Shown here piece after piece: positions 1 through 64,000 of a DNA stretch of 64,000 bases. A program made the translations under genes and the position numbers. The stretch comes from Scenedesmus sp. PABB004 (taxonomy: Eukaryota), in assembly GCA_014905635.1 (NCBI GenBank), contig JABVCE010000025.1:62001-126000 (forward strand). Direction: 5' to 3'. Each line of letters opens with the position of its first letter. The stretch's first letter is position 1. The notes beneath the pieces were generated by a model. That model searched no databases. It worked only from the letters and a program-made list of their open reading frames with translations, and had not been told where the DNA came from.

Positions 1-201
1 AAGAGACAGCACCGAGCGCCGCCGAGCTCGCCACTGGCTCATCGGAGCTCGGGATCATCTGTCAACCCCCACCCGCACTCGCGGCGAACGCAGCGGGGGC
101 CGGCCAGACCCAACCGCCGCTGCCAGCGCGCGCCGCCGCCTCGCTCCGGCTCGCTCGCCCAGGCGCGAGCGACCTGCGCGCTGACGGGAGCTCGGAGGCC
201 G

Positions 202-2737
202 ATGGAGAGCCCCACCAAGCAAGAGTCCGAGGAGCGGCGGCGCGGCCTGCGTGCGTCGCTCACGGGCGACTCCGCGCCGCTCGGCGGCGGTCGCTTCTTC
301 ACCGCGGCCGCCATCGGCGGCACGGTGCTGCTGCTGGCCGCGGTGCTGGTGCCGGTGCTGGTCACGCAGGTCGGGCCGGGCGGCCGCGGCGGCGGCGCGG
401 CCGCCAACGCGAGTACTGCGAGTGCCGCGGCCGCCGCCGCGAGCCTCGCTGCGGGCCCGCTCGGCGGCGACGCGCCGCCGGCGGCGCCGGCCGACGACGG
501 CGCCGACGACACCGTCGCGGCGGCGGACATCGCCGCCGCGCGCAGCCCGGCAGTGCCGCCGGGCCGAACGCGAGCTGGCCGACCGCGGTCGCGTCGGTGT
601 CGCCCGCCGCGCCCGGCGGCCGGGCGGTGCCGGAGACCTTCCTCGCGACCAGCCACGAGTGGCGCCGCGTCAAGGACTACGGCGGCGCCAACCTGGACGC
701 CTGGGCGGCCATCTTCCGCATGCTCGCGCCCAGCCCCGTGCTGCGCATCGGCGGCGCGAGCCAGGACCTCATGACCGAGGCGCCCGGCGCCGACACGTGG
801 GGCGCGCTCGTCAAGCTGCAGCGCGCGACAAACTGCAGGCGCGCGCGCGCGCGCCGCGCCGCGCCGCGCCGCGCCGGCGCAGGCCCCGCCCGGCACGCGC
901 GGCGCGGCGTTCAAGTTTGCGCCGCGTGGCGCTGAGCCGCCGCGCCCTGCCCGCCGCCGGCGCAGGTTTGTGATCGGGCTGCCGCTGGCGCAGAAGAACG
1001 CGCTGGACCTGAGCAGGGCGATCATGGCGGACGCGCGCGCGAGCCTGGGCGACGCGCTCATCGGCTTTGAGCTCGGCAACGAGGTGCGGCGTGTGTGCGT
1101 TCGCGCGCGCACACCCGAGAGACGGGCACAGCGCGAGCGGCGCCGCGCACGCACGCGCCTCAATCACCCGCCGCTGCTGCCGCCGCCGCCCGCGCTGCGC
1201 GGACCAGCCCGAGTTCTGGCTGCGCGGCATGGGCGGCTGGAGCGAGGACGGCGAGTGGGAGGAGGGGTTCGAGCCCTTTGCCGCATACTTCCACCGCACC
1301 GCGCTCGCGCTCAACCCCTGCAGCGAGCGCAAGAACGTGCTGTCCGGCCCCGGCTGGGGTGCGGTGCCGCCACGCGCGCTGCCGTGCCTCACGCGCGCGC
1401 CCCACGTGCGCGCCGCGCGCGCGCGCCCCCGCCGCGCCCCACGCGCGCGCCGCGGCCGCGCAGGCAACGTCAACACGCAGGACCCGAGCTGGTTCGCCAA
1501 GGTCGTGGCGCAGGGCAGCTGCTACTTGTGGGAGGCCAACACCCACTACTACCCTTACGTCAACAACGAGACCGTCACGCCGCCCGAGCTGCTGGCGCAG
1601 TGGCTGCAGGACTTTGCGGTCGACAAGTTCAAGGCTTACGCCGAGACCGCGGCGCGCGCGGGGCTCGACATCCGCATCAGCGAGACCAACAGCCTGTGCG
1701 CGCGCCGCGCCGCGCCCGCGGCGTGCCGGCCGCTGCCGCGCCGCGCCGACGCCCGCGCCGACGCCCGCGCCGACGCCCGCGCCGCACCGGCGCCCACCGC
1801 GCCGCCGCCGCCGCTGCCGCCGCCGCCGGCGTGCAGGTACGGCGGCGGGCGCAAGGGCCTGAGCGACACCATGGCCGGCACGATGTGGGTGGCCGACGCG
1901 CTCTTCGCGTTTGCGGGCGCCGGCGCGCGCGCGTTCCACCTGCACTGGGGCCGCGGCGGCGACACCAACGGCGACGCGCCGCCGAGCGTCGGCGTGCAGA
2001 CCAACTTCGAGTGGAAGGTGCGGCCTGAGCTCCGCGGCGCGCGCGCGTGGAGCGCAGACGCTCGCCGCTCGGGCGCGGCACCACGCGTATGCGCCGCGCC
2101 GCGCGCGGGGCGCAGGTGCCGGAGGGCGAGCCGCCGCTGCCCTACCCGAGCGTCCACGCGCCGTGGTACGGCTACCTGTTCTGGACCATCGCCACGGCCG
2201 GCGCGTACGGCAAGCCCACCGACGCGGCGCTCGTGCCCGCGAGCGTGGAGCGCTGGGGCGACTGCGACGCCAACATCAAGGCGCGCCGCCGCTGGCACCG
2301 CCGCGCGGGCGGGCCCTGGCCGCAGGGGCGCGCCGCCGCACAGCCCGGGGGGCGGCAGACCGCCCGCCGCCGCGGCCGCGCAGGTGTACGGGCTGCGCGC
2401 GTCTGGCGGCGCCGTGCGCGTCGCGCTGCTGAACAAGGACGCCGCCAAGGGCTGCAACGTCGACGTGCGGCTGGACGCCAAGTTCTGCGCGCCGCACGGC
2501 ACGCTCTTCCGCCTGCTGCCCGGGCCCCAGGGCATGGCCAGCAAGTACGGCATCACGTGGCGCGGGCAGCACTACATGGGCTCCGGCACGACCGGCCGGC
2601 TGCAGGGGCCGATCGAGCAGGCCTACGTGCAGGCCGCGACGTTTGCGGGCAAGCCCTGCTCCTTCACGGTCGGCCTGCCGCCGACGTCGGCCGCGCTGCT
2701 CGTCGTCGCAAAGCCGGGCGGCGGCGAGGCGCAGTAG
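202..2737 (+). CDS. Glycoside hydrolase family 79 (beta-glucuronidase/heparanase-like) with N-terminal membrane anchor
   Basis: Motifs VLRIGG, FELGNE|PEFW (acid/base Glu), HYYP, RISETNS (nucleophile) and GLSDTMAGTMWVAD. Introns 839-965 (GC-AG), 1084-1207, 1359-1463, 1696-1836, 2018-2115, 2281-2383 (GC-AG). Joining the ATG202 frame to the catalytic frame needs either an intron 370-545 or a 2-nt indel near 540. Confidence 0.85.
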
Positions 2738-2953
2738 CGGCGGGCGCGGCGGCCGAGGCCTGCGGAGAGGGCGCGGAGGGAGGGCGGCCGGCGAACTCAA
2801 CCCATCTCTCCGCGGTGCGCGCGCTGTGCGCGCGCGCGAGGGAGTCCCTGCACTTTGCGCGGCAGCGTGCTGCGCGCCAGACGGTGGGCAGGCGCTGCTG
2901 GCGGCCACACGAGCGGGGCCGTCACCGCGCTGCTGGCGTCACCCGGCGGTGCC

Positions 2954-3025
2954 CGGTGGGTTTGCAAGATTGGTCCAGCTGTCGCGGGCGGTGCGGCAGA
3001 GGCAAGCGGTGGGTTTGCAAGATTG
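2954..3025. repeat. 19-bp direct repeat cggtgggtttgcaagattg (x2) between convergent genes
   Basis: Copies at 2954-2972 and 3007-3025, each containing the palindrome TTGCAA. Confidence 0.85.
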
Positions 3026-3073
3026 ATCCGGTTCACTTAGGGGTGTTGCAACGACCACCACGGCCGCCGCAGC

Positions 3074-5070
3074 TCAGCGCTGTCGCGGCTGGCCCGCCGC
3101 CTCGCGCTTGATGCCGCGCAGCGCTGCGGCCTCCAGCTCCTGCGAGTAGCTGCCATAGGCATGATCCAGCCAGTACTGCGCATAGCGCACCGGATGGAGC
3201 AGCTCAGACAACTGCGCCGCCAGCCCGCCCGCGCCTGCGCCCGCGCCGGCGCCGGCACCCTCGGGTGGCGCCGCCCCGCTGCTGGCGGGCTGCTGTTGCT
3301 GCTGCTGCTGCTGCCGCTGCTGCTGCTTGGGCCCCAAAAAGCTGAGCTCGCTCTCAATCTCACTCTTGTCCAGCGGGACAACCTCGGAGCCGCCTGCACG
3401 AGGCGGCGGCGGCGGGCGCGCTCAGCCAGACCTGCGGCGGCGCCCGACCTGCGCTCGCGCTCGGTGCCCGCCGCCGGCACGCCGCGGGCGGTCCACGCGC
3501 GGCGGGGGCTGGCGGGGCCCGCGCCGCCGCCGCGCTCCCCACGCCGCCCGCGCGGCCGCGCGCTGCGCGGCGCGGCGCGCCGCGCACCCTCGGGCGTCCA
3601 CTTGATGAGCGCGACGCGGCCGACGGGCTCGAACAGGAACCTCCCGGGGCTGAGCGGGCTGCCCTCGCCCGCGAGCAGGCCGCGCAGCGAGAGCAGGCCC
3701 TGCACGGCGCCCAGGCCCTTGAGCAGCTCAAAGGTGGGGTCGACCGAGAGCAGCGCGCGCGGGACGGGGTCGTTCTCAAGCACAAAATTCATGACCGCGC
3801 CCTCGTCGGCGAGGCCCAGCGCGGACAGGACGCGGCCGCCGCCGCCGCCGCGCTCGGCGGCCAGCACCGGCGGCGAGCCAAAGGTGTAGGCGCGCCCGGG
3901 CGGCGCGCGCGCGGGGCGCCGCGCCGCGAGCTGGTGCTGCGCGAGCGTCAGCAGCGCCAGCGAGCCGCCTGCGCGGGCGCGGGCGGGCGCGGGCGGGGCG
4001 GCACCGTCGGCACACGGCGCGGACAGCACCACCCCACGGCCAGCCGGCGCGGCGGCGCGGCGGCGCGGCGGCGCGCGCACCGAGGCTGTGCCCCGCGAAG
4101 ACCAGGGGCATGCCCACGTCGTCCGCCTGGTCCAGGTAGGGCCGCAGCTGCTCGCAGTACAGCGCCGCCGCGATGTCAGCCACGCCGCCGTGCGCGACGA
4201 GCGCCGGCGCGCCGCCCGCGCCCGCGCCCGCGCCCGCGCCGGCCGCCGCGCCCGGCCGGGGCGGCGGGAAGGGTGCGGGCCACATGCGCACGAGCGCCTG
4301 GCTGAGCTTTACGCTGTCGATGTCGGGCGCGGCCCACTGCACGCCGCGCATGAACACGAAGCGCTCCCGCACGCCCGACGGCACGTCGCACACGTCGTCG
4401 CCGCCGCCGCCCTCCGCCTCCGAGCCGCCGCCGGCCGCGCCCGCGTCCGCCGCGCGCGCGCCGCCCGGCGCGCCGCCGCGCGCGGTGACGGTGCGCTGCC
4501 GCACGGTCGCGCAGAAGTGCGCGTGCGGAACGACGCCATCGGCGACGTACCTGCAAATGCGGGCGGGGCGCGGCCGCGGGCGTGGGGCGCGGCCAGCGCG
4601 GCGCCGTGGCAGCGGCCCGCGCCTCGGGGGCCGGCCAGCGGGCGGCGAGCCGCCACCGTGCCGCGCTGCGCCGCCGCCGCGCACCAGGCCGTGAACTCGT
4701 TCCGCCCGCTTGCCACAAGCGTGAGCGCGAGGTGCTGCTGCTCGATGCGCTGCTGCAGCTCAGCGGGCAGCAGGTAGCACAGCCCGCTCCACACCGCGAT
4801 CTGGGCGGCGCGGTGGAGCTCGCGCCAGCCCAGCGCGCGCACCGCACGCTCGTGCTGCTCCGCCTGCTGCGCCTGCTGCTGCGCCTGCTGCTGCGCCTGC
4901 TGCTGCGCCTGCTGCTGCGCCTGCTGCTGATCCTGCTGCCCGAGAGCCGCCGTGGTGGTGGTGGCAAAGCCCTGGGCAGCCTGCAGCGGCGGCGCCAGCA
5001 GCCGCCGCCCGGCGGCGCGGGCCGGAAGCAGCAGCGCGCGCCTGCGGCGGCAGTGGCGGCGCCGGGCCAT
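3074..5070 (-). CDS. Class 3 lipase (alpha/beta hydrolase)
   Basis: GHSLG|GSLA nucleophile elbow, RFVFMRG, YTFGSPPV, ENDPVP and DHAYGSY (catalytic His). Introns 4684-4551, 4080-3969, 3587-3394. Confidence 0.85.
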
Positions 5071-5769
5071 GGCGGGGCTTCCAGTGCCGGCTGGAGCTAG
5101 ATCTCGTGCTTTTGCGCGTGTCCCAGGGCCGGCGCGCGTCGCGGCCGCACCTGCTCGCGTTGGGAGACCCAAACGCCCCCATCAGCACCACCCGGGATGC
5201 TCCTGCGGCCGCACAGCGCGCGGGAGCCCGCCGCAGCTGCGCCGCCCACTGCATCGCAGGTGGCGTGAGCCGCAGGAGCCGGCGCGTGCGGCCTCTGCAG
5301 CGGCGGGGGCGGCGCCAGCACCGCACGCCAGCACAGCGCCCCCAGGTGGCGGGCGGGCTGGGGCGCGCGGGCGGCGTGCTGCGGTCGTCGGGACTGGAGC
5401 GGTGGGCAGCCAGGGAACAGGAGCAGCCTCGGCGCGGGCGCGGGCGGCGCAGGGCTCAGCCGCCGCGGTCCGTCACCTCCCGGAGTTCAGTCGCCGCCGC
5501 GCCCCGAGTGCAGTGGCAGTGCCGCCTACCCCTCCGCCCGCACGCCCCGCGCCGACAGCCCGCAAGCGCCTGCCCCTGCCCCGTCTGCGTCGCCCCCTAC
5601 CCCGGGGTGCCTGCATCATGCCTTGGTGGTGTTCGGTGCAACTGCGCGCTCCGGCGGCGCCCGCCCGCGCGGCCACCTTGCGCAGCACCAGCAACAAAGC
5701 CGCCCCTCGCGTGCCCCCTCGTGCGCCCGCCGCGCGCGCCGCCGCCCGCGCCGCGCCGCGCGGCCCCCC

Positions 5770-8700
5770 TCACTGGCCGCCGCCGAGCTTGCGCGCGCGG
5801 TAGAGCTCGCGGCGCTGCACAAAGCTCTTGAGGTTGACCATCGGCGAGAGCAGCAGCAGCGCGAGGCCGCACGCGCCGACGAGCGTGTTGAAGTAGCTCG
5901 CCCAGCCGTACTCCTTGACGATGATGCTCAGCGGGATGCCCGCGTTGGCCGCGCCTGTGGCGCGCGTGCGCGCAAGCGCGGGCGAGCGAGGGCGCGCGGC
6001 GCGGCGGCGCGCGCGGGTTGGCGGCGCGGGGCGAGGCCGCGGGCGCGCGCCGCGCTTCAGGCGCCGCGCCGCGCGCGTGCGCGCGCGCGCGCCGCCCGCG
6101 CGCCGCGCGCACCGAGGTACGCGATCCAGCCGAGGAAGCCCTCGCTCGCGCCGACCGAGTCGGGCCCCACGAGCTCCGCGCCGCAGAGGCCGATGAGCAT
6201 CTGGGGGCCGTAGAGGAAGAAACCGATCATGAACACGTTGGCCCACTGCAGCGCCGCCGCGGACGCGGGGACGGCCTGGAAAGAGAGCAGCGCCGCGGCG
6301 ATGCCGACGGTGTAGGCCATCACGACCTGGGAGGCGGCGCGGGGCGCGATGGGGCGGGGGCGCGGGGGTGTGTGAACGCGCGGCGCGGCGCGGCCGGCCG
6401 GGCGCCGCCGCGCCCCGCGCGCGCTGCCCCGCCCCGCCCGCACCTGCACGCGCTTGCCGACCGCGCCCTCGCCCGGCGCGGCGCGGTTGATGAGCAGGTC
6501 GCTGAGCCGCCCCGCGACGAGCGAGCCGACGAGGCCGCCGAGCTCGAGCCCGCTCACGCGCACCGCCGCCTGCGCCGCGTCGGCGACGCCCTTCTCCTTG
6601 ATGAGGTAGAATACAAACCACGACGTCACGCCCTGCGGCGGCGTGCGTGGGTGTGCGCGTGTGCGGACGGGTGGCGGGCGGGCGGGCGGGCGGGTGAGGG
6701 AGGGGGCGCGGGGGCTCGGGGGTTTAGGTTGGCCAGGGCTCGGGGTTGACCAGGGGCTTAGGCCTCGCGCGGCCGGGGCTGAGCGCGCGGCGCTCGCACA
6801 CCACACCATACCACGCATCACACACACGCAACACACGCAGCACACGCAGCACACGCCGCGCACCTGGCGGACGATGTAGATGAAGAAATAGGTGAGGGCC
6901 ATGCCCCAGATGAAGGGGTTCTTGAGCACGTTGTTCAGCAGCTGCTTCAGCACGTTGGGCTTGGGCTTGGCCACGCCGTCGGCGCTGGGCGCAGGCTTGG
7001 CCGCGACCGGCTCCACCGGGGGATAGCCCAGGTCCTCGGGCTTGTCCTTGCTGCGGCGGCGGCGGCGCGGGTCAGGGCGGGGCGGGGCGCGGGTCGGGTC
7101 GGGGCGGGGCGCGGCGGCGCGGCCGCGAGGGCCACGGCGGCGCGCGGCCGCGAGGGCACGGCGCGCGGGCGGGCGGCGCGCGGGCGAGCAGCGCGCCCCC
7201 CGGGCGCGGCGGCGGCGCACCAGACGAAGAGCACGAACGTGCCGACGACGAGGCCGATGATGCCGGGCGCCCACATCCCCCACTTCCAGCCCATGCTCTT
7301 GGCAAAGCCGCCCGCGATGAGCGGCGCCGCAAAGCCGCCGAGGTTGTGCGCGATGTTCCACATGCCCCAGTACGTCCCGCGCTCCTTGCCCGCAAACCAG
7401 GTCGTCAGGATGCGCGCGCAGCACGGCCCGCCCACGCCCTGCGCGCGGCGGCGGCGGCGGCGCCGCCGCCGCGCGGCAGCGCGCGTGAGCGCGCGTACGC
7501 CGCCGCCCGCCCGCCCGCCGCCGGGTCGGCGCCGCCGGCGCGCCGCGCTGCCCGGCGGGCGCCGCGCCCACCTGCAGCGTGCCGTTGAGCGCCCAGAAGA
7601 AGCAGAACCAGGCGAGGCTGGTGCCGAAGCCAAACGCGATGTTGATCGCCGCGGTCGCCATGAGCCCGCCCGCGAGCAGCACGCTCGGGCTGAAGCGCGC
7701 GCCGAGCACGCCGCTCACAAACTTGGACATGCCGTAGGCAATGGGGAAGATGCTGGTCATCGCGCCGATCTGTGAAAAGCCATTGCAACGGTCACAAGCA
7801 CAGGGGCGCGTCACGAGCCGAGTCGAGGGCGCGCGGGCGGGGCGGGCGGCGGGAGCTCGGCGGGCGGCGGGACAGCGGGGCGCGGGGCGCGCTGGCGGGG
7901 GTTGGGGCTGTTCCGCGCACTAACTGCAGTGAGCGCCGGCGGCGGCGGCGGGCGGCGCGCCTGCGTGATGTCCATGCCGAGCTTTGGGTCGGCGACCATG
8001 ACGGGCGCGGTGTAGGTGAGGCTGTTGCGCGTGAGGTAGTAGCAGGAGTACCTGCGCGGCGGGCGGCGCGGGCGGGGTTTAGGCGCAGCGGCGCGGCGGG
8101 GGCGCAGCGGCGGGGGCGCGGCGCGGCCCGCGTGTCGGCGCGCGGCGCCGGCCGGCAGCGCGGCACGGCCACGCCCGCTGCTGCTGCTGCTGCTGCTGCT
8201 GCTGCCGCCGCTGCCGCCGATGCCGCCGCTGCCGCCGTGCGTGCGCGCAGCCGGGCGGCGGGGCAGGGGCGCTGGCGCGGCGCCACGCCCGCTGCCAGCT
8301 GCTGCTGCCGCTGCTGCCGCTGCTGCTGCTGCCGCTGCTGCTCCGCGCACCCGATGACGATGCCAATGAAGACCAGCAGGCGGCGGCGGATGAACTCGCC
8401 GCTGTACTCGGGCAGCGGCGCGTCCGACGCGGCCTGCGGGCGCGGCGCGCGGTGGCTCGGTGGCTCGGGGGCGCGGCGCGGGCACCCGCGCGCGGGCACC
8501 CGCGCGCGGGCTGCGCGCAGGCGCGAGGCGCAGCTTCCACCCGCGCGCGGCGGCGCCGCCCGGCAGCTGCCGGGCGCACGGCCGCGCGCGCTCACCGCGC
8601 CGCCGGCCGCGCAGGCGACGTCCGGGCGCTGCGCGGGCTGCTGCGCCAGCGGCGCGGCCGGCAGCGGCTGCTGCTGCGGCTGCAGCGGCGCGCCCGCGCG

Positions 8701-8985
8701 CCTGCGGGGCGGGGCGGCGGCAATGCGCGGCCGCGCCGCGTCGGCGCGGGCGGCGGCCACGTCGGCCGGCCCCGGCGGCGGCGGCGCGGCGGCCGGCGGC
8801 CGCCGGGGCCGGGGCAGCGGTTGACTCCGCGGCAGCAGGAAACCCCCGCCGGCCCACCTGGGCTGCCGGGGCCGCGCCAGGGCGAGCGGCGGCGTGGACC
8901 GCAGCAGCGGCATGCTGGCCATTCCACAGCGGGTGGCGCGGGCGCGCAGGGCGCCCCCGCCCGCCTGCAGACGCTGCGACAGCAT
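5770..8985 (-). CDS. uhpC: MFS organophosphate:Pi antiporter, UhpC/GlpT-type hexose-phosphate transporter, probable plastid transit peptide
   Basis: GYSCYYLTRNSL, YGMSKFVSG, WFAGKERGTYWGMWNIAHNLGG, LELGGLVG, IGFFLYGPQMLIGL and SEGFLGWIAYLG. Introns 8595-8434, 8350-8052, 7960-7770 (GC-AG), 7571-7439, 7220-7051, 6863-6633, 6443-6327, 6112-5955. Confidence 0.9.
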
Positions 8986-9512
8986 GGCCGCGATCGAGAC
9001 CGCGCCACGCCGCGCCTGCGGGTCGGGGCACGTCGGCGGGCGCCTGATCACGGAGGGCGCGGCGCGAGACGGCAGCAGGCGATGCGCCCGCGACGCCAGG
9101 CGCGCGCCAGGGCGCCCCAGGTGCCGCGGCCCGCGCGGCAGCTCGCGCCTGACCGCTGCCGTGCGCCAGCGCCGCACCTGGGCTGTAGCGACTGCGTGTA
9201 CGCCGCCTGGCGTCGCGTCTCCGACCTGCGCCCGGCCGGAAGCGGCCTGCCTCGCAGGTGCTAGTCGCGCCGCGGGCGCTGGCGGGCCGAAGGCGCGCTG
9301 GCTGTGCGGGGAGGGCGCCTGCGGAAGCAGCTGAGGCCGCCGGACGCGGCGCGCGGTGGGCCCGATGCGCGCGGCGCTGCGGCGCGAGGGTCCAGCGGGG
9401 CCCCGCTGCGCACGCGCCGCTGCCGCCGCGCCGCGCCGCTCTCGCCGTCAGCGCTCGGCGAGGAGGCCAGTTGCACTGTCCAATGCAAGCCGCCTCGCCG
9501 CGCGCGCCCCGC

Positions 9513-11031
9513 TCAGCCGGCGACGGCCGCCTCCGCCTCTGCCGCCGCGCCGGGCGCGCCGTCCGCCGGCTGGTCCTCCGCCTGCTGCTCGCCCTGCGCC
9601 TGCTGCGTCTCTGCCTGCCCCTGATGCTCCTGCTCCCGCCCCTGCTCCTGCTGCTGCTCCGGCTCCGCCGCCGGCTCCGCCGCCGGCGCCGCCGCCGCGG
9701 CCGGCGCCGCCGCCGCGGCCGGCGCCGCCGGCGGCGCGGCGGCGGCGCCGTCGTCCTCGTCCTCTGCGAGCTTGCGCACGTTGAACCGCGCGAGCTCGCG
9801 GTACCGCGTGACCACGCCGACGGTGCACACGTTGCGCACGAGCTGCACGACGATCGTCTTGGCGGGGGCCTTGAGGTTGACGCGGTGCGGCGGCTGCGGC
9901 ACGGCCTTGGCCATGATGTCGACGACGTCGCCGCGCTTGAGCTTGTCGCACGCGCGGTGCTCAAAGTCGACCGCAAACTCGATGCACGCGCCGCCCTCGC
10001 CTGCGCGGGCGCGGCGGCAGCGGCGGCGGCGCGGCGGCGGCGCGGGCTCTGCGTGGGCGAACGGGCGACGGCCAGCGGCCGGGCCCCCGCGCGGCGCGTG
10101 GTGCGCGCGCGCCGCACCCGCGGGGAAGTGCGCCGCCGCCATCTCGGCCGCCAGGGCGGTGACCTCCTCGGTCGACACGAAGCAGCTGAGGCTCACCGGC
10201 AGCAGGCGCATCACGTGCCGCGCCGGCAGCGACCGCGTCGCGCGCACGTGCGCCGCGATGTCGACGGCGGTCGCCTCGGGGCTGGGGCAGCCTGCCGCGG
10301 CGGGCACGCGCGAGCGCGCGGGCGCTCGGCAGGCGCGAGCGCGCGGGCGCTCGGCAGGCGCGTGCCGCCAGCGCCGCCGCCGCGTTGCGCGGCTCCCCGC
10401 CGCCCCGTGTGCCACCGCCGGCGGGCGGGCTTGCCCGCGCGCTGCGCTCACCCTCCTCCTTGGGAAACTCCACAAACACGGTGCCGCGCACCGCGGTGTC
10501 GTGGCGCTTGAAGCGCGCGGCCTTGCGGTCGTTGAGCTCCGCGACCTCCGCCGCGAGCGCGGCGGCGACGTTGCCGCCGCCCGCGGGCGCGGGGCCCGGC
10601 GCCGCGGCGCTGTCCTTGCCCAGCCGCACAAAGGCCTGCAGCGCGCCGCGGGCGCCGCGTGGGGCGCCGGGAGGGGGACCGCGCGTCGAAGCCAGCGCCG
10701 CCCGCCCGCCGCAGGCCCGCCGCGTGCCTCCCCTGCCCGCCGCACCTCCTCCACCAGGTTGATGAGCTCGTCCGCCGCGCGCCGCTCCTTGCCGGCGTCG
10801 CAGGTGAGGAAGATACCGACCGCGCCCGGCGGGATGGCCTTCTCAGACGCCGGCTTGCCCTGCGCAGGGCGCACGAGCAGCGGCGGCGGCGGCCGCGCCG
10901 GCGCGTGGGCCCACGGGGCGTCCACGCCGGCGCCTCGCCGGCCTGCCCTGTGGCGGTGCCTGCGCGGGCAGGGCTGTCCGACGCACCCCGGTCTGGGTCT
11001 GCCAGTAGCCCTTGGTCTTCTTGTTCGGGCC

Positions 11032-11063
<32 letters not shown>

Positions 11064-11082
11064 GCTTGCGGTTGTCGGACAT
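9513..11082 (-). CDS. THUMPD1: THUMP domain protein (THUMPD1/Tan1-like tRNA acetylation adaptor)
   Basis: GIFLTCDAGKERRA, RHVMRLLPV, HRVNLKAPAKTIVVQLVRNVC and YRELARFNV. Introns 10986-10860, 10745-10636, 10451-10292, 10117-10001. Confidence 0.85.
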
Positions 11083-11506
11083 GGCTGGGCCCGCGCCTGC
11101 GCGTTCCGCCTGGAAAGGTGTGCGCGTTGCGCCGGACTGCGAAGGCCGGGCAGCGCCACGCGACGGCAACGGCGGCGGCGGCGCCGGCAAAAGCGCGATG
11201 ACAGCTCTCTGCCCCGCAATCGGCGCGCCGCGGTGCGCGCCCCAGTCCCGATCCCTGCCGTCGCCGGCGCCCGCGGCATCGCAGCGTGACGGCCGCCGCA
11301 GCAGCAGCTGCTCGAACATCCATCACCGCGAGGCCGACCCCGGGCCCCTGGCGCGCGTCACGCTCCCAGGCGCCGCACGTCAAAGCCAGCGCCGCGCGTC
11401 GCTGGTCACGTCCGCCGGGGCAGGGGCGGCCGCCACCGCCGGCGACGCCGCCGCGCCGCCGCACCGCTCGGCAGCAGCAGCGCCCGCGCAGCGCGCGTGA
11501 GTCGCC

Positions 11507-12667
11507 ATGGGCCCGCGCAAGAACGAGAAGGCAGAGGCCGCCAAGTGCGTGGCGCGGCGGCGGCGGCGGCTCGCAGAGCGGGCTTGGGGCGGACGCGCGG
11601 CGCCGTCGGCGCGCTTGCGGTGCGCGGCCCGGCCGCGCCTCATTACGCCCGCGCCCGACCGCGCCCGGCCTCGCAGGGAGCGCAAGGCGGCGGCAAAGGA
11701 CGAGGCGGGCAAGCAGAAGGCGAAGGCGGAGGAGGACGCCTATTGGCGCGCGCAGGGCGAGGGCGCGAAGACCAAGGTGCGGCGCAGCAGCCTGGCTGCC
11801 GCTCCGCTCCACGCGCCGCGCGCCGCCGCCGGCGCCTCAGCGCGCGCGCGCGCCGGCCGCTGCGCGGCGCGGCGCAGGCGCAGTCCAAGCGCGAGGAGGA
11901 GGAGGCGAAGCGCGCCGAGGCTGCGGCGCGCAAGGCGGAGCTGAAGCGGCTGCAGGAGGCGGAGGAGGCGGCGCTGTCGCGGCCGGCCAAGCCCGCCGCC
12001 AAGGCGAACCGCGTGTCGGGGCCCAAGGTCACGCACCACCAGCTCTCGCAGCAGCGCGAGGCGGACGCGGAGGCGCGCGAGGCGGAGGCGCGCGAGCGGC
12101 AGCTCGCGGCGCGGCGCGAGGTGCGGCGCGGCGCGCCGCGCCCGCCGCGGCGGCGCGCGGGCGGCACCGGGGTCTTCGCCCGCGCGCGTGCGCGCCCGAC
12201 GCGCGCCGCCTCGGCGCGCGGCGCGCAGGTGACGGCCGAGTCGTACTCGCGCCTGGTGGAGGTGGAGAACGCCAACCGCGTGGACGACGCCGTCGACGCG
12301 CGCAGCATGGAGCAGGCGATCGACGCGCTCGGCAGCCTCGGCGTCGGCGCGGCCGAGTCGCCCGCGGTCGACAAGCACCCCGAAAAGTGCGCGGCGGCGC
12401 GCGCGCGCCCGCGCCGCACCCGCCGCGCCGCGCCGGACCGCACCGCGCCACCGCCGCGTCCGCTACGCGCGCCCGCCGCCGACGCCGCTCGCGCCGGCGC
12501 CGCCGCGCAGGCGTGCGCGCGCGGCGTGGAAGGCGTACGAGGAGCACAACCTGCCGCTGCTGCGCATGGAGAAGCCCAACCTCAAGGCCAGCCAGTACCG
12601 CGACCTGCTGTGGAAGGCGTGGCAGAAGGCGCCCGAAAACCCGCTGGTCGCCGCGGGCCGCGTGTGA
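11507..12667 (+). CDS. CCDC124: Coiled-coil domain-containing protein 124 (CCDC124/Lso2-like ribosome-associated factor)
   Basis: NEKAEAAKERKAA, EEDAYW, DKHPEKRARAAWKAYEE and LWKAWQKAPENP. Introns 11545-11676, 11777-11877, 12121-12228, 12387-12510. Confidence 0.9.
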
Positions 12668-13189
12668 GCCGCGCGTGAGCTGAGCCCACGGGGGGCCGCG
12701 GGCGGGCAGCGCGCGGGGACGGGGGCGAGAGTGCGAGGGAGCGCTTCGGGGGGCGCGCGGCGAGAGCGCGGGCGCAGGGGTGGGCGCGTGCACAGCAGCG
12801 GCGGCGGCACTGGGCGCGGGGGTGGGGGCGGACGCCACGGGCCTGGGTTTGCCAGGCTCTGTGGAGCGGGGCGCCAACGACGTCTTAAACAGAGACACCG
12901 CCCCATTTGTGGCACACCCCTGCTGCAAGGGCCAGCCGGCCCGCGAGTCCCGCCAGCAAAACCTGCCAACCAGGCGCGCGCGCGAGCGCCGCCGACCAAA
13001 AACGCATGCGCGGCACCGGCGGGCGGAAACACAGCCGCTGATAAGCCGCTATATTAGAAAAGGGTGTGGCGACCACACCAGCTGCAAATTGGGACCCCCC
13101 CCCATCATCACGGCAGCCCCCTCCCAAAGCTACTTCGCCGCCGCCCAACAGAGATGAGTCCATGGCACGCCCCAGCCGCCTCAGCCGCC

Positions 13190-14672
13190 TCAGCCGCGCG
13201 CCGCGGCGGCCTCGTCGCCGCCGCCGCTGCCGGCGAGGTTGTCCTGGCTGCCCCAGCGCTTGTGGCGCGCGAGGCAGTCGGCGAGGGCCAGGCTGTTGAG
13301 CTCGCTTGCCACTAGGCTCGCGCTGAGCTCCAGCGCGCCGGCGGCGCCGGCCGCCGAGGTCGCGGTGATCTGTATGGACGCGGACGCGGCCTTGCCGCCG
13401 CCCGCTGCAGCCTCGGCCGGCGCCGGCGCCGGCGCGCGCAGCGCGGGGTGGCACGACACAAAGCCCTGGATGCCGCGCGCGTTGCCTGCGGCGCGGCGCG
13501 GCGTGCGTCGTGCAGCGCGCGGCGCGCGGGCGTCGGCTGCCGGACGCCGACTGCGGGCGCGGCGCGGCCGAGCCGCCCGCGCGCCGAGCCGCCTGCCTGC
13601 GCGCGCGCTGCGCGCGCCCCGCCCACCGCCCACCGCCCACCGCCCGCCGCCCACCGCCCGCCGCCCGCCGCCCACCGTCGTCGCTGGAGATAGGCCCCGC
13701 GAGCTTGTGGAGGTGGCCGTCGGCGACGTCGTAGATGGTGCCGTAGAGGTGCAGCTCCTGCCCCTCCGCCCACGCGCCCGCGACGACGGGGCTCGTCGCG
13801 ACGTGGAAGAGCTGGCGCAGCACGTTGAGCTCGCACAGGCGCGCAAGCTGCGCGTCGGGGTCGAGCCCGCGCAGCTCGGCCTCGGCCTGGTTGCGGCACT
13901 CGCGGATGTCGCTGATCCAGCAGTTGACGAGGCTCTGCGTCGCGTGCGGGAGCTGCAGCGCCGCCTTGACCGCGCCGCAGTTGTAGTGCCCGCACACGAT
14001 CACCGACTTGACCTGCGCGGCAGGGGTCGAGGTCGAGCCGGCGCGCGCGCGCGCGTGTGGGCGGGCGGGCCGGCGCGCATGCTGCTCGTGCGAAGCGCCG
14101 CGCCGCGCCGCGTGCCCTGCTGGGCGCGTGGCACGCGCCTTGAGCGCCTTGACCGCGTACTCCAGGCACGACATCACGTTCATGTCGCGGTGCATCGCCT
14201 GGTTGCCGACGTTGCGCTGCACGAACACCTCGCCGGGCGCGAGGCCGACGATTTGGTTGGCGGGCACGCGCGAGTCGCTGCAGCCGATCCACAGGTGCTC
14301 CGGCGACTGCTGGCTCGCCAGGCGGGCGAAGAAGTCTGGGTCCTCCTGGAGCATGCGGGCCGCCCACGCGCTGGGCACATCCGCGGCGGCGGCGGCGGCG
14401 GCGGCGGCCGCGCAAGCGCGTGGTGTGACGGGGCGCAGCTGCCAGCGCGGCCGCCGCGGCGCCCCAGCTCCGCACAGCGCGTGGGTGTGAAGCGGGCGCA
14501 GCTTCCAGCCCGTCTAGCGCGGCTGCCGAGCCCCACGCAGCCGCAGCCGCTGCCGCCAGCTCGGGGAAGCTGGCCAAGCCTCCGACGCCAGCCCGCACCG
14601 GTTCGCGGCCAGCAAGTCGGCCATGCCGTCGCTATGGCCGCCGCCGTGGCCGGCGCAGCAGGTCTGCGACAT
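13190..14672 (-). CDS. Beta-type carbonic anhydrase with low-complexity C-terminal extension
   Basis: Zn ligands in WIGCSDSRVP and VCGHYNCGAV; GEVFVQRNVGN and LCELNV. Introns 14598-14371, 14138-14013 (GC-AG), 13675-13486. Confidence 0.93.
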
Positions 14673-15497
14673 GCTGTACGCAAAAGGCGAAAACTCCCGC
14701 GCGCGCCGCTGCTGCAGTTGGCGCCGCCGCTGCCGTGGGCGCGACCCGAGCGTGTACTCGCCCGCCTGTTGAAGACTCTAAGTGCGAGGGGAGCGCTGAC
14801 GGCGCGGGCGGAGCAGAGAAGAGCAGCGGGCGGAGCGGCGGTTTCGGCGGTGACGGCTGTCGCCGCGTCTCTCCCCCCGCGATAGCGCAGGCGCACATCA
14901 CACGAAAAATAGCTCACAGCCGCCATAAACACCCCGGGCTGACCCCCTGCGTGACCGCCCCGGCTGACACCACCCGGTTCGCTGGTGGCATGCAGCGCCA
15001 TGTTTGCCCCCAAAACCGCCTCGGTCTGATATGCCGTGCAACGATGATAATCATTCACCCAGCGTTCAGCAGCAAGAAAAAGCCATGAAGCCACGCAAGC
15101 GGCCCAGGCCAGGGTCTCGCATCCCGACGCGGCCGCCGCGGCAGCCTGATGCGAAGCAAGTGCAGGTTAGCGAGTGATCGCAGTGCCACCGCTGTGCAGT
15201 GCGGCACGCAAGCCGGGAGCATGGCCTTCCCGCGGCGCCGCCGGCGGCATGCGCGTGGCGAGGCGTGTCGATGCTAAACAGCAGCGCAGGGGCTGACAGA
15301 TCTGCCACCTGAGGTTGATTGAGGCGCCTGGCACGGGCAGGCCAGGTCTGGCGCGGTCTGGCGCCGCGTCAGCCCGGCCCCGGCAGTGCACCACCACCCA
15401 TGCACAAGGCGGCATGCAATGAAAGAAAAACCGGCAAAGCAAGCGCTGCTCAGAGCTTGATGATGGCAGTGCCGCCGCTGCGCAGAGCGGCACGCGC

Positions 15498-16867
15498 TCA
15501 CGCCGGCGGCGGCGCGTCGCCTGCGAGCGCGCCGAGCAGCATCCAGAGGCCGACGCAGAGCAGGAGCAGCTGGTAGGTGAGCGCGTAGGCGTTGAGCGAA
15601 TACTCGAGCGGGTGGTCCTGCAGCTCCAGCGCCGCCGGCCCCGCCCCGCCCGGCGCCGCCGGCGCGGCCGCGGCCGCGGCGGACGACGACGAGGCCGCCG
15701 CCGACGCCGCCGCCGCCGCCGCCGCCTCGCGCTCCTCCACCTCGCGCTCCAGCGCCGCCAGGCTGCCGGCGTCCTCCGCGTGCTCGCCCCAGCAGCCGCG
15801 CAGGAAGCGGCGGCGCTCCGCGCAGTCGTAGCCGACCGCCACGACGCAGGGCAGCACCACGCCCAGCGTGACCTGAAGAAACGTGACCGTCTGCATGCAC
15901 GCCGCCGCTGGCGGCGGCGGCGCCGGCGCCGGCGGCGCCCCCGCGGCCGGCTGCACGGCGAGCAGGAGCACCTTGCCCAGCAGCGAGGCCGCCGCGTCGA
16001 GACCCGCCCAGACCCGCACCAGGCGGCCGACGTGCGGCGCGTGCGCGAGCATCAGCGGGCACACCGCTGTCTCGTTCAGGCCAAAGACATATAAGCCCGC
16101 GCAAAGGCTCTGCACGACTGCGTTCAGAGTCAGCGACGTCGTGACGGTGAAGACGTGCAGCCAGTTGAGCGCGACGACGCCGCTCAGGAAGGTCAGCAGC
16201 TTGACAAAGCAGGAGAGCGAGCCGCTGTACGGGGCCGCCCAGCGCACGAGCCCCAGGTAGCAGCTCACGTGGCAGCTCACGCGGCACACCGAGACGAGCA
16301 CGTCGCTGCCAAGGACGGCGGCGGCGGCGGCGGCGTTCAGCGGCGGCGGCAGGACGGCGGCAAGCGCGCGCGGGGGAGCCGCCCGGCACGCTGCGCAGCG
16401 CGCTCACCGGCGCTCGGCGTAGGCCCGCTCGGGCGCGCAGAGCAGCGCGCCCGCGTGCGCCGCGAGCGTGATCGCGTAGAGCACCGCCGCGGGGCCGCCC
16501 TTGCCGCTGAGGAGCATGATGGTGTTGAAGGCCTGCGCGTTGCGACATGGGCCGTGGGCCGCCGCGCGGCCGCGGCGCGCACAGCAGCAGGCTTGCCGGG
16601 TGGACGCACCGCGCTCATCGCCCACGCGTAGCGCAGGCACGAGAGGTCGTGCGCTCTGAGGAGCTTCTTGCGGTGCGCGCGATACGCCCGCTCGAGCTCG
16701 CCGCAGCGAAACGCCATCGTGCGGGGCGCCGCCACTTGTCCCCCCTGCTGCTCGGGCGCCCCGGCTCCGCCGCCGGGGGGCTCTGCCGCCGGCGTCACCG
16801 CTCGGGCCAATTGCTCGGGCGTCACCGCTGCCGCCGCTGCTCCGCCGCCGCCGCACTCCTCCGCGCT
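15498..16867 (-). CDS. Hypothetical multi-pass membrane protein (5' end uncertain, possibly ATG 17019)
   Basis: Several hydrophobic helices, e.g. FVKLLTFLSGVVALNWL, FLQVTLGVVLPCVVAVGY and YQLLLLCVGLWMLLG. Frame-consistent GT-AG introns 16609-16533 and 16407-16306. Confidence 0.6.
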
Positions 16868-17454
16868 CTGCGGCGCGCGCGGCGCGCGGGGGTGATCACG
16901 TGTTGGGTTAACGTGCAGCTCGCGGGGCGGGGGGCCGGCGCGACACCAGGCGCCGCCGCGATGGCGGGCGCCCGCTCCCGGCCCCAGCCCGCCGGGCGGC
17001 GCAGCCCCTGCTCTGACATCCCCGGCATCCTTCCCCGACACCGCGACGCGCACCTGATTGCCCGCGGCGCGCCTGCACAGCGAGCTCCAAACCGATGGCA
17101 GGGCGGCGCGCGGCCTGCCGCCCGGCAGGGCCGTCCGCCTCTCAAGCCATGCGCGCCATGGACACCACGGCCGTACGACACGGCGGCGACGCGTGTCGAG
17201 AGAACGCTGGCAATGGACTGGGCACCTGCCGTCGCTGCTGTCGCTGCTGCCGGCCGCTGGCGGCGGGGTAAAGAGAACCCCCGTTCGTTGCCCCAAGCAG
17301 AGAGTTGGCACGGCACAGGGGCAAGCCCCGGCTTTGTGCGGCCAGCCGCACTAACGCGCACGGTCATCACGCCGGGCTGTTGCCGCCGCGCCGTTGCCTG
17401 CACAGCAAGCGCGCGCCGCCCTCGAGCGACAGCTCCTCGTCCAACCCGGAAAGC

Positions 17455-18152
17455 TCACACCCGCGCCTTCTTCGCCGCCGGGCTGCCGCCGGCGTCCGGT
17501 GACGCGCCGTCCGCCGCCGCGCCAGGCTGCGGCTGCTCGCGCCCCGCAAACGCGACCGCCGCGGGCATGCGGAAGGTCACGCACAGCATGAGCTTGTTCG
17601 GCGCGACGTCGCGCACGGCGTGGATGTGCGGCGGCGCCTCGAGCGGCCCGCCCAGCGCCGCCTCGACGCGCGCCGCGACGTCTGCGCCGCGGCCGGGCGC
17701 GGCGCGCCGCGCTGAGCCGCCGCCGCGGGCGCGGGCCCGACGCCCCCCCCCCCCCCCCCTCCCCCGCCGCGCACCCCGCACGAGGCGCTGCTGCGCTCAC
17801 CCGCCTCGGTCTCGTTCTTCATAAACGTGTAGACGTGCACCAGCGGCAGCCGCCCCCGCCAGGTCGCGGGGTCAAACGCGCCGCGAAAGGCGTCCAGGAA
17901 CTCGACCGCCGAGGCCGGCAGGTTCATGACCGCGTGCTGGAACGGCACGCCGCCCGGCGGCGGCCGCCAGCCCGGCGGCGCCGGCGGCGGCACCGCCGCG
18001 ACGAGCTTGCTGCGCGGCACCTGCGCCGGCCGGCGCGGCGGCGGCTGCTGCGGCTGCTGCGGCTGCGCCTGCGCCTGCGGCTGCGCCTGCTGCGGGGCAT
18101 CTGACTGCGCCTGCTGCTGCGCCTGCTGCTGCGCCTGCTCCTGCTCCTGCAC

Positions 18153-18234
<82 letters not shown>

Positions 18235-18247
18235 GGGGCCGCTGCCG

Positions 18248-18279
<32 letters not shown>

Positions 18280-18929
18280 GCGTCCGGCGCCGCGTCGTCC
18301 GCCGGCGGCAGCTGCTCGACCGGCCCGCCCGGCGTCGCGAGCAGCAGGCGCACAAACGCGCGGCCGTCCATGTTGAACGGCAGGACCTGCCCGCCCACGC
18401 GGTTCAGCGACACGTTGAGCGCCAGGTACTTGGCGCTTGCGGGGTTCAGGTCGTTTGCAAACACCTGCCGGCGCGGCGCGGCGCGGCCGCCGCGGTCGGC
18501 CGGGCGCACGCGCAGGCGCACGCGCACACGCACACGCGCCGCGCCGCGCCGCGCCGCGCGCGCACCTTGCAGCCGCGCTTGCCCGCGGGCACGGCGAAGG
18601 GCCCGATGCCCGCCATGATGTCGGCGACGACCTCGCCCGGCGCAAAGCTCTCCACCAGGCGCGTGTGCTCCGCCTCGAGCCGCGAGTTCCAGTACACCTG
18701 CGCGCCGCGGCGGCGGCGCGCCGGCGGTCGGCGCGCCCGCGCCGCGCGCGCCGGCGGCGCCGCGCCGCGCCGCGCCGCGGCCCCGGCTCGCTGCCGCGCG
18801 CGCCTGCGAGAAGTCGAGCCTGAAGCGCAGGCCGTGCTGGGCGACCTCGGTCTCGAACGAGGCCGGCCCCGCGAGCACCTCCATGTCAAACACGCGGTAC
18901 TCATTCTCAATGCTCCCCAGCTGACGCAG

Positions 18930-18968
<39 letters not shown>

Positions 18969-19942
18969 GTGCGGAAGATGACGCGTTGGCGGCGGCGGCG
19001 GGCGCACACGCGGCAGGCGAGGGCGGCGCTGGCGGGGTGCGGCGGTCACCTTGTTGACGACGGTCTTGATGGTTGGGTTCTTGTCCAGCAGCACCTGGCC
19101 GATGAGGGCCTTGTAGGGCAGGTGCTCGGGGCGGAGGTTGAGGTGCGCGATGTGCCCGACAGACTCGAAGCTCGACGGCACGTCCACGCCCTCCGGCAGC
19201 AGGCGCTGCGCGCGCCGGCGGCGCGCGTCGCGCTGCCGCGCAAGCGCCGGGCGCGGCGCGGCGCCGCCACGCTGCCGCAGGGGGCGGCGGCCGTGCCGCC
19301 GCGGGCGGCGGGCGGCGCGCGCGCACCCGCAGGACGGCGTCGGCGCCAAAGTGCGTGTAATCCAGCGCGACGTCGTGGCTCACCACCTCGCACCCCGGCG
19401 TCGCCGCGACCGCGTCCGCGAGCTCGGGCGCAAACGCTGCGCGCGGGGGCGGCGTCAGCGCTGCGTGCGCGCCGGCGGGGGGCTCTGCCGACGCGCACAC
19501 GGGCGCGGCCGCCGGCGGCGTGCCGCACCCGCGGGGTCGACGTCCTGCTTCAGCAGCAGCAGGCGCACGTCGGTGCGGTCGCCGTCGTGCACCACACACT
19601 TGGTGCGGGGAAGGTCAAAGGTGAAGCTGCGCGCGAGCGCGGTGGGGCCGGCGCGGTGAGGCGGCGCGGCAGCTGCGGCAGCGGGGCGCCGCAGCCGCCG
19701 GTGCCGCCGGCGCGCGCGCGGCCGCCGCGGCAGCCCCGCGCCGCAGCCTCCGCCAGCGGGAGACCGCTGCTCGAGCGTCAGTCGGGCCCGCACCCGCGCA
19801 GGCGGCGCATGAGGTCGTTGCAGGCCCGCGCCGGCACGCGCAGCGCCGAGACCTTGATGACCTGTCTGAACGCGCCCCTGTCCAGGGCCGCCGGCGGCTG
19901 GCTGCTGGCCATCGCGCACAGCGCCCGCCGCGCGGCCAGCAT
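17455..19942 (-). CDS. TRM5: tRNA (guanine37-N1)-methyltransferase Trm5
   Basis: [50 protein letters not shown] and [12 protein letters not shown]. Introns 19793-19627, 19528-19437, 19326-19206, 19049-18921, 18803-18698 (GC-AG), 18565-18465, 17800-17682. Confidence 0.93.
18154..18234 (-). repeat. (CAG)n tract encoding about 26 Gln inside TRM5
   Basis: Uninterrupted ctg repeat on the + strand within the large TRM5 exon. Confidence 0.95.
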
Positions 19943-20250
19943 CCACGGGCGGACCGCCGGCCCGGCAGCAGCAGCGGCAGCAGCGGCGGCGGCGGCGGCG
20001 GCGGCTGTCCGCGCCGCGCTGCTGTCAGCGCCACTGGCCAGAGACGAGGCGGCGCGCGGGGGCGAGAGCGATGCAGGTGGCCCAAGACCTCAAAAGCGCG
20101 GCGTGACGCTGCTGCTGTTGGCGCAGCGCGCCCGCCACGGCGCCGCCACAACCTCCGCCGCCGCCACCACGCCCCCACCGCCGCCGCCAGGTCGAGTCCC
20201 CACCCAGCACCGCACCTGCACCTGCAGCGGAGCAGCGGCGCGCGCCGTCG

Positions 20251-21801
20251 ATGGCGGCGGCAGGCGCGCCGCCGGCGGTCTCGATCTCCTGCCGCGCCAT
20301 CACCATCGCCGGGGAGGGCGCCGACGCGGCGGCGCCGACGCAGCAGCTCTTCCTGCTGGTGCACTGGCACGAGGCCGCGCGGCGCTTTGACGTCTCCCTC
20401 ACCGACGGCGGCGGCGCTGTGTGGGCGGCAAACGGTGCGCGGCGGGGCACGCTGCCGCGCGCGCGGCGGCGGCGGCCGTGGGCCGCGGCCCTGAGCGCGC
20501 CGCGCGCCGCAGGCTGCACGACGGTCGCGTCGGCGGGCGTGGACGCGGATGAGGCATGGCGGCGCGCGCGTGCGGCGCTGTCGGCGCCGCACGCCGCGCC
20601 CGGCGACGAGTACGCGTACCGCACCCTGGTGCCGGGGGGGCAGCCCGACGCGCTGCAGCTGCGCTGGAGCTGGGCCACGGGCGTGGGGCTGCTGCGCGAG
20701 GTGATGCGCACCGAGCCGGCGCTGCAGCTGCTGCCGGCGGGCGAGGCGGCGGCGGCGGTGCGCAGCATGCTGGCACACCTCGTGGCCAGCCACGGCGCGG
20801 TGGAGGTGCGCCGCGGCGCGCCGCGGCGCGGCGGCGCCGCCGCCCGAGCAGGCGAGGCCGCCCGACGCTCGTGCGCGCCGCCGCCGCCGCCGCCGCCGGC
20901 CGCAGGCCGCGCTCGCGGAGAGCCGCGCCGCGCAGCGCGCGCTCGAGGCGTCGCTGGCGGAGAAGGAGGGCCTGCTGCGGCAGCACGCAGCGGCGCGGCA
21001 GGAGGAGGAGCGGCAGCTCTTCACCAAGGCACGCCGCGGGGGCGGCGGTGGCGGCGCGCGGCGGCGGCGGCGGCGCTCGCGCGCAGGGGCCCAGCGTCCG
21101 ACAGCCGCCGCCGCCGCCGCCGCCGCCGCGTCCGCCGCCGCCGCGTCCGTTGCCTGCAGTTTGCGCTGCTGCTGAACAAAAAGGCGGAGCGCATCGCGGA
21201 GCTCACGCAGCGCCTCACCGACCGCGACGAGGCGCTCGCGCGGCTGCAGGCGTCGGCCGGCGGCGACGGGCACGACACGGACGACGAGGCGCGCCACGCC
21301 GCGTGCGGCGCGGCCGCCGCGTTTGACCCCCGCTACGACTCGGACACGGAGCCCGAGTCGGGCCAGGGCGAGCCGGAGGGGCGGCCGGGGCCGCCAGGCA
21401 GCGCCGTGGCCATGGACGTGGACGGCGCGCCGCCGCGGCCGGCGGCGGCGGCGGGGGAGCCGCCAGGCGGCGCGGCGCACGCGGCCGACGCGCCGCCGGC
21501 GCCGGCGGCGCCAGTGGTGGCGATGCTGGACGCGGACACCCTGCCGCTGAGCGCGGAGCAGCTGCAGGGAGTGCCGGAGCTGCGCCGGCAGCACGACGTG
21601 CGGCAGCAGCAGGCGCCAGAGCCGGAGCAGCAGCAGGCAGCCGCGGCGGCGCCAGCCACGGACGCGGCGCAGGCAGACCCCGCCGCAGCGGCGGCCGCCG
21701 CAGCGGCGGCGGGCGGCCTGGGCTGGCTGGCGGTGGGCGCCGCGGCGCTGCAGCCGTTTGAACAGCACAAGAAGAGCACGGTCAAGCGGCGGACGAGGTG
21801 A
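20251..21801 (+). CDS. XRCC4: XRCC4-like non-homologous end-joining protein
   Basis: Beta-rich head (FDVSLTDG...VW, LQLRWSW), coiled coil, ligase-IV-binding-like LFTK|FALLLNKKAERIAEL, acidic YDSDTE and basic C-terminal KKSTVKRRTR. Introns 20435-20512, 20806-20905, 21029-21159 (GC-AG). Confidence 0.75.
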   Translation: MAAAGAPPAVSISCRAITIAGEGADAAAPTQQLFLLVHWHEAARRFDVSLTDGGGAVWAANGARRGTLPRARRRRPWAAALSAPRAAGCTTVASAGVDADEAWRRARAALSAPHAAPGDEYAYRTLVPGGQPDALQLRWSWATGVGLLREVMRTEPALQLLPAGEAAAAVRSMLAHLVASHGAVEVRRGAPRRGGAAARAGEAARRSCAPPPPPPPAAGRARGEPRRAARARGVAGGEGGPAAAARSGAAGGGAAALHQGTPRGRRWRRAAAAAALARRGPASDSRRRRRRRRVRRRRVRCLQFALLLNKKAERIAELTQRLTDRDEALARLQASAGGDGHDTDDEARHAACGAAAAFDPRYDSDTEPESGQGEPEGRPGPPGSAVAMDVDGAPPRPAAAAGEPPGGAAHAADAPPAPAAPVVAMLDADTLPLSAEQLQGVPELRRQHDVRQQQAPEPEQQQAAAAAPATDAAQADPAAAAAAAAAAGGLGWLAVGAAALQPFEQHKKSTVKRRTR

Positions 21802-22188
21802 GGGCGCGGCCGACGCGCCCCAGCCCCCCCCCCTTTCCCCCGTGCTTGGGCGGCGGCGCCGCTGCGACATGCGGCCGCGGCAGGTGCCCCCCAGGAGGTT
21901 ACCCCTCGTTGCCACGCGCGCGCGCGCCGGCCTGCTCCACGTTGCAGCAGCAGCGCCAGCAACACCAGCCGGCCCGAGCGACGCCGGGGGCGCGCCAGGC
22001 AAAAGGGCCACGGTCCTGCACACCGGTCCTGGGCACTGCCCTTCACTGTCGCGGCGCGCGAGAGTGCGTATTCACAGTCCTTGTGTGCGCGCCGGCCCCG
22101 GCAGCACGCCGCCCCGTCGCCGCCCGTCCCTGCCCCCCGCCCTGCCCGCCCTCCGACCCCCCCCCTGCCCTCGCGCAGCGGCAGCGGC

Positions 22189-25100
22189 TCAGGCCCGGCT
22201 GCTCGCGCGCCGCGTCCCGCGGCGCCCCGGCGTGGCGGTGCCGCCCGAGGTGCCCGCATCGTCCGCAGCCTCGGCCGCGCCCGCCGCCGGCGGAGCGGCG
22301 GCGCGCCGCGGCGCTGGGCGCCGGCTGCCGCCGGCCGCGCGCGCGCGCGGGGGCCTCCTCGTCCGACAGCAGCCCAGCGGCGGCGTCGTCCTCCGCCGCC
22401 ACCTCCACGGGCGCAGGCACGTCCTCCGGCAGCGCGCTCAGCCGGCCTGCGCGGCGGGCGCGGCGGGCGCGGGAGGGGCCCGTGAGCTCGCCCGCGCGTG
22501 CGCACAGCGCCGCAGCGGCGCCTCCCCTGCGCCCCCCGGCGCTCACCCATGCGCGGCGTCGGCGCCGCGCGGCGACCGCGCCCGGTGCTGCGCGGCGCGG
22601 TGTTGGCCTCCTCGCCCTCGCTCTCGCCGCCGGCCGCCTCCGCGCCAGAGACGCGCGCGCCGCGGCGGCGGGCCGCGCCGCCGCTGCTGCGCGCGCCGCG
22701 CGGCGTGCGCGCGCCGCCGGAGGGGCCCGCCTCGCCGTCTGCCGCCGCGGCGGCGGCCGCCGCCGCGCGGGTCTTGGGCGCCGGGGGCTGCGCGGGGCGG
22801 GCGACCGTGAGGCGGTGCGGCGCCGCGCCGCGAGCGCCCCGTGCCGCCGCGCCGCGCCGCGCCGTCCCCCTGCGCCGCCGGCCCACCTTGCTCTTTGGCG
22901 TCATGATGCGCCCCAGGCCCGCCGCCGCCGCCGCGGCCGTGGCCGCGGCCGCGAGCGCGGGCGCGCCGCGCGCGGCGCGGCGCGGCGCGGGGCCCTCCCA
23001 CTCCTCGTCCGTGAGCAGCGGGCCGCCCGCGGCCTCGGCGGCGCGCGCCGCCGCGCGCGCCGCGTCGGCCTCGGCGTCCTCGGCCGCCTCGGCCTCCGCG
23101 GCCGCGGTCGCGGCGTCGCCGGCCACCGCGCCCGCGGCCGCGCGCGCGGCCAGGGCCTTGATGGCCTCCAGGTTGAGCGCCAGCGCCGCGGCGGCGCCCG
23201 CCGCCAGCAGCGCGGCGGCGACGGCCAGCTGCGGCGCGGCGCGCGGGCGGCGTCGGGCGCGGGCTCAGGGCGCGGCCGGCATGGAGCGGCGGCGGCGGCG
23301 CGGCCGCGCCCGCCCAGCCGCCGCGGCGACGCCCGCCTGCTCACCACGGGCAGCGCCGTCCACGCGCGGGCGGGCGCCGGCTGGCTCTCCAGCGGGGGCA
23401 GCGCCTGCTTGGCGCCCTCGGCCGCCGCCACCGTGTGCTCATCGGCCAGGGAGACCGCCGCCTCCTCGGCGACCAGCTCCGCCTCGTGCACCGGCGCGGC
23501 CATGGCAGGGGCGGGCTCGGGCACGACCGCCTCCACCGGCGGCTCGGGCGCGGCCGCAGCGGCCGCCTCAGCCGCAGCAGCCGCCTCGGCCGCAGCGGCC
23601 GCCTCGGCCGCAGCGGCCGCCTCGGCCGCAGCGGCCGCCTCGGCCGCAGCGGCCGCCTCGGCCGCCGCCGCCGCCTCGGCCGCCGCCGCCGCCTCGGCCG
23701 CAGCCGCCGCCTCGGCCGCAGCCGCCGCCTCGGCCGCAGCCGCCGCCTCGGCCGCAGCCGCCGCCTCGGCCGCAGCCGCCGCCTCGGCCACTGCGGCCGC
23801 CTCGGCCGCCGCGGCCGCCTCCGCCGCCAGCTTGGCCGCGGCCTGCTGCTCCTCCAGCAGCCGCGCCGCGACGGCCGGCGGCACGAGGTGCGCCGGCACG
23901 CCGCCAAACAGCTGCGCCGCGTGCTCCAGCGGCATCGCCGCGAGCTGCGCGTCGCTGAGCCGCGCCGACCACGCGCGCACGAGGTCGGCCTGGCTCACGC
24001 CGCGCGGCAGCGTGCGCCGGACGATGATGTTGTATGCGTCCTCCAGGTACCACCGCGCGCGCATGGCGGCCAGCCGCCACGCCGGCGGCGGCCGCGCCGC
24101 GGCGGCCCACGCCGCGGCGTGCGCGTCGGCGCACGCCGCCGTGCTGCTGGCCGTGCACGCGGTGCCGGGCGGGCCGAGGCTTGCCGGCAGCAGCTCGACT
24201 GCGACAAAGGCCGCCGCGACGATGCCGACGCCCGCGAGCAGCCAGAGCAGGCCCGCGGCCGAGCGGCGCGCCCAGCCGCGCTTGGCGGGGGGCAGCGCAA
24301 ACTGGGGCGCCAGCGCGTCGGCGTCTGCGCACGGGCGGGCGGGGGTGGCGGGGTCAGTGTGGGCGAGGGCCGCGCAGGTCGCCGCGGACGCCGGCGCAGG
24401 TCGCCCAGGTCGCCGCGGGCGCGCGCCGCACCCAGGCCCGCGTCCTCGAGCAGCCGGCGGCGCGCAAAGGAGCGCTTGGTGGCGCTGTCCTGCATCGACT
24501 CCAGCAGCTTGGGCAGCGGCTGGGGGCTGCCGGGCAGCGGGCTGCCGGGCAGCAGCCCGATCTCGGCGGAGGCGTCGCCCGGCGCCGGCGACTCGCCGCC
24601 GGCGGCGTCTGCGCAGCGGCGCGCGCGCGGGCGCGGCGGTCAGCGCGCGCGTCCGGGGAGCGCCCCCCGCCCGGCGGCGCGCGCGCGTGCGGGAGCGGTC
24701 GCCCGGTCGCCGCCGCGGCGCGCCTGAGAAGTCGAGCTGCTTGCGGCTCGTCGCCGGCGTGGGCGGCGCCGCGGACATGGCCGGGCACTGGCTGCCGATG
24801 GAGACGACGCTCGTGCGGCTGTCGGTCGGCGACGGCTGCGCGGGGCTCGCGACCTGGCGAGCGGGCCGGGCGCGCGCGGGCAGGGCAGCACACGGGCGTG
24901 AGCGGCGCCACCACGCCCCCGCGCGGTGCCGCCGCCGCCGCGCGGTGCGCCCGCGTGGCCGCACCTGCTTGGGCGACGCGACGTCCAGCGCGGGCGACCC
25001 CGCCGCGGGCGCCTTGCCCTCAAACGCGACGCTCGCGGGGCTGCCAAAGGTGGCGGGGCTCGCGCCGACCGGCGCGACGACGAGCAGCGGCGAGGCGAGC

Positions 25101-26193
25101 GCGCCCGCCGCGAGCTGGTCGCCGCACGCGTGGCTGCCGGCGACGTCCATGGGCGTGTTCTGGGGCGTCGTCGGCGGCGCGAGGCCCTTCTCGCCCGGCG
25201 TCCTCAGCGTGTTCTGCTTCAGCCCGCGGCGCAGGCGCGAGCTGCCGCCTGGCGCGCGCGCGTGGCGGGAGGGACGGCCGCGTCAGGCGCGGCGGCGCGG
25301 CGGCGGCAGCCCCCGCGGCGAGCCGCGCCCCCCCGCGCGCGCGCACCGATGGCGGCCTGCCGCTCCACGAGTCCCCTGACCTTGCGGATGATCTCCCCGG
25401 GGCTGGCGCCGTCCTGCGAGCGCCACGTGCCCTGGCTGCCGCGGCTCGTCACGCTGCTGTGCGACGCGGCCTCCGACACCGCGTCGACGTCCTGCGCGGC
25501 GACCATGTTAGCCGCGGTGCGCGCCACGAGGTCGCTCGACGACTGCTGCGCCGCAGCCGCGCCAGCCTGCGGCATCGGGCGGCGGCGGCGGGCGGCTGAG
25601 CGCCGTGCGGCGCGCGCGGGCGCGGCCGCGCGTGCCCCTCTCCCCCCCTTTGGCAGCAGTGGCGCAGCGCTCACGCTGGCGTCACCGACGAACACGGGCA
25701 CGTCTGGCGAGGCCGCCTGCGCCGCGGGGGGCATGCTGAACGCGAACGCACCGGCCTCCCTGCCGGGGGCGCCGGGCTTGGTGCTGCTGCCGGCCGCCCA
25801 GCCCGAGCTCACGCCCGGGCTGTCGCCGGCGCCGGGGCGCGCGCTGCCGCAGCTGGCGGCCGAGTACTCGGCCGCCGGCGGCGGGGACACGCCGGGCGTG
25901 TCGCCGCGCGGCTGCGCCGCGGGCGTGATCGGCGGCGGCGACGGCAGCGGGCCCGACAGCCGCGCCGCCGCGCCGGCCGAGGTGCGGCTGAGCTCGCGCT
26001 CGCCGAAGGGGTTGGAGTGGGGCGAGTAGCCCGACACGGGCGTGCCGCCGCCGGCCTCCTCCGAGCGCGGGCTGGCGCGCGGGGTCATCGTGTCGGGCGT
26101 GAGGCTGCCGCCGAAGCTGGGCACGGGGTGCGAGCCCACGCCCCGCGACGCGCTGTCCACGGGAGACAGCGACGACCGGGGGCCCGCGCTCAT
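22189..26193 (-). CDS. Large low-complexity protein with two predicted TM segments and an (EAAAAA)n rod
   Basis: Frame-consistent introns 25674-25567, 25346-25249, 24964-24854, 24723-24609 (GC-AG), 24431-24325, 23344-23229, 22886-22788, 22546-22447. The 3' end depends on an apparent 2-nt indel at the (GC)n run near 22336-22349. Confidence 0.65.
23555..23825 (-). repeat. 18-bp coding minisatellite, about 14 copies, encoding EAAAAA
   Basis: Tandem gccgcagcggccgcctcg-type units on the + strand. Confidence 0.9.
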
Positions 26194-26911
26194 GGGCGGG
26201 CCGACGGGCGCGTGCGCTCTGCGGCGCGGCCGCGCGCGGCGCCGGCGCGGCGGTTGGCGCCGCCCCGCCCGCCGCGGCGCGCACGCCGCCCGCGCCGGCC
26301 GCCCACGCCGCGCGCACCTCGCTGCCTGGCTCCGGGGCCGAACGGGCGGTTGGGGCGATCAGGCCGCGCCCCGCATGCCGAGCGGCGGGCGCGTTGTTGG
26401 CTGCCGGTGGGCGCGCGGCGCGGTGCCCGCCCGCTGGCAGCAGGAGCGCGCGATGAGTGGGCGCGACGCCGGGAGCGGGCGGGAGGCCGGAGCTGCGGCC
26501 GCCGATTCGAAGGCTGGCATTCTTTTTAACGAGCCCGCGCGCTGTCGCGCCAGACGTCCGTTCATCCCGCGGCCTGGCCGAGAGCCCCATCGGCGCCTTC
26601 CGGCCACGGATCTCGCCCAGCCGTCACCGCCAGCGCGCGCCAGGCCGCGCCCGCAGCCCGCGCCCGCGCGCCCGCGCCCGGCCGGGGCAGCGCCTGCCAC
26701 CCCGGGGACCGCCAGAGCCAGGTGGGCGCGCCGGTACAGGCGGCAGCGGCGCCAGCGGCGCCAGCGCGCCAGCCGGCGCCGAGCGCAGCAGCAGCAGCGC
26801 CGCTGCCGCCGCGCGCGCCGCGCCGCGCCGCGCCGCGGCCCCACCCCGCCTCTCCCGCCGCCCGGCAGGCTCCGGAGCGCCGGTGTGGGCCTGCGCGGGG
26901 CGCGCAGCGCC

Positions 26912-27764
26912 ATGCGGGCGCTCAGCAGCGGCGGCGGCACGGTGCGCGCGGCGCCCGGCGGAGGGCCGGCGGCGCCGGCGTGCCGCGCGCGGCGGCGGCT
27001 CGCGTGCGTCGCGCGGCGCACCAAGAGCGGCGGCGGCGAGCGCGACGCAGCGGCGCGCAAGGCGAGCGCCAACGCCGCGGGCGGGCGCGCCGCGCCGCCG
27101 GCGAGCAGCAAGGCCCCGCCGGGCAAGGCGCCGCAGCCGCAGCGTACGCCGGCGCGGTCGCAGCAGCAGCAGCAGCAGCAGCAGCAGCTGGGCGGTCGGT
27201 CGCAGATGAGCGGGCTGGAGGACTTTGTGCGCCGCACGCCGGGGCTCAACCGCTTCCTCGACGGCACGCTCCTCCTCGGCGACGCCGTGATGGTCCTCGC
27301 GACCGAGGCCTCCAGCGAGCGCCTGCCGATCGAGCAGGCGCGCCGCGCGCGCCGCCCGCGCGGCGCGCCGACGGCGCCCTGCCGCCCGCGCGGCGCGCCG
27401 ACCGCGCCCCGCCGCGCGCGTGCAGGTGCCCGCGCTGGCGACCGTGGCGATCGGCAGCTGGGTAGCGGCCGCCGCGCTGCTCGGGGACTATGCGATGGAG
27501 CCCGACCCGGACTCGAACCCGTTGTCCGACGCTCTCGGGTGGCCCATCTTCCAGGCGGTCGTGACCGCGATGATCACGTGGGCGGCCGCGATGGTGCTCG
27601 CGATCGGCGGCTTCGCGTGGCTGGTGAGCCACCTGGTCGTCGAGCCGGGCGTGGTGATGGAGGTCGAGCGCGACGGCATGCTCAGCCCGCAGCTCGAGGT
27701 CAGCGTCGCGCTGCTCATCACGATGTCGTGCTGGCGCGGCATGGCGGCGCGCATGCGCCTCTGA
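26912..27764 (+). CDS. Probable plastid membrane protein, DUF3054-like
   Basis: Transit-peptide-like N-terminus. LLLGDAVMVLA...SWVAAAALLGDY...TWAAAMVLAIGG...LLITMSCWRG four-helix pattern. One GC-AG intron 27338-27425. Confidence 0.6.
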
Positions 27765-28095
27765 GCGCGCACGCACGCCGCAGCCGCGCGGCGGCGCGCG
27801 GCGGCAGGCCGCAGCCGCGCGGCGGCAGGCCGCAGCCGCGCGGCGGCGCGCGGCGGCAGGAGAGAGAGAGCGCAGCGCTGGCGCGGGGGGCGGCGCGGGC
27901 GGGCGGGCGCAAGGGGGGGGGGGCGGCCGGGGGGTTGCGTGTCGCGCGCGGCGCGCGCTGAGCGCCGCGGAACCTCGTCCAAACCGGGCCGCGTGGTGAG
28001 GCGCTGCTGTGCTGTGTACGTACCAGGCAGGGCGGGCTGGGGGTGCTGGGGCGAGACCGACGGATGTACATGCGTGTAACATGCTGACCGCGCTC

Positions 28096-29130
28096 TCACG
28101 TTGCGCCCGCCTTGGCGCTGCCGCGCTTGGCGGCGCCGCGGCGCGGCTGCGGCGTCCGGAACGCAGCCGCGACGCCCCTCTCCGCGCCGCCCGGCTGCTT
28201 CTGCTTCTTGGCCGTCGCCGGCGGCGTGGCCGCGGCGCCCAGCTGCTTCTGCTTCTTGGCCGTCGCCGGCGGCGTGGCCGCGGCGCCCAGCTGCTTCTGC
28301 TTCTTGGCCGCCGCCGGCGTCTGCTGCTGCGCCGCCGCGTGCGTCGCGGGCTGCTGCTCGGGCGGGGCCTGCTGCGCTGCCGCTGCGGCGCCGGCCTGCT
28401 TGCGGTGGCGCTTGGCGCCGCCGGCCTCGCCCGCCGCCTTGCGCTTGCCTCGTGGCGCGGCGGCGGCCGGCGCCGCCGCCGCCGCGCCGGGCGCCGCGTC
28501 CGCCGCGAGCAGCTGCTGCACGAGCCGCAGCGCCGCGCTGCCCGAGCCCTGCTGGTGGGGCGCGCCGTCGGGCCCGAGCAGGCGCCAGCCCTTCAGAGAG
28601 TTGACCGCTTGCTTCAGCGCAAACGCGCGGCACGCCAGCTCCTGCGCCCACGCCGCGAGCGCCTCGCCGTTGCCGGTGACCCGCGCCGGCGCGCCGTTCA
28701 CGGCGGCGAGGTGCAGGAAGAGCGCGGCCAGCTGCTCCGACCGCGCGTAGTCGTCCGAGCCGACGCAGGCGGGCGTCGCGAGCTCGAGCAGGAGCGCGGG
28801 GCTCGACAGCGCGCGGCAGAGGCCGCACGCCAGGCTGCCGCGCGTCGCGGTCACGGTCCGCGCCGCAAAGTCCAGCCGCGTCGCCACCAGCAGGCCCAGG
28901 CCCTCGCCGGCGCAGGGGCCGGCGCAGAGCGCGCAGCAGCCGCCGGCGGCCGCCGCCGCACGCGCGAGCTGCTGCGCCGCGCGCGGTGCGGCGGCCAGCT
29001 GCGCGCCGACGTCTCCCAGCGCCCGGGGCGCCATGCTGAGCGGCAGGGTCGGCATGGCGGCCGCCAGTTCGTCGGCGTGCGCCTGCAGCGCTGCCGCCGA
29101 CGCTGCCGGCGCGGCCGCTGTCGCCGTCAT
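28096..29130 (-). CDS. Intronless degenerate HNH-like/Zn-binding protein with basic repeat tail
   Basis: PTLPLSMAP...CALC...LDFAARTV...CGLC...HLAAVNG...RAFAL...W pattern. C-terminal TPPATAKKQKQ repeats. Confidence 0.65.
   Translation of the reverse strand: MTATAAAPAASAAALQAHADELAAAMPTLPLSMAPRALGDVGAQLAAAPRAAQQLARAAAAAGGCCALCAGPCAGEGLGLLVATRLDFAARTVTATRGSLACGLCRALSSPALLLELATPACVGSDDYARSEQLAALFLHLAAVNGAPARVTGNGEALAAWAQELACRAFALKQAVNSLKGWRLLGPDGAPHQQGSGSAALRLVQQLLAADAAPGAAAAAPAAAAPRGKRKAAGEAGGAKRHRKQAGAAAAAQQAPPEQQPATHAAAQQQTPAAAKKQKQLGAAATPPATAKKQKQLGAAATPPATAKKQKQPGGAERGVAAAFRTPQPRRGAAKRGSAKAGAT
28194..28320 (-). repeat. 48-bp coding tandem repeat (about 2.5 copies) encoding LGAAATPPATAKKQKQ
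   Basis: ctgcttctgcttcttggccgtcgccggcggcgtggccgcggcgcccag repeated on the + strand. Confidence 0.85.
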
Positions 29131-29361
29131 CGCGGGGCGCGAGTGACAGGCGCGTCGAGGCCGAGTCGTCGTCTCGGGCGCGGGCGGTGTGCGGGAGGCC
29201 GCGGCGCGCGCAGCGAGCAGCGGCGGCAGACGCTCGGGCACGAGCCCGTCGCCACGCGGGCGCGCCCTCACAAGTGCCGGGGCGCGCCCGTGGCGATGTG
29301 CACACGCGTATCTCTCCGTGCCACCCGCGACCGGCGCTGCCGCCGGGCTGCGGGCGCCGCG

Positions 29362-31310
29362 ATGCTGCGCCGCGCGCTCCGCTGCCAGGCAGCCCTGGCC
29401 GCAGCGCACCCGGGCACGGCGGCGTGGCGGCGGCTGCACGGCGCCGGCGCCGGCGCAGCCCCTGAGCAGCCAGGGGGCATCCTGGCGGCGTACGAGCGGT
29501 GCGCGCGGCCCGGCGACGGGCGCACGCGGCCGCCGCTCGCCGCGTGGCGCACGACCCGCCCGCACCGCGCCGTGCCGCCTGCGCAGCCTGCTGGCGGTCG
29601 GCGAGCTCTCCCCCGATGCCGCGCAGCTGGCGGCGGTGCGGGCGCTGCAGCTGCTGCAGCAAGCCCTCGTGCTGCGGGCGCGCGGCGCGGCGGCGCCCGC
29701 CCCGGCGGCAGCGGGCGCCGCCGCGGCCAGCAGCAGCGGCGGCAGCGAGCGCAGCGGCGCCGCGCTCGCCGCCGCCGGCGCGCCGCGCGTGGCGGGCGCG
29801 TACCTGCACGGCCCCGTGGGGTCGGGCAAGACGATGCTGATGGACCTGTTCATCGCCACGCTGCCGGCGCCCGCCGGCGGCGGCGGCGCTCACACGGGCG
29901 GCGGCGGCGCTGACACGGGCGGCGGCGCCGCCGCGCCGCGCCCGCTGCGCGTGCACCGCCTGCACTGCCACGAGTTCATGCTCGCCGCGCACGCGCGCCT
30001 CCACGAGCTGCAGCAGGCGCTGCCGCGCGTCGTCGCGAAGAGCCGCGCGGGCCTGCCCGTCTTCAGGCGCGGCCGCGCAGCTGCATGCTGCGTGCTGCGT
30101 GCTGCGCGGCCGGCGGCGCCCTCAGCGCCGCGCCGCGCCGCGCCGCGCCGTGCCGCGCCGCCACGCGCGGCCCCGCGCCGCGCGCAGGTACGCGCCGCCG
30201 GCCGAGGACCCGGTGCTGGCCGTCGCGCGCGAGGCGGCGGCGCGGTGCGAGGTGCTCGCCCTGGACGAGCTGCACCTCGCCGACGTCGCCGACGCGCTGC
30301 TGCTGTCGCGCCTGCTGTCCGAGCTGCTGGACCGCGGCACCGCGGTGGTGCTCACCAGCAACCGCCCCGCGGCGCACCTCTTCAGCGGCGGCGGCCCGAG
30401 CCGGCGCTACGTCGAGCCGCTGCTGCGCCTCATCGACGGCTCGCTGCTGCAGCTCCGCGTGGCGGGCGGGCGTGACTTTCGGGAGCGCGGCGGCGCGGCG
30501 GCGCCCCGCGGCGGCGACCGCGCGCCGGGCGCCTGGCTGGTGGGGCCGGGCGCGGCGGACGCGCTGGCGCGGCGCTGGCGCGCGCTCGCGGCGGCGCACG
30601 GCGCCGACGGCGACGGCGCGCCCGTGAGCCTGCCGCTGCCGTTTGGCCGCGACTTGCGGGTGCCCCGCGCGCTGCCGCAGCAGCCGGCGGAGGGCGCGCA
30701 GGCGGCGGCGGCGGCGCAGGCCCAGCGCCCGCAGCAGCCGGCGCTGGCGGCCGCGTGGTTCAGCTTCGAGCAGCTCGCGGGCGCCGGCGGCAGCCGCTCG
30801 TCGCTGGAGCAGTCGGGCGCGCTGAGCGCCAACGACTGCCTGGTGCTGGCGGCGCAGGTCGGCGCACTGTTTGTGGACGGCGTGCCGCAGCTCGGCCCCG
30901 CGCAGCGCGACGAGGCGCGGCGCCTGGTCACGCTGCTGGACTGCCTCTACGACGCGCACGCGCTGCGCCCGGGCAGCGTGCGCCTGTGCGTCGCGGGCGC
31001 GGTGCCGCCGGGCGAGGTGTTCCTGCCGCTGCTCGGCGCCGCGGCGGCCGCGGGCGTCAACCCCAACCTCGGCCGCGCGGCGGGCGCGCGGCTCGACGTC
31101 GCGCGGCTGCTGCGCGAGCACGGCCCCGGCGCGCGCGCGGACGGCGGCGGCCGCGACGAGCTCGGCGCCGCGGCGGGCGAGGTCGGCGGCGGCGCGGCGA
31201 GCGGCGGCGGCGGTGGCGGCCGCTCGGCGCTGCTGCCCGAGGAGGTGTTGATGTACCACCGCGCGGCGTCGCGCCTGGCTGAGCTGTGCGAGGTCGAGGA
31301 GTGCGGCTGA
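29362..31310 (+). CDS. AFG1: AFG1/LACE1/ZapE-family AAA+ ATPase, mitochondrial-type presequence
   Basis: Walker A GAYLHGPVGSGKTMLMDLF, HCHEFM, Walker B LALDELHLADVADA, TSNRP, DEARRLVTLLDCLYD and RAASRLAE. Introns 29499-29586, 30067-30187 (GC-AG). Confidence 0.92.
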
Positions 31311-31460
31311 GCAATTGCAAGTTGCGCACTCCTGGCCGCGCCGGCCCCGCACAGCCGCAAGGAATGGATGTCCCGCGACACCGACAATTTCAGCCCCCCC
31401 CCCGAGAGCCAGCCGGCGACGCCGCCACGGGGCAGGCCGCCGCGACCGCGCGCGGCGCGG

Positions 31461-32635
31461 TCACACAAGGCGGTGCTGCAGGTCGCCGAGCCGGCCGTCC
31501 CGGACCGCCGTGATGTTGTGCACGAGCACCTTCGCGACGCTGCGATAAAACTCGTGCGTGGCCGCGCCCGTGTGCGGCAGCGCCAGGACCTTGGGGTGCC
31601 TGCGCGCGCACGCGGCGGCGGCGTCGGGCGGCGGTGGCGTCGGCGGGGCGCCTGCACGCGTGCCATGCCTGCCTGCGCGCGCAGCACGCCGCGCGCCGCA
31701 CCGGTACAGTCGGTCGTCGGGGTCGGCCGGCTCCACCCAGTGCACGTCGAGCCCGACCCCGCCGAGGTGGCCGTCGTCGAGCGCGTCGAGCAGCGCGGCG
31801 CGGTCAATGACCGGCCCCCGCGCCGTGTTGACCAGCACCGCGCGAGGCTTCATCAGCGCCAGCTCCGCCGCGCCGATGAGGCCCTGCGAGCGGACAGGCG
31901 CAGCGCAGCGCGCAGCACGGCGCGGGCTTGGGCGCGGCGCGCAGGCCTGGGCCGCGGCGTGGCCAGCGGCGGGACCCCGCCCCGCTGCCCCACCTGGGTC
32001 TGTGCGGTGAGCTGCGTGTGCAGCGACACGACGTCCGCCGCCCGCAGCAGCGCCTCGAGCTCGGCGCGGCCCGAGCCCGAGCGCGTCGCGAGCACGCGCA
32101 TGCCGAGCCCCTCCGCGGCGGCCTGCAGGCGGCGGCCGACGCGGCCGAGGCCGACGATGCCGAGCGTCTTGCCGTGCAGCTCACTTCCGATCGGTGACCC
32201 GATGATGCGCTGCTGGAACGCGACGCGCGCCTCGTCGGCGCGGCGCATGAGCATGAGCATCAACATCAACGCGACCTCAGCCGTGGCAGCGTCGTTGTGC
32301 CCGGGGGCGGTCGTGACCGGCACGCCCCGCGCGGCCGCCGCGGCGACGTCGATGTTGGCGAAGCCCGCGGCCGGCTGGGCGACGAGCCGGAGGTCCGCCG
32401 GCGCCGCGATCGCGGCCGCGTCGACCTCGCCCGTGGTCGGAATCAGCACGCGTGCGCCGCCGACCTGCTCGGCGAGCGGCCGCCGCGGGTCCATTCGGTG
32501 CAGGCGCGCCCACGGCGGCAGGAGGGCCTCGAGCTCGTCCGCGGCGCCATGCCACCCATCGAAGCACCACCACACTTCCCACACGTCGTGCTCGCCGCCG
32601 TCGTCTGCCGCCGGCGCCGGGCCGAGCGAGCCCAT
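31461..32635 (-). CDS. D-isomer-specific 2-hydroxyacid dehydrogenase
   Basis: [35 protein letters not shown] and LPHTG (Arg/Glu/His catalytic set). Introns 31993-31884, 31701-31600. Confidence 0.92.
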
Positions 32636-33110
32636 CGCCCGCTGCTGCTGCTGACGCCTGTGCTGGCGCGCTGGTGGTGCCTGCGCCGCGGCCGCCGCCG
32701 CGCGGCCGCCGCCGCGGCCAGCCGCCGCCGCTGCCTGCCGCCGCTGCTGGCGGCAACTGCTGCAGCCGGTGTGCGCGTCGCCGGCGTCGTCGGCAGGCGC
32801 CTCGCCGGTCGGCCAGCCGCCGCTGCTGTTGCCGGTTTGTGTGCGCGTCGCTGGCGCGGCGGCAGGTGTCTCTCACCGGTGGAGGGTGAGCTGAGCTGTG
32901 GCTGCGCTAGGGGCCGCCGGTGCGGCTGCAACCGCTGCGCCGCGTCGTCACGGCGGCGGGCCGTCGCGCTTCTGCGCGCGGCGCGGCAGGCGCTGGCACG
33001 CTCGCGGCTGCGCGGCGCGTCTCAGTGCCCGTCCCGCACTCGCTTCGCGCCCCGCGTCTCGCCGCCGTGCCGCGCCGGCAGCGCCCCGAGCCGCCGGCAG
33101 CAGCCTCGAG

Positions 33111-35386
33111 ATGGCGAGCTCCACGGCCCCCGGGGTGGCCAAGCCCCCCAGGAAGCGCAAGGTCAAGGTCAGGCCCGTCCTGGAGAAGGGCCTGGGCGCG
33201 TCTCCGGGCGGCGAGGAGGGCGCCGGGAACAGCAAGTTCGCTCGCGCGCTCGGCAGCACCGACTTCGGCACGCGCGAGAAGGGCCTCGAGGCGCTGACGC
33301 GCTTCCTGCTGCACAAGAAGGAGCTCACCGACCTGGACATGCTCAAGCTGTGGAAGGGGCTCTACTTCTGCTTCTGGCACTCCGATAAGGCGCCCGTGCA
33401 GGCGCGCGGCCGCCGCGGCGGGCCGCCGCGGCGGGCCGGGGCGGCGGCGGGCCGGGCAGCTGGGGGCCAGCAGCCCGGCGCGGCGCGCGCGCCGCCGCGG
33501 CCGTGAAACGGCAGCCGGCAGCGCCGGCGGTTGCGAGCGGCGCCGCGCGTTGTTGAGCCAGCGGCGGCTGACCAGTCAGCCCCGCGAGCTGCGGCCGGGC
33601 AGCCCCGCCCTGTGCGGCGGCGGCCGCCGCTAATCCTCCCTCCCCCGCCGCGCGCCGCGCCGCGCCGCAGGCGGAGCTCGCGGAGCGCCTCGCGGGCCTG
33701 CTGCCGCGGCTCGCGCCGCGCATGGCCGCGCTCTACTGGGCGGGCCTGCTCGCGACGCTGCGGCGCGAGTGGTTTGCGATGGACCACCACCGGCTCGACA
33801 AGTTCCTCATGCTCACGCGCAAGTTCGTCGCCGCGCTGCTGACGCGCCTCGCCGAGACGCGCTGGTGCGGCGGGGGTGTGTGGGCGCGCGCAGCACGCGC
33901 GGGCCGCGAGGCAGGGCCGGCTCGTGCGCGCGGGCAGCACACACACACGCACACCGACGGCCGGCGCCGCCGTGCCTGCCGCCGTGACCGCGACCGCCGC
34001 CGCGCCGCGCAGGGACGCCGGCGCGATCGCCGACCTCACGCTGCGGCTGCCGCTCGGGCAGTCGCTCGTGCCGGCGGACAGCGCCAAGGCGCTGGGGCTG
34101 AGCTACCACCTCGCGGACGTGTGGCTGCAGGAGCTGCGCCGCGTCGCGGGCGACGCGCCGGTGCCGGGCCCCGCGCTCGCCGCGCTGGTGGAGCCGTTTG
34201 CGGTCGTGCTGGAGGCCGGCGGCGAGCAGGCGCTCATCACGCGCGTCAAGTGAGCGCGGGGCAGCGCGCGGGCAGCGCCGGCGCCGCGCAGGCCGCGCGC
34301 CGCGAGGCCCCCGAGCGCCGCCCGCCTGCGCGCCAACCGGCCGGCCCCCGCCGCCCGCCGCCGCCCGCGCGCATGCGTAGGGAGTCTGTGTTTGATGTGC
34401 TCGCCGCCGACGCGGCGGCCGCGGCCGCGGGCGACGGCGACGACGACAGCAGCGCGTACGCGGCGGCGCTCGACGCGCCGGGCCTCGCGGCGGCGCTCTT
34501 TGCGCGCGGCGCCGCGGAGGGCGTGCGCGCGCGCAACCGCGCGGCGCTGTATGCTGCGAGCAAGGAGCTGGAGCGCGCGGCGGGCAAGCGGCGCAAGAAG
34601 GTGCACGGCGCGGCCGCAGCGGCGCCGGCGGCGCAGCCGGCGCAGCAGCAGCCTGCCAAGCAGCAGAAGGAGCAGCAGATTGCCAAGCAGCAGAAAAGGC
34701 AGAAGAAGCACAAGCAGGAGCTTGAGGAGGCGCAGCCGAAAGAGGAGGCGCAGCCGGCGGCGGCGCAGCAGGCGCCCGCGCCGGGCCGGAAGAAGCGCAA
34801 GCACGGCGCGGAGCAGGCGCAGGAGCAGGCGGCGGCAGCGGCGCCGCCGCCGCAGCAGCAGCAGCCGGGCGTGTCGCCGCGCCCGGGCGGCACGGCGGCC
34901 GCAGACGCCGCTGCGCCGGCGGCACGGCGCTCGAGCAAAAAGCGCGGCGCGCAGGCGGCGGCGCCGTCGCCCGCGCCGGCCACGCCCGCGCCCGCCGCGA
35001 CGCCCGCGGCCGCGCCCGCGGCCGCGCCCGGCGGCAGCGCGCTGCGCAGCAGCGGGCGCGCGCGCCGGGCGGCCGCGGACGGCGGCGGCAGCGCGGGCAA
35101 GCGGGGCGTGAAGATCGACCTGCGGCGCAACATCTACTTTGCGCACGGCGCGCCGGTGCCGCCGGAGTCCATCCGGTCGCCGCCAAACACCAAGCCCAAG
35201 GGCAGCGCGCTCAAGAGCGCGGCGGCGGCGGCGGCCGCAGCCGCGGCGGCGGCGGGGGGCGCCGCGCGCACGCCGCAGACCGCGCCCGCCAAGGCGGGCG
35301 GCGGCAGCCGGCTCGGCCCGGGCAGCGCGCGCAAGCCCGTCACGCCGAGCAGCGTGCCGCGCGTCAAAGCGGCCGCGTTCTTCTGA
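33111..35386 (+). CDS. RRP1: Nop52/RRP1-family nucleolar rRNA-processing protein
   Basis: KLWKGLYFCFWHSDKAPVQ and REWFAMDHHRLDKFLMLTR, with a Lys-rich tail. Introns 33402-33670 (GC-AG), 33865-34012, 34250-34380. Confidence 0.92.
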
Positions 35387-35857
35387 GGCTGGTGCGAGAA
35401 GGGGAGGAAGCTCGTCCCGGGCTGGCGGCGAGGGGCGGCGGCTCGCGCGCGCGACTGGCCGGCGGCGAGCGGCTGGCAACCACGCGCGAGCGCGCCGTGC
35501 CCGCGCGCCGCCCGCGTGCTCCGCCAGCCTCAGCGGAGCTCCTGCAGGCTCAGGGCGGCCCGCTCCGTTGCGTGCGCTGCTGTCCTCAAAAATGGCGGTG
35601 TCCGCCAAACTTCTTGGGCTCGGCCCGCGCCGGCCTTGATGAAACCCTGCCCCCCGCCCCGCTCGGCACCTTTTGCCACCCCAGACGCCCCTGCTGCCGC
35701 CGCCACCCCGCGACGCCGCTGCTCCCGCGCCCGCCACCCGTCACACGAGCACTCGAGCACGCACGCAGCTCCCGCGGCGCGCCCAAAGTCGTCCCTCGGG
35801 CAATTCAGCGCCTCACACGCCCCGCCACCCGCGAACGCGCGCCCCGGCGCCGGCGCA

Positions 35858-37964
35858 ATGGCAGCGCAGCAGGCCCAGGTCCATGAGGACTACGCGGGCG
35901 TCTCCAAGCTCGCCAAGTACCCCTTTGAGGTGCGCCCAGACCCCCAGCTGGCGCCGCGCGGGGCCCGGGTGGCGGGCCGCGCCGGGGCGCCAGGGTGCGG
36001 GCGGGATGGCGCAAACCGGCGCTCCCGGCCCCGCCGCGCGCCGCGGGCGCCTGCCAGCGGGCGCGGGAGCGTCTGGGGCGACGGGCCAGCGAACGCTCGT
36101 GCCGGCGCGGCGCTCGCGATCGCGGGCGCGGCGCGGGCGGCGCGTGTGGTGCCGGGGCGCCAGCGCCAGCTCCCCGGGCGCCGCGCCGGCCGGCGGGCCG
36201 GCGCGCGGCGCGGGAGCCTTGGTGATTGCCCCCTTCAGCTCTGGGCGGCGGCCGCGGGCCGCGGGCGCGCGGGGCGGGGGCGCCGCCGCCGCGCGCTCCG
36301 CCCGTCCCGGGGGCCGACCCGCGCCTCCGCCCCGCCGCCCTGCCCGCGCAGCCGTACTGGCCGGAGCGCCGCCTGAAGGTCGTGGTCACGGGCGCGGGCG
36401 GCTTCATCGCCTCCCACCTCGCCAAGCGCCTCCGCAGCGAGGGCCACTACGTCGTCGGCTGCGACTGGAAGCGCAACGAGCACATGACGGTGCGCGCCCG
36501 CACCGCGCGCGCGCCGCGCGGGCCCCGCCCCGCCGTGCCGCGCCGCGGCCGGCGCGCATGCATGCGCGTGCACACGCCTCGTGCCTCACCCTGCGCGTCC
36601 TCCTGCCCTCCCTCCCCGCCCCGCCTCCCCGCCCCGCCTCCCCAGGAGGACCAGTTCTGCGACGAGTTCCACCTGGTCGACCTGCGGCTGTTTGAGAACT
36701 GCCGCAAGGTCTGCGAGGGCGCGGACCACGTGTTCAACCTCGCCGCCGACATGGGCGGCATGGGTTTTATCCAGTCAAACCACAGCGTCATCCTCTACAA
36801 CAACACCATGATCTCCTACAACATGATGGAGGCCGCGCGCCAGGCCGGCATCACGCGGTGCGCGCGCCGCCGCCGCGGCTGGCACCCCTGTCGCGCCTAT
36901 GTCGCGCGCGCGGGCGCGCGCGCGCGCGCGCCTCGCCCGCCCGCCCGCCGCGCGGCCCGCCGACCCTCGCCCGCCCGCCCGCGCGCCGCCCGGCCGCCGC
37001 CAGCTTCTTCTACGCCAGCTCCGCCTGCATCTACCCGGAGCACAAGCAGCTCGACACGACGGTCGAGGGCGGCGGGCTCAAGGAGGCCGACGCGTGGCCG
37101 GCGCAGCCGCAGGACAGCTACGGCCTCGAGAAGCTCGCGACCGAGGAGCTGTGCATGCACTACAACCGCGACTTTGGCATTGAGTGCCGCATCGCGCGCT
37201 TCCACAACATCTACGGCCCCCACGGCACGTGGAAGGGCGGTCGCGAGAAGGCGCCCGCCGCGTTCTGCCGCAAGGTGCTCACGAGCAGCTCCGAGATCGA
37301 GATGTGGGGCGACGGGCAGCAGACGCGGAGCTTCACGTTCATCGACGACTGCGTCGAGGGCATCCTGCGCGTGACCAAGAGCGACTACCGTGAGCCGCTC
37401 AACCTCGGCAGCGACGAGATGGTCAGCATGAACGAGATGATGGCCCTCGCCATGGGCTTTGAGGACAAGGTGCGGCGCGCGGTGCACGCGGGGCCGGGCG
37501 GCGCGGGCAATTGCGGCGCGCGCGGACGCGGGCGGCGGCGGCGGCAGGGCAGCAGGCGCGGGCACGGGCGCGCGCGGCCGCCGACGTCCGCCCGTGCTCG
37601 GCCGCGCGCGGCCGCCCGCGCGCAGAAGCTGCCGATCAAGCACATCCCCGGCCCGGAGGGCGTGCGCGGGCGCAACAGCGACAACGAGCTCATCCTCGAG
37701 AAGCTCGGCTGGGCGCCGACCGTGTCGCTCGCCGACGGGCTGCGCCTGACCTACTTCTGGATCAAGGGCGAGATCGAGGCCGAGGTCGCGACGCGCGGCG
37801 CCGACGCGGCGGCCGCGTACGCGCACTCGACGGTCGTCAAGACCGGCGCGCCGACCGAGCTCGGCAGCCTGCGCAAGGCCGACGGCGAGGAGGGCTTTGG
37901 CGAGAAGGCCGCCGCCGCCGCCGCGGCCGCGACGGCCGCCGCCGCCGCGACCGCGACGGCGTGA
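35858..37964 (+). CDS. GME: GDP-mannose 3',5'-epimerase
   Basis: TGAGGFIASH, NLAADMGGMGFIQSNHSVI, YASSACIYP, YGLEK, GGREKAPAAFCRK and GPEGVRGRNSDN. Introns 35930-36351, 36490-36645, 36858-37003, 37470-37625. Confidence 0.97.
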
Positions 37965-38472
37965 GCGCGCGCGCGTGCGATCTTCGTTGCGGCCGGCGCC
38001 GCGGCGGGCGTGCATTGCGCCGCCGGGGGCCGGCGCTAGGCCAGGGCGAGCGAGGGCGGGCTCCGCTCGGGGCATCCACCGCGAGAGCGCGTGCACAGGC
38101 CGGCTCTGTGTACCTATGTCGGGATTGCTGCTGCTGCTTGGGCTCGCGCGTGCCATCATCGGGCCGCCGGCGACGCGCGGCGCCTGCATGGCACGCCGCC
38201 GCGTGCGCACACGCGGGGGCCGCCTGCGCTCGAGCGCGGCGGCCGCCGCTGGCGGCCACGCGCATACGGCTGAGCGGCACGCGCATTGAGGACTGCTGAT
38301 GCTGCGGGCGGGCGAGAGAGGGGGCTGCGGAGAGGAGGGGTGGCGCCTGGTGGTGGTTTGGTTTGCGTTGGCGGCGAGTAACCACTCCCGCCGTCCCGAG
38401 CGCACAGCCCCGCCGCCTGCCGCCTCCGCGACCGCCGCGCGCCGCGCCCCGCGCGCGCGCGCCGCCTGGAGC

Positions 38473-41382
38473 TCACGCCGCGCCGGCCACGCCGCGCGCC
38501 GCGGCGCTCTCCGCGGGCCGCGCGACGACGTTGCCCTCCTCGCGTGTGACCAGGACCTGGCCGGGCTTGGCGCCCTTGAACTTTTTGAGCGCCTCCGCGC
38601 GCGCGACGATCACGTCGGCCTTGCCCGCGACGCGCGCCTTGCTGAACCACGCGGCGAGGTCGGCCGCAAACTGCAGGTCGTCGCGCCCCGGCTCGCCCTG
38701 GCCCGGCTCGCGCCGGATGACGGTGTGGCTGCCCGGCAGGCCGCGCACGTGCATCCACAGGTCGCCCGGCTTGGCGACCTGGTGGCTGAGCACGTCGTTC
38801 TGCTTGTTGTTGCGCCCGACGAGCACCGTGAAGCCGCCGGGCGACACAAACGCGCGCAGCCCCGCGCCGCCCGCCGCGGCCGCGGCCGCGGCGAGCGCGC
38901 CGCCCGCCGCGCCGCCACCCGCGCGCGCGCCGGCCTGCTTGCGCGCGGCCTTTCGGCCCTTGGCGGCGGCCTTGGCGCTCAGCGCCGCCTCGGGCGGCGG
39001 CCTGATCACGCGCGCCTCAACCAGCTCCTCCTGCGCGGGCGGCGGGGGCGGCGGCGCCTGTGGGCCGCCGGCGCCGCCGCGAGCGGCGCGCTGCCCGCGC
39101 GCCCCCGGCTCCTTGGGCGGCGGGCCCGCGCGGCGCGCACCTGCACCTCCCGCAGCGCCGCCAGCTCCGCCTCGGCGCCGCCCGGAGGCATCTGCGCGAG
39201 CTCGAGCTCCACCTACGGCGCGGCGCGCGCGCGCCGTCGGCGCCGCCCGCCCCGCGCGGCCGGCCGGCCGGGGCCTGCCTGGCGCCTGGCGCCCCGCAAG
39301 CCGCGCCGCCCCTTCCACCGCTCCCTCCCTCGCCCCCATCCCTGGCCCGGCCGCCGCCTGGCTCACCGTCTCCAGGTATTCCAGCTCCTGCTGCGCGGCG
39401 CCGAGCAGCGGCGACACGGCGTCGACCGCGCGGCGCAGCTTGCGTGCGCGCTTGTACGTCGCCTCGGCCTGCTCCACCGGCGTCTTGTCGGGGTCCAGCG
39501 CCAGCGTCACCGCCTCGCCGCTGTCCCAGTCCTCCGCGACGAGCTCCGCCGCGCCGGGCTCGAGCCTGCGCGCAGCGGGAGGCGCGCGGCGGGCGGGCGC
39601 GCGCGGGGTCTGCGCCGGCGCGCGCTGCGCGGCGCCGCGCCCAGGCCTCGCTGCCGCGCCCCGAGCCCCGAGCCCTGAGCCCTGGAGCCTCGACCCCCGC
39701 ACCGATAGAGGTTTGCCATGATGATGTCGGCGCTGCGCTGCAGTGCCGCCGCGCCGTCCGCCGCGGCGAGCTGCTGCTCAAACGCGCGCACGCGCCCGCG
39801 CGCCTTTTTCAGCGCGCCGCGCACCGCCGCGCTCAGGCGCGTGTGCAGCGCGGCGTAGAGCTCGCCGGCCTGCAGCCCCCGGAAGACGCCGTCGAGCATG
39901 TCGTGCGCCGAGGCGTGCACCTCGGGCAGCGGGCGCAGGCCCAGCACGGTGAAGCGTCCGGTCGCGGGGCACGCGCTCGGCGCAAACGCGCCGCCCTCCA
40001 GCGCGGCCAGCCACGCGAGCCACGTGCCGTGCAGGGCCGCCCAGCCGGCGTCGCCGAGGTCGCCCGGTGCCGCGGCCGCGTCGACGCCCGCCGCCGCGCA
40101 CAGCTCCTGCACGAGCGCCGGACTCACGCCCATGTACGCCCGCGTCGCGCCCGCCAGCACGCTGCCGACGCCGCCGCCGCCGCCCCGCCGCTGCGCCGCG
40201 CCGCCCGCGCCGCGCTCGGCGGCGGCGAGCGCCGCGCCGCGCGTGACCGCGTCGCGCCACGCGTCCGCGGGCTCGGCGGCGCTCGGCGGCACGCCGCTCA
40301 CGCGCGGCGGCAGCGTATAGGTCCGGCCCTGCTGCACCTGGCGCAGGCTGGACATCGCGCCGCCGACCTGCGCGGCGCGGGGCACGCGGGGCGCGCGGGT
40401 CGGCGCGCCCGCCGCCGCTGCAGCCCGAGCCGCCCGCCCGCCCCGCACGTGGGCCCGGCCGCCGCCGCGCCTGGAAGGCCGCGGCCAGGATGGCGTCGTC
40501 GTCGCCCGAGGTCAGCACCACGTTGCTGTACCTGCGCGCGGCGCGCAGCACAGCGTGGGCGCGAGCGCGCGCCGCCGCGGCTCTGCCGGCAGCGACCGGC
40601 GGCGCGCCGCCGGCGCCGGGCGGGCCCTGGCCGGTGCCGCGCCCCAGCTCAGCGCAGCGCAGCCCCTCACTTGGCCATGATCTCGCAGAACAGCCGCCGC
40701 GCCGCGGGCTCGCCCGGGCGCGGCCCGAATTCGAGCCGCGCCACGCGCTCCCACGGCGCCGGCAGGTCGGCGCGCAGCAGCACGAGGCCCTTGAGCTGGG
40801 CGCTCGCCTGCGCCGCAAACGAAAACGCCTCGGCCACGTCGCCGCGCGGCGGCGGCTGGCCCATGCACACGCGCGCCGCGACGGGGTGCCAGCTCAGGTG
40901 CAGCCAGCCCTGCGCGAGCGGCGTGCGCAGCCGCAGCGCGAGCGTGCAGCGGTCCGGCTGCACCACCTGCGGCGGCGCCGCGGCGCCGGGACGGGCGCGG
41001 GCCGCGTCGGCGGCGGAAGAAGGCGTGCGGCGCGCGCGCGTGCTCGTCCCCCGCCCCCCGCTGCGCGCCGCACCTCCTCGACCTTGCTCGGCACCCACGC
41101 GCCCGACAGCTCGTGGCAGCACGCCGCCAGCGCCGTGTAGTCAACCGTCTGCTGCTTCGCGTGCGCCGCCGGCTGCGGCTGCCCCACAGCCTGCTCGCCA
41201 GCCTGGGCGGGCCGCGCCGGCGCGCCGAGCGCCGCCGCGCCGCCAGCGGCGCGCGCCGCCGCGCGCGGCCAGCGCGGCAGCTGCTGCCGCCGGCCGCCAC
41301 GCGCCAGCGCGGCCCATGCGCTGAGCGCCATCGGTGGTGGCCGACGCCCCGCTGCCGCAGGCGGGGCGCGGGGCGCCAGCAT
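38473..41382 (-). CDS. rqcH: Organellar (probably plastid) NFACT/FbpA/RqcH-family ribosome quality-control protein
   Basis: VDYTAL, LSWHP, WERV, CEIMAKYSNVVL, YMGVSP, YKRARKLRR, VGRNNKQND and DLWMHVRGLPGSH. Introns 41073-40967, 40670-40532, 40470-40368 (GC-AG), 39702-39566, 39366-39213, 39140-39031. Confidence 0.9.
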
Positions 41383-41730
41383 GGGGGGCCGCAGCAGCGG
41401 CAGCGGCGGCGGCAGCGGCGGCACCGCGCGGCGTGGCGGGCGAGCGACGCCGTGCCGCCGGGCGCTTGCGGTGGACTCAGGCGTGAGTGCTTGACGGACT
41501 GGCATGCGGTGGTGGCGCGTGGGGCGCGCGATTGTGGTGGCGGGGCGGAGCGCGCAAAGCCCATGGCCTTGCGCGCTCGCGCGCGCCCGCCCACGCCCGG
41601 ACCGGTGGACACAGAGATCTCCCACTCACCGATCTCTCCCCGCGGCCTCGCACGCCGCGTTTGCGTCGGCGCACGCCTGCTGCTGTCAGCAGCAGGCCTC
41701 TGGTGCCGGCCGGCCGTCCCGAGCGTAGAA

Positions 41731-42632
41731 ATGCTGCTGGGGCCCGCTCATTGGCGGGGGCCGGCGACGGCGTCGCAGCCAGCGCGCCGCCGCGGCGCGG
41801 CCCGGCCCGGCGGTGCTGGCGCGCCGGCGGCAGCAGCGGCACCGCTGCCGCTGCTGCGCCGCCGCGGCCGGCGCGGCCCGCCTGGGGCGGCGGCGTCGCT
41901 CAACGACCCGCCCGCGCCCGCGCCGGGCGGCCTGGACGAGGTGGAGGCGGAGACGGCGGCGCGGCTGGGCTGGGACCCGGCGGGGCTGCTGCCGCCGCTG
42001 CAGCAGGTCGGCGCGACCGACCATTTTGAGCGGCGCGCGCGGCAGCGGCGCCAGGCGCAGCAGGAGCAGCAGGGGCAGCAGCCGGCGCAGCAGGGGGCGG
42101 AGCCGGCCGCAGCAGCTGCTGCGAGCCCGGTGGCAGCAGCACCGCCAGCAGCGCCATCGCCGCCGGCGCCGGCGCCGCCGGCGCAGGCCTACACCCAGGC
42201 CGTGCGGCCGGAGCAGCAGCAGCCGCCGCCGGCGCCCGCGCCGCCGCCGCCGTCGCCGCCGGCCGCGCCCGCGCCCGCGCCCGCGCCCGGGCCGGCGGCG
42301 GCGGCGTTCAGCAGCGCGGCCGACCCTGTCGAGCGCATCCCCGCGCGCTGGCTCGCCGAGGGCGGGCTGCCCGCGGGCGACGCGGCCGCGTACGATCGCC
42401 GCGCGTTTGTGGCCAAGCTCGCCGAGAAGTTCATCCCGATCGACCTCGACTTCCCGGGCCTGCGCATCGTGAACTTTGACCCCGCGATCTTCACGGTCGA
42501 CGGCTTTGTCAGCCACCAGGACTGCGAGGCCTGGATGGCGCACGCCGACGCCTCGGGTGCGCGGCGGCGCGCGACCCCGTACGCACGCGCGGCGGGCGGC
42601 AGGCGCTGCCGGCCGCCGCCGCCGACCCGGCT

Positions 42633-42663
<31 letters not shown>

Positions 42664-43929
42664 ACGCCGCGCGCGCAGGCTGCCTGCAGCAGAGCAAGAT
42701 CGGCGGCGGCAACGCGGCGACCGCGGGCGGCGCCAACACATACGGCGCGCGCCGCACGTCGAGCTCGCTGCTGATGGACCCGGAGACGCAGGCCAGGTCG
42801 CCGGCGCTGACGGCGCTGATGGGCGCGATGCAGGCGCGCGGGCACGCGCTGCTCGCGCACGCCGACGCGGGGCGCAGCTGGGGCGCGCCGGGGCGCATGC
42901 CCGCGGGCGGGCAGTACTGCTACGAGTCGCCCCAGGTCGCGCGGTGAGCAGCGGCGGCGCCGCCGCGCAGCGCGCCGCCGCGACCAGCCCCGCCGCCGCG
43001 GCGCGCCGCCGACACCGCGCCGCCACTCCCGACCCGGCCCGCGGCGGCGGCCAGCTACACGGCGGGGCAGCACTTTCTCGCGCACGAGGACGCCTTCCCC
43101 GCGCTGCTCGCGGGCGCCAACGGCTTCCAGCGCCACGCCACGCTGCTGCTGTACCTCAACTCTGTCGCGCAGGCGCGGCGCGCCCACGCGGGCGCTGCTT
43201 CCCCGCCGCGCCGCGCCCGCCGCGGCCGGCCCCCGCCCCGGGCGGGGCAGGGCGCCCCGCCCCGCCGCGCGCGCCGCGGCGAGCCCCACGCCCCCGCGCG
43301 CCGCCCCGCGCCGCCGCAGGGCGGCGCGACGCACTTTGACGCGCTCGGCATCAGCGTGGCGCCGCGGCAGGGCATGGCGCTGCTGTTTTTCCCGGCCTTT
43401 GCCAACGGCACGGCCGACCCGCGGTGCGGCGCGCGCACCGCCCGCGCGCGCGGCCCCCGCCGCCCGGCGCTCCGGCGGCTCAGCCGCCCGCCCGCCCGCG
43501 TGTGCGTGCCAGGTCGCTCCACACGGCGCAGGACGCGGTGGACACCAAGTGGGTCATGCAGCAGGTGCGGCGCGCGCCTGCGCCGCGCCGCGCCCGCCCC
43601 TCATCCTCCCGTCTGCCTGCTCACCGCCCCCGCCGCCCCGCCGCCCGCCACCCCCCGCCCGCTGCCCCGCCGCCCGCCGCCCCGCCGCCCGCCGCCAGTG
43701 GGTCGCGCGCGGCTACCCGGTGCCGCAGGCGGTGCTCAAGGCGGTGCGCGTCGCGGCGCTCGCGGAGGCGAGCGGCGAGGCTGCGGCGGCGCCGGTGCGC
43801 GAGGTCTTCCGCGTCGCGGCGGCGCCCAGCGGCGGCGCCAGCGGCGGCGCCAAGAAGGCGCGCAAGGGCGGCGGCGGCGGCGGCGCGAAGAAGGGCGGCG
43901 GCGCCAAGAAGGGCTTCAGCCGGCGGTGA
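41731..43929 (+). CDS. Prolyl 4-hydroxylase-like 2OG-Fe(II) oxygenase, probable organellar targeting
   Basis: DPAIFTVDGF, RRTSS, ESPQVARY, HED, LLYLN|GGATHF, SLH and KWVMQQW. Introns 42557-42678, 42944-43054, 43173-43319 (GC-AG), 43424-43512, 43565-43698. Confidence 0.88.
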
Positions 43930-44059
43930 CGGGCGGGTGTGCTCGGCGCGTCGCGCGTTACATTTTTCTCCAGCCAGTACGGCCTCGAGCGCCGCGCTTG
44001 GGCGAGTAACACGCACGCGACACGTGCGCACATCGTCGAGCTCGCTGCGCCGCCGGCTG

Positions 44060-45030
44060 CTACGCCGCCTGCTGCTCCGCCCCCGCGCCGGCCCCCGCAC
44101 TGCCTCCGCCGCCCGCACCACCGGCGCCGCCGCCGCCGGCGCTGCCCGCGGCGCGCGGCGCGGTGCCGCGCCCCACGCGCGCGGTGCTGCCGCGCAGCGT
44201 GCGGCGCACGGCGACGGCAAGCTCGACCTGGCGCCCCTCCGCGTCGCGGAGGTTTAGCGGGACCTTGAAGCTGCCAAAGCCCCGGATCGGCTCCGCCGCG
44301 TGCATCATGATCATCCCCGGCGGCAGCTCCACCTTGAGCTGCCGCGCCGCGAGCGCCGCGAGCTGGCGCGGCGTGACGGCGCCGAGCATCGCCTGCTCCG
44401 GGTGCGCGCGGCTCGCGCGCCGGCTGACGACGAGCTCGCGGCTCGACAGCAGCGCCGCGATCTGCGGCAGCTGCTGCTCCGGCGGCAGCGTCGCCGGGTC
44501 GGCGCGCGCCGCGCCGGCGCCGGCGGCGCCGCCGCGCTGCGCGTCGGCCGCCGCGAGCGCCTCGCCCGAGAGCACGCCCGCCGCCTTGAGCCGGCGCAGC
44601 ACGGGCGGGATGGCGTAGTCGGCCAGGCCCTGGGGAAAGAGCGTGTAGCGCGCGTGCCCCGCCTTGACCGTCACGACGTCGCCGCGCCGCCCGAGCGTGG
44701 CGTGGTCCTGCGACACGCGGGCGGCGGCGGCGACGGCAGCGGCGCGCGGTCGCGGCGGCGAGCCGGCGGCGGCTGCTGCCGCCCATGCGCGCGGTCCCCC
44801 AGCGCCGCGCTCTCGCCGTCACGAGCACGCAGGCGCACCTCCAGGAGCACCATGCGCACTGTGTGCTTCGCCCGCCGCTGCGGCTGCTGCTGCTGCTGCT
44901 GCCGCTGCGCCGCCGCCGCTGCGGCCGCGGCCGAGCCGCTGCTGCCCAGGGCGTACGGCACGGCACGAACGCCCGCCAAGCACGGCTGCGCGGCCGCCAG
45001 GGCCCGGAGCGCGCTGACCAGCAGCGCCAT
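44060..45030 (-). CDS. RPL9: Organellar (probably mitochondrial) ribosomal protein bL9
   Basis: VRMVLLE|DHATLGRRGDVVTVKAGHARYTLFPQGLA and PIRGFGSFKVPL. Intron 44838-44708. Confidence 0.88.
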
Positions 45031-45412
45031 CGATCTGCAGCGCCGCGCCGCAGGCTGCTGTGCACGAGCTGAGAGGCCGGCGCGTTGCACGCCTCAAGAT
45101 CGTCGATGACTTTCTCAATGCGCGCGCGCGAGGAACGCAGCGCTCCCGGTGGCGCAGCTGGCAGCGAGCGCTGCTGCTGCTTTCGGCGGCGGCTGTGGGC
45201 CAGCGCGGGGGGCCTGGCTCGCCGCTGGCGGGCTCACGATCGTTGGCAGGCAGGACTCTGGCCCGAGGTCGGCGGCGCGCCGCTCGTTACGCTGAGCCGC
45301 GCCGCCGCGTTTCAGTGGCGCCGATCGTGGGCGCCGAGCGGCAGCTTCAGGCGCCCGCTCCCTGAGCAGGATCACACGCGCCGCACTGGAGCGCGCCGCC
45401 GCCACCGCCGGC

Positions 45413-48124
45413 TCACCGCCGCCCCGACCGCCGCGAGCCGGCGCCCGCCTCGGCCTCGCGCTCGCGCGCGCCGCCGCTGAGCGCGCCGGCCAGCGCGCCC
45501 TGCAGCAGCCGGTGGCGCCCCCGCGGCGGCGCGGCGGGCGCGGCGGGCGCGTCGCGTGCGCCGCGGCCGTCGTCGCGCTTGTCGTCGTCCCCGCGCCCGC
45601 CCAGCCTGCTGGCGATGCTGGGGCGCTCGGCGGGCTGCTGCTGCGCGGCGGGGCTCGCCGAGCCGCCGCCGGCGCGGCGGGAGCGGCTGCCGCTGCGCGC
45701 GCGCTTCGGCCGCGACGGCGAGCCCGCGTCGCGGTCGCGCTGCTCCCTGCTGCGGCTGCTGCGCCGGCGCCGGCCTGCGCAGGGTGGCGGCGGCGGCGGC
45801 GGCGGCGGCGGCAGAGGGTGACCAACGGCGGCCGGCGCGCGCAGATGGCTGGCAGCGGCCGCCGCATCGCGCCCCCGGGCGCGGGCGGGGGGCTCACCGT
45901 CGCCCTCGCGGCTGCGGCTGCGGCTGCGGTGGCGGTCGGAGCGGTGGCGCTTGCGGCCCTTGCGGTCGCGCCGCTCGCGCCGCTCGCGGCTGCGGCTGCG
46001 GCTGCGCGTCGCGCGCTCGCGCCGCCGGCCGCCGCCAGCCGCGTCGCCGGCCGCCTCCTCCTGCTGCTGCTTCTCCGCCGCATCGTTTGCATCGTCCTCC
46101 TCCTCGCCAAAGTCCAGCACCTCCTCAGCGTCCTCCTCCTCGTCAGCCGCCGGCCCCGAGGAGGCGGCTGCCCGCGCGGCGGGAGACGCGGAGCGGCGGC
46201 CGCTGCCGCCGCTCTGCTCGGGCGCCGCGGGCGCGCCGGGGCTGGCAGAGCGCTGCGCGCCCACGCGGCTGGCGACGGGCCGCCGCTTGGCCGCCAGCGC
46301 CTCGCTGGCCGCCGCCGTCATCACGGCGGCGTCGCTGGGCTCCCCTGCGCCCCTGCCAGCGACCGGCTCCTCCGACCCAGCAGCCGCCGGCGCCGCCTCC
46401 GCCTCCAGGCCCTGCGAGGCAGTCCTGCGGCAGCACGGCAACAGGCAGCGGCGCCGGCGTCACAGCGAGCCCAGCAGCAGCAGCAGCAGCAGCAGCAGGA
46501 GCAGCTGCAGCAGCAGCAGCAGCTGTTGCTGCAATGCGATGCATGTGGGTGCGAACAATGCCGCTGCCCAACAGGGTGTGGGCCCCTGTCGCTGCCCACA
46601 GACAGCCCGCCTGGCTGCCGGTGGTGGGCCAGATGGCTCTCTGTATGATCAGGTTACCGGGCACACGCCGCACACCACACCACGCAGCACACAGCACCGC
46701 AGCCGGACGCGGAGCACACACAGCGCAGGCGGGGCACGTGCGCGCGAGAGCACGCAGCTCGATGCAAGCGCGGCTGCGCCCAGCGCACGACCCTCGCTTG
46801 GGCGCAGCGCCGCTGCCGGCGCCGGTGCCGCTGCCGCCGGCTCGCCGCGCCAGCCCCCGCCCCTGCTTACCTGTGCCTCCACCTGCGCCCCGCCTCCCCG
46901 CTGCGCTGCCATGTGACAGCGGCTCGCAGCGTGCGGGCGCACACACGCGCCGCGCCGCGGACCCCGCGCTCGCCACACCTGTCGTTCCCGCCCGCCGGCG
47001 ACGCCGCGCCTGCCTCGCCGTCCACACGCGGGCTGCCGCTGCGGCTGCGCCGCCGCGCCCGCTTGTGCTCGCGCTCCTGCTGCTGCCGCCCGCGCTCGTC
47101 CGCCTCGTTGCTCGCCGCCGCGTCGCCGCGCCTGTGTCGGCTGCTGCGGCGCTCGCGGCTGCGGCTCCTGCTGCGGCTGCGGCGGCTCCCGCGCTCCTGC
47201 AGGGCGGGCAGGCGGGCGGCAGGGGCGAGGCTTGCGCGCAGACGGGGGGGGGGGGGGGCAAAGGGCAACGCTGCCGCTGATGGTCGCGCGGCGCGCGCGG
47301 CGCGTCGCCCACCTGCCGGTGCCGCCGGCTGTCGTCGCGCCGCGAGCGCTCACGCGAGCGCGAGCGGGTGGGCGAGCGGGAGCGCCGCCTGCGCAGCGCA
47401 GGCGGTGCGGGGTGGCCGCGTTGCAACGTGAACGCCGGCCGCGAGGCGCCGCAGCCGCCGCCGCAGCGGCCGCCGCCGCCGCCGCACCTGCGCCGCCCGC
47501 CCTCGCCCTCCTGCGCCGCGCCACGGTCCTCCGAGCGCGCGCGCTCCGCCGCCGGCGGGGGCGCTGCGGGGCGGTAGCGCGCCAGCAGCGCGCCAAACTC
47601 GTCGGGCGTGAGCGGCCGCTCCGGCAGGAAGGCGGTGCGCAGGTCCTTGATCGTCCAGCGCGCGTACGGCCCCCGCGGGCCCATCAGAATGTCCCGGCAG
47701 TACGACAGCGCCAGCGCTGCCGAGGGCTCGGGCGCGCCTACGGCGGCAGCGCGCGCGGTGCTCGGCGGGGCGCCGCCGGGCGCGCGCGCGCGAGGAAACG
47801 CGGCGCGGCGCTGAGAACTACAGCCCCGGCCCCGCCGCGTCCACGCGAGGCCTCACCTGCGCCGCCAATCCCTGGGCGCTGCTGCTGCTGCTGCTGCGGC
47901 GGCGGCGGCTTGAGTGGCGACAGCACGGCGGGCTGCGCCTTGCGGGGCAGCTCTGTTTTCGCGCCCACGTGCGCGCTGCCGCCGGCCCCTGCGGACGGGG
48001 CCATGCTGTCGTCGTCCTCCTCAAACACCAGTGGGTTGCTGCTGGTCGCCGCCGCCGCACCACTGTCAGCCGCCGCCTGCGATCCCTGCCCCGGCTGCTG
48101 CTGGTCCTGCTCCTGCAGGCCCGG

Positions 48125-48197
<73 letters not shown>

Positions 48198-49186
48198 AGC
48201 TGCTGCTGGCCCCGCTGCTGCTGGTCCTGCTGCTGCACGCCGTCCGCCTGCGCCGCCGCGCCGCCGGCCTCGAGCAGCAGCTGCTGCCGCGCGTCGGCGC
48301 CCGCGTCGTGCGGCGCGGCGGCGAGCGCGGGCAGCGCCGGCGTGCGCATCGCCACGGTCGGCAGCGCGGCAAACTCGCGCGCCGCGACGCGCGTGTTGCT
48401 CTTCAGCACGCCCGTCTTGCCCGTGTTGAGCAGCAGCCCCCCCTCGGTGCTCGCCTCGAGCAGCTCGGCGGGGATGCCCGCGGGCGCGCGCACGTGGCGC
48501 AGGTCGGTGCGCGGCGCGTGGCGCTGCGGGCAGTCGTCGCTGAAGTGGTCGTCGAGCTTACCGCAGAACTTGCAGAACCCGCTCGGCCCGCCGCCGCCGC
48601 CGCCGCGGCCGCCGCGGCCGTGCATGTACGACGAGCCGTAGCCGCGCCCGCGGCCGCGCTGCGCGGCGAGCTGCGCCTCGCGCGCGCGGCTCGCCAGGAT
48701 GTTCTTGTCCGTCTGCGCGCGCCACGCCTCGTTCTGCGCGTCCACCAGCGCCGCGATCTGCAGGTCCTCCCGCCCCGCGCCCGCCGCGCGCGCCGCGAGC
48801 GTGGCCGCCTCGTCGCGTGGGTCGGCCGCCGCGGCGCCGCCGCCGCCCGCGAGCGCGGCGAGCGTGGCCATCGCCGGCCCCGCCGCGGCCGCGCCGTCGA
48901 CGCCATCGGCGGCGGGGGCGGGCCCCCCGGCCGGGCCGCGCCCGGGGACGCGCGGGGCGGCCACGCGGCGCACAGTGACCGCGCTGCCGCGCGGAAAGAC
49001 GTGGGCGTCGTCGAAGACCTGCTTGGTCTTGGGGTCGGACAGCTCCAGCGTGCCGTCGACGAGGCCCTTCTTCTCCGCGATGAGCGCCTTGAGCTCCTGG
49101 CCGCTGATGTGGTAGCCATCGAACGCCACGCTCTCCGGCTCGCCCCGGGCGTTGCGGAACTTGAAGAGCACCGTCCCCGCCGCCAT
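45413..49186 (-). CDS. RBBP6/MPE1-like DWNN + zinc-knuckle protein with long RS-rich tail
   Basis: VLFKFRN...FDGYHISGQELK...FPRGSAVTVRRV (DWNN), CKFCGKLDDHFSDDC knuckle and PAGIP motif. Introns 47856-47738, 47487-47389, 47312-47197, 46978-46425 (possibly split by a micro-exon), 45897-45775. Middle and 3' structure is less certain. Confidence 0.8.
48128..48207 (-). repeat. (CAG)n polyglutamine tract in the RBBP6-like gene
   Basis: Long ctg run on the + strand. Confidence 0.9.
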
Positions 49187-49567
49187 GATGCCGCCCCGCC
49201 CCGCCAGGCACAGGCGCGGGGCGCTCAGGGGGCGCGGGGGCGCATCACGCAGCCGTTGCTGCTGTTCGGATGGCGGCACGCCGGCTGGCGCCCCCCGAGA
49301 AGCGGCACGGAGACCCGGGCTGACTGTGGCGGGAGCGGCGGCGGCGCGCGCAGCTGGTGCGGGGCGGCGGCGGCGGCTGCTCGGGCGCGTGACGCGCCGT
49401 CAACGACGGGGCGTCGGTCGCACGACTTGCAGGATCGCCAAGTGTCCATCGACCAGGGCTCCCCCCTGCGGCGACGGCGCATGTCGCAGCGCCGCCCCGC
49501 TAGCCCGCGCGGCGACGGCCGCGCCGTCGCCGCCGCGTGTCGCAGCGCCGCCCGCTCGCCCGCTCGC

Positions 49568-50781
49568 TCACTCGCTCACTCGCTCGAGCGGCGTGAGCTC
49601 CCACAGCTCCAGCTCGGCGCAGCGGTCGTAGTGCTGCAGCACCTGCGGCACCTCAGCCACGGCGAGCTGCTGCCCCGCGAACAGCGGGCGCCGGCCGCCG
49701 ACCGCGCGCGGCGGCGCCGCCTCGCCGCCGGCGTCTGGGCTCGACGCGATCCAGGTCAGCAGGTGCTCGTACGAAGGCGCGCGGGCGTCGAGGTCGCGCA
49801 GCGTAAACTGCCAGCGCTTCTCGAGCGCCAGGACCAGCCGCGGCGGCGGCAGGGTAGCGCCACCGCCGCCGCTGCCGCCGCACGCTGCTCCCGCGACTGG
49901 CGCTGCGCCTCCTGCTGCTCCTGCTGCTGCCTGCTGCCGCGCGTGGGCCCAGCAGAGGAGGCCGTGCGCGGCGCGGACGAACGCGTCCGTCAGGCCGTCC
50001 GCATAAACGACGTCGGCCGCCAACCACGTGCGCGTCCCCGCCAGCAGGGCGAGGTCGGCGCGGCTCCACGAGAAGGCGTCGCCGTCGGCCGCCGCCGCGC
50101 AGCTGCCGCCGCAGCCGTCGCCACCGCCGCGACCGTTGAGCAGCTCCAGCAGCTCCTTGTCGCCCAGCGCGCACAGCCCGGGGGCCCGCGCGCCGCGAGC
50201 GCGAGCCAGTCGAGGCGCCGCACGCGCACGGCCGCCGCTGCCGCGCCGTTGGCCGCCGCGTTGCGCACCGCGAGCGCGAGCGCGCCGGGGTCGGCGTCCG
50301 TCGCCAGCACCGCGCCTGCGCGCCCGCTCACCGCGGCGACGAGGCTCGCGAGGCCCACGCCCGCGCCGAGCTCCACGACCGTGCCGCCGCGCGCGCCACC
50401 CGCGCCGGACAGCAGCCAGTCGGCGAGCAGGCAGGCCCCCCGCCACACCTGGCGCCCGCAGGCCGCCACAGGCGTCGCGAGCGCGTGGTGCAGCAGCACG
50501 TGCCTGGCGCGGCGCCGCGCCGCGGGGCGACGCCGCAGCCGCATGTCGCCGTCGCAGTCGAGCAGGCAGGCGTCGTCGTCGCTGTTGCTGGCGCCGTCGC
50601 TGCTGCTGGCGCCGCCGCCGCAGTCCGCGTCCTGCGCTTCAGCAGGAGCAGGAAAAGAAAAGCGCGTCGTCCAGGCCGCCGTCCCGGGCGGCACGGGCTG
50701 GTCCATGTGCAGCTCGCTCAGCACGGGGGCGTCGTCCGCCGACGCTGCTTCCTCGCCATCCGCTGCCGCAGCTGCCGCCAT
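49568..50781 (-). CDS. METTL22-like protein methyltransferase (Methyltransf_16), frameshifted as assembled
   Basis: GRQVWRGACLLADW, VELGAGVG and RRLDW in one frame; AADVVYADGLT, LALEKRWQFT and YDRCAELELW in another. Frame switch near 50175-50195. No introns recognised. Confidence 0.8.
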
Positions 50782-51102
50782 GCCCCTGCTGCTCGCCAAC
50801 GTCTGGTCGAAGGCTGGCGTCACCCTGGGCGCCCCTGCGATGGCTCAGGCGCGTGCCGCGACCACTGCGCCGGCGGCCGCTGCTGCCGCTGCTCGCCGCC
50901 GCGTGCGGCGTTGCCGGGGGCTTCCGTCCAGCCTGGTCGACCAGGAAGCACGATCGTGCCTCAACTATCTCACGGTTTTTCCCGGGCACAAACCGCAGCG
51001 ACGAATGACGACCCGCTGCCGCTGCCGCCACGCCGCAGCGCCCACACCCCGCCGCGGGCTGCCCCTCTTGCTGGCCACCCCGCGCACCGCTGCACTCTCC
51101 AC

Positions 51103-52217
51103 ATGCTGCGGCGCGCCGCCGCACTCGGAGCACCCCGCGCGGCGCCGCAGCGCGGCATGGCAGCTGCTGCCGCAGCGGCCGCGGCGCAGCCAGACAACTA
51201 CTACCCGCACGGCCTCGTCAGCCTGTCACCAGAATGCCCCGTCTTCCACGTGCTCGACGGCCTCGGCGGCTTCTCCGAGCAGGCCCTGGACGGCCCGTCG
51301 CCCTTCGTCCGGCCCACGACGCTGCGCTTCACGCACGGCGGCAGCGCGCGGCGCTGGGACGCGGTCGCGGCGCACGACAGCGTGGCCGTGCTGCTGCTCC
51401 ACGCGCCGCGCCGCGCGTTTGTGATCGTGCGGCAGTTCCGACCGGCAGTGTATGCCGTGCGAGCCCGCGCCGCGCGCGCGGCGGGCGCGCCGGACCCGCC
51501 GCCGGCCGCGGGTGCGCGCGCGCGGGTGCAGCGCGCGCAGCGGGCGCGCGCCGCGCGCCGCGCCCCGTGGGGCGCGCCCGTCCCGCCACGCGCCGCCGCC
51601 GCGCCGCCAGGGCTGTGCTACGAGCTGTGCGCTGGCATCATGGACAAGGCGGGCAAGAGCGCGGAGCAGGTGCGCGGCAGCGCCCCCCGCGGCGCACGCG
51701 GCGCGGCCGCCGCCCGCACCGCGCTCCCGCCGGCCTGCGCCGACCCCGCCGCCGCGCCCACGGCGGGCCCCGGGGCAGACGTGCTGCGAGGAGGTGCTGG
51801 AGGAGGTCGGCTACAGCGTCCCGCCGGCGGCGCTGCGCCGCGTCGCGGGCGGCGTCGTGTCGTCGGCCGGCATCACCGGCGCGACGCAGGACGTCTTTTA
51901 CGCCGAGGCGCGGCGCCGCACCAAAACCCACGGCGCTGCAGCCGCCGCGCGCGCCCCACCAGCGTCCGTCCCTCCCTCGGCGGCCGCGCCGGTGGCGGAC
52001 CCGGGCGGTGCGCCGCGCGCGCACGCAGGTGGACGAGTCGATGCGGGCGTGCGCCGGCGGCGGCACCGCGTGCCGGAGCGAGCGCGTCGAGGCGCTCGCG
52101 CTGCCGGTGGACGCGGCGGCGGCGTTCATCGAAGACGCCGCGCTCGCCAAAACGCCGGGGCTGTGTTTCGGGCTGCTCTGGGGCGCCGCGCGGCTGGCGG
52201 GCGGCGGCGGGACGTAG
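51103..52217 (+). CDS. Nudix hydrolase, NUDT14/UDP-sugar pyrophosphatase-like
   Basis: WDAVAAHDSVAVLL, VRQFRPAVY, Nudix box ELCAGIMDK...EEVLEEVGY and GGG...ERVE. Introns 51512-51610, 51670-51778, 51908-52028 (GC-AG). Confidence 0.88.
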
Positions 52218-52633
52218 CGGGCCGACGGGCGAGCGCGCGGCAGGCGGCGCACGACGCGGTTGCAGGGCGACGACGCGCGCGCATGAAGAATCCAGGCCTC
52301 CTCGCCCCCCTCGTGCACGCGCCGAGCGCTCGGCGGGCCCGCCCCCTGCCTAAGTCCCAGCGCGAACAGCCTCCTGCACGCTGCGTGCGGCCGCTGCGGC
52401 CCGCGCGCCGCAGTGGCGGCGGGGCCGGCGCGGCCGCGCGCGCGCCGCCGCCCCCGCAACGCCGCGCCCGCATTCGCTCCACACGCGCGCCGCCGCCCCT
52501 GCCGCTGCCGGCGCGCACCGCGCGGCGGCTGCGCCTGCAGCCGCCGCGCGGGCCCGCGCCGGCTCGGCGGTCAACGCTCGGCGCGGTCGCCGAGCGCCGC
52601 GCCGCCCCGCGCGCGGCCCCCGGCGCTGCAGCC

Positions 52634-52737
52634 CCTGTCGGGCATGTATTGAGCTGATGCATGAGCTCAGCACATGCCCATGTCAGGCATATATGAGCTC
52701 ATGCATGACGAGCTCAGTACATGCCCATGTCGGGCAT
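52634..52737 (-). repeat. Degenerate tandem triplication of the CPN60 stop-codon region
   Basis: The minus strand reads atgcccgacatgggcatgtactgagct..., atgcctgacatgggcatgtgctgagct..., then a partial atgcccgacagggg. Confidence 0.85.
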
Positions 52738-55700
52738 GGCCGGCGGGCCGCCCTTCTTCTCCTCCGGCGCCTCCACGATCACGCACTCGCTCGTCGTGAT
52801 GAGGCTGCTCACGCTCGCCGCGTCCACGAGCGCGGTGCGCACGACCTGCGCGCGCGGCGGCGGCGGCGGCGGCGTCGGCGCGCCGGCCGTGCCGCGCCGC
52901 GCCGCGCCGTGGAGCAACCCGGCCGCCGCCCGAGGTGCCCCAACGCGGCTCCCAAGCGCCGCACACACGGCGCCTCGCGGGGCGTCTGTTTGTGTTCCTG
53001 CTTCGCACCTTGAGCGGGTCGATGATGCCGGCCTTGACCATGTCGGTGAACTCGTCGGCCGCCGCGTTGTAGCCCATGCTCGGGTCCTCCATCTCCTCGA
53101 CCTTGCCGATGATCACCGCGCCCTCCACGCCCGCGTTGCTGGCGATCGTCTTCATCGGCACCTGCGGCCGCGGGGCGGGGGCAGGGCCGCGGCGGAGGGC
53201 GCGCGCGTGGGCGCGGCGCGGCGAGGGGAGCGGGCGGGCGCGGACGAGCGGCGGCGCGTGGGCGGGCCGGGCGCCCGGCGGCGCCACGGGCGGCCGCCGC
53301 GCGCGCGGGCGGGCGGCGCGCCGCGCGGCGCGCCTTGAGCGCGTTGGCGATGATCTGCACGCCGATCTGCTGGTCAAAGTTGGCGAGCCCCTCCTTCACG
53401 CCCTTGAGCGCCTTGGCCGCGTGCAGCAGCGCCGCGCCGCCGCCGGGCACGATGCCCTCCTCCACCGCCGCCTTGGTCGCGTTGAGCGCGTCCTCGACGC
53501 GGTCCTTCTTCTCGCCCACCTCCACCTCGGACGCGCCGCCGATCTTGATCACCGCAACGCCGCCTGCGCGCGCGGGCACGGGTCCAGGCCGAGCGCGGCG
53601 ACGCGCGTGCGTCGGCGGCGGCCGCGGCGGCGGCAGGCCGCGCGCGGCGGCGGCGGCGGGCCTCCGCGCCAGCACCAGACTCGTCTGACCCAGTGCGAGC
53701 CGCGCCCGCGCGCGCGCGCCGCGGGGCGCGCACCCGAGAGCTTGGCGAGGCGCTCCTGCAGCTTCTCGCGGTCATAGTCGGACGTCGTCGCCTCCATGGC
53801 CTGCCGGATCTGCTCGCAGCGCGCCTCGAGGTCTTTCTTCTCGCCTGCGCGCGGCGCCGGGCGCAGGAGGAGTGTGTGAGAGAAGGGCGCCGCGCGCTGC
53901 GCCGCCGCCGCCGCCGCCGGCGGCGGCCGCCCCGGCAGGCCCCTGGCGCCGCCGGGCCGGGAGCCGGCCGCGCGCACCCGCGCCGTGCAGCAGGATGGTG
54001 TCGTCCTTGGTGACGGTGACCTTCTTGACCTGGCCCAGCTGCGCGAGCTCCACGTTCTCCAGCTTGTGCCCCAGGTCCTCGCTGATCACCTCGCCGCCTG
54101 TCCACCCGCGGCGGCGACGCGGGCGCGGCGCGGTGAGCGGCAGCGGCGGCGCGGCGCAGGGAGAGCGCGGGGCGCGCGCGCGCGCGCCCGAGTCGACCCC
54201 GCCCTGCTGGCCGCGCCGCCGCGCACCGGTGAGCACGGCGAGGTCCTGCAGGTTGGCCTTGCGGTTCTCGCCAAAGCCCGGCGCCTTGACCGCGACGACC
54301 TTGACGCCCGCGCGCAGCTTGTTCACGATCAGCGTCGCCAGCGCCTGCGGGGGCGGGCGGGCGAAAGCAGGGAGGGAGAGGAGAGGATGCATGAGCGCAA
54401 GAGGCAGAGCGCCGGTGCGCGGCGCGCGGGCCGTGCGCGGCGCGGCGCGGCGCGGCGCGGCGCTGAGGCGGGCGTACCTCGCTCTCCACGTCCTCGGCCA
54501 CGATGACCAGGGGCCGCTGCACCTGGACCACCTTCTCGAGGATGGGCAGGATCGACGCCAGCCTGGCGGGCGGGCGATGGGGCGGGGCGGGGTGAGGCGC
54601 GGTCGGCGGTCGGCGGCCACAAACACACACCGGCAAAACATGCGCGGCCAGAACCACACTCACGCACACAGACACGCGCACACGCCCACACACGCCTGCA
54701 TGGTCCCCGCGCGCCCACCCGCTGATCTTCTTCTCCACCACGAGCACGAGCGCGTTCTCATACTCCGCCTTCATCGCCTTCTGGTCGGTGATGAAGTAGG
54801 GGCTGATGTAGCCGCGGTCAAACTTCATGCCCTCAACCACGTCCAGCTCGTTCTCCAGCGTCTTGCCGTCCTGCACCGTAATCACGCCCTCCTTGCCGAC
54901 CTGGAGCGTGGCCGGCGGCGGCGGCGGCGGCGGCGGGTGGGCGCGGGCGAGCGAGCGGGCGAGCGTCGGCGGGCGAGCGGGCGCGCGCGGCGCGGGGCCG
55001 GGCGGGGCGGTCGCCCCCGCTGGGCGGCGCGGCGCGGCGCGGCGCACCTTCTCCATGGCGCGCGCGATGAGCTCGCCGATCTCCGTCTCGCCGTTGGCGG
55101 AGATGGTGCCCACCTGCGCGATCTCCTCGGTCGTGCTGATCATCTTGGTGCGGCTCTTCAGCACCTGCGACCACCAGCGGCGGCGGCGGCGGCGGCGGCG
55201 GCGGCTCGGCGCGCGCGGCACGCCCGCACACGGCTGCCGCCGCCGCCGCCGCTGCGCCGCCTGCACAGCCGCCGCCGCCTGCACAGCCGCCGCTGGCGCC
55301 GGCGCGGGGCGCGCCTGCAGGACGTTGTCGACGGCGAGGTTGATGCCGCGGCGCAGGTCCATCGGGTTCATGCCCGCCGCGACCGACTTGCAGCCCTCGT
55401 TCAGGATCGCGCGCGCCAGCACCGTCGCGGTCGTCGTGCCTGGCGCGGCGCGGCAAGGTGGGCGGGCGGGCGCCGTGGGCGGGCGCGGGGCCGCCGCGGC
55501 GCAGCTCCGCCCTGAGACTGAGGCGCTCGCGCCCTGCCGCTGCTCCCCGTGCGGCGCGGCGCGGCGCGGCGCACCGTCGCCGGCGACGTCGTTGGTGGCC
55601 GACGCGACCTGCTTGACAAGGGACGCGCCCATGTTCTCAAAGCGGTCCTTGAGCTCGATCGCGCGCGCCACAGTCACGCCGTCCTTGGTGATCTTGGGCC

Positions 55701-56231
55701 CGCCGTACGCCTGCTCGATCATCACGTTGCGGCCCTGCGGCGGGGTGGCGGCGCGGAAGGGCGCGCGCGGTGGGCGCGGCGGCGGCGGGGCGCGGCGCTC
55801 TGCGTCGCGCGGCGGACCTGGCCGGTGGCCGGCCGCCGGCCGCCGGCACGGCGAGCAGGCGGCGGCGGGCGGCGGGCGGCGCCGGGCGGCGGGCGGCGCA
55901 CCTTGGGGCCGAGCGTGACCTGCACGGCGTCGGCGAGCTTGTTCACGCCCGCCAGCACCGCCTCGCGGCACTCGATGCCGAAGCGCACATCCTTGGAGGC
56001 GTAGCCGCGCACCACCTGCAGCAGGTGCGCCTGCGGCGCGGCGGCAGCAGCAGGCAATCAGCAGCAGCCTCACCCCGCTCGCCCGGCGCGCGTGGGCGGC
56101 GGGCCGCCGGCGCGGACGGCGCATGGCGGCGGCGTGGTCCCGAATCGGGCGCCGCGCGTCGCCCACGAGCAGCGCACGTTGAGCGCCGACCGGCTCGACC
56201 GCCGGCCCGCCGTCGCGGCGAGGCGCTGCAT
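52714..56231 (-). CDS. CPN60: Mitochondrial chaperonin 60 (HSP60/GroEL)
   Basis: [69 protein letters not shown] and GIIDP. Twelve introns with donors at 56177, 55901, 55574, 55314 (GC), 55047, 54718, 54477, 54226, 53977, 53733, 53333 (GC), 53008. Confidence 0.97.
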
Positions 56232-56664
56232 GCTGGCGCGCTGGGGCGGGGCGAGGAAACGGCAGGAGGGCGCGATCTGAGGCCGATGGAGTGGCGCGTG
56301 AGGGGCTAGCGCGCGCGCGGCAGCGGAAGACGAGCGGGTCGCTCGAGGAGCTTCTTCTGCATGCAGCGCGTGCTGCTGCTCGACTGCGTGCGCGCGTCCG
56401 GTCCGCCGTCTCGCAGGACGATTCGGGCGGAGCCCACGCCGGTCTCGCCGCGGGTTGCCGCCGCCAGCCAGCCCGCCGCACCAGAGGGGTGCGCCGCCGC
56501 CCGCCCGCCCCGATGCCCAATGCACGCACACGGCAATCCGCAATCGCTCACATCAACGTCAGTGCTGGGTGTGTTCTTCGCCCATGGTCAAGCTGTGCGC
56601 GGCGGGCGAGAGGGCCCGCCGATCGCGCCGCTCTGCGCCGCGGAAGAGTGGCTCAAAGAGTGGC

Positions 56665-58622
56665 TCACGCAAACAGGCGGGCCAGCGCGCCGCGCAGCCC
56701 GCCCGCGCAGCCAGCGGGGCCGCGGCGGCAGGCCGGGCCGCCGAAGACGTAGGTCTGCTCAAAGTCCTGCTCCTCCTTGTGGCTGCTGTGGCGGCCGGTG
56801 AAGACGGGGGACCAGTTGTAGATGAGCAGGTCCTCCTCCTCAAGCGCGTCCTTCTGCGCGGCGCACCGCGCACGCAGCGGCGGGCGCGCGGCGTCGGCGG
56901 CGCGCACGCGCGGACGGCGGCGCGGCGGCGGGCGCGGGGCGCCGCGCACGGCGCGGCGCGCGGCGCGGCAGGCGCGCACCGCGGCGTGGCTGTTCTTGCG
57001 CGCCTCGCCGACGAAAAAGTTGGCGACCTCCTGCGTGACCTCGATCGCGTCGGGGGTGTGCGGGATGTGCAGGAAGGTGGGCCACTCAAACGCGGGCTTC
57101 TCGGGGTGCCACTGCGTCGCGGTGATGGGGTACTGCGCGGCGGACGGACGGACGGACGGCGCGCGGGGCGGGCGCGCGCGGGCCAGCGGGTGAGGCCCGA
57201 CGGCGCGCCGGCTTGGCCGGCCAGCCGCTGACGCCGCCGCCGCCGCAGGCAGCCGGCGGGGCGGGCGCGGGGCGGACCTTGCGCGCCTCCATGGTGCTGA
57301 TGTAGGGCAGGCCGTCGCGCGCGAGCGAGAGCGAGAGCACCGCGAAAAAGTCCTTGAGCGCCGCGTTGGCGGGCTCCTCGTAGCTCGTCATCAGCACGCC
57401 TGCGCCGCACCCGGGCGGCGGCGGCGCGGTCCGCGTCGGCCGCCGGCGCGCCACCGAGCGCGCGCGCGCCGCCGCGCCGACAGGCAGAGCGCCCCCCCCC
57501 CCCCCCGCGCGGCGCACCGTGCGCGTGGTTCTCCATGGCGAGCGGCGCGTCCTGCAGGTTGCGCAGCATGTGCGGCGGCAGCGCGCGCAGGAAGGGGCTG
57601 TCGTCGGCGGCGTCGGTGAAGAGCAGCGGCGCGGGCGCGTCGAGCGCGTCCATGTCGGCCAGGAGGCTGGTGTTGCCGCTGACGATGATGGACAGCATCT
57701 CCAGGCCCAGGCACGTGCCGTGCACCTGCGCGCCCGGGCGCGAGCGCGGCGGCGGGGTCGGCGCGGCGCGCGCGAGGGGAGGGGGGGCCTGGCCGCGCCT
57801 GCTGCTCACTGCCCGCCCGCGCCGCGGCGCCGCCTTGCGGCGGCGCTGGCGCTGTTTCTTGTCCGCCTTGCCACGCGCGCGCGTCCGCACCGGGAAGTAG
57901 TCGCCGCGGTCGTTGGCCTCGATCGCGAGGCGCACGAGGAACGCGGCGGCGTCGTAAAAGGGGTGCCCGGGGCGCAGGTCGGCGCCGCCGCCGGGGAGCA
58001 GCAGGCCGTTGATCGCCTCGAAGCGCGACCGCAGCTCCGCGCGCGTCAGGTCAAACTGGATCGGCACCACGCGCGCGCCCGCGGCCTCCACCCACTTGAT
58101 GTAGCTCGCCGCGATGTAGCTGCCGCCCGGCGGCGCCGGCGAGCCGGGCTGCGGCGGGCGCGGCGCGCGCCGTGCGGGCGCGCGTCGGCGTCGGCGCGCG
58201 CCGGCGTCGCGCCGCCCGCGGCGCCCGCGCGCCCGCGGCGCCGCCGCACCTGGGTGAGGATGCCGATGATGGGGCGCTCGTTGACCTGGGCGTAGTCGCC
58301 CTTGTCGCGCGGCAGCTCGCGCAGCGCGGCGGGCGCGCGCGGCAGCCTGCGCGCGCAGCGGCGCGCCGGCGGCGCGGTGAGCGGCGCGCTGCGTCCCTGG
58401 GCGCCTGCAGCGCCCTGGAGGAGCCGGAGACCGGGCGCGCGCGGGAGCCGGCGGCGCGCATGGGCGCCGCGGCGGCCGCCGCTGCCCGCGGTGAGCTGGC
58501 GCGCCGCCGCGCGCCTGCGCCGCGCGCGCGCATCGCGCCCGGACGCCGCACCTGGCGCCAATTGCGCCCGAGCAGGCCGCCAGGGCCGCCAGGGCCGCCA
58601 GCAGCGCGGCGCGGGGGGCCAT
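56665..58622 (-). CDS. GGH: Gamma-glutamyl hydrolase (peptidase C26) with signal peptide
   Basis: RPIIGILTQ, SYIAASYIKWVEAAGARVVP, INGLLLPGG, GTCLG and QWHPEK. Introns with donors at 58551, 58249, 57890, 57517, 57277, 56979. Confidence 0.93.
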
Positions 58623-58948
58623 CACTCTGTTCGCCGCTGCTGCTGCCTCCCTCTTCGCGTGCGTGTGCTGGGCGAAGCGCGCGCGCCGGGGCCGACTAGT
58701 GCGCGCGCATTGCTGCGGCGCTTGCAGGCCACCGCGATGCTCCAGCAGCTCACGAACCGACGCGCCTTGAACCGCCGGAGCAAGGAGCGCTGGGAGAGCT
58801 CGCGCTCCACCCCACAGCGCCCGCCCCACCGCCAACGGGCTCGCGCCGCGCGCCGCCGCGCCGCCGCCGACAGCTGGGCGCGCGCACGCAGCGGCCAACA
58901 ACCGGCGCCGCGGCAGCCTCCTGCGCCCTCCGGGGCTGCGGTCGCGCC

Positions 58949-59882
58949 ATGGCGGGCATCAGCGTCGCGCCCGCGCCGGCTCTGAACGACGAGAACGCTG
59001 CGGCGGCGCTCGTGCGCGGGCCCGGCCTCAAGCCAGGCGCGCCGCCGCTGCTCGGGGGCCCGCCCGCCAAGGGCGGCGCGCCGCCGAGCGCGGGGCGCAA
59101 GGCCCTGGGGAGCCTCCCCAACGGCGGCGGCGGCCCGGGGACGGCGCGGCGCCGCGCGTTTGGCGCGGACCTCACCAACTCGACCGCAAAGCAGCCCGCG
59201 CTCGGGGGCAAGCCCGCCGGCGACGGCGGCCCGCCCGCGAAGCCGCCGCCGAGCGCAGCGCGCGCGGGCGCGACGCTGGCGGCGCCCGCGCCCGCGCCGC
59301 CCGCGCCCGCACCGTGGTGGGCGGCAGGGCCGCCGGAGCGGCCCGCCGGCAAGACGTGGGCGCAGCTCGAGGCGGAGCGCGAGGCGGAGGAGGACGTCGA
59401 GGTGCAGCGCTCCGTGGCGGCGCTCCTCGCGCCGCTCTCCGGCCGCGGCCCGCGCCGCCTGCAGGTGCGCGCGGGCGCTGGCCCGCCGCAGCGCCGCGCC
59501 CGGGAGCCAGCGGCGCCGACGCGCGCCGCCGCGGCCGCGCCGCGCGCAGGTGCAGGCGGACGACGACAGCGACGACGACGACGCGCTGCTGCGCCTGCAG
59601 CAGCTGCCGCCGCCGTCGCCGCCGGCCGGGCTCCTGGGACGCAGCAGCGGCGGCAGCGCGTGGCCGGCGGCGCCGGCGCCGGGCACGGACGGCTTCAGTT
59701 TTTTTGCTGGCAGCGGCGCGCTCGACGACCTGCTGCCGGACGTGCCGCTGGACGCGCTGCTGCTGGCGCCGGAGCCGCAGGCGCAGGTCGGGGCGGGCGC
59801 GGCAGCGCCCGCGCCGGCGGGCGCAGCCGCGCCGCGCCCGGACGCGCCGCCGCTGCGCAGCCCCGAGGCGCTGCCCTGGTGA
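58949..59882 (+). CDS. Disordered protein with DEN- and D-box degrons; candidate securin/PATRONUS-like
   Basis: NDEN, RKALGSLPN and RRAFGADLTN, with an acidic Pro-rich C-terminus. Intron 59465-59549. Confidence 0.65.
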
Positions 59883-60072
59883 GCTGGGCGCGTGCGAGCG
59901 CGGTGTACCACCAGCTGACTGCAGCGTGCGCGTGGGGCGGTAACCGTTAAAAGCACAGCGTGGCGAGGGTTCTGCGCGCTGCGCCGCTTGGGGCGAGTGA
60001 GGCCTGCTGCGCCGCGCCGCGCGACGCCACACCGCCGGCACCAGCCGCACACCAGCAGCAGCAGCAGCAGCC

Positions 60073-60576
60073 ATGGGCGGCGCGGCGTTTGTGTACGGCA
60101 CGCTCATGGCGGGTGCGGCGCGGCGCTGCTGCTCCGCGGCCCACCCCGGCCCGTGGCGCGGCCCGCGGCCCGCAGGCCGCTGCCTACCGTGTCCCGCGCG
60201 GCCGCGCCGCCGCAGACGAGGTGCTGAAGCTGCTGATCAAGCGCGTGCCGCCGTCACGGCCGGCGACGCTGGCGGGCTACGCCCGCTACCGAGTGAAGGG
60301 ACAGGTCTTTCCCGCGATCGTCCCCTCCAGCAGCGACAGCACGGTCGCGGGCAAGGTGGGCGCAGGCGGAGCGCGCGGCGGGCTGCTAGGGCTGCTGGGG
60401 CTGGAGCAGCGAGAAGCGCGCTGCTGCGCGCGCCGCCGGCCCCCACACGAGCCCGACCGGCCCGCCAGGTGCTCATGGAGCTCACTCCCAGCGAGCTTCA
60501 CGTCCTCGACGGTGCGGCACCTGCCGCGGCGCGTCGGTGCAGCGCTGCGCGCCGCGCGCCGCGCTCACGCGCTCAC

Positions 60577-60607
<31 letters not shown>

Positions 60608-61150
60608 TGCCGCGCACCGCCCGCGCGCGCCAGTCTACGAGGCGGAGGAGTACTACCGCGCGACGGTGCGGCCTGAGCTGGAGGACGGCGGGTCGCTGGA
60701 AGCAGATGTGTACGTCTGGAAGGACGAGTTCCGGTGCGCTGCGACAAGCGGGCAGCCGCGCAGCCCGGCGGCGGCGCCAGCGCGGGCGCTGAGGCGTCGC
60801 TCGCTCGCCTGCTGCGCGCGCACCGCGGCCCCTAGGCACCTGCTCGGCGGGGAATGGAGCTATGCCGAGTGGCGCGCGCAGCACCTCGCGGCCTGGGTCG
60901 AACGCCGTGAGTGACGCGCCGCCGCCGCCGCCGCCCCGCCCGCCCGCGCGCGCGCCGCCGCCCCGCCGGCCGCGGTGGCGCGCCCAGGGACCAGCTGCTG
61001 CTCGACCAGCCGGACTGGGACTTTGACGCCTTCATGGCGCAGCACCTGCCCGAATACCTGAACATGAGCGCAGCGTTCATGGCAGAGTTCTTCGCGGAGG
61101 AGCAGCAGCAGCAGCCGCTCGACGGCCGGCCGGCACAGCAGGCCGGCTGA
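60073..61150 (+). CDS. AIG2-like gamma-glutamylcyclotransferase-fold protein with two alternative terminal exons
   Basis: FVYGTLM, YARYRVKGQVFPAI, LDVYEAEEYYR and ADVYVW. Introns 60113-60215, 60356-60468, 60512-60633. The donor at 60734 joins either exon 60836-60914 or exon 60988-61150. Confidence 0.9.
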
Positions 61151-61793
61151 GCGCGCGGGCGGCGTCGGACCCCGCGCCGGCGCCGCCGCCCCGCGCGCCG
61201 CCCGCAGTCAGCCCAGACGGCGCCCACCCGAGCGGCGACCTGCGCGACTGACTGCAAGCGGGCATCGGGGCAACGGCGGGGCAGGACTGCATGGAGGGCA
61301 TGCACTTGGGCCGCGCGAACGCAACCATCGCACTTGCTGCACTGCGGCACTGCACACACCACGCCCCGGGCGGCGTGCAGCCCGGCGCGGCCGCGTCGCC
61401 GCGATTGCGGCGCCGCGCCGTGGCGCCTGGGGCCATGTCTTTACGCGGCGAGCGCGGCCGGGGGCTCCTGTGAGCTGCGTGACTCGGTGACGCGCGGAGC
61501 GTGCGCACGCGAGAGGCTCTCGCGTGCTCTCGCCGAGAGCAGCCCGAGCGGACAGCCGGCAGCCGCCCGCCCTGCACGGCCTTCGTGGCGCTCACCCGCA
61601 GCCTTTTCACCCGCAGCCTTTTACAGCGCTGACAGCCTTGCATCGACCGACCTCGGGTGCGCGTGTCGTCGGTCAAACCGTCAGTGCAACCGAGCGCTCG
61701 CAGCCCGCCAGCAGCTCCGCGCGCCAGCAGCGTCGCTCCGGCGTGTTTCCCGCGACCAGGCTCACCCCTCGGAGCGCGCCCAGGGCTCGCACC

Positions 61794-62617
61794 ATGAGCC
61801 CGTGGCCGCCGCCGGGCGCCGGCGCTGCTGCGGCGCCGGGCCCCGCGGCGAGCGCCCCGCTGCCGTCCTACCCCCGACCCTCTACCCACCGTGCTACCCG
61901 CCCCAGCCGCAGCAGGCGGACGCCAGCAGCAGCTGCTACTACGCGGCGGCCGCGGCGCCGCCGTGTGCCGAGCCGGCGCCACAGCCGTACAGCGCAGCTC
62001 AGGCGGCGCCCGCGTACGCCGCGCAGCCGCCCTACGCCCACGCGGCGCCAGCGTGCGCCGCCATCTACGCGCCGCCAGCGACCGGGCACCCGGTGCCGGC
62101 GGCGCAGCTGCAGCCGAGCGGCGCCGCTCACGAGCCGTGCGCGTGCAGCCCGGGCTGGGTGCTTTTTGGGCTCGGCTTCATCTGGCCGGTCTGCTGGGTC
62201 GTCGCCGTGTTCCTCCCGCTCTGCGTGCGCGGCCGGAACGTCCGCAACCCGGCGGTGAGCCCGGCGGCGCAGGCGCGCGCCCCGCCACGCGGCGCGCCAC
62301 GCCTACCTCGGACGCCGCTGCGGCCGCGCGCACAGATCGCGTCGGGCGTGCTGCTCGCCGTGTGCGCCGTCGTCGTCGCCATCGTCGTCGGCGTCGTGCT
62401 CTCGACCGCGCGCGCGGCCACCGGCACGAGCTGCTACAGCGTGGACGGACCTGGCGGCGTGCACTACGCTGTGTGCGTCACCCCCGGCGGCGCCGTGTCG
62501 ATCGTGGGCCCCGGCGGCGCGCCCATCGCCAGCGGTCAGCTCCCCTCTGGCGGCACCGCGGCCCCCTGGGGCAACGGCACGTCGCTCGCCGACGTCCTCG
62601 GATCGCTGCTGGCGTGA
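61794..62617 (+). CDS. Pro/Tyr-rich small membrane protein (resembles the plant so-called L18a-like membrane family), frameshifted as assembled
   Basis: YPP-rich N-terminus, PCACSPGWVLFGLGFIWPVCW and a further TM helix. Intron 62255-62335. One C appears missing from the run at 61871-61875. Confidence 0.65.
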
Positions 62618-62903
62618 GGAGCCGCGCGCGGAAGAGGCGGCGGCGGCGCGCGAGAGCACAGCACCCGGGGTGAACGGGCAACGCGTCCGCGGTGGACCGC
62701 GCCCGTGGACCGCGCCCGTCCGGCTCCCCAGTCAGCCGCCGGTCCGCAGCCCGACCCGTGCGCCTGTGGGCGTGCAGCACACGCGAGGGGCGCTGGCAGG
62801 GCGGCGTTTGGGCGCCGCTGCGGGCGGCTGTGCGCCGCACGATCGAGCAGCGCCGCTCGCCGCGCCGCTCGCCGCGCCCGCCGCTCTAGCAGCCGACGCC
62901 GCC

Positions 62904-64000
62904 ATGCTGCTGCGGTGCCGCGCGCCTGCGCGGCCTGTGGAGCGCGGCAAGGTGCGGGCGATCCCAGCAGCAGTGGCAGCAGCGGCAGCAGCGGCAGCAG
63001 CGGCAGCAGCGGCAGCAGCGGCAGCAGCGGCAGCAGCGCTGGCAGCGGCAGCAGCGGCGCTGACTGTCAGCGCTGACTATCAGCGCCGCTGCGCACGCCC
63101 GCCGCTCGCCGCCGCCGCTCGCAGCAGGCGCGCCGCTGCCACTGCCGCTGCGCCGGCAGTGGGCGGCCGTGGAGCGGCGGGCACTACGCGGCGTTTGCGG
63201 CGGCCGACGCGCTCGACGACGCCGCGCGGCGCCTGCGCATCCGCGCGGCGCAGGCCGCGCGGGCCGCGGGCGGCGCGGGCCTGCCGCCGGACCAGGCCGC
63301 CGCGCTCGCCGCGGCGGCGCAGGCGCTCGCGGAGCGGGACGGCGCCGAGGCGGCGCTGCGCGCGATGGACGCGGCGTCGCGCGCCGAGCGCTTTGACGAC
63401 GCCATCGCGCTGCGCGAGGCCAGCCTCGCGTGGCTGCGTGGGTGGTGGACGCTGCGCCCGGCCTCCGGCGGCGGCGCCGGCGGCGGCGGCGGCGCCGGCG
63501 CGCGCGCGAGCAGCCTGCTCCACGTCGGGCGCCGCGAGCACGGGCGCTTCACGGGCAGGTGTGTTGTGCGTGCGGGGCGGCCGCGCGGGCGCGTGCGCTG
63601 CGTGCGCGGCGGGGGCCCACGCGTGCCGTGCCCGCAGGCTCTTCACGCCCGCCGACCTCATGACCTTTGACCTGGGCAGCAGCAGCAGCAGCAGCAGCAG
63701 CGGCGGCGGCGGCGGCGAGCCGCGGCTTGACATGGCGGCGCTGCTCGCCGACCCGCGCTTCGGCACGCCGCTGTTCGAGGTCTTTGTCGCGCCGCCGCCG
63801 CCCGCGCCGGGCCCGGCCGACGGCGGCGACGGGGCGCGCGGCGGCGACCGAGCCGCGGCCGCGGCGGAGGCGTGCGCGGCCGCCGCTCACGGGTTGGACG
63901 CGCGGCCGATGGTCGTGGCGCTTCAGAGCGCACAGCGCGCGCTGAACGAGCTCCTCCGCGTCGTGCCGCAGCCGCGGCCGGCCGGCGGCGACGGCGGCCC
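62904..64000 (+). CDS. EXECUTER (EX1/EX2)-like plastid protein, 5' part (runs off the window)
   Basis: Transit-like exon 62904-62951, then UVR-like AERFDDAIALRE, LRGWW, REHGRFTG and GTPLFEVFV. Introns 62952-63127 (or 63124) and 63559-63637. Confidence 0.75.
   Translation, partial: MLLRCRAPARPVERGKVRAIPAAVAAAAAAAAAAAAAAAAAAAAALAAAAAALTVSADYQRRCARPPLAAAARSRRAAATAAAPAVGGRGAAGTTRRLRRPTRSTTPRGACASARRRPRGPRAARACRRTRPPRSPRRRRRSRSGTAPRRRCARWTRRRAPSALTTPSRCARPASRGCVGGGRCARPPAAAPAAAAAPARARAACSTSGAASTGASRAGVLCVRGGRAGACAACAAGAHACRARRLFTPADLMTFDLGSSSSSSSSGGGGGEPRLDMAALLADPRFGTPLFEVFVAPPPPAPGPADGGDGARGGDRAAAAAEACAAAAHGLDARPMVVALQSAQRALNELLRVVPQPRPAGGDGG
62965..63058 (+). repeat. Intronic 9-bp minisatellite (cagcagcgg)n
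   Basis: About 8-10 tandem units inside the first intron of the EXECUTER-like gene. Confidence 0.85.

Follow-up and report, generated by a model that had tools for sequence, protein, structure and literature searches.

Fifteen introns within a 64,000-nucleotide stretch of algal DNA (the window) begin with GC and end with AG, and they are probably ordinary U2-type GC-AG introns of a Sphaeropleales alga, arising from compositional pressure and handled by a standard spliceosome. The sites, junctions, frequency and context bias of these introns are observed here, and it is from them that we infer the compositional cause and the standard machinery. The G+C content of the window lies between 75 and 83% per 4 kb, above the ∼65% used here to mark GC-rich algal genomes with GC-AG enrichment, and a published table gives 78.5% for the genome that encodes a protein matching the window (PMC12571836). 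The window is also intron-rich, with ∼100 introns in 64 kb. The 15 GC-AG introns are given below with strand, gene, phase, length, donor context (a slash marks the exon-intron border) and the evidence by which each was placed.

839..965, plus strand: GH79-like gene, phase 2, 127 nt, CAG/GCGCGC, ab initio only
2281..2383, plus strand: GH79-like gene, phase 0, 103 nt, AAG/GCGCGC, ab initio
7770..7960, minus strand: MFS transporter gene, phase 0, 191 nt, CAG/GCGCGC, ab initio only
14013..14138, minus strand: beta-carbonic anhydrase gene, phase 0, 126 nt, AAG/GCGCGT, Pfam
18698..18803, minus strand: Trm5 gene, phase 0, 106 nt, CAG/GCGCGC, spliced alignment
21029..21159, plus strand: unnamed gene, phase 0, 131 nt, AAG/GCACGC, ab initio only
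24609..24723, minus strand: unnamed gene, phase 1, 115 nt, CAG/GCGCGC, ab initio only
27338..27425, plus strand: unnamed gene, phase 0, 88 nt, CAG/GCGCGC, ab initio only
30067..30187, plus strand: AFG1-like ATPase gene, phase 2, 121 nt, CAG/GCGCGG, protein identity
33402..33670, plus strand: Nop52/RRP1 gene, phase 0, 269 nt, CAG/GCGCGC, Pfam and PDB
40368..40470, minus strand: NFACT/NEMF-like gene, phase 0, 103 nt, CAG/GCGCGG, ab initio only
43173..43319, plus strand: prolyl 4-hydroxylase-like (P4H) gene, phase 0, 147 nt, CAG/GCGCGG, PDB match
51908..52028, plus strand: unnamed gene, phase 0, 121 nt, GAG/GCGCGG, ab initio only
53162..53333, minus strand: mitochondrial Cpn60 gene, phase 0, 172 nt, AAG/GCGCGC, spliced alignment and Pfam
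55165..55314, minus strand: Cpn60 gene, phase 0, 150 nt, CAG/GCGCGC, spliced alignment

Viterbi gene models called 112 introns at first, of which 16 (9 GT and 7 GC) were discarded as weak or artefactual, leaving a curated set of 96, comprising 77 GT introns, the 15 listed above and 4 additional GC calls. Because GC donors were already present in the training sets of the splice-signal matrices, the fact that the gene finder recovers all 15 cannot count as independent evidence. The first-pass annotation had reported 15 introns with an AG/GC[GA]CG signature, ∼14% of about 106. Every coordinate does read so, falling on the first intron base after an exonic AG, with GCGCG at 14 sites and GCACG at one (21029), and all 15 introns join a GC[GA]CG donor to an AG acceptor. 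Our own gene models give a share of 15/96 or 16% (exact CI 9–25%, from one 64-kb window), which differs from a 2% rate with P = 9e-10 and bears out the claim that GC-AG introns lie far above the usual ∼1%, here roughly tenfold. U12-type donors are RTATCCTT-like, and a U12-type identity is ruled out for the 15 introns, as all of their donors read GC[GA]CG.

Splicing probably occurs at exactly these 15 sites, seven of which (53333, 55314, 18803, 30067, 33402, 14138 and 43173) have junctions fixed to the residue by protein homology. Conserved proteins had been said to fix many junctions (Trm5, beta-carbonic anhydrase, Cpn60, RRP1 and P4H), and this is confirmed with AFG1 included. The AFG1 model containing the GC intron at 30067 is identical to the public NCBI protein P0180 over 579/579 residues with no gaps, whereas the GT-only model leaves 18 gap positions; a single divergent AFG1 homolog, P0191, was aligned with a different solution. 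The Trm5 intron at 18803 was chosen in spliced alignment with 4/4 homologs, and alignment without donor restriction returned the same 106-nt intron. Pfam positions run on contiguously across the junctions in beta-carbonic anhydrase (Pro_CA, 53 to 54, at 14138), Nop52 (62 to 63, at 33402) and Cpn60 (409 to 410, at 53333). The Nop52 junction is likewise contiguous in the PDB chains 8eth_4 (61 to 62) and 8i9p_Cc (67 to 68), and an alternative GT site 6 nt upstream would remove two Nop52 residues. The exons flanking the Cpn60 intron at 55314 are 42/42 and 37/39 identical to a Tetradesmus protein. For P4H, residues 118–155 and 155–179 of PDB 3itq_A align with the read-through translation and leave 49 intron codons unaligned, at a weak E-value of 0.014.

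The other eight (839, 2281, 7960, 21029, 24723, 27338, 40470 and 51908) were placed solely from coding frame and splice-signal scores. The acceptor of 2281..2383 is supported by the Glyco_hydro_79C domain, which begins at the exon start, while its donor is not fixed by homology. The acceptor signal of the MFS transporter intron at 7770..7960 is weak, the lowest donor context score of the 15 (4.9) is that of 51908, and PDB searches returned no match for the NFACT/NEMF-like exons flanking 40368..40470.

The first-pass annotation had also stated that no frame-preserving GT alternative exists. Taken literally this is untrue: in-frame GT alternatives are present at 15/15 sites, each offering between 3 and 85 pairings of donor and acceptor inside 120 nt, though the best at each site is always 9 to 27 log units worse and adds or removes 2 to 45 codons. 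At 839 the best rival is a GT donor at 797, which loses 14 codons and scores 9 log units lower, and the best of only three combinations at 21029 is 26 log units worse. Donor context scores of the GT alternatives reach at most 2.1, against at least 4.9 for the GC sites. Restricting spliced alignments to GT lowers the score by 79 units for Cpn60, by 83 to 111 for Trm5 and by 41 for AFG1, and brings in indels, which agrees with the earlier prediction that GT-only predictors would mis-annotate such genes.

An artefactual origin, through faulty gene models, AGGCGCG motifs arising by chance or assembly consensus errors that turn T into C, finds some encouragement in the composition of the window. 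AGGC[GA]CG occurs in 95 copies on both strands, of which 15 are used as donors, compared with 25 of 41 copies of AGGT[GA]CG, and the motif by itself is little proof of a donor. An unconstrained ab initio run produced hundreds of false GC introns, and one of the four additional GC calls in the curated set, at 57208 (CCG/GC), is false, the true upstream exon ending in ...YISTMEARK at a GT site and the exon after the false call beginning at residue 231 of gamma-glutamyl hydrolase. We nevertheless regard artefact as highly improbable, given the seven homology-fixed junctions and the exact identity of the AFG1 model to a public protein. In 12/15 GC introns the length is not divisible by 3, which makes their removal from the transcript necessary, and random errors at GT donors would be unlikely to fall all in AG contexts ((32/77)^15 = 2e-6).

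The 77 GT donors show what the GC donors have in common with their neighbors. They show G at +3 and at +5 (76 cases each) and C at +4 (59) and +6 (49), giving a local consensus of G/GTGCGC that departs from the U1-complementary GTAAGT at +4 and +6. The lack of a U1 match at these positions, which the first-pass annotation had treated as a peculiarity of the GC donors, is therefore shared by GT donors, and the GC donors amount to the local consensus carrying C at +2. Around that position they fit the consensus more tightly than GT donors do, with a donor context score (+2 left out) of 6.70 versus 4.71 (p = 4e-6) and +4 C in 15/15 versus 59/77 (p = 0.037). An upstream exonic AG is present at 15/15 GC and 32/77 GT donors (p = 1.7e-5), although weak-context GC donors are hard to recognize, a possible ascertainment bias that may make the AG rule look more “strict” than it is. 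Phase 0 GT donors have the exonic AG in 29/35 cases; outside phase 0, the counts are 3/3 for GC and 3/42 for GT donors (p = 0.0014). AG/GY[GA]CG donors number 15 GC and 25 GT, and no supported GC donor was found outside this context among the curated introns of the window. GC introns also have higher acceptor scores (7.05 versus 5.83, p = 0.012) and more often a GT at the start of the downstream exon (10/15 versus 17/77, p = 0.0012). The tighter consensus fit of GC donors is the published compensation rule of GC-AG introns (PMC2490688).

These features would be explained if the lineage's usual donor were (A)G/GTGCGC and the GC donors the same signal with T changed to C at +2. In DNA of ∼78% G+C, a very strong substitution bias from AT to GC would drive T to C everywhere, and C at +2 seems to persist only at sites that otherwise match in full, with exonic AG, +3 G or A, +4 C and +5 G; the acceptor side is strong as well, and the remaining contacts presumably carry recognition. 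The pyrimidine bias of the window, C/(C+T), is 0.87 in intron interiors and 0.94 at third codon positions.

A different reading is that the spliceosome itself has changed, through variant U1 or U6 snRNA, U1C, Prp8 or a greater reliance on U5-exon contacts, such that GC and GYGCGC donors are recognized like GT. The general departure of local donors from GTAAGT at +4 and +6 speaks for it, as does the enrichment of upstream exonic AG and downstream exonic GT at GC introns, these being exon-side contact positions. Irimia and Roy considered possible snRNA changes worth exploring in Ostreococcus, whose GTGCGTG donors are similar (PMC2483917), and GC-AG shares across species are not explained by G+C alone (PMC3033335). 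We consider a changed spliceosome unlikely all the same. A GC donor requires a stronger context than a GT one does; C at +2 therefore remains disadvantageous, and T is kept at +2 in 77/96 donors against 87–94% C among pyrimidines at neutral sites. The U1 5′ end (11-mer) is canonical in Aureococcus and Micromonas, including both M. pusilla and the low-GC-AG strain RCC299 (PMC3033335). No Rfam match to an snRNA was obtained within the window. In a more specific form, slightly less likely again, 5′ splice-site recognition has come to rely less on pairing with U1 at +2, +4 and +6 and more on exon-side contacts (AG upstream, GT downstream, the U5 loop and the Prp8 region), maybe with changed components; given intact exon contacts, C at +2 would then be close to neutral, and the enrichment of exonic AG...GT around GC introns would be the footprint of this shift.

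As has been suggested for animals, selection could instead keep GC donors as weak sites under regulation, serving alternative splicing or the retention of introns. Alternatively spliced genes are enriched for GC donors in human, nematode and Arabidopsis (PMC2490688), and many GC donors occur together with much intron retention in Emiliania (PMC4028052). In the window, however, the hosts include the housekeeping genes Cpn60, Trm5, Nop52 and AFG1, and no good-quality alternative in-frame product was found at the 15 GC sites, which makes this account rather improbable.

Introner-like elements have been proposed for part of the GC-AG excess of Micromonas pusilla, and a spreading intron family carrying a GC donor might be suspected here from intron-intron blastn matches at 77–85%. 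Such matches are pervasive, however (3227 pairs among the 96 introns, with GT-GT, GT-GC and GC-GC mixed), and diffuse, as low-complexity sequence of 87% GC would lead one to expect, and blastn revealed no separate sequence group of GC introns among the 96. The position of a Cpn60 GC intron is moreover shared with relatives that have GT. After ...NALK (53333), 6/6 read-through ORFs from relatives have Val (GTN) at the intron start where the window has Ala (GCG), which on sequence comparison appears to be GT/GC turnover at a shared position. We give a spreading family very little credence, on a par with artefact.

Compositional pressure acting on ordinary GC-AG introns has precedents. Iwata and Gotoh (2011, PMC3033335) gave GC-AG shares, tied to G+C content, of 39.6% for Aureococcus anophagefferens, 22.2% for Micromonas pusilla and 7.7% for Chlorella sp. 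Pelagophytes have 14–17% (bioRxiv 10.1101/2024.10.30.620910), equal to the ∼16% of the window. These algae likewise combine a high-G+C nuclear genome with GC-AG shares far above 1–2%, and they have the canonical AG acceptor in common with the window. The window differs in belonging to the Chlorophyceae (Sphaeropleales) and in its even higher G+C (∼78%). It also directly displays a context dependence (AG exon, +4 C) of which we found no description in the available portions of PMC3033335 and bioRxiv 10.1101/2024.10.30.620910. Published data show that the GC-AG share cannot be predicted from G+C content alone, Micromonas RCC299 having 2.7% at 64% GC (PMC3033335), and some other factor may act.

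In Emiliania huxleyi, too, GC donors have been ascribed to genomic G+C and GT-biased predictors mis-annotate, but there GC donors are an RT-PCR-verified majority (∼56–61%) at 65% G+C (Feldmesser et al. 2014, PMC4028052), whereas here they are a minority known from sequence. As in the GC-AG introns of animals and plants (under 1–2%; Churbanov et al. 2008, PMC2490688), the remaining donor positions compensate and GT and GC interconvert at orthologous introns, but the consensus matched is the local GTGCGC instead of GTAAGT and the frequency is ∼10 times higher. The donor with +3 G, +4 C and +5 G resembles that of another green alga, Ostreococcus lucimarinus (consensus GTGCGTG; Irimia and Roy 2008, PMC2483917), which unlike the intron-rich window is intron-poor with very rigid signals.

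The GC-AG abundance described here is thus the known pattern of GC-rich algae, with no new splicing mechanism shown. Abundant GC-AG introns are apparently unreported for Chlorophyceae in the literature searched, and the window extends the known trend to this class at the highest G+C among the cases compared. Gene prediction in very GC-rich green algae must permit GC donors. In the window, the balance between mutation and selection can also be read cleanly at the intron base that is most conserved: the T at +2 yields only where the context is a full consensus.

The abundance of GC donors at AG|GC(G/A)CG in the window is confirmed, well beyond chance. All 15 coordinates reported in the first-pass annotation (839, 2281, 21029, 27338, 30067, 33402, 43173 and 51908 on the plus strand; 7960, 14138, 18803, 24723, 40470, 53333 and 55314 on the minus strand) fall on the first intron base of such a site, 14 reading GCGCG and one GCACG. 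The motif is common at the composition of the window, with 95 occurrences of AGGC[GA]CG and 41 of AGGT[GA]CG on both strands, and means little alone; the junctions were therefore tested directly, using a purpose-written protein-to-genome spliced aligner with three settings: GT-only, GT plus GC, and unrestricted (any dinucleotides). Homology fixes 7 of the 15 junctions, and the five peptide junctions put forward earlier (Trm5, β-carbonic anhydrase, Cpn60, RRP1 and P4H) were all recovered in the alignment or domain outputs. For the remaining eight (839, 2281, 7960, 21029, 24723, 27338, 40470 and 51908) the basis is coding frame and splice-signal scores.

Spliced alignment of the Cpn60 gene with the Tetradesmus protein gives 12 introns, 10 of them GT-AG and two, at 55314 and 53333, GC-AG. 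The alignment scores were 2271 with GT only, 2350 with GT and GC, and 2356 in the unrestricted mode, which returned the same GC intron lengths of 150 and 172 nt; the spliced product has 571 residues, with exon identities to Tetradesmus that include 53/53, 42/42 and 74/77. Eleven related proteins were fetched, six of which are read-through ORFs of genomic contigs, in which translation runs on into the intron. At the intron after ...NALK, all six have Val (GTN) at the intron start, and the window has Ala (GCG); this intron is a direct example of a single position that holds GT in relatives and GC in the window. A metagenome scan for orthologous Cpn60 loci (80 loci kept, best identity 79%) revealed no close relative among the 11 of loci L001-L012 that were aligned (L002 was skipped for a non-ACGT letter). 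One unrelated metagenome contig of 68% GC (L008:2224-4127) carries a Cpn60 gene with three introns, the first of which has the donor AAG|GCGCGT, a further example of a GC donor from a GC-rich eukaryote.

For Trm5, the intron 18803>18698 was chosen with 4/4 homologs (Tetradesmus, Scenedesmus NREL 46B-D3, Volvox and Chromochloris), 83-111 units above the GT-only mode, and the unrestricted mode returned this 106-nt intron as well, displaced by three identical bases. Compared with its homologs, the large Trm5 exon (18000-18330, minus strand) carries a long inserted stretch of poly-Q and Gly/Ala-rich sequence, which leads spliced aligners to invent an intron; this extra "intron" in the poly-Q stretch, seen in the homolog alignments only, was rejected as an alignment artefact. 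AFG1 matches the public protein P0180 without gaps only with the GC intron 30067>30187, the GT-only mode leaving 18 gap positions; two more homologs gained 37 and 44 units with this intron, and a fourth, more divergent one (P0191) took a different alignment solution. Across 33402, Pfam positions 62|63 of Nop52/RRP1 are consecutive and the junction is contiguous in two solved homologs (8eth_4, 61|62; 8i9p_Cc, 67|68), and use of an in-frame GT site 6 nt upstream would cost two residues. Pfam positions 53|54 of β-carbonic anhydrase are likewise consecutive across 14138. The read-through translation of P4H matches PDB 3itq_A over 118-155 and then resumes at 155, omitting 49 intron codons, at an E-value of only 0.014. 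The sole relative of the GH79-like gene (P0122) is a read-through ORF with the exon before 2281 out of frame, and PDB searches with this gene were uninformative; NFACT exons had no match in the PDB, and Pfam, searched at E up to 10 with exact-boundary exons of the eight junctions without homology, returned nothing usable for donors.

Twelve of the 15 introns have a length that is not a multiple of three, so their removal is required to keep frame. No frame-preserving GT alternative had been found in the first-pass annotation, but frame-preserving GT ALTERNATIVES exist for all 15 sites, with 3-85 donor/acceptor combinations each within 120 nt. The top alternative per site always lies 9-27 log units below the GC site and changes the product by 2-45 codons, added or removed; donor context scores are at most 2.1 for these alternatives versus at least 4.9 for the GC sites. 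Were the Cs random assembly errors in GT donors, the probability of finding all 15 in AG contexts would be ∼2e-6.

A first ab initio gene finder (low intron penalty, self-training) ran away to 417-738 introns, mostly false GC, and was discarded; its behavior is a warning about such composition. It was replaced by a pairwise exon-joining table and a stricter Viterbi run, which called 112 introns, every one of the 15 sites among them; this recovery is not independent evidence because the matrices were trained on a set including GC donors. Sixteen introns (9 GT, 7 GC) were dropped for a length above 450 nt, a donor context below 1.5 or an acceptor score below -3, or by hand, the two by-hand removals being 28110, which extends into a gene on the opposite strand, and 47582, which creates a zero-length exon. 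The 96 introns kept comprise 77 GT donors, the 15 claimed GC donors and four further GC calls (59797, 62273, 57208 and 22280). The claimed share of 15/96 is 16% (exact CI 9-25%), with which the earlier "15 of about 106" agrees reasonably well, and the probability of at least 15 GC donors under a 2% rate is 9e-10.

Of the further calls, 57208 (CCG|GC) is spurious: its downstream exon begins at γ-glutamyl hydrolase residue 231, and the upstream exon, ...YISTMEARK, ends at the GT at 57277, which the gene finder passed over for a CCG|GCGCGC that occurs by chance 69 nt farther downstream. In γ-glutamyl hydrolases, ...STME..K presumably precedes YP..QWHPEK, and the motif adjoins the next exon in this family; a PDB search with the upstream exon in both forms gave no match. 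This γ-glutamyl hydrolase-like gene (57133-57277, minus strand) apparently relies on an atypical GT donor, AAG|GTCCGC, with a +3 C that occurs in 0/77 curated GT donors. The call at 59797 is probably two genes fused. At 62273-62335 (plus strand), a candidate 16th GC donor has the full CAG|GCGCGCGC signature; this "intron" may be plain coding sequence, because it is just 63 nt long, in frame and stop-free. Both 22280 and 62273 are candidate GC donors only.

G+C is 75-83% in each 4-kb block of the 64-kb window, and short-intron genes are densely packed. For the Scenedesmus sp. PABB004 genome, 39.8 Mb, 78.5% GC and 7,092 genes are reported (PMC12571836); the words "splice", "intron" and "GC-AG" are all absent from this comparative genome paper. 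One Cpn60 exon shares 96% identity with Tetradesmus obliquus and 91% with Raphidocelis and Monoraphidium, which places the organism among the chlorophycean green algae, in the order Sphaeropleales. Our AFG1-like ATPase model equals the public NCBI protein Afg1l of Scenedesmus sp. PABB004 (P0180) at 579/579 residues. The homology search that gave this identical protein for AFG1 gave none at 100% identity for exons of the GH79-like (202-2737, plus strand), Trm5 (17455-19912, minus strand) and Cpn60 (52714-56231, minus strand) genes; the public annotation may lack these genes or model them in another way, or the word-index search may have overlooked them. Third codon positions are 96% G+C with C/(C+T) of 0.94, and intron interiors 87% G+C with C/(C+T) of 0.87. 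Because third-position G+C is symmetric, the antisense of real exons scores as coding across the window, e.g. 27512-27754 (minus strand) opposite the gene at 26912-27764 (plus strand); with 632 stop-free ORFs of at least 40 aa spread over the six frames, ORF lists are useless here. Rfam at gathering thresholds gave no match in the window.

From their base counts, the GT donors follow a local consensus of G|GTGCGC, not GTAAGT, and the GC donors differ from it by C at +2, otherwise conforming to it more tightly than the GT donors do.

Table. Base counts at the 77 GT donors, and GC donors compared with GT donors
GT donors, position -1: G 71/77
GT donors, position +3: G 76/77
GT donors, position +4: C 59/77
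GT donors, position +5: G 76/77
GT donors, position +6: C 49/77
Exon AG: GC 15/15 vs GT 32/77, p = 1.7e-5 (strictness partly ascertainment, because weak-context GC donors are hard to detect; in phase 0 AG is frequent at GT donors as well, 29/35)
Exon AG outside phase 0: GC 3/3 vs GT 3/42, p = 0.0014
+4 C: GC 15/15 vs GT 59/77, p = 0.037
Donor score without +2: GC 6.70 vs GT 4.71, p = 4e-6
Acceptor score: GC 7.05 vs GT 5.83, p = 0.012
Phase 0: GC 12/15 vs GT 35/77, p = 0.022
Downstream exon starting GT, joined exons reading AG.GT: GC 10/15 vs GT 17/77, p = 0.0012 (weaker inside phase 0: 8/12 vs 12/35, p = 0.09)

The phase-0 bias of GC donors arises because the A is needed at a non-third codon position, position 3 being 96% G+C. 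Human GC-AG introns reportedly show an enhanced acceptor-exon consensus, which the downstream-exon GT recalls.

T is retained at +2 in 77/96 donors despite C-rich pyrimidines, and full-context donors (AG|GY[GA]CG) divide into 25 GT and 15 GC; C at +2 is therefore still selected against, and this selection is lower in strong contexts. A separate sequence family of GC introns was not found among the window's introns. The data fit the known picture of GC pressure with context compensation, and the spliceosome adapted to extreme GC pressure that had been proposed (variant U1/U6, U1C, Prp8 or U5 dependence) is not needed for them. In the published cases, GC-AG introns make up 7.7% in Chlorella, G+C alone does not fully explain their share (2.7% in Micromonas RCC299), and Aureococcus and the two Micromonas strains have a canonical U1 5'-terminal 11-mer (Iwata and Gotoh 2011, PMC3033335). 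Emiliania is reported to have ∼56-61% GC donors, verified by RT-PCR, and GT-biased tools to mispredict its genes (Feldmesser et al. 2014, PMC4028052); pelagophytes are given 14-17% (2024 preprint, 10.1101/2024.10.30.620910). The signal remaining at GC donors is described as closer to consensus (Churbanov et al. 2008, PMC2490688), and the Ostreococcus donor consensus as GTGCGTG (Irimia and Roy 2008, PMC2483917). Literature searches that combined GC-AG with either Scenedesmus or Chlorophyceae yielded unrelated papers only; supplements of the cited papers may give per-species figures. The known GC-AG pattern is extended to Chlorophyceae at ∼78% G+C, and is joined here by a clear rule for donor context and, possibly, a GT signal in the downstream exon.

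Follow-up and report, generated by a model that had tools for sequence, protein, structure and literature searches.

The window analysed here, a stretch of 64,000 nucleotides from Scenedesmus sp. PABB004 (GCA_014905635.1 JABVCE010000025.1:62001-126000) whose GC content is about 79% throughout, carries on its minus strand, at 28096..29130, an intron-free ORF of 344 amino acids that lies head-to-head with the gene of an AFG1-like ATPase. The main features of the locus, in window coordinates, are as follows:

28096..29130, minus strand: complete single-exon CDS of 344 codons plus a TGA stop codon (28096-28098), from translation, GC1/2/3 and homologues
28555..29130, minus strand: N-terminal folded domain (residues 1-192), a predicted nuclease-dead HNH-type zinc module with a helical bundle, from AF2 and hhalign
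28099..28554, minus strand: basic low-complexity tail (residues 193-344) of pI 12.0, with 25 Lys plus Arg and 4 Asp plus Glu among its 152 residues and 34% Ala
29131..29361, no strand assigned: divergent intergenic region of 231 bp common to the HNH-like and AFG1-like genes
29362..31310, plus strand: AFG1-like ATPase neighbour in at least two reading frames, with the Walker A motif GPVGSGKT near 29810, from PF03969 and translation

The plus-strand neighbour matches PF03969 with E values of 6.7e-10 and 3.1e-28. Its likely ATG at 29362 sets the start-to-start gap at 231 bp, in agreement with the head-to-head spacing of about 230 bp given in the initial annotation. This ATG is out of frame with the Pfam-matched stretch that runs from 29567, implying either an intron or another start.

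Given the base composition of the window and the occurrence of long ORFs in every frame, among them ORFs of 585, 589 and 610 residues that overlap each other at this locus in other frames, ORF length is uninformative on gene status. The long ORFs in every frame are also what speaks for 28096..29130 being a chance ORF or a decaying pseudogene in GC-rich DNA, a reading to which we assign next to no probability and which we regard as refuted by the codon periodicity, by the homologues and by the 86 profile relatives described below. The reading frame has GC1/2/3 values of 0.803/0.655/0.948, a strong and frame-specific periodicity in which GC3 (0.95) stands well above GC2 (0.66); the in-frame extension upstream to 29853 lacks this coding pattern (0.78/0.80/0.88). 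A word-index search retrieved the 400-residue Tetradesmus obliquus protein A0A383VA00 (E 3e-40), which shares the architecture of the 344-aa ORF, a folded N-terminal half followed by a basic tail, and is 47% identical to it across the N-terminal 184 residues. A query cut to residues 8-192 yielded a second relative at E 3.7e-27. Identity of 47% to relatives over the whole domain, with neither stop nor frameshift, and a conserved C-terminal motif that is kept in frame are difficult to reconcile with a chance ORF or a pseudogene. As the homologues' N-termini line up with M1 and FxTPQ, at the C-terminal end, is read in the same frame, the one exon can be taken to encode the whole protein. It is thus strongly supported that 28096..29130 represents a working gene without introns in a green alga of very high GC content. 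The single-exon ORF of the initial annotation is borne out by the same observations, and every one of the motifs listed there (CALC, CGLC, HLAAVNG, RAFAL...W, KRK from K229 on and the repeats) was found in the 344-aa translation, which holds a further basic cluster, K240-RHRK.

Searching a three-domain profile against 1.84 billion representatives identified 86 proteins at E<=1e-3, 48 of them at E<=1e-10. Eleven organisms could be named for this algal family from 30 clusters looked up and Tetradesmus, and ten of them are chlorophytes: Tetradesmus, Chromochloris, Chlamydomonas reinhardtii (Cre12.g540450), Gonium, Haematococcus, Dunaliella, Chlamydomonas eustigma, Acetabularia, Tetraselmis and Nephroselmis. 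The eleventh is a Picozoa single-cell assembly, which we treat as uncertain. All named members are annotated as hypothetical proteins; common to the family are a Cys4 domain of about 190 aa and a basic tail. The 344-aa ORF displays the family pattern, namely two CxxC pairs, HxAxVN and WxQE..RAxxL..GW within an N-domain of some 190 residues. Relatives from Tetraselmis, Nephroselmis and Acetabularia are present in MMETSP or Trinity transcriptomes, indicating that the family is transcribed in relatives. The homologues begin right at a conserved helix and leave no space for a transit peptide, which argues against an organellar role.

Among the 86 hits, approximately 31 begin at profile positions 114-130 and approximately 20 stop at positions 107-131, suggesting that in many relatives an intron lies around positions 107-131, at which gene callers broke the protein. 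The gene at 28096..29130 is unbroken across this region of the profile and is therefore intronless in Scenedesmus sp. PABB004; the algal family in general is probably not.

No Pfam, NCBIfam or PHROG model was significant on the 344-aa protein, the one match of the Pfam scan at E<=10 being a viral glycoprotein model that falls in the low-complexity tail. No Pfam family was matched by more than two of 51 algal members, and the 25 families listed for these members include no HNH model. Full-text searches with the Chlamydomonas identifiers and for inactive HNH proteins in green algae retrieved no paper on the algal family; their scope was that of article text, and supplementary tables may list the Chlamydomonas gene. 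An algal family without a Pfam model, conserved from Nephroselmis to Chlamydomonas, is now defined, and the presence of an orthologue in C. reinhardtii (Cre12.g540450) makes its function directly testable.

The elements of the folded domain discussed below, all of them on the minus strand, are:

28924..28935, minus strand: first Cys pair, C66-A-L-C69, with Cys in 44 of 44 and 40 of 43 algal sequences, aligning with the bacterial family's first CxxC
28828..28896, minus strand: beta hairpin, residues 79-101, with strands E79-87 and E92-101 in the model and placed by the hhalign register
28816..28827, minus strand: second Cys pair, C102-G-L-C105, at a helix start, with Cys in 45 of 46 and 43 of 46 sequences
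28693..28713, minus strand: HLAAVNG, H140-G146, equivalent to bacterial HLARVNG or HFCxVN, with His in 35 of 43 and Asn in 38 of 42 algal sequences
28585..28629, minus strand: last long helix and strand, R168-AFALKQAVNSLKG-W182, with Arg in 34 of 42, Ala in 36 of 41 and Trp in 36 of 37 sequences

An AF2 model built from a 51-sequence alignment reached a pLDDT of 92.6 and a pTM of 0.86, as opposed to an unusable pLDDT of 51.7 with only three sequences. From the N-terminus, the model consists of helices, the first CxxC in a loop, the beta hairpin (79-101), the second CxxC opening a short helix, then a bundle of helices (128-178) and a final strand; the last helix spans H155-178 and the strand E183-185. 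Structural searches with the model gave weak leads. In BFVD, an unnamed protein of 101 aa ranked first (E 0.16, probability 0.90) and a phage HNH endonuclease tenth (TM 0.63 by target, rmsd 3.2 over 80 columns). HNH nucleases accounted for seven among the 50 matches listed in a wide PDB search; in sequence searches of the PDB, the protein and the family profile alike matched only through the low-complexity tail.

Outside eukaryotes, the strongest sequence match to the algal profile (51 sequences) is a 219-aa ORF of Bacillus testis, found in one of five genomes with 37.3 bits and an E value of 3.9e-9 per genome; the match spans the zinc-hairpin-zinc core. Used in turn as a query against 401 Bacilli genomes, this ORF led to six others, 144-160 aa in length, that carry the complete HNH motif in the order ELIP..N.R..W, CxxCG, HExWxfD, LCxxCHxxKH, HFxxVN and W..R...W.vD. 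With a profile of the Bacilli HNH ORFs, 13 of 301 Actinomycetota genomes gave matches, seven of them at E<=1e-25, examples of which carry HLARVNGW and EAFQVWAQRSQGPW. These proteins belong to an unnamed bacterial and phage family of zinc-finger HNH proteins of about 145-190 aa (alignment A4) whose motifs include HExWxyD, HxxxVN and AFxxWxxRSxxxW. On an active bacterial relative, PF01844 stays below threshold (E 0.0031; 18.1 bits vs a cut-off of 21.4). Some bacterial members have an N-terminal DUF5710, and the bacterial genes occur in mobile-element-like contexts, adjoining SSB or DNA methylase genes.

Profile comparisons were used to assess the relationship between the algal and bacterial proteins. 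With hhalign, the algal family matched 11 active bacterial sequences with a probability of 92.0% (E 6.7e-7, 87 columns) and the Bacillus testis ORF with 95.2% (E 2.4e-8, 123 columns), while the Bacillus testis ORF matched the active family with 97.3% (E 1.9e-11, 117 columns). We note that the bacterial relatives had themselves been found by search, so that some selection bias attaches to these values. Across 120 column-shuffled bacterial alignments the score averaged 12.6 +/- 2.7, with a maximum of 21.2 and a highest probability of 1.9%, and the reversed bacterial alignment scored 12.9, against 51.3 for the real one. RecR, the profile's chance match in 11 of 401 Bacillota genomes, served as a harder control and reached 56.4% (E 1.1e-4, 63 columns), although its match is limited to the N-terminal helices plus the first CxxC. 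Apart from these comparisons, the 12 weak matches of the algal profile in the 401 Bacillota genomes, 11 to RecR and one to a methyl-accepting-like ORF of 565 aa, were rejected as chance; this run scored five of seven candidates, and the Bacillus testis match was missed there.

The RecR value indicates that generic Cys4 likeness explains part of the HNH signal, and it is one reason to consider that the likeness may be convergent, the domain being a eukaryotic treble-clef Cys4 zinc finger joined to a helical bundle and unrelated by descent to any nuclease. Proteins with two CxxC pairs are common, an unrelated Cys4 protein attains 56% in hhalign, and no significant Pfam or PDB matches were obtained. 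Judged at the sequence level, such likeness does not explain why the hhalign alignments, over 87-123 columns, bring the first CxxC, the Trp and Asp of the hairpin, the second CxxC, HxxxVN and the next Trp into register, whereas shuffled controls never exceed 1.9%. The Bacillus testis ORF moreover closes a triangle of matches at 92-97%, and features and structure in the ESM Atlas independently indicate the same phage and bacterial clusters: the nearest are clusters of 186-207 aa (feature score 0.95; TM 0.57-0.64 over 99-145 residues), and the nearest named clusters are all HNH. We accordingly consider convergence improbable and regard common ancestry of the algal domain and the bacterial HNH family as very probable; that residues 1-192 form one folded module descended from the bacterial and phage zinc-finger HNH endonuclease family is strongly supported.

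The two best of the weak PHROGs matches are HNH endonuclease families (E 0.015 and 0.016, one member each). A tblastn search of the domain against 50,697 phage records was negative at E<=10, and when viral contigs were scanned with a 3-sequence alignment none of the 62 pattern matches was confirmed. The prokaryotic or phage HNH homology put forward in the initial annotation is upheld, a family with the motif order given there having been recovered from bacterial genomes and its profiles matching the algal ones. The motif order holds from the first CxxC on, where the hhalign alignment begins, but the correspondence proposed for 'L.ielvP' was not recovered by hhalign; the structural alignments from the Atlas extend to residue 24. 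The proposed check by profile and structure bore out the HNH assignment in hhalign (92.0%); the Foldseek comparison of the model with the PDB gave no clear match (best E 0.78).

The hhalign register allows the catalytic positions of the bacterial enzymes to be located in the algal protein. The catalytic His-Glu columns correspond to L81-V82 in the 344-aa protein, with His in one and Glu in none of 42 algal sequences; the Trp of bacterial HExW is T84 here (Trp kept in 11 of 42), the hairpin Asp is D87, and the second-strand Gln (Gln/Asn) of the bacterial family is V93. The His of CxxCH is replaced by R106 and that of KH by S110, His being found at neither position in the algal family (0/45 at both). 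The replacement of the catalytic HE and of the His after the second CxxC, as claimed earlier for this protein, is thus a property of the algal family as a whole. Since every catalytic position is replaced, the His-Me site, on the evidence of the alignment, should be unable to work, and metal-dependent nuclease activity is predicted to be absent.

The four Cys expected to bind zinc are retained, as is the C-terminal helical part peculiar to the HNH family. A set of residues outside the catalytic site is kept in common with the bacterial enzymes: H140 (35/43), N145 (38/42), W161 (36/40), E164 (34/40), R168 (34/42) and W182 (36/37). In the bacterial alignment, the His of HxxxVN is nearly invariant and the Asn invariant. 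This conservation leaves room for a protein that is still a nuclease by virtue of other polar residues, as D87, H140, N145 and E164 are conserved in 24-38 of 40-43 sequences, H140 and N145 being conserved in the active bacterial family as well. We consider this very unlikely: each of the positions diagnostic of the His-Me site is taken by a hydrophobic residue, Arg or Ser (41 of 42 to 45 of 45 sequences), and dead variants of the HNH family also occur in Bacillaceae. A metagenome subgroup (P0074, P0079 and P0081) lacks three of the four Cys, from which it follows that zinc is not essential to every member of the family.

The C-terminal tail contains two further features, both on the minus strand:

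28182..28319, minus strand: tandem repeat of 48 bp (16 aa), 2.9 copies with 96% matches, encoding LGAAATPPATAKKQKQ
28147..28161, minus strand: F324-R-T-P-Q328, about 20 residues from the C-terminus, a motif present in 16 of 36 members

The KKQK clusters lie in the repeat LGAAATPPATAKKQKQ, as do two of the TP sites of the tail. KRK, KRHRK and three KKQK clusters fit a monopartite NLS pattern. The earlier description of the tail as basic and NLS-like is consistent with these clusters and with its pI of 12.0, and basicity extends to the family, the last 120 residues having a pI of at least 10 in 32 of 36 members checked. The CDK-type TP sites that had been proposed hold in their minimal form only, for the tail has four TP sites but none of the four carries K/R at +3 as in the full consensus [ST]Px[KR]. 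The motif [F/L/P]xTPQ near the C-terminus, found in 16 of the 36 members checked, is confined among them to the closer relatives.

With regard to origin, the active HNH family is scattered in Bacilli and Actinomycetota and, by Atlas labels, also in phages and giant viruses, while the named eukaryotic members so far are chlorophytes (the Picozoa assembly being uncertain). The direction of transfer is inferred from this distribution alone. As the algal family is spread across chlorophyte classes, any transfer must be ancient rather than recent or private to this alga; of the horizontally acquired nuclease proposed in the initial annotation, the nuclease homology thus stands, but not a recent or private acquisition.

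We favour, with moderate confidence, a reading in which the dead HNH zinc module and the basic tail together form a non-cutting nuclear DNA or chromatin binder of bacterial or viral origin that predates the chlorophyte classes. An ancestor would have received the gene from a bacterium or a virus before these classes diverged, the HNH module may have persisted to bind nucleic acid or chromatin without cutting, stabilised by zinc, and the basic tail of about 150 residues may provide nuclear import and unspecific affinity for DNA. The conserved [F/L]xTPQ near the C-terminus might in addition act as a proline-directed phosphorylation switch. A bolder form of the proposal, which we advance only tentatively and consider rather doubtful, is that a captured bacterial or viral HNH protein lost catalysis, gained a linker-histone-like tail and became a green-alga-specific binder of chromatin or DNA structure, with [F/L]xTPQ phosphorylation as a cell-cycle switch; the shape of this motif, an aromatic residue at -2 followed by TP, also resembles a Cks1 docking site. 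A protein of the same origin could also serve an RNA-related or protein-adaptor role, for instance in the nucleolus or in ribosome biogenesis, the dead HNH domain offering an interaction surface. This alternative appears unlikely to us, as the scores of DotN fall in the range termed common arrangement and as H140, N145, W161, R168 and W182, shared with the bacterial nucleases, are suggestive of a retained substrate-side function.

The algal family appears to be a clear instance in which a nuclease of mobile elements became a protein without catalytic function, probably a nuclear one. The parallel loss of activity in Bacillaceae shows that the HNH scaffold has been repeatedly reused without cutting.

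Among known systems, canonical zinc-finger HNH nucleases have a beta-beta-alpha core bracketed by Cys pairs, as the algal model appears to have; examples with solved structures are T4 endonuclease VII (1e7d), EcoKMcrA (6ghc), Gme HNH (4h9d), phage GVE2 HNH (5h0o), the HNH domains of Cas9 and IscB, and human ZRANB3 HNH (5mkw). The bacterial and phage family shares with the algal proteins the length of the domain, the places of the CxxC pairs, the Trp and Asp positions of the hairpin, HxxxVN and the two-Trp C-terminal helices. In contrast, the algal proteins lack the catalytic His-Glu, the Gln and the His of both CxxCH and KH, show no detectable conservation of the N-terminal ELIP..N.R segment, and possess an added basic tail of 60-250 residues.

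The dead variants of Bacillaceae, belonging to the same bacterial family, comprise the 219-aa Bacillus testis ORF (L118:1237-1896) and a 40%-identical orthologue from a second genome (L161:1492-2154). They have likewise lost HE and both helix His (YAYTDW or LFTDWDF; CYSCFC) and kept the Cys pairs and HFxxVN. They have no basic tail but another C-terminal extension, which is also present in an active relative, L162, that keeps HE and CH. Their conserved chromosomal neighbourhood has the order LexA - cREC_REC - dead-HNH gene - CotD. The occurrence of the same extension in dead variants and in active L162 indicates that catalysis was lost more than once on this scaffold, and the loss in Bacillaceae was probably independent of that in algae.

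As to the tail, linker histone H1 offers a looser parallel. The Pfam scan of the 344-aa protein detected no H1 winged-helix globular domain. Both the H1 tails and the algal tail are disordered and strongly basic, are rich in Ala, Lys and Pro, and contain TP sites as well as short repeats, but in comparison with H1 the algal tail has only 16% Lys plus Arg and is rich in Gln. The histone-H1-like tail of the initial annotation is thus retained as strongly basic and, given this Lys plus Arg content, as only loosely H1-like. What is new with respect to these systems is that an HNH domain which has lost its activity sits within an architecture specific to one eukaryotic lineage.

Two Bacillaceae genomes carry variants of the bacterial zinc-finger HNH family that have lost the catalytic residues, and a third locus encodes a relative of theirs:

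L118:1237-1896, minus strand, nuclease-dead HNH-family variant of a Bacillaceae genome
L161:1492-2154, plus strand, nuclease-dead HNH-family variant of a second Bacillaceae genome
L162:1453-2163, plus strand, Bacillaceae HNH relative of 237 aa retaining HE and CxxCH

The two dead variants are 40% identical and share a gene order in which LexA and then a cREC_REC receiver-domain gene (PF20274) precede the dead HNH gene and CotD follows it; neither Pfam nor NCBIfam holds a model for them. Given that the L162 relative retains HE and CxxCH and has a C-terminal extension also found in the dead Bacillus variants, their sequences place the loss of activity within the Bacillaceae subgroup to which all three belong.

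A metagenome-derived subgroup of the eukaryotic family (P0074, P0079 and P0081) has only one zinc-binding cysteine left of the four but keeps the other parts of the domain. Approximately 31 matches in the algal-family hit table begin at profile positions 114-130 and some 20 stop at 107-131; this clustering suggests that, around codon 125-130, relatives in other algae have a conserved intron, which the window's gene lacks. Two features lie 3' of the latter:

Window 27495-27764, plus strand, hydrophobic ORF of 89 aa just downstream of the gene
Window 27800-27970, clustered short GC-rich tandem repeats with periods of 21, 16, 12 and 9

The 89-aa ORF, across which the GC content of one codon phase falls to 48%, has no Pfam match and is probably a membrane-protein exon.

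The algal profile also repeatedly matched Bacillota RecR genes (L119-L130; E 4e-4 to 9e-3 per genome) over their HhH helices and first CxxC, and hhalign of the algal family against RecR gave 56%. RecR was set aside as a chance or generic zinc-finger likeness, although the matches are oddly consistent.

Two active bacterial members of the HNH family begin with a segment resembling DUF5710, at an E-value of 2.2e-4 that falls short of the cut-off:

L134:1429-1983, minus strand, active member with the N-terminal segment
L164:1216-1857, plus strand, active member with the N-terminal segment

The first adjoins genes for SSB and a YfbR-like deoxynucleotidase, a neighbourhood that looks like a mobile-element replication module.
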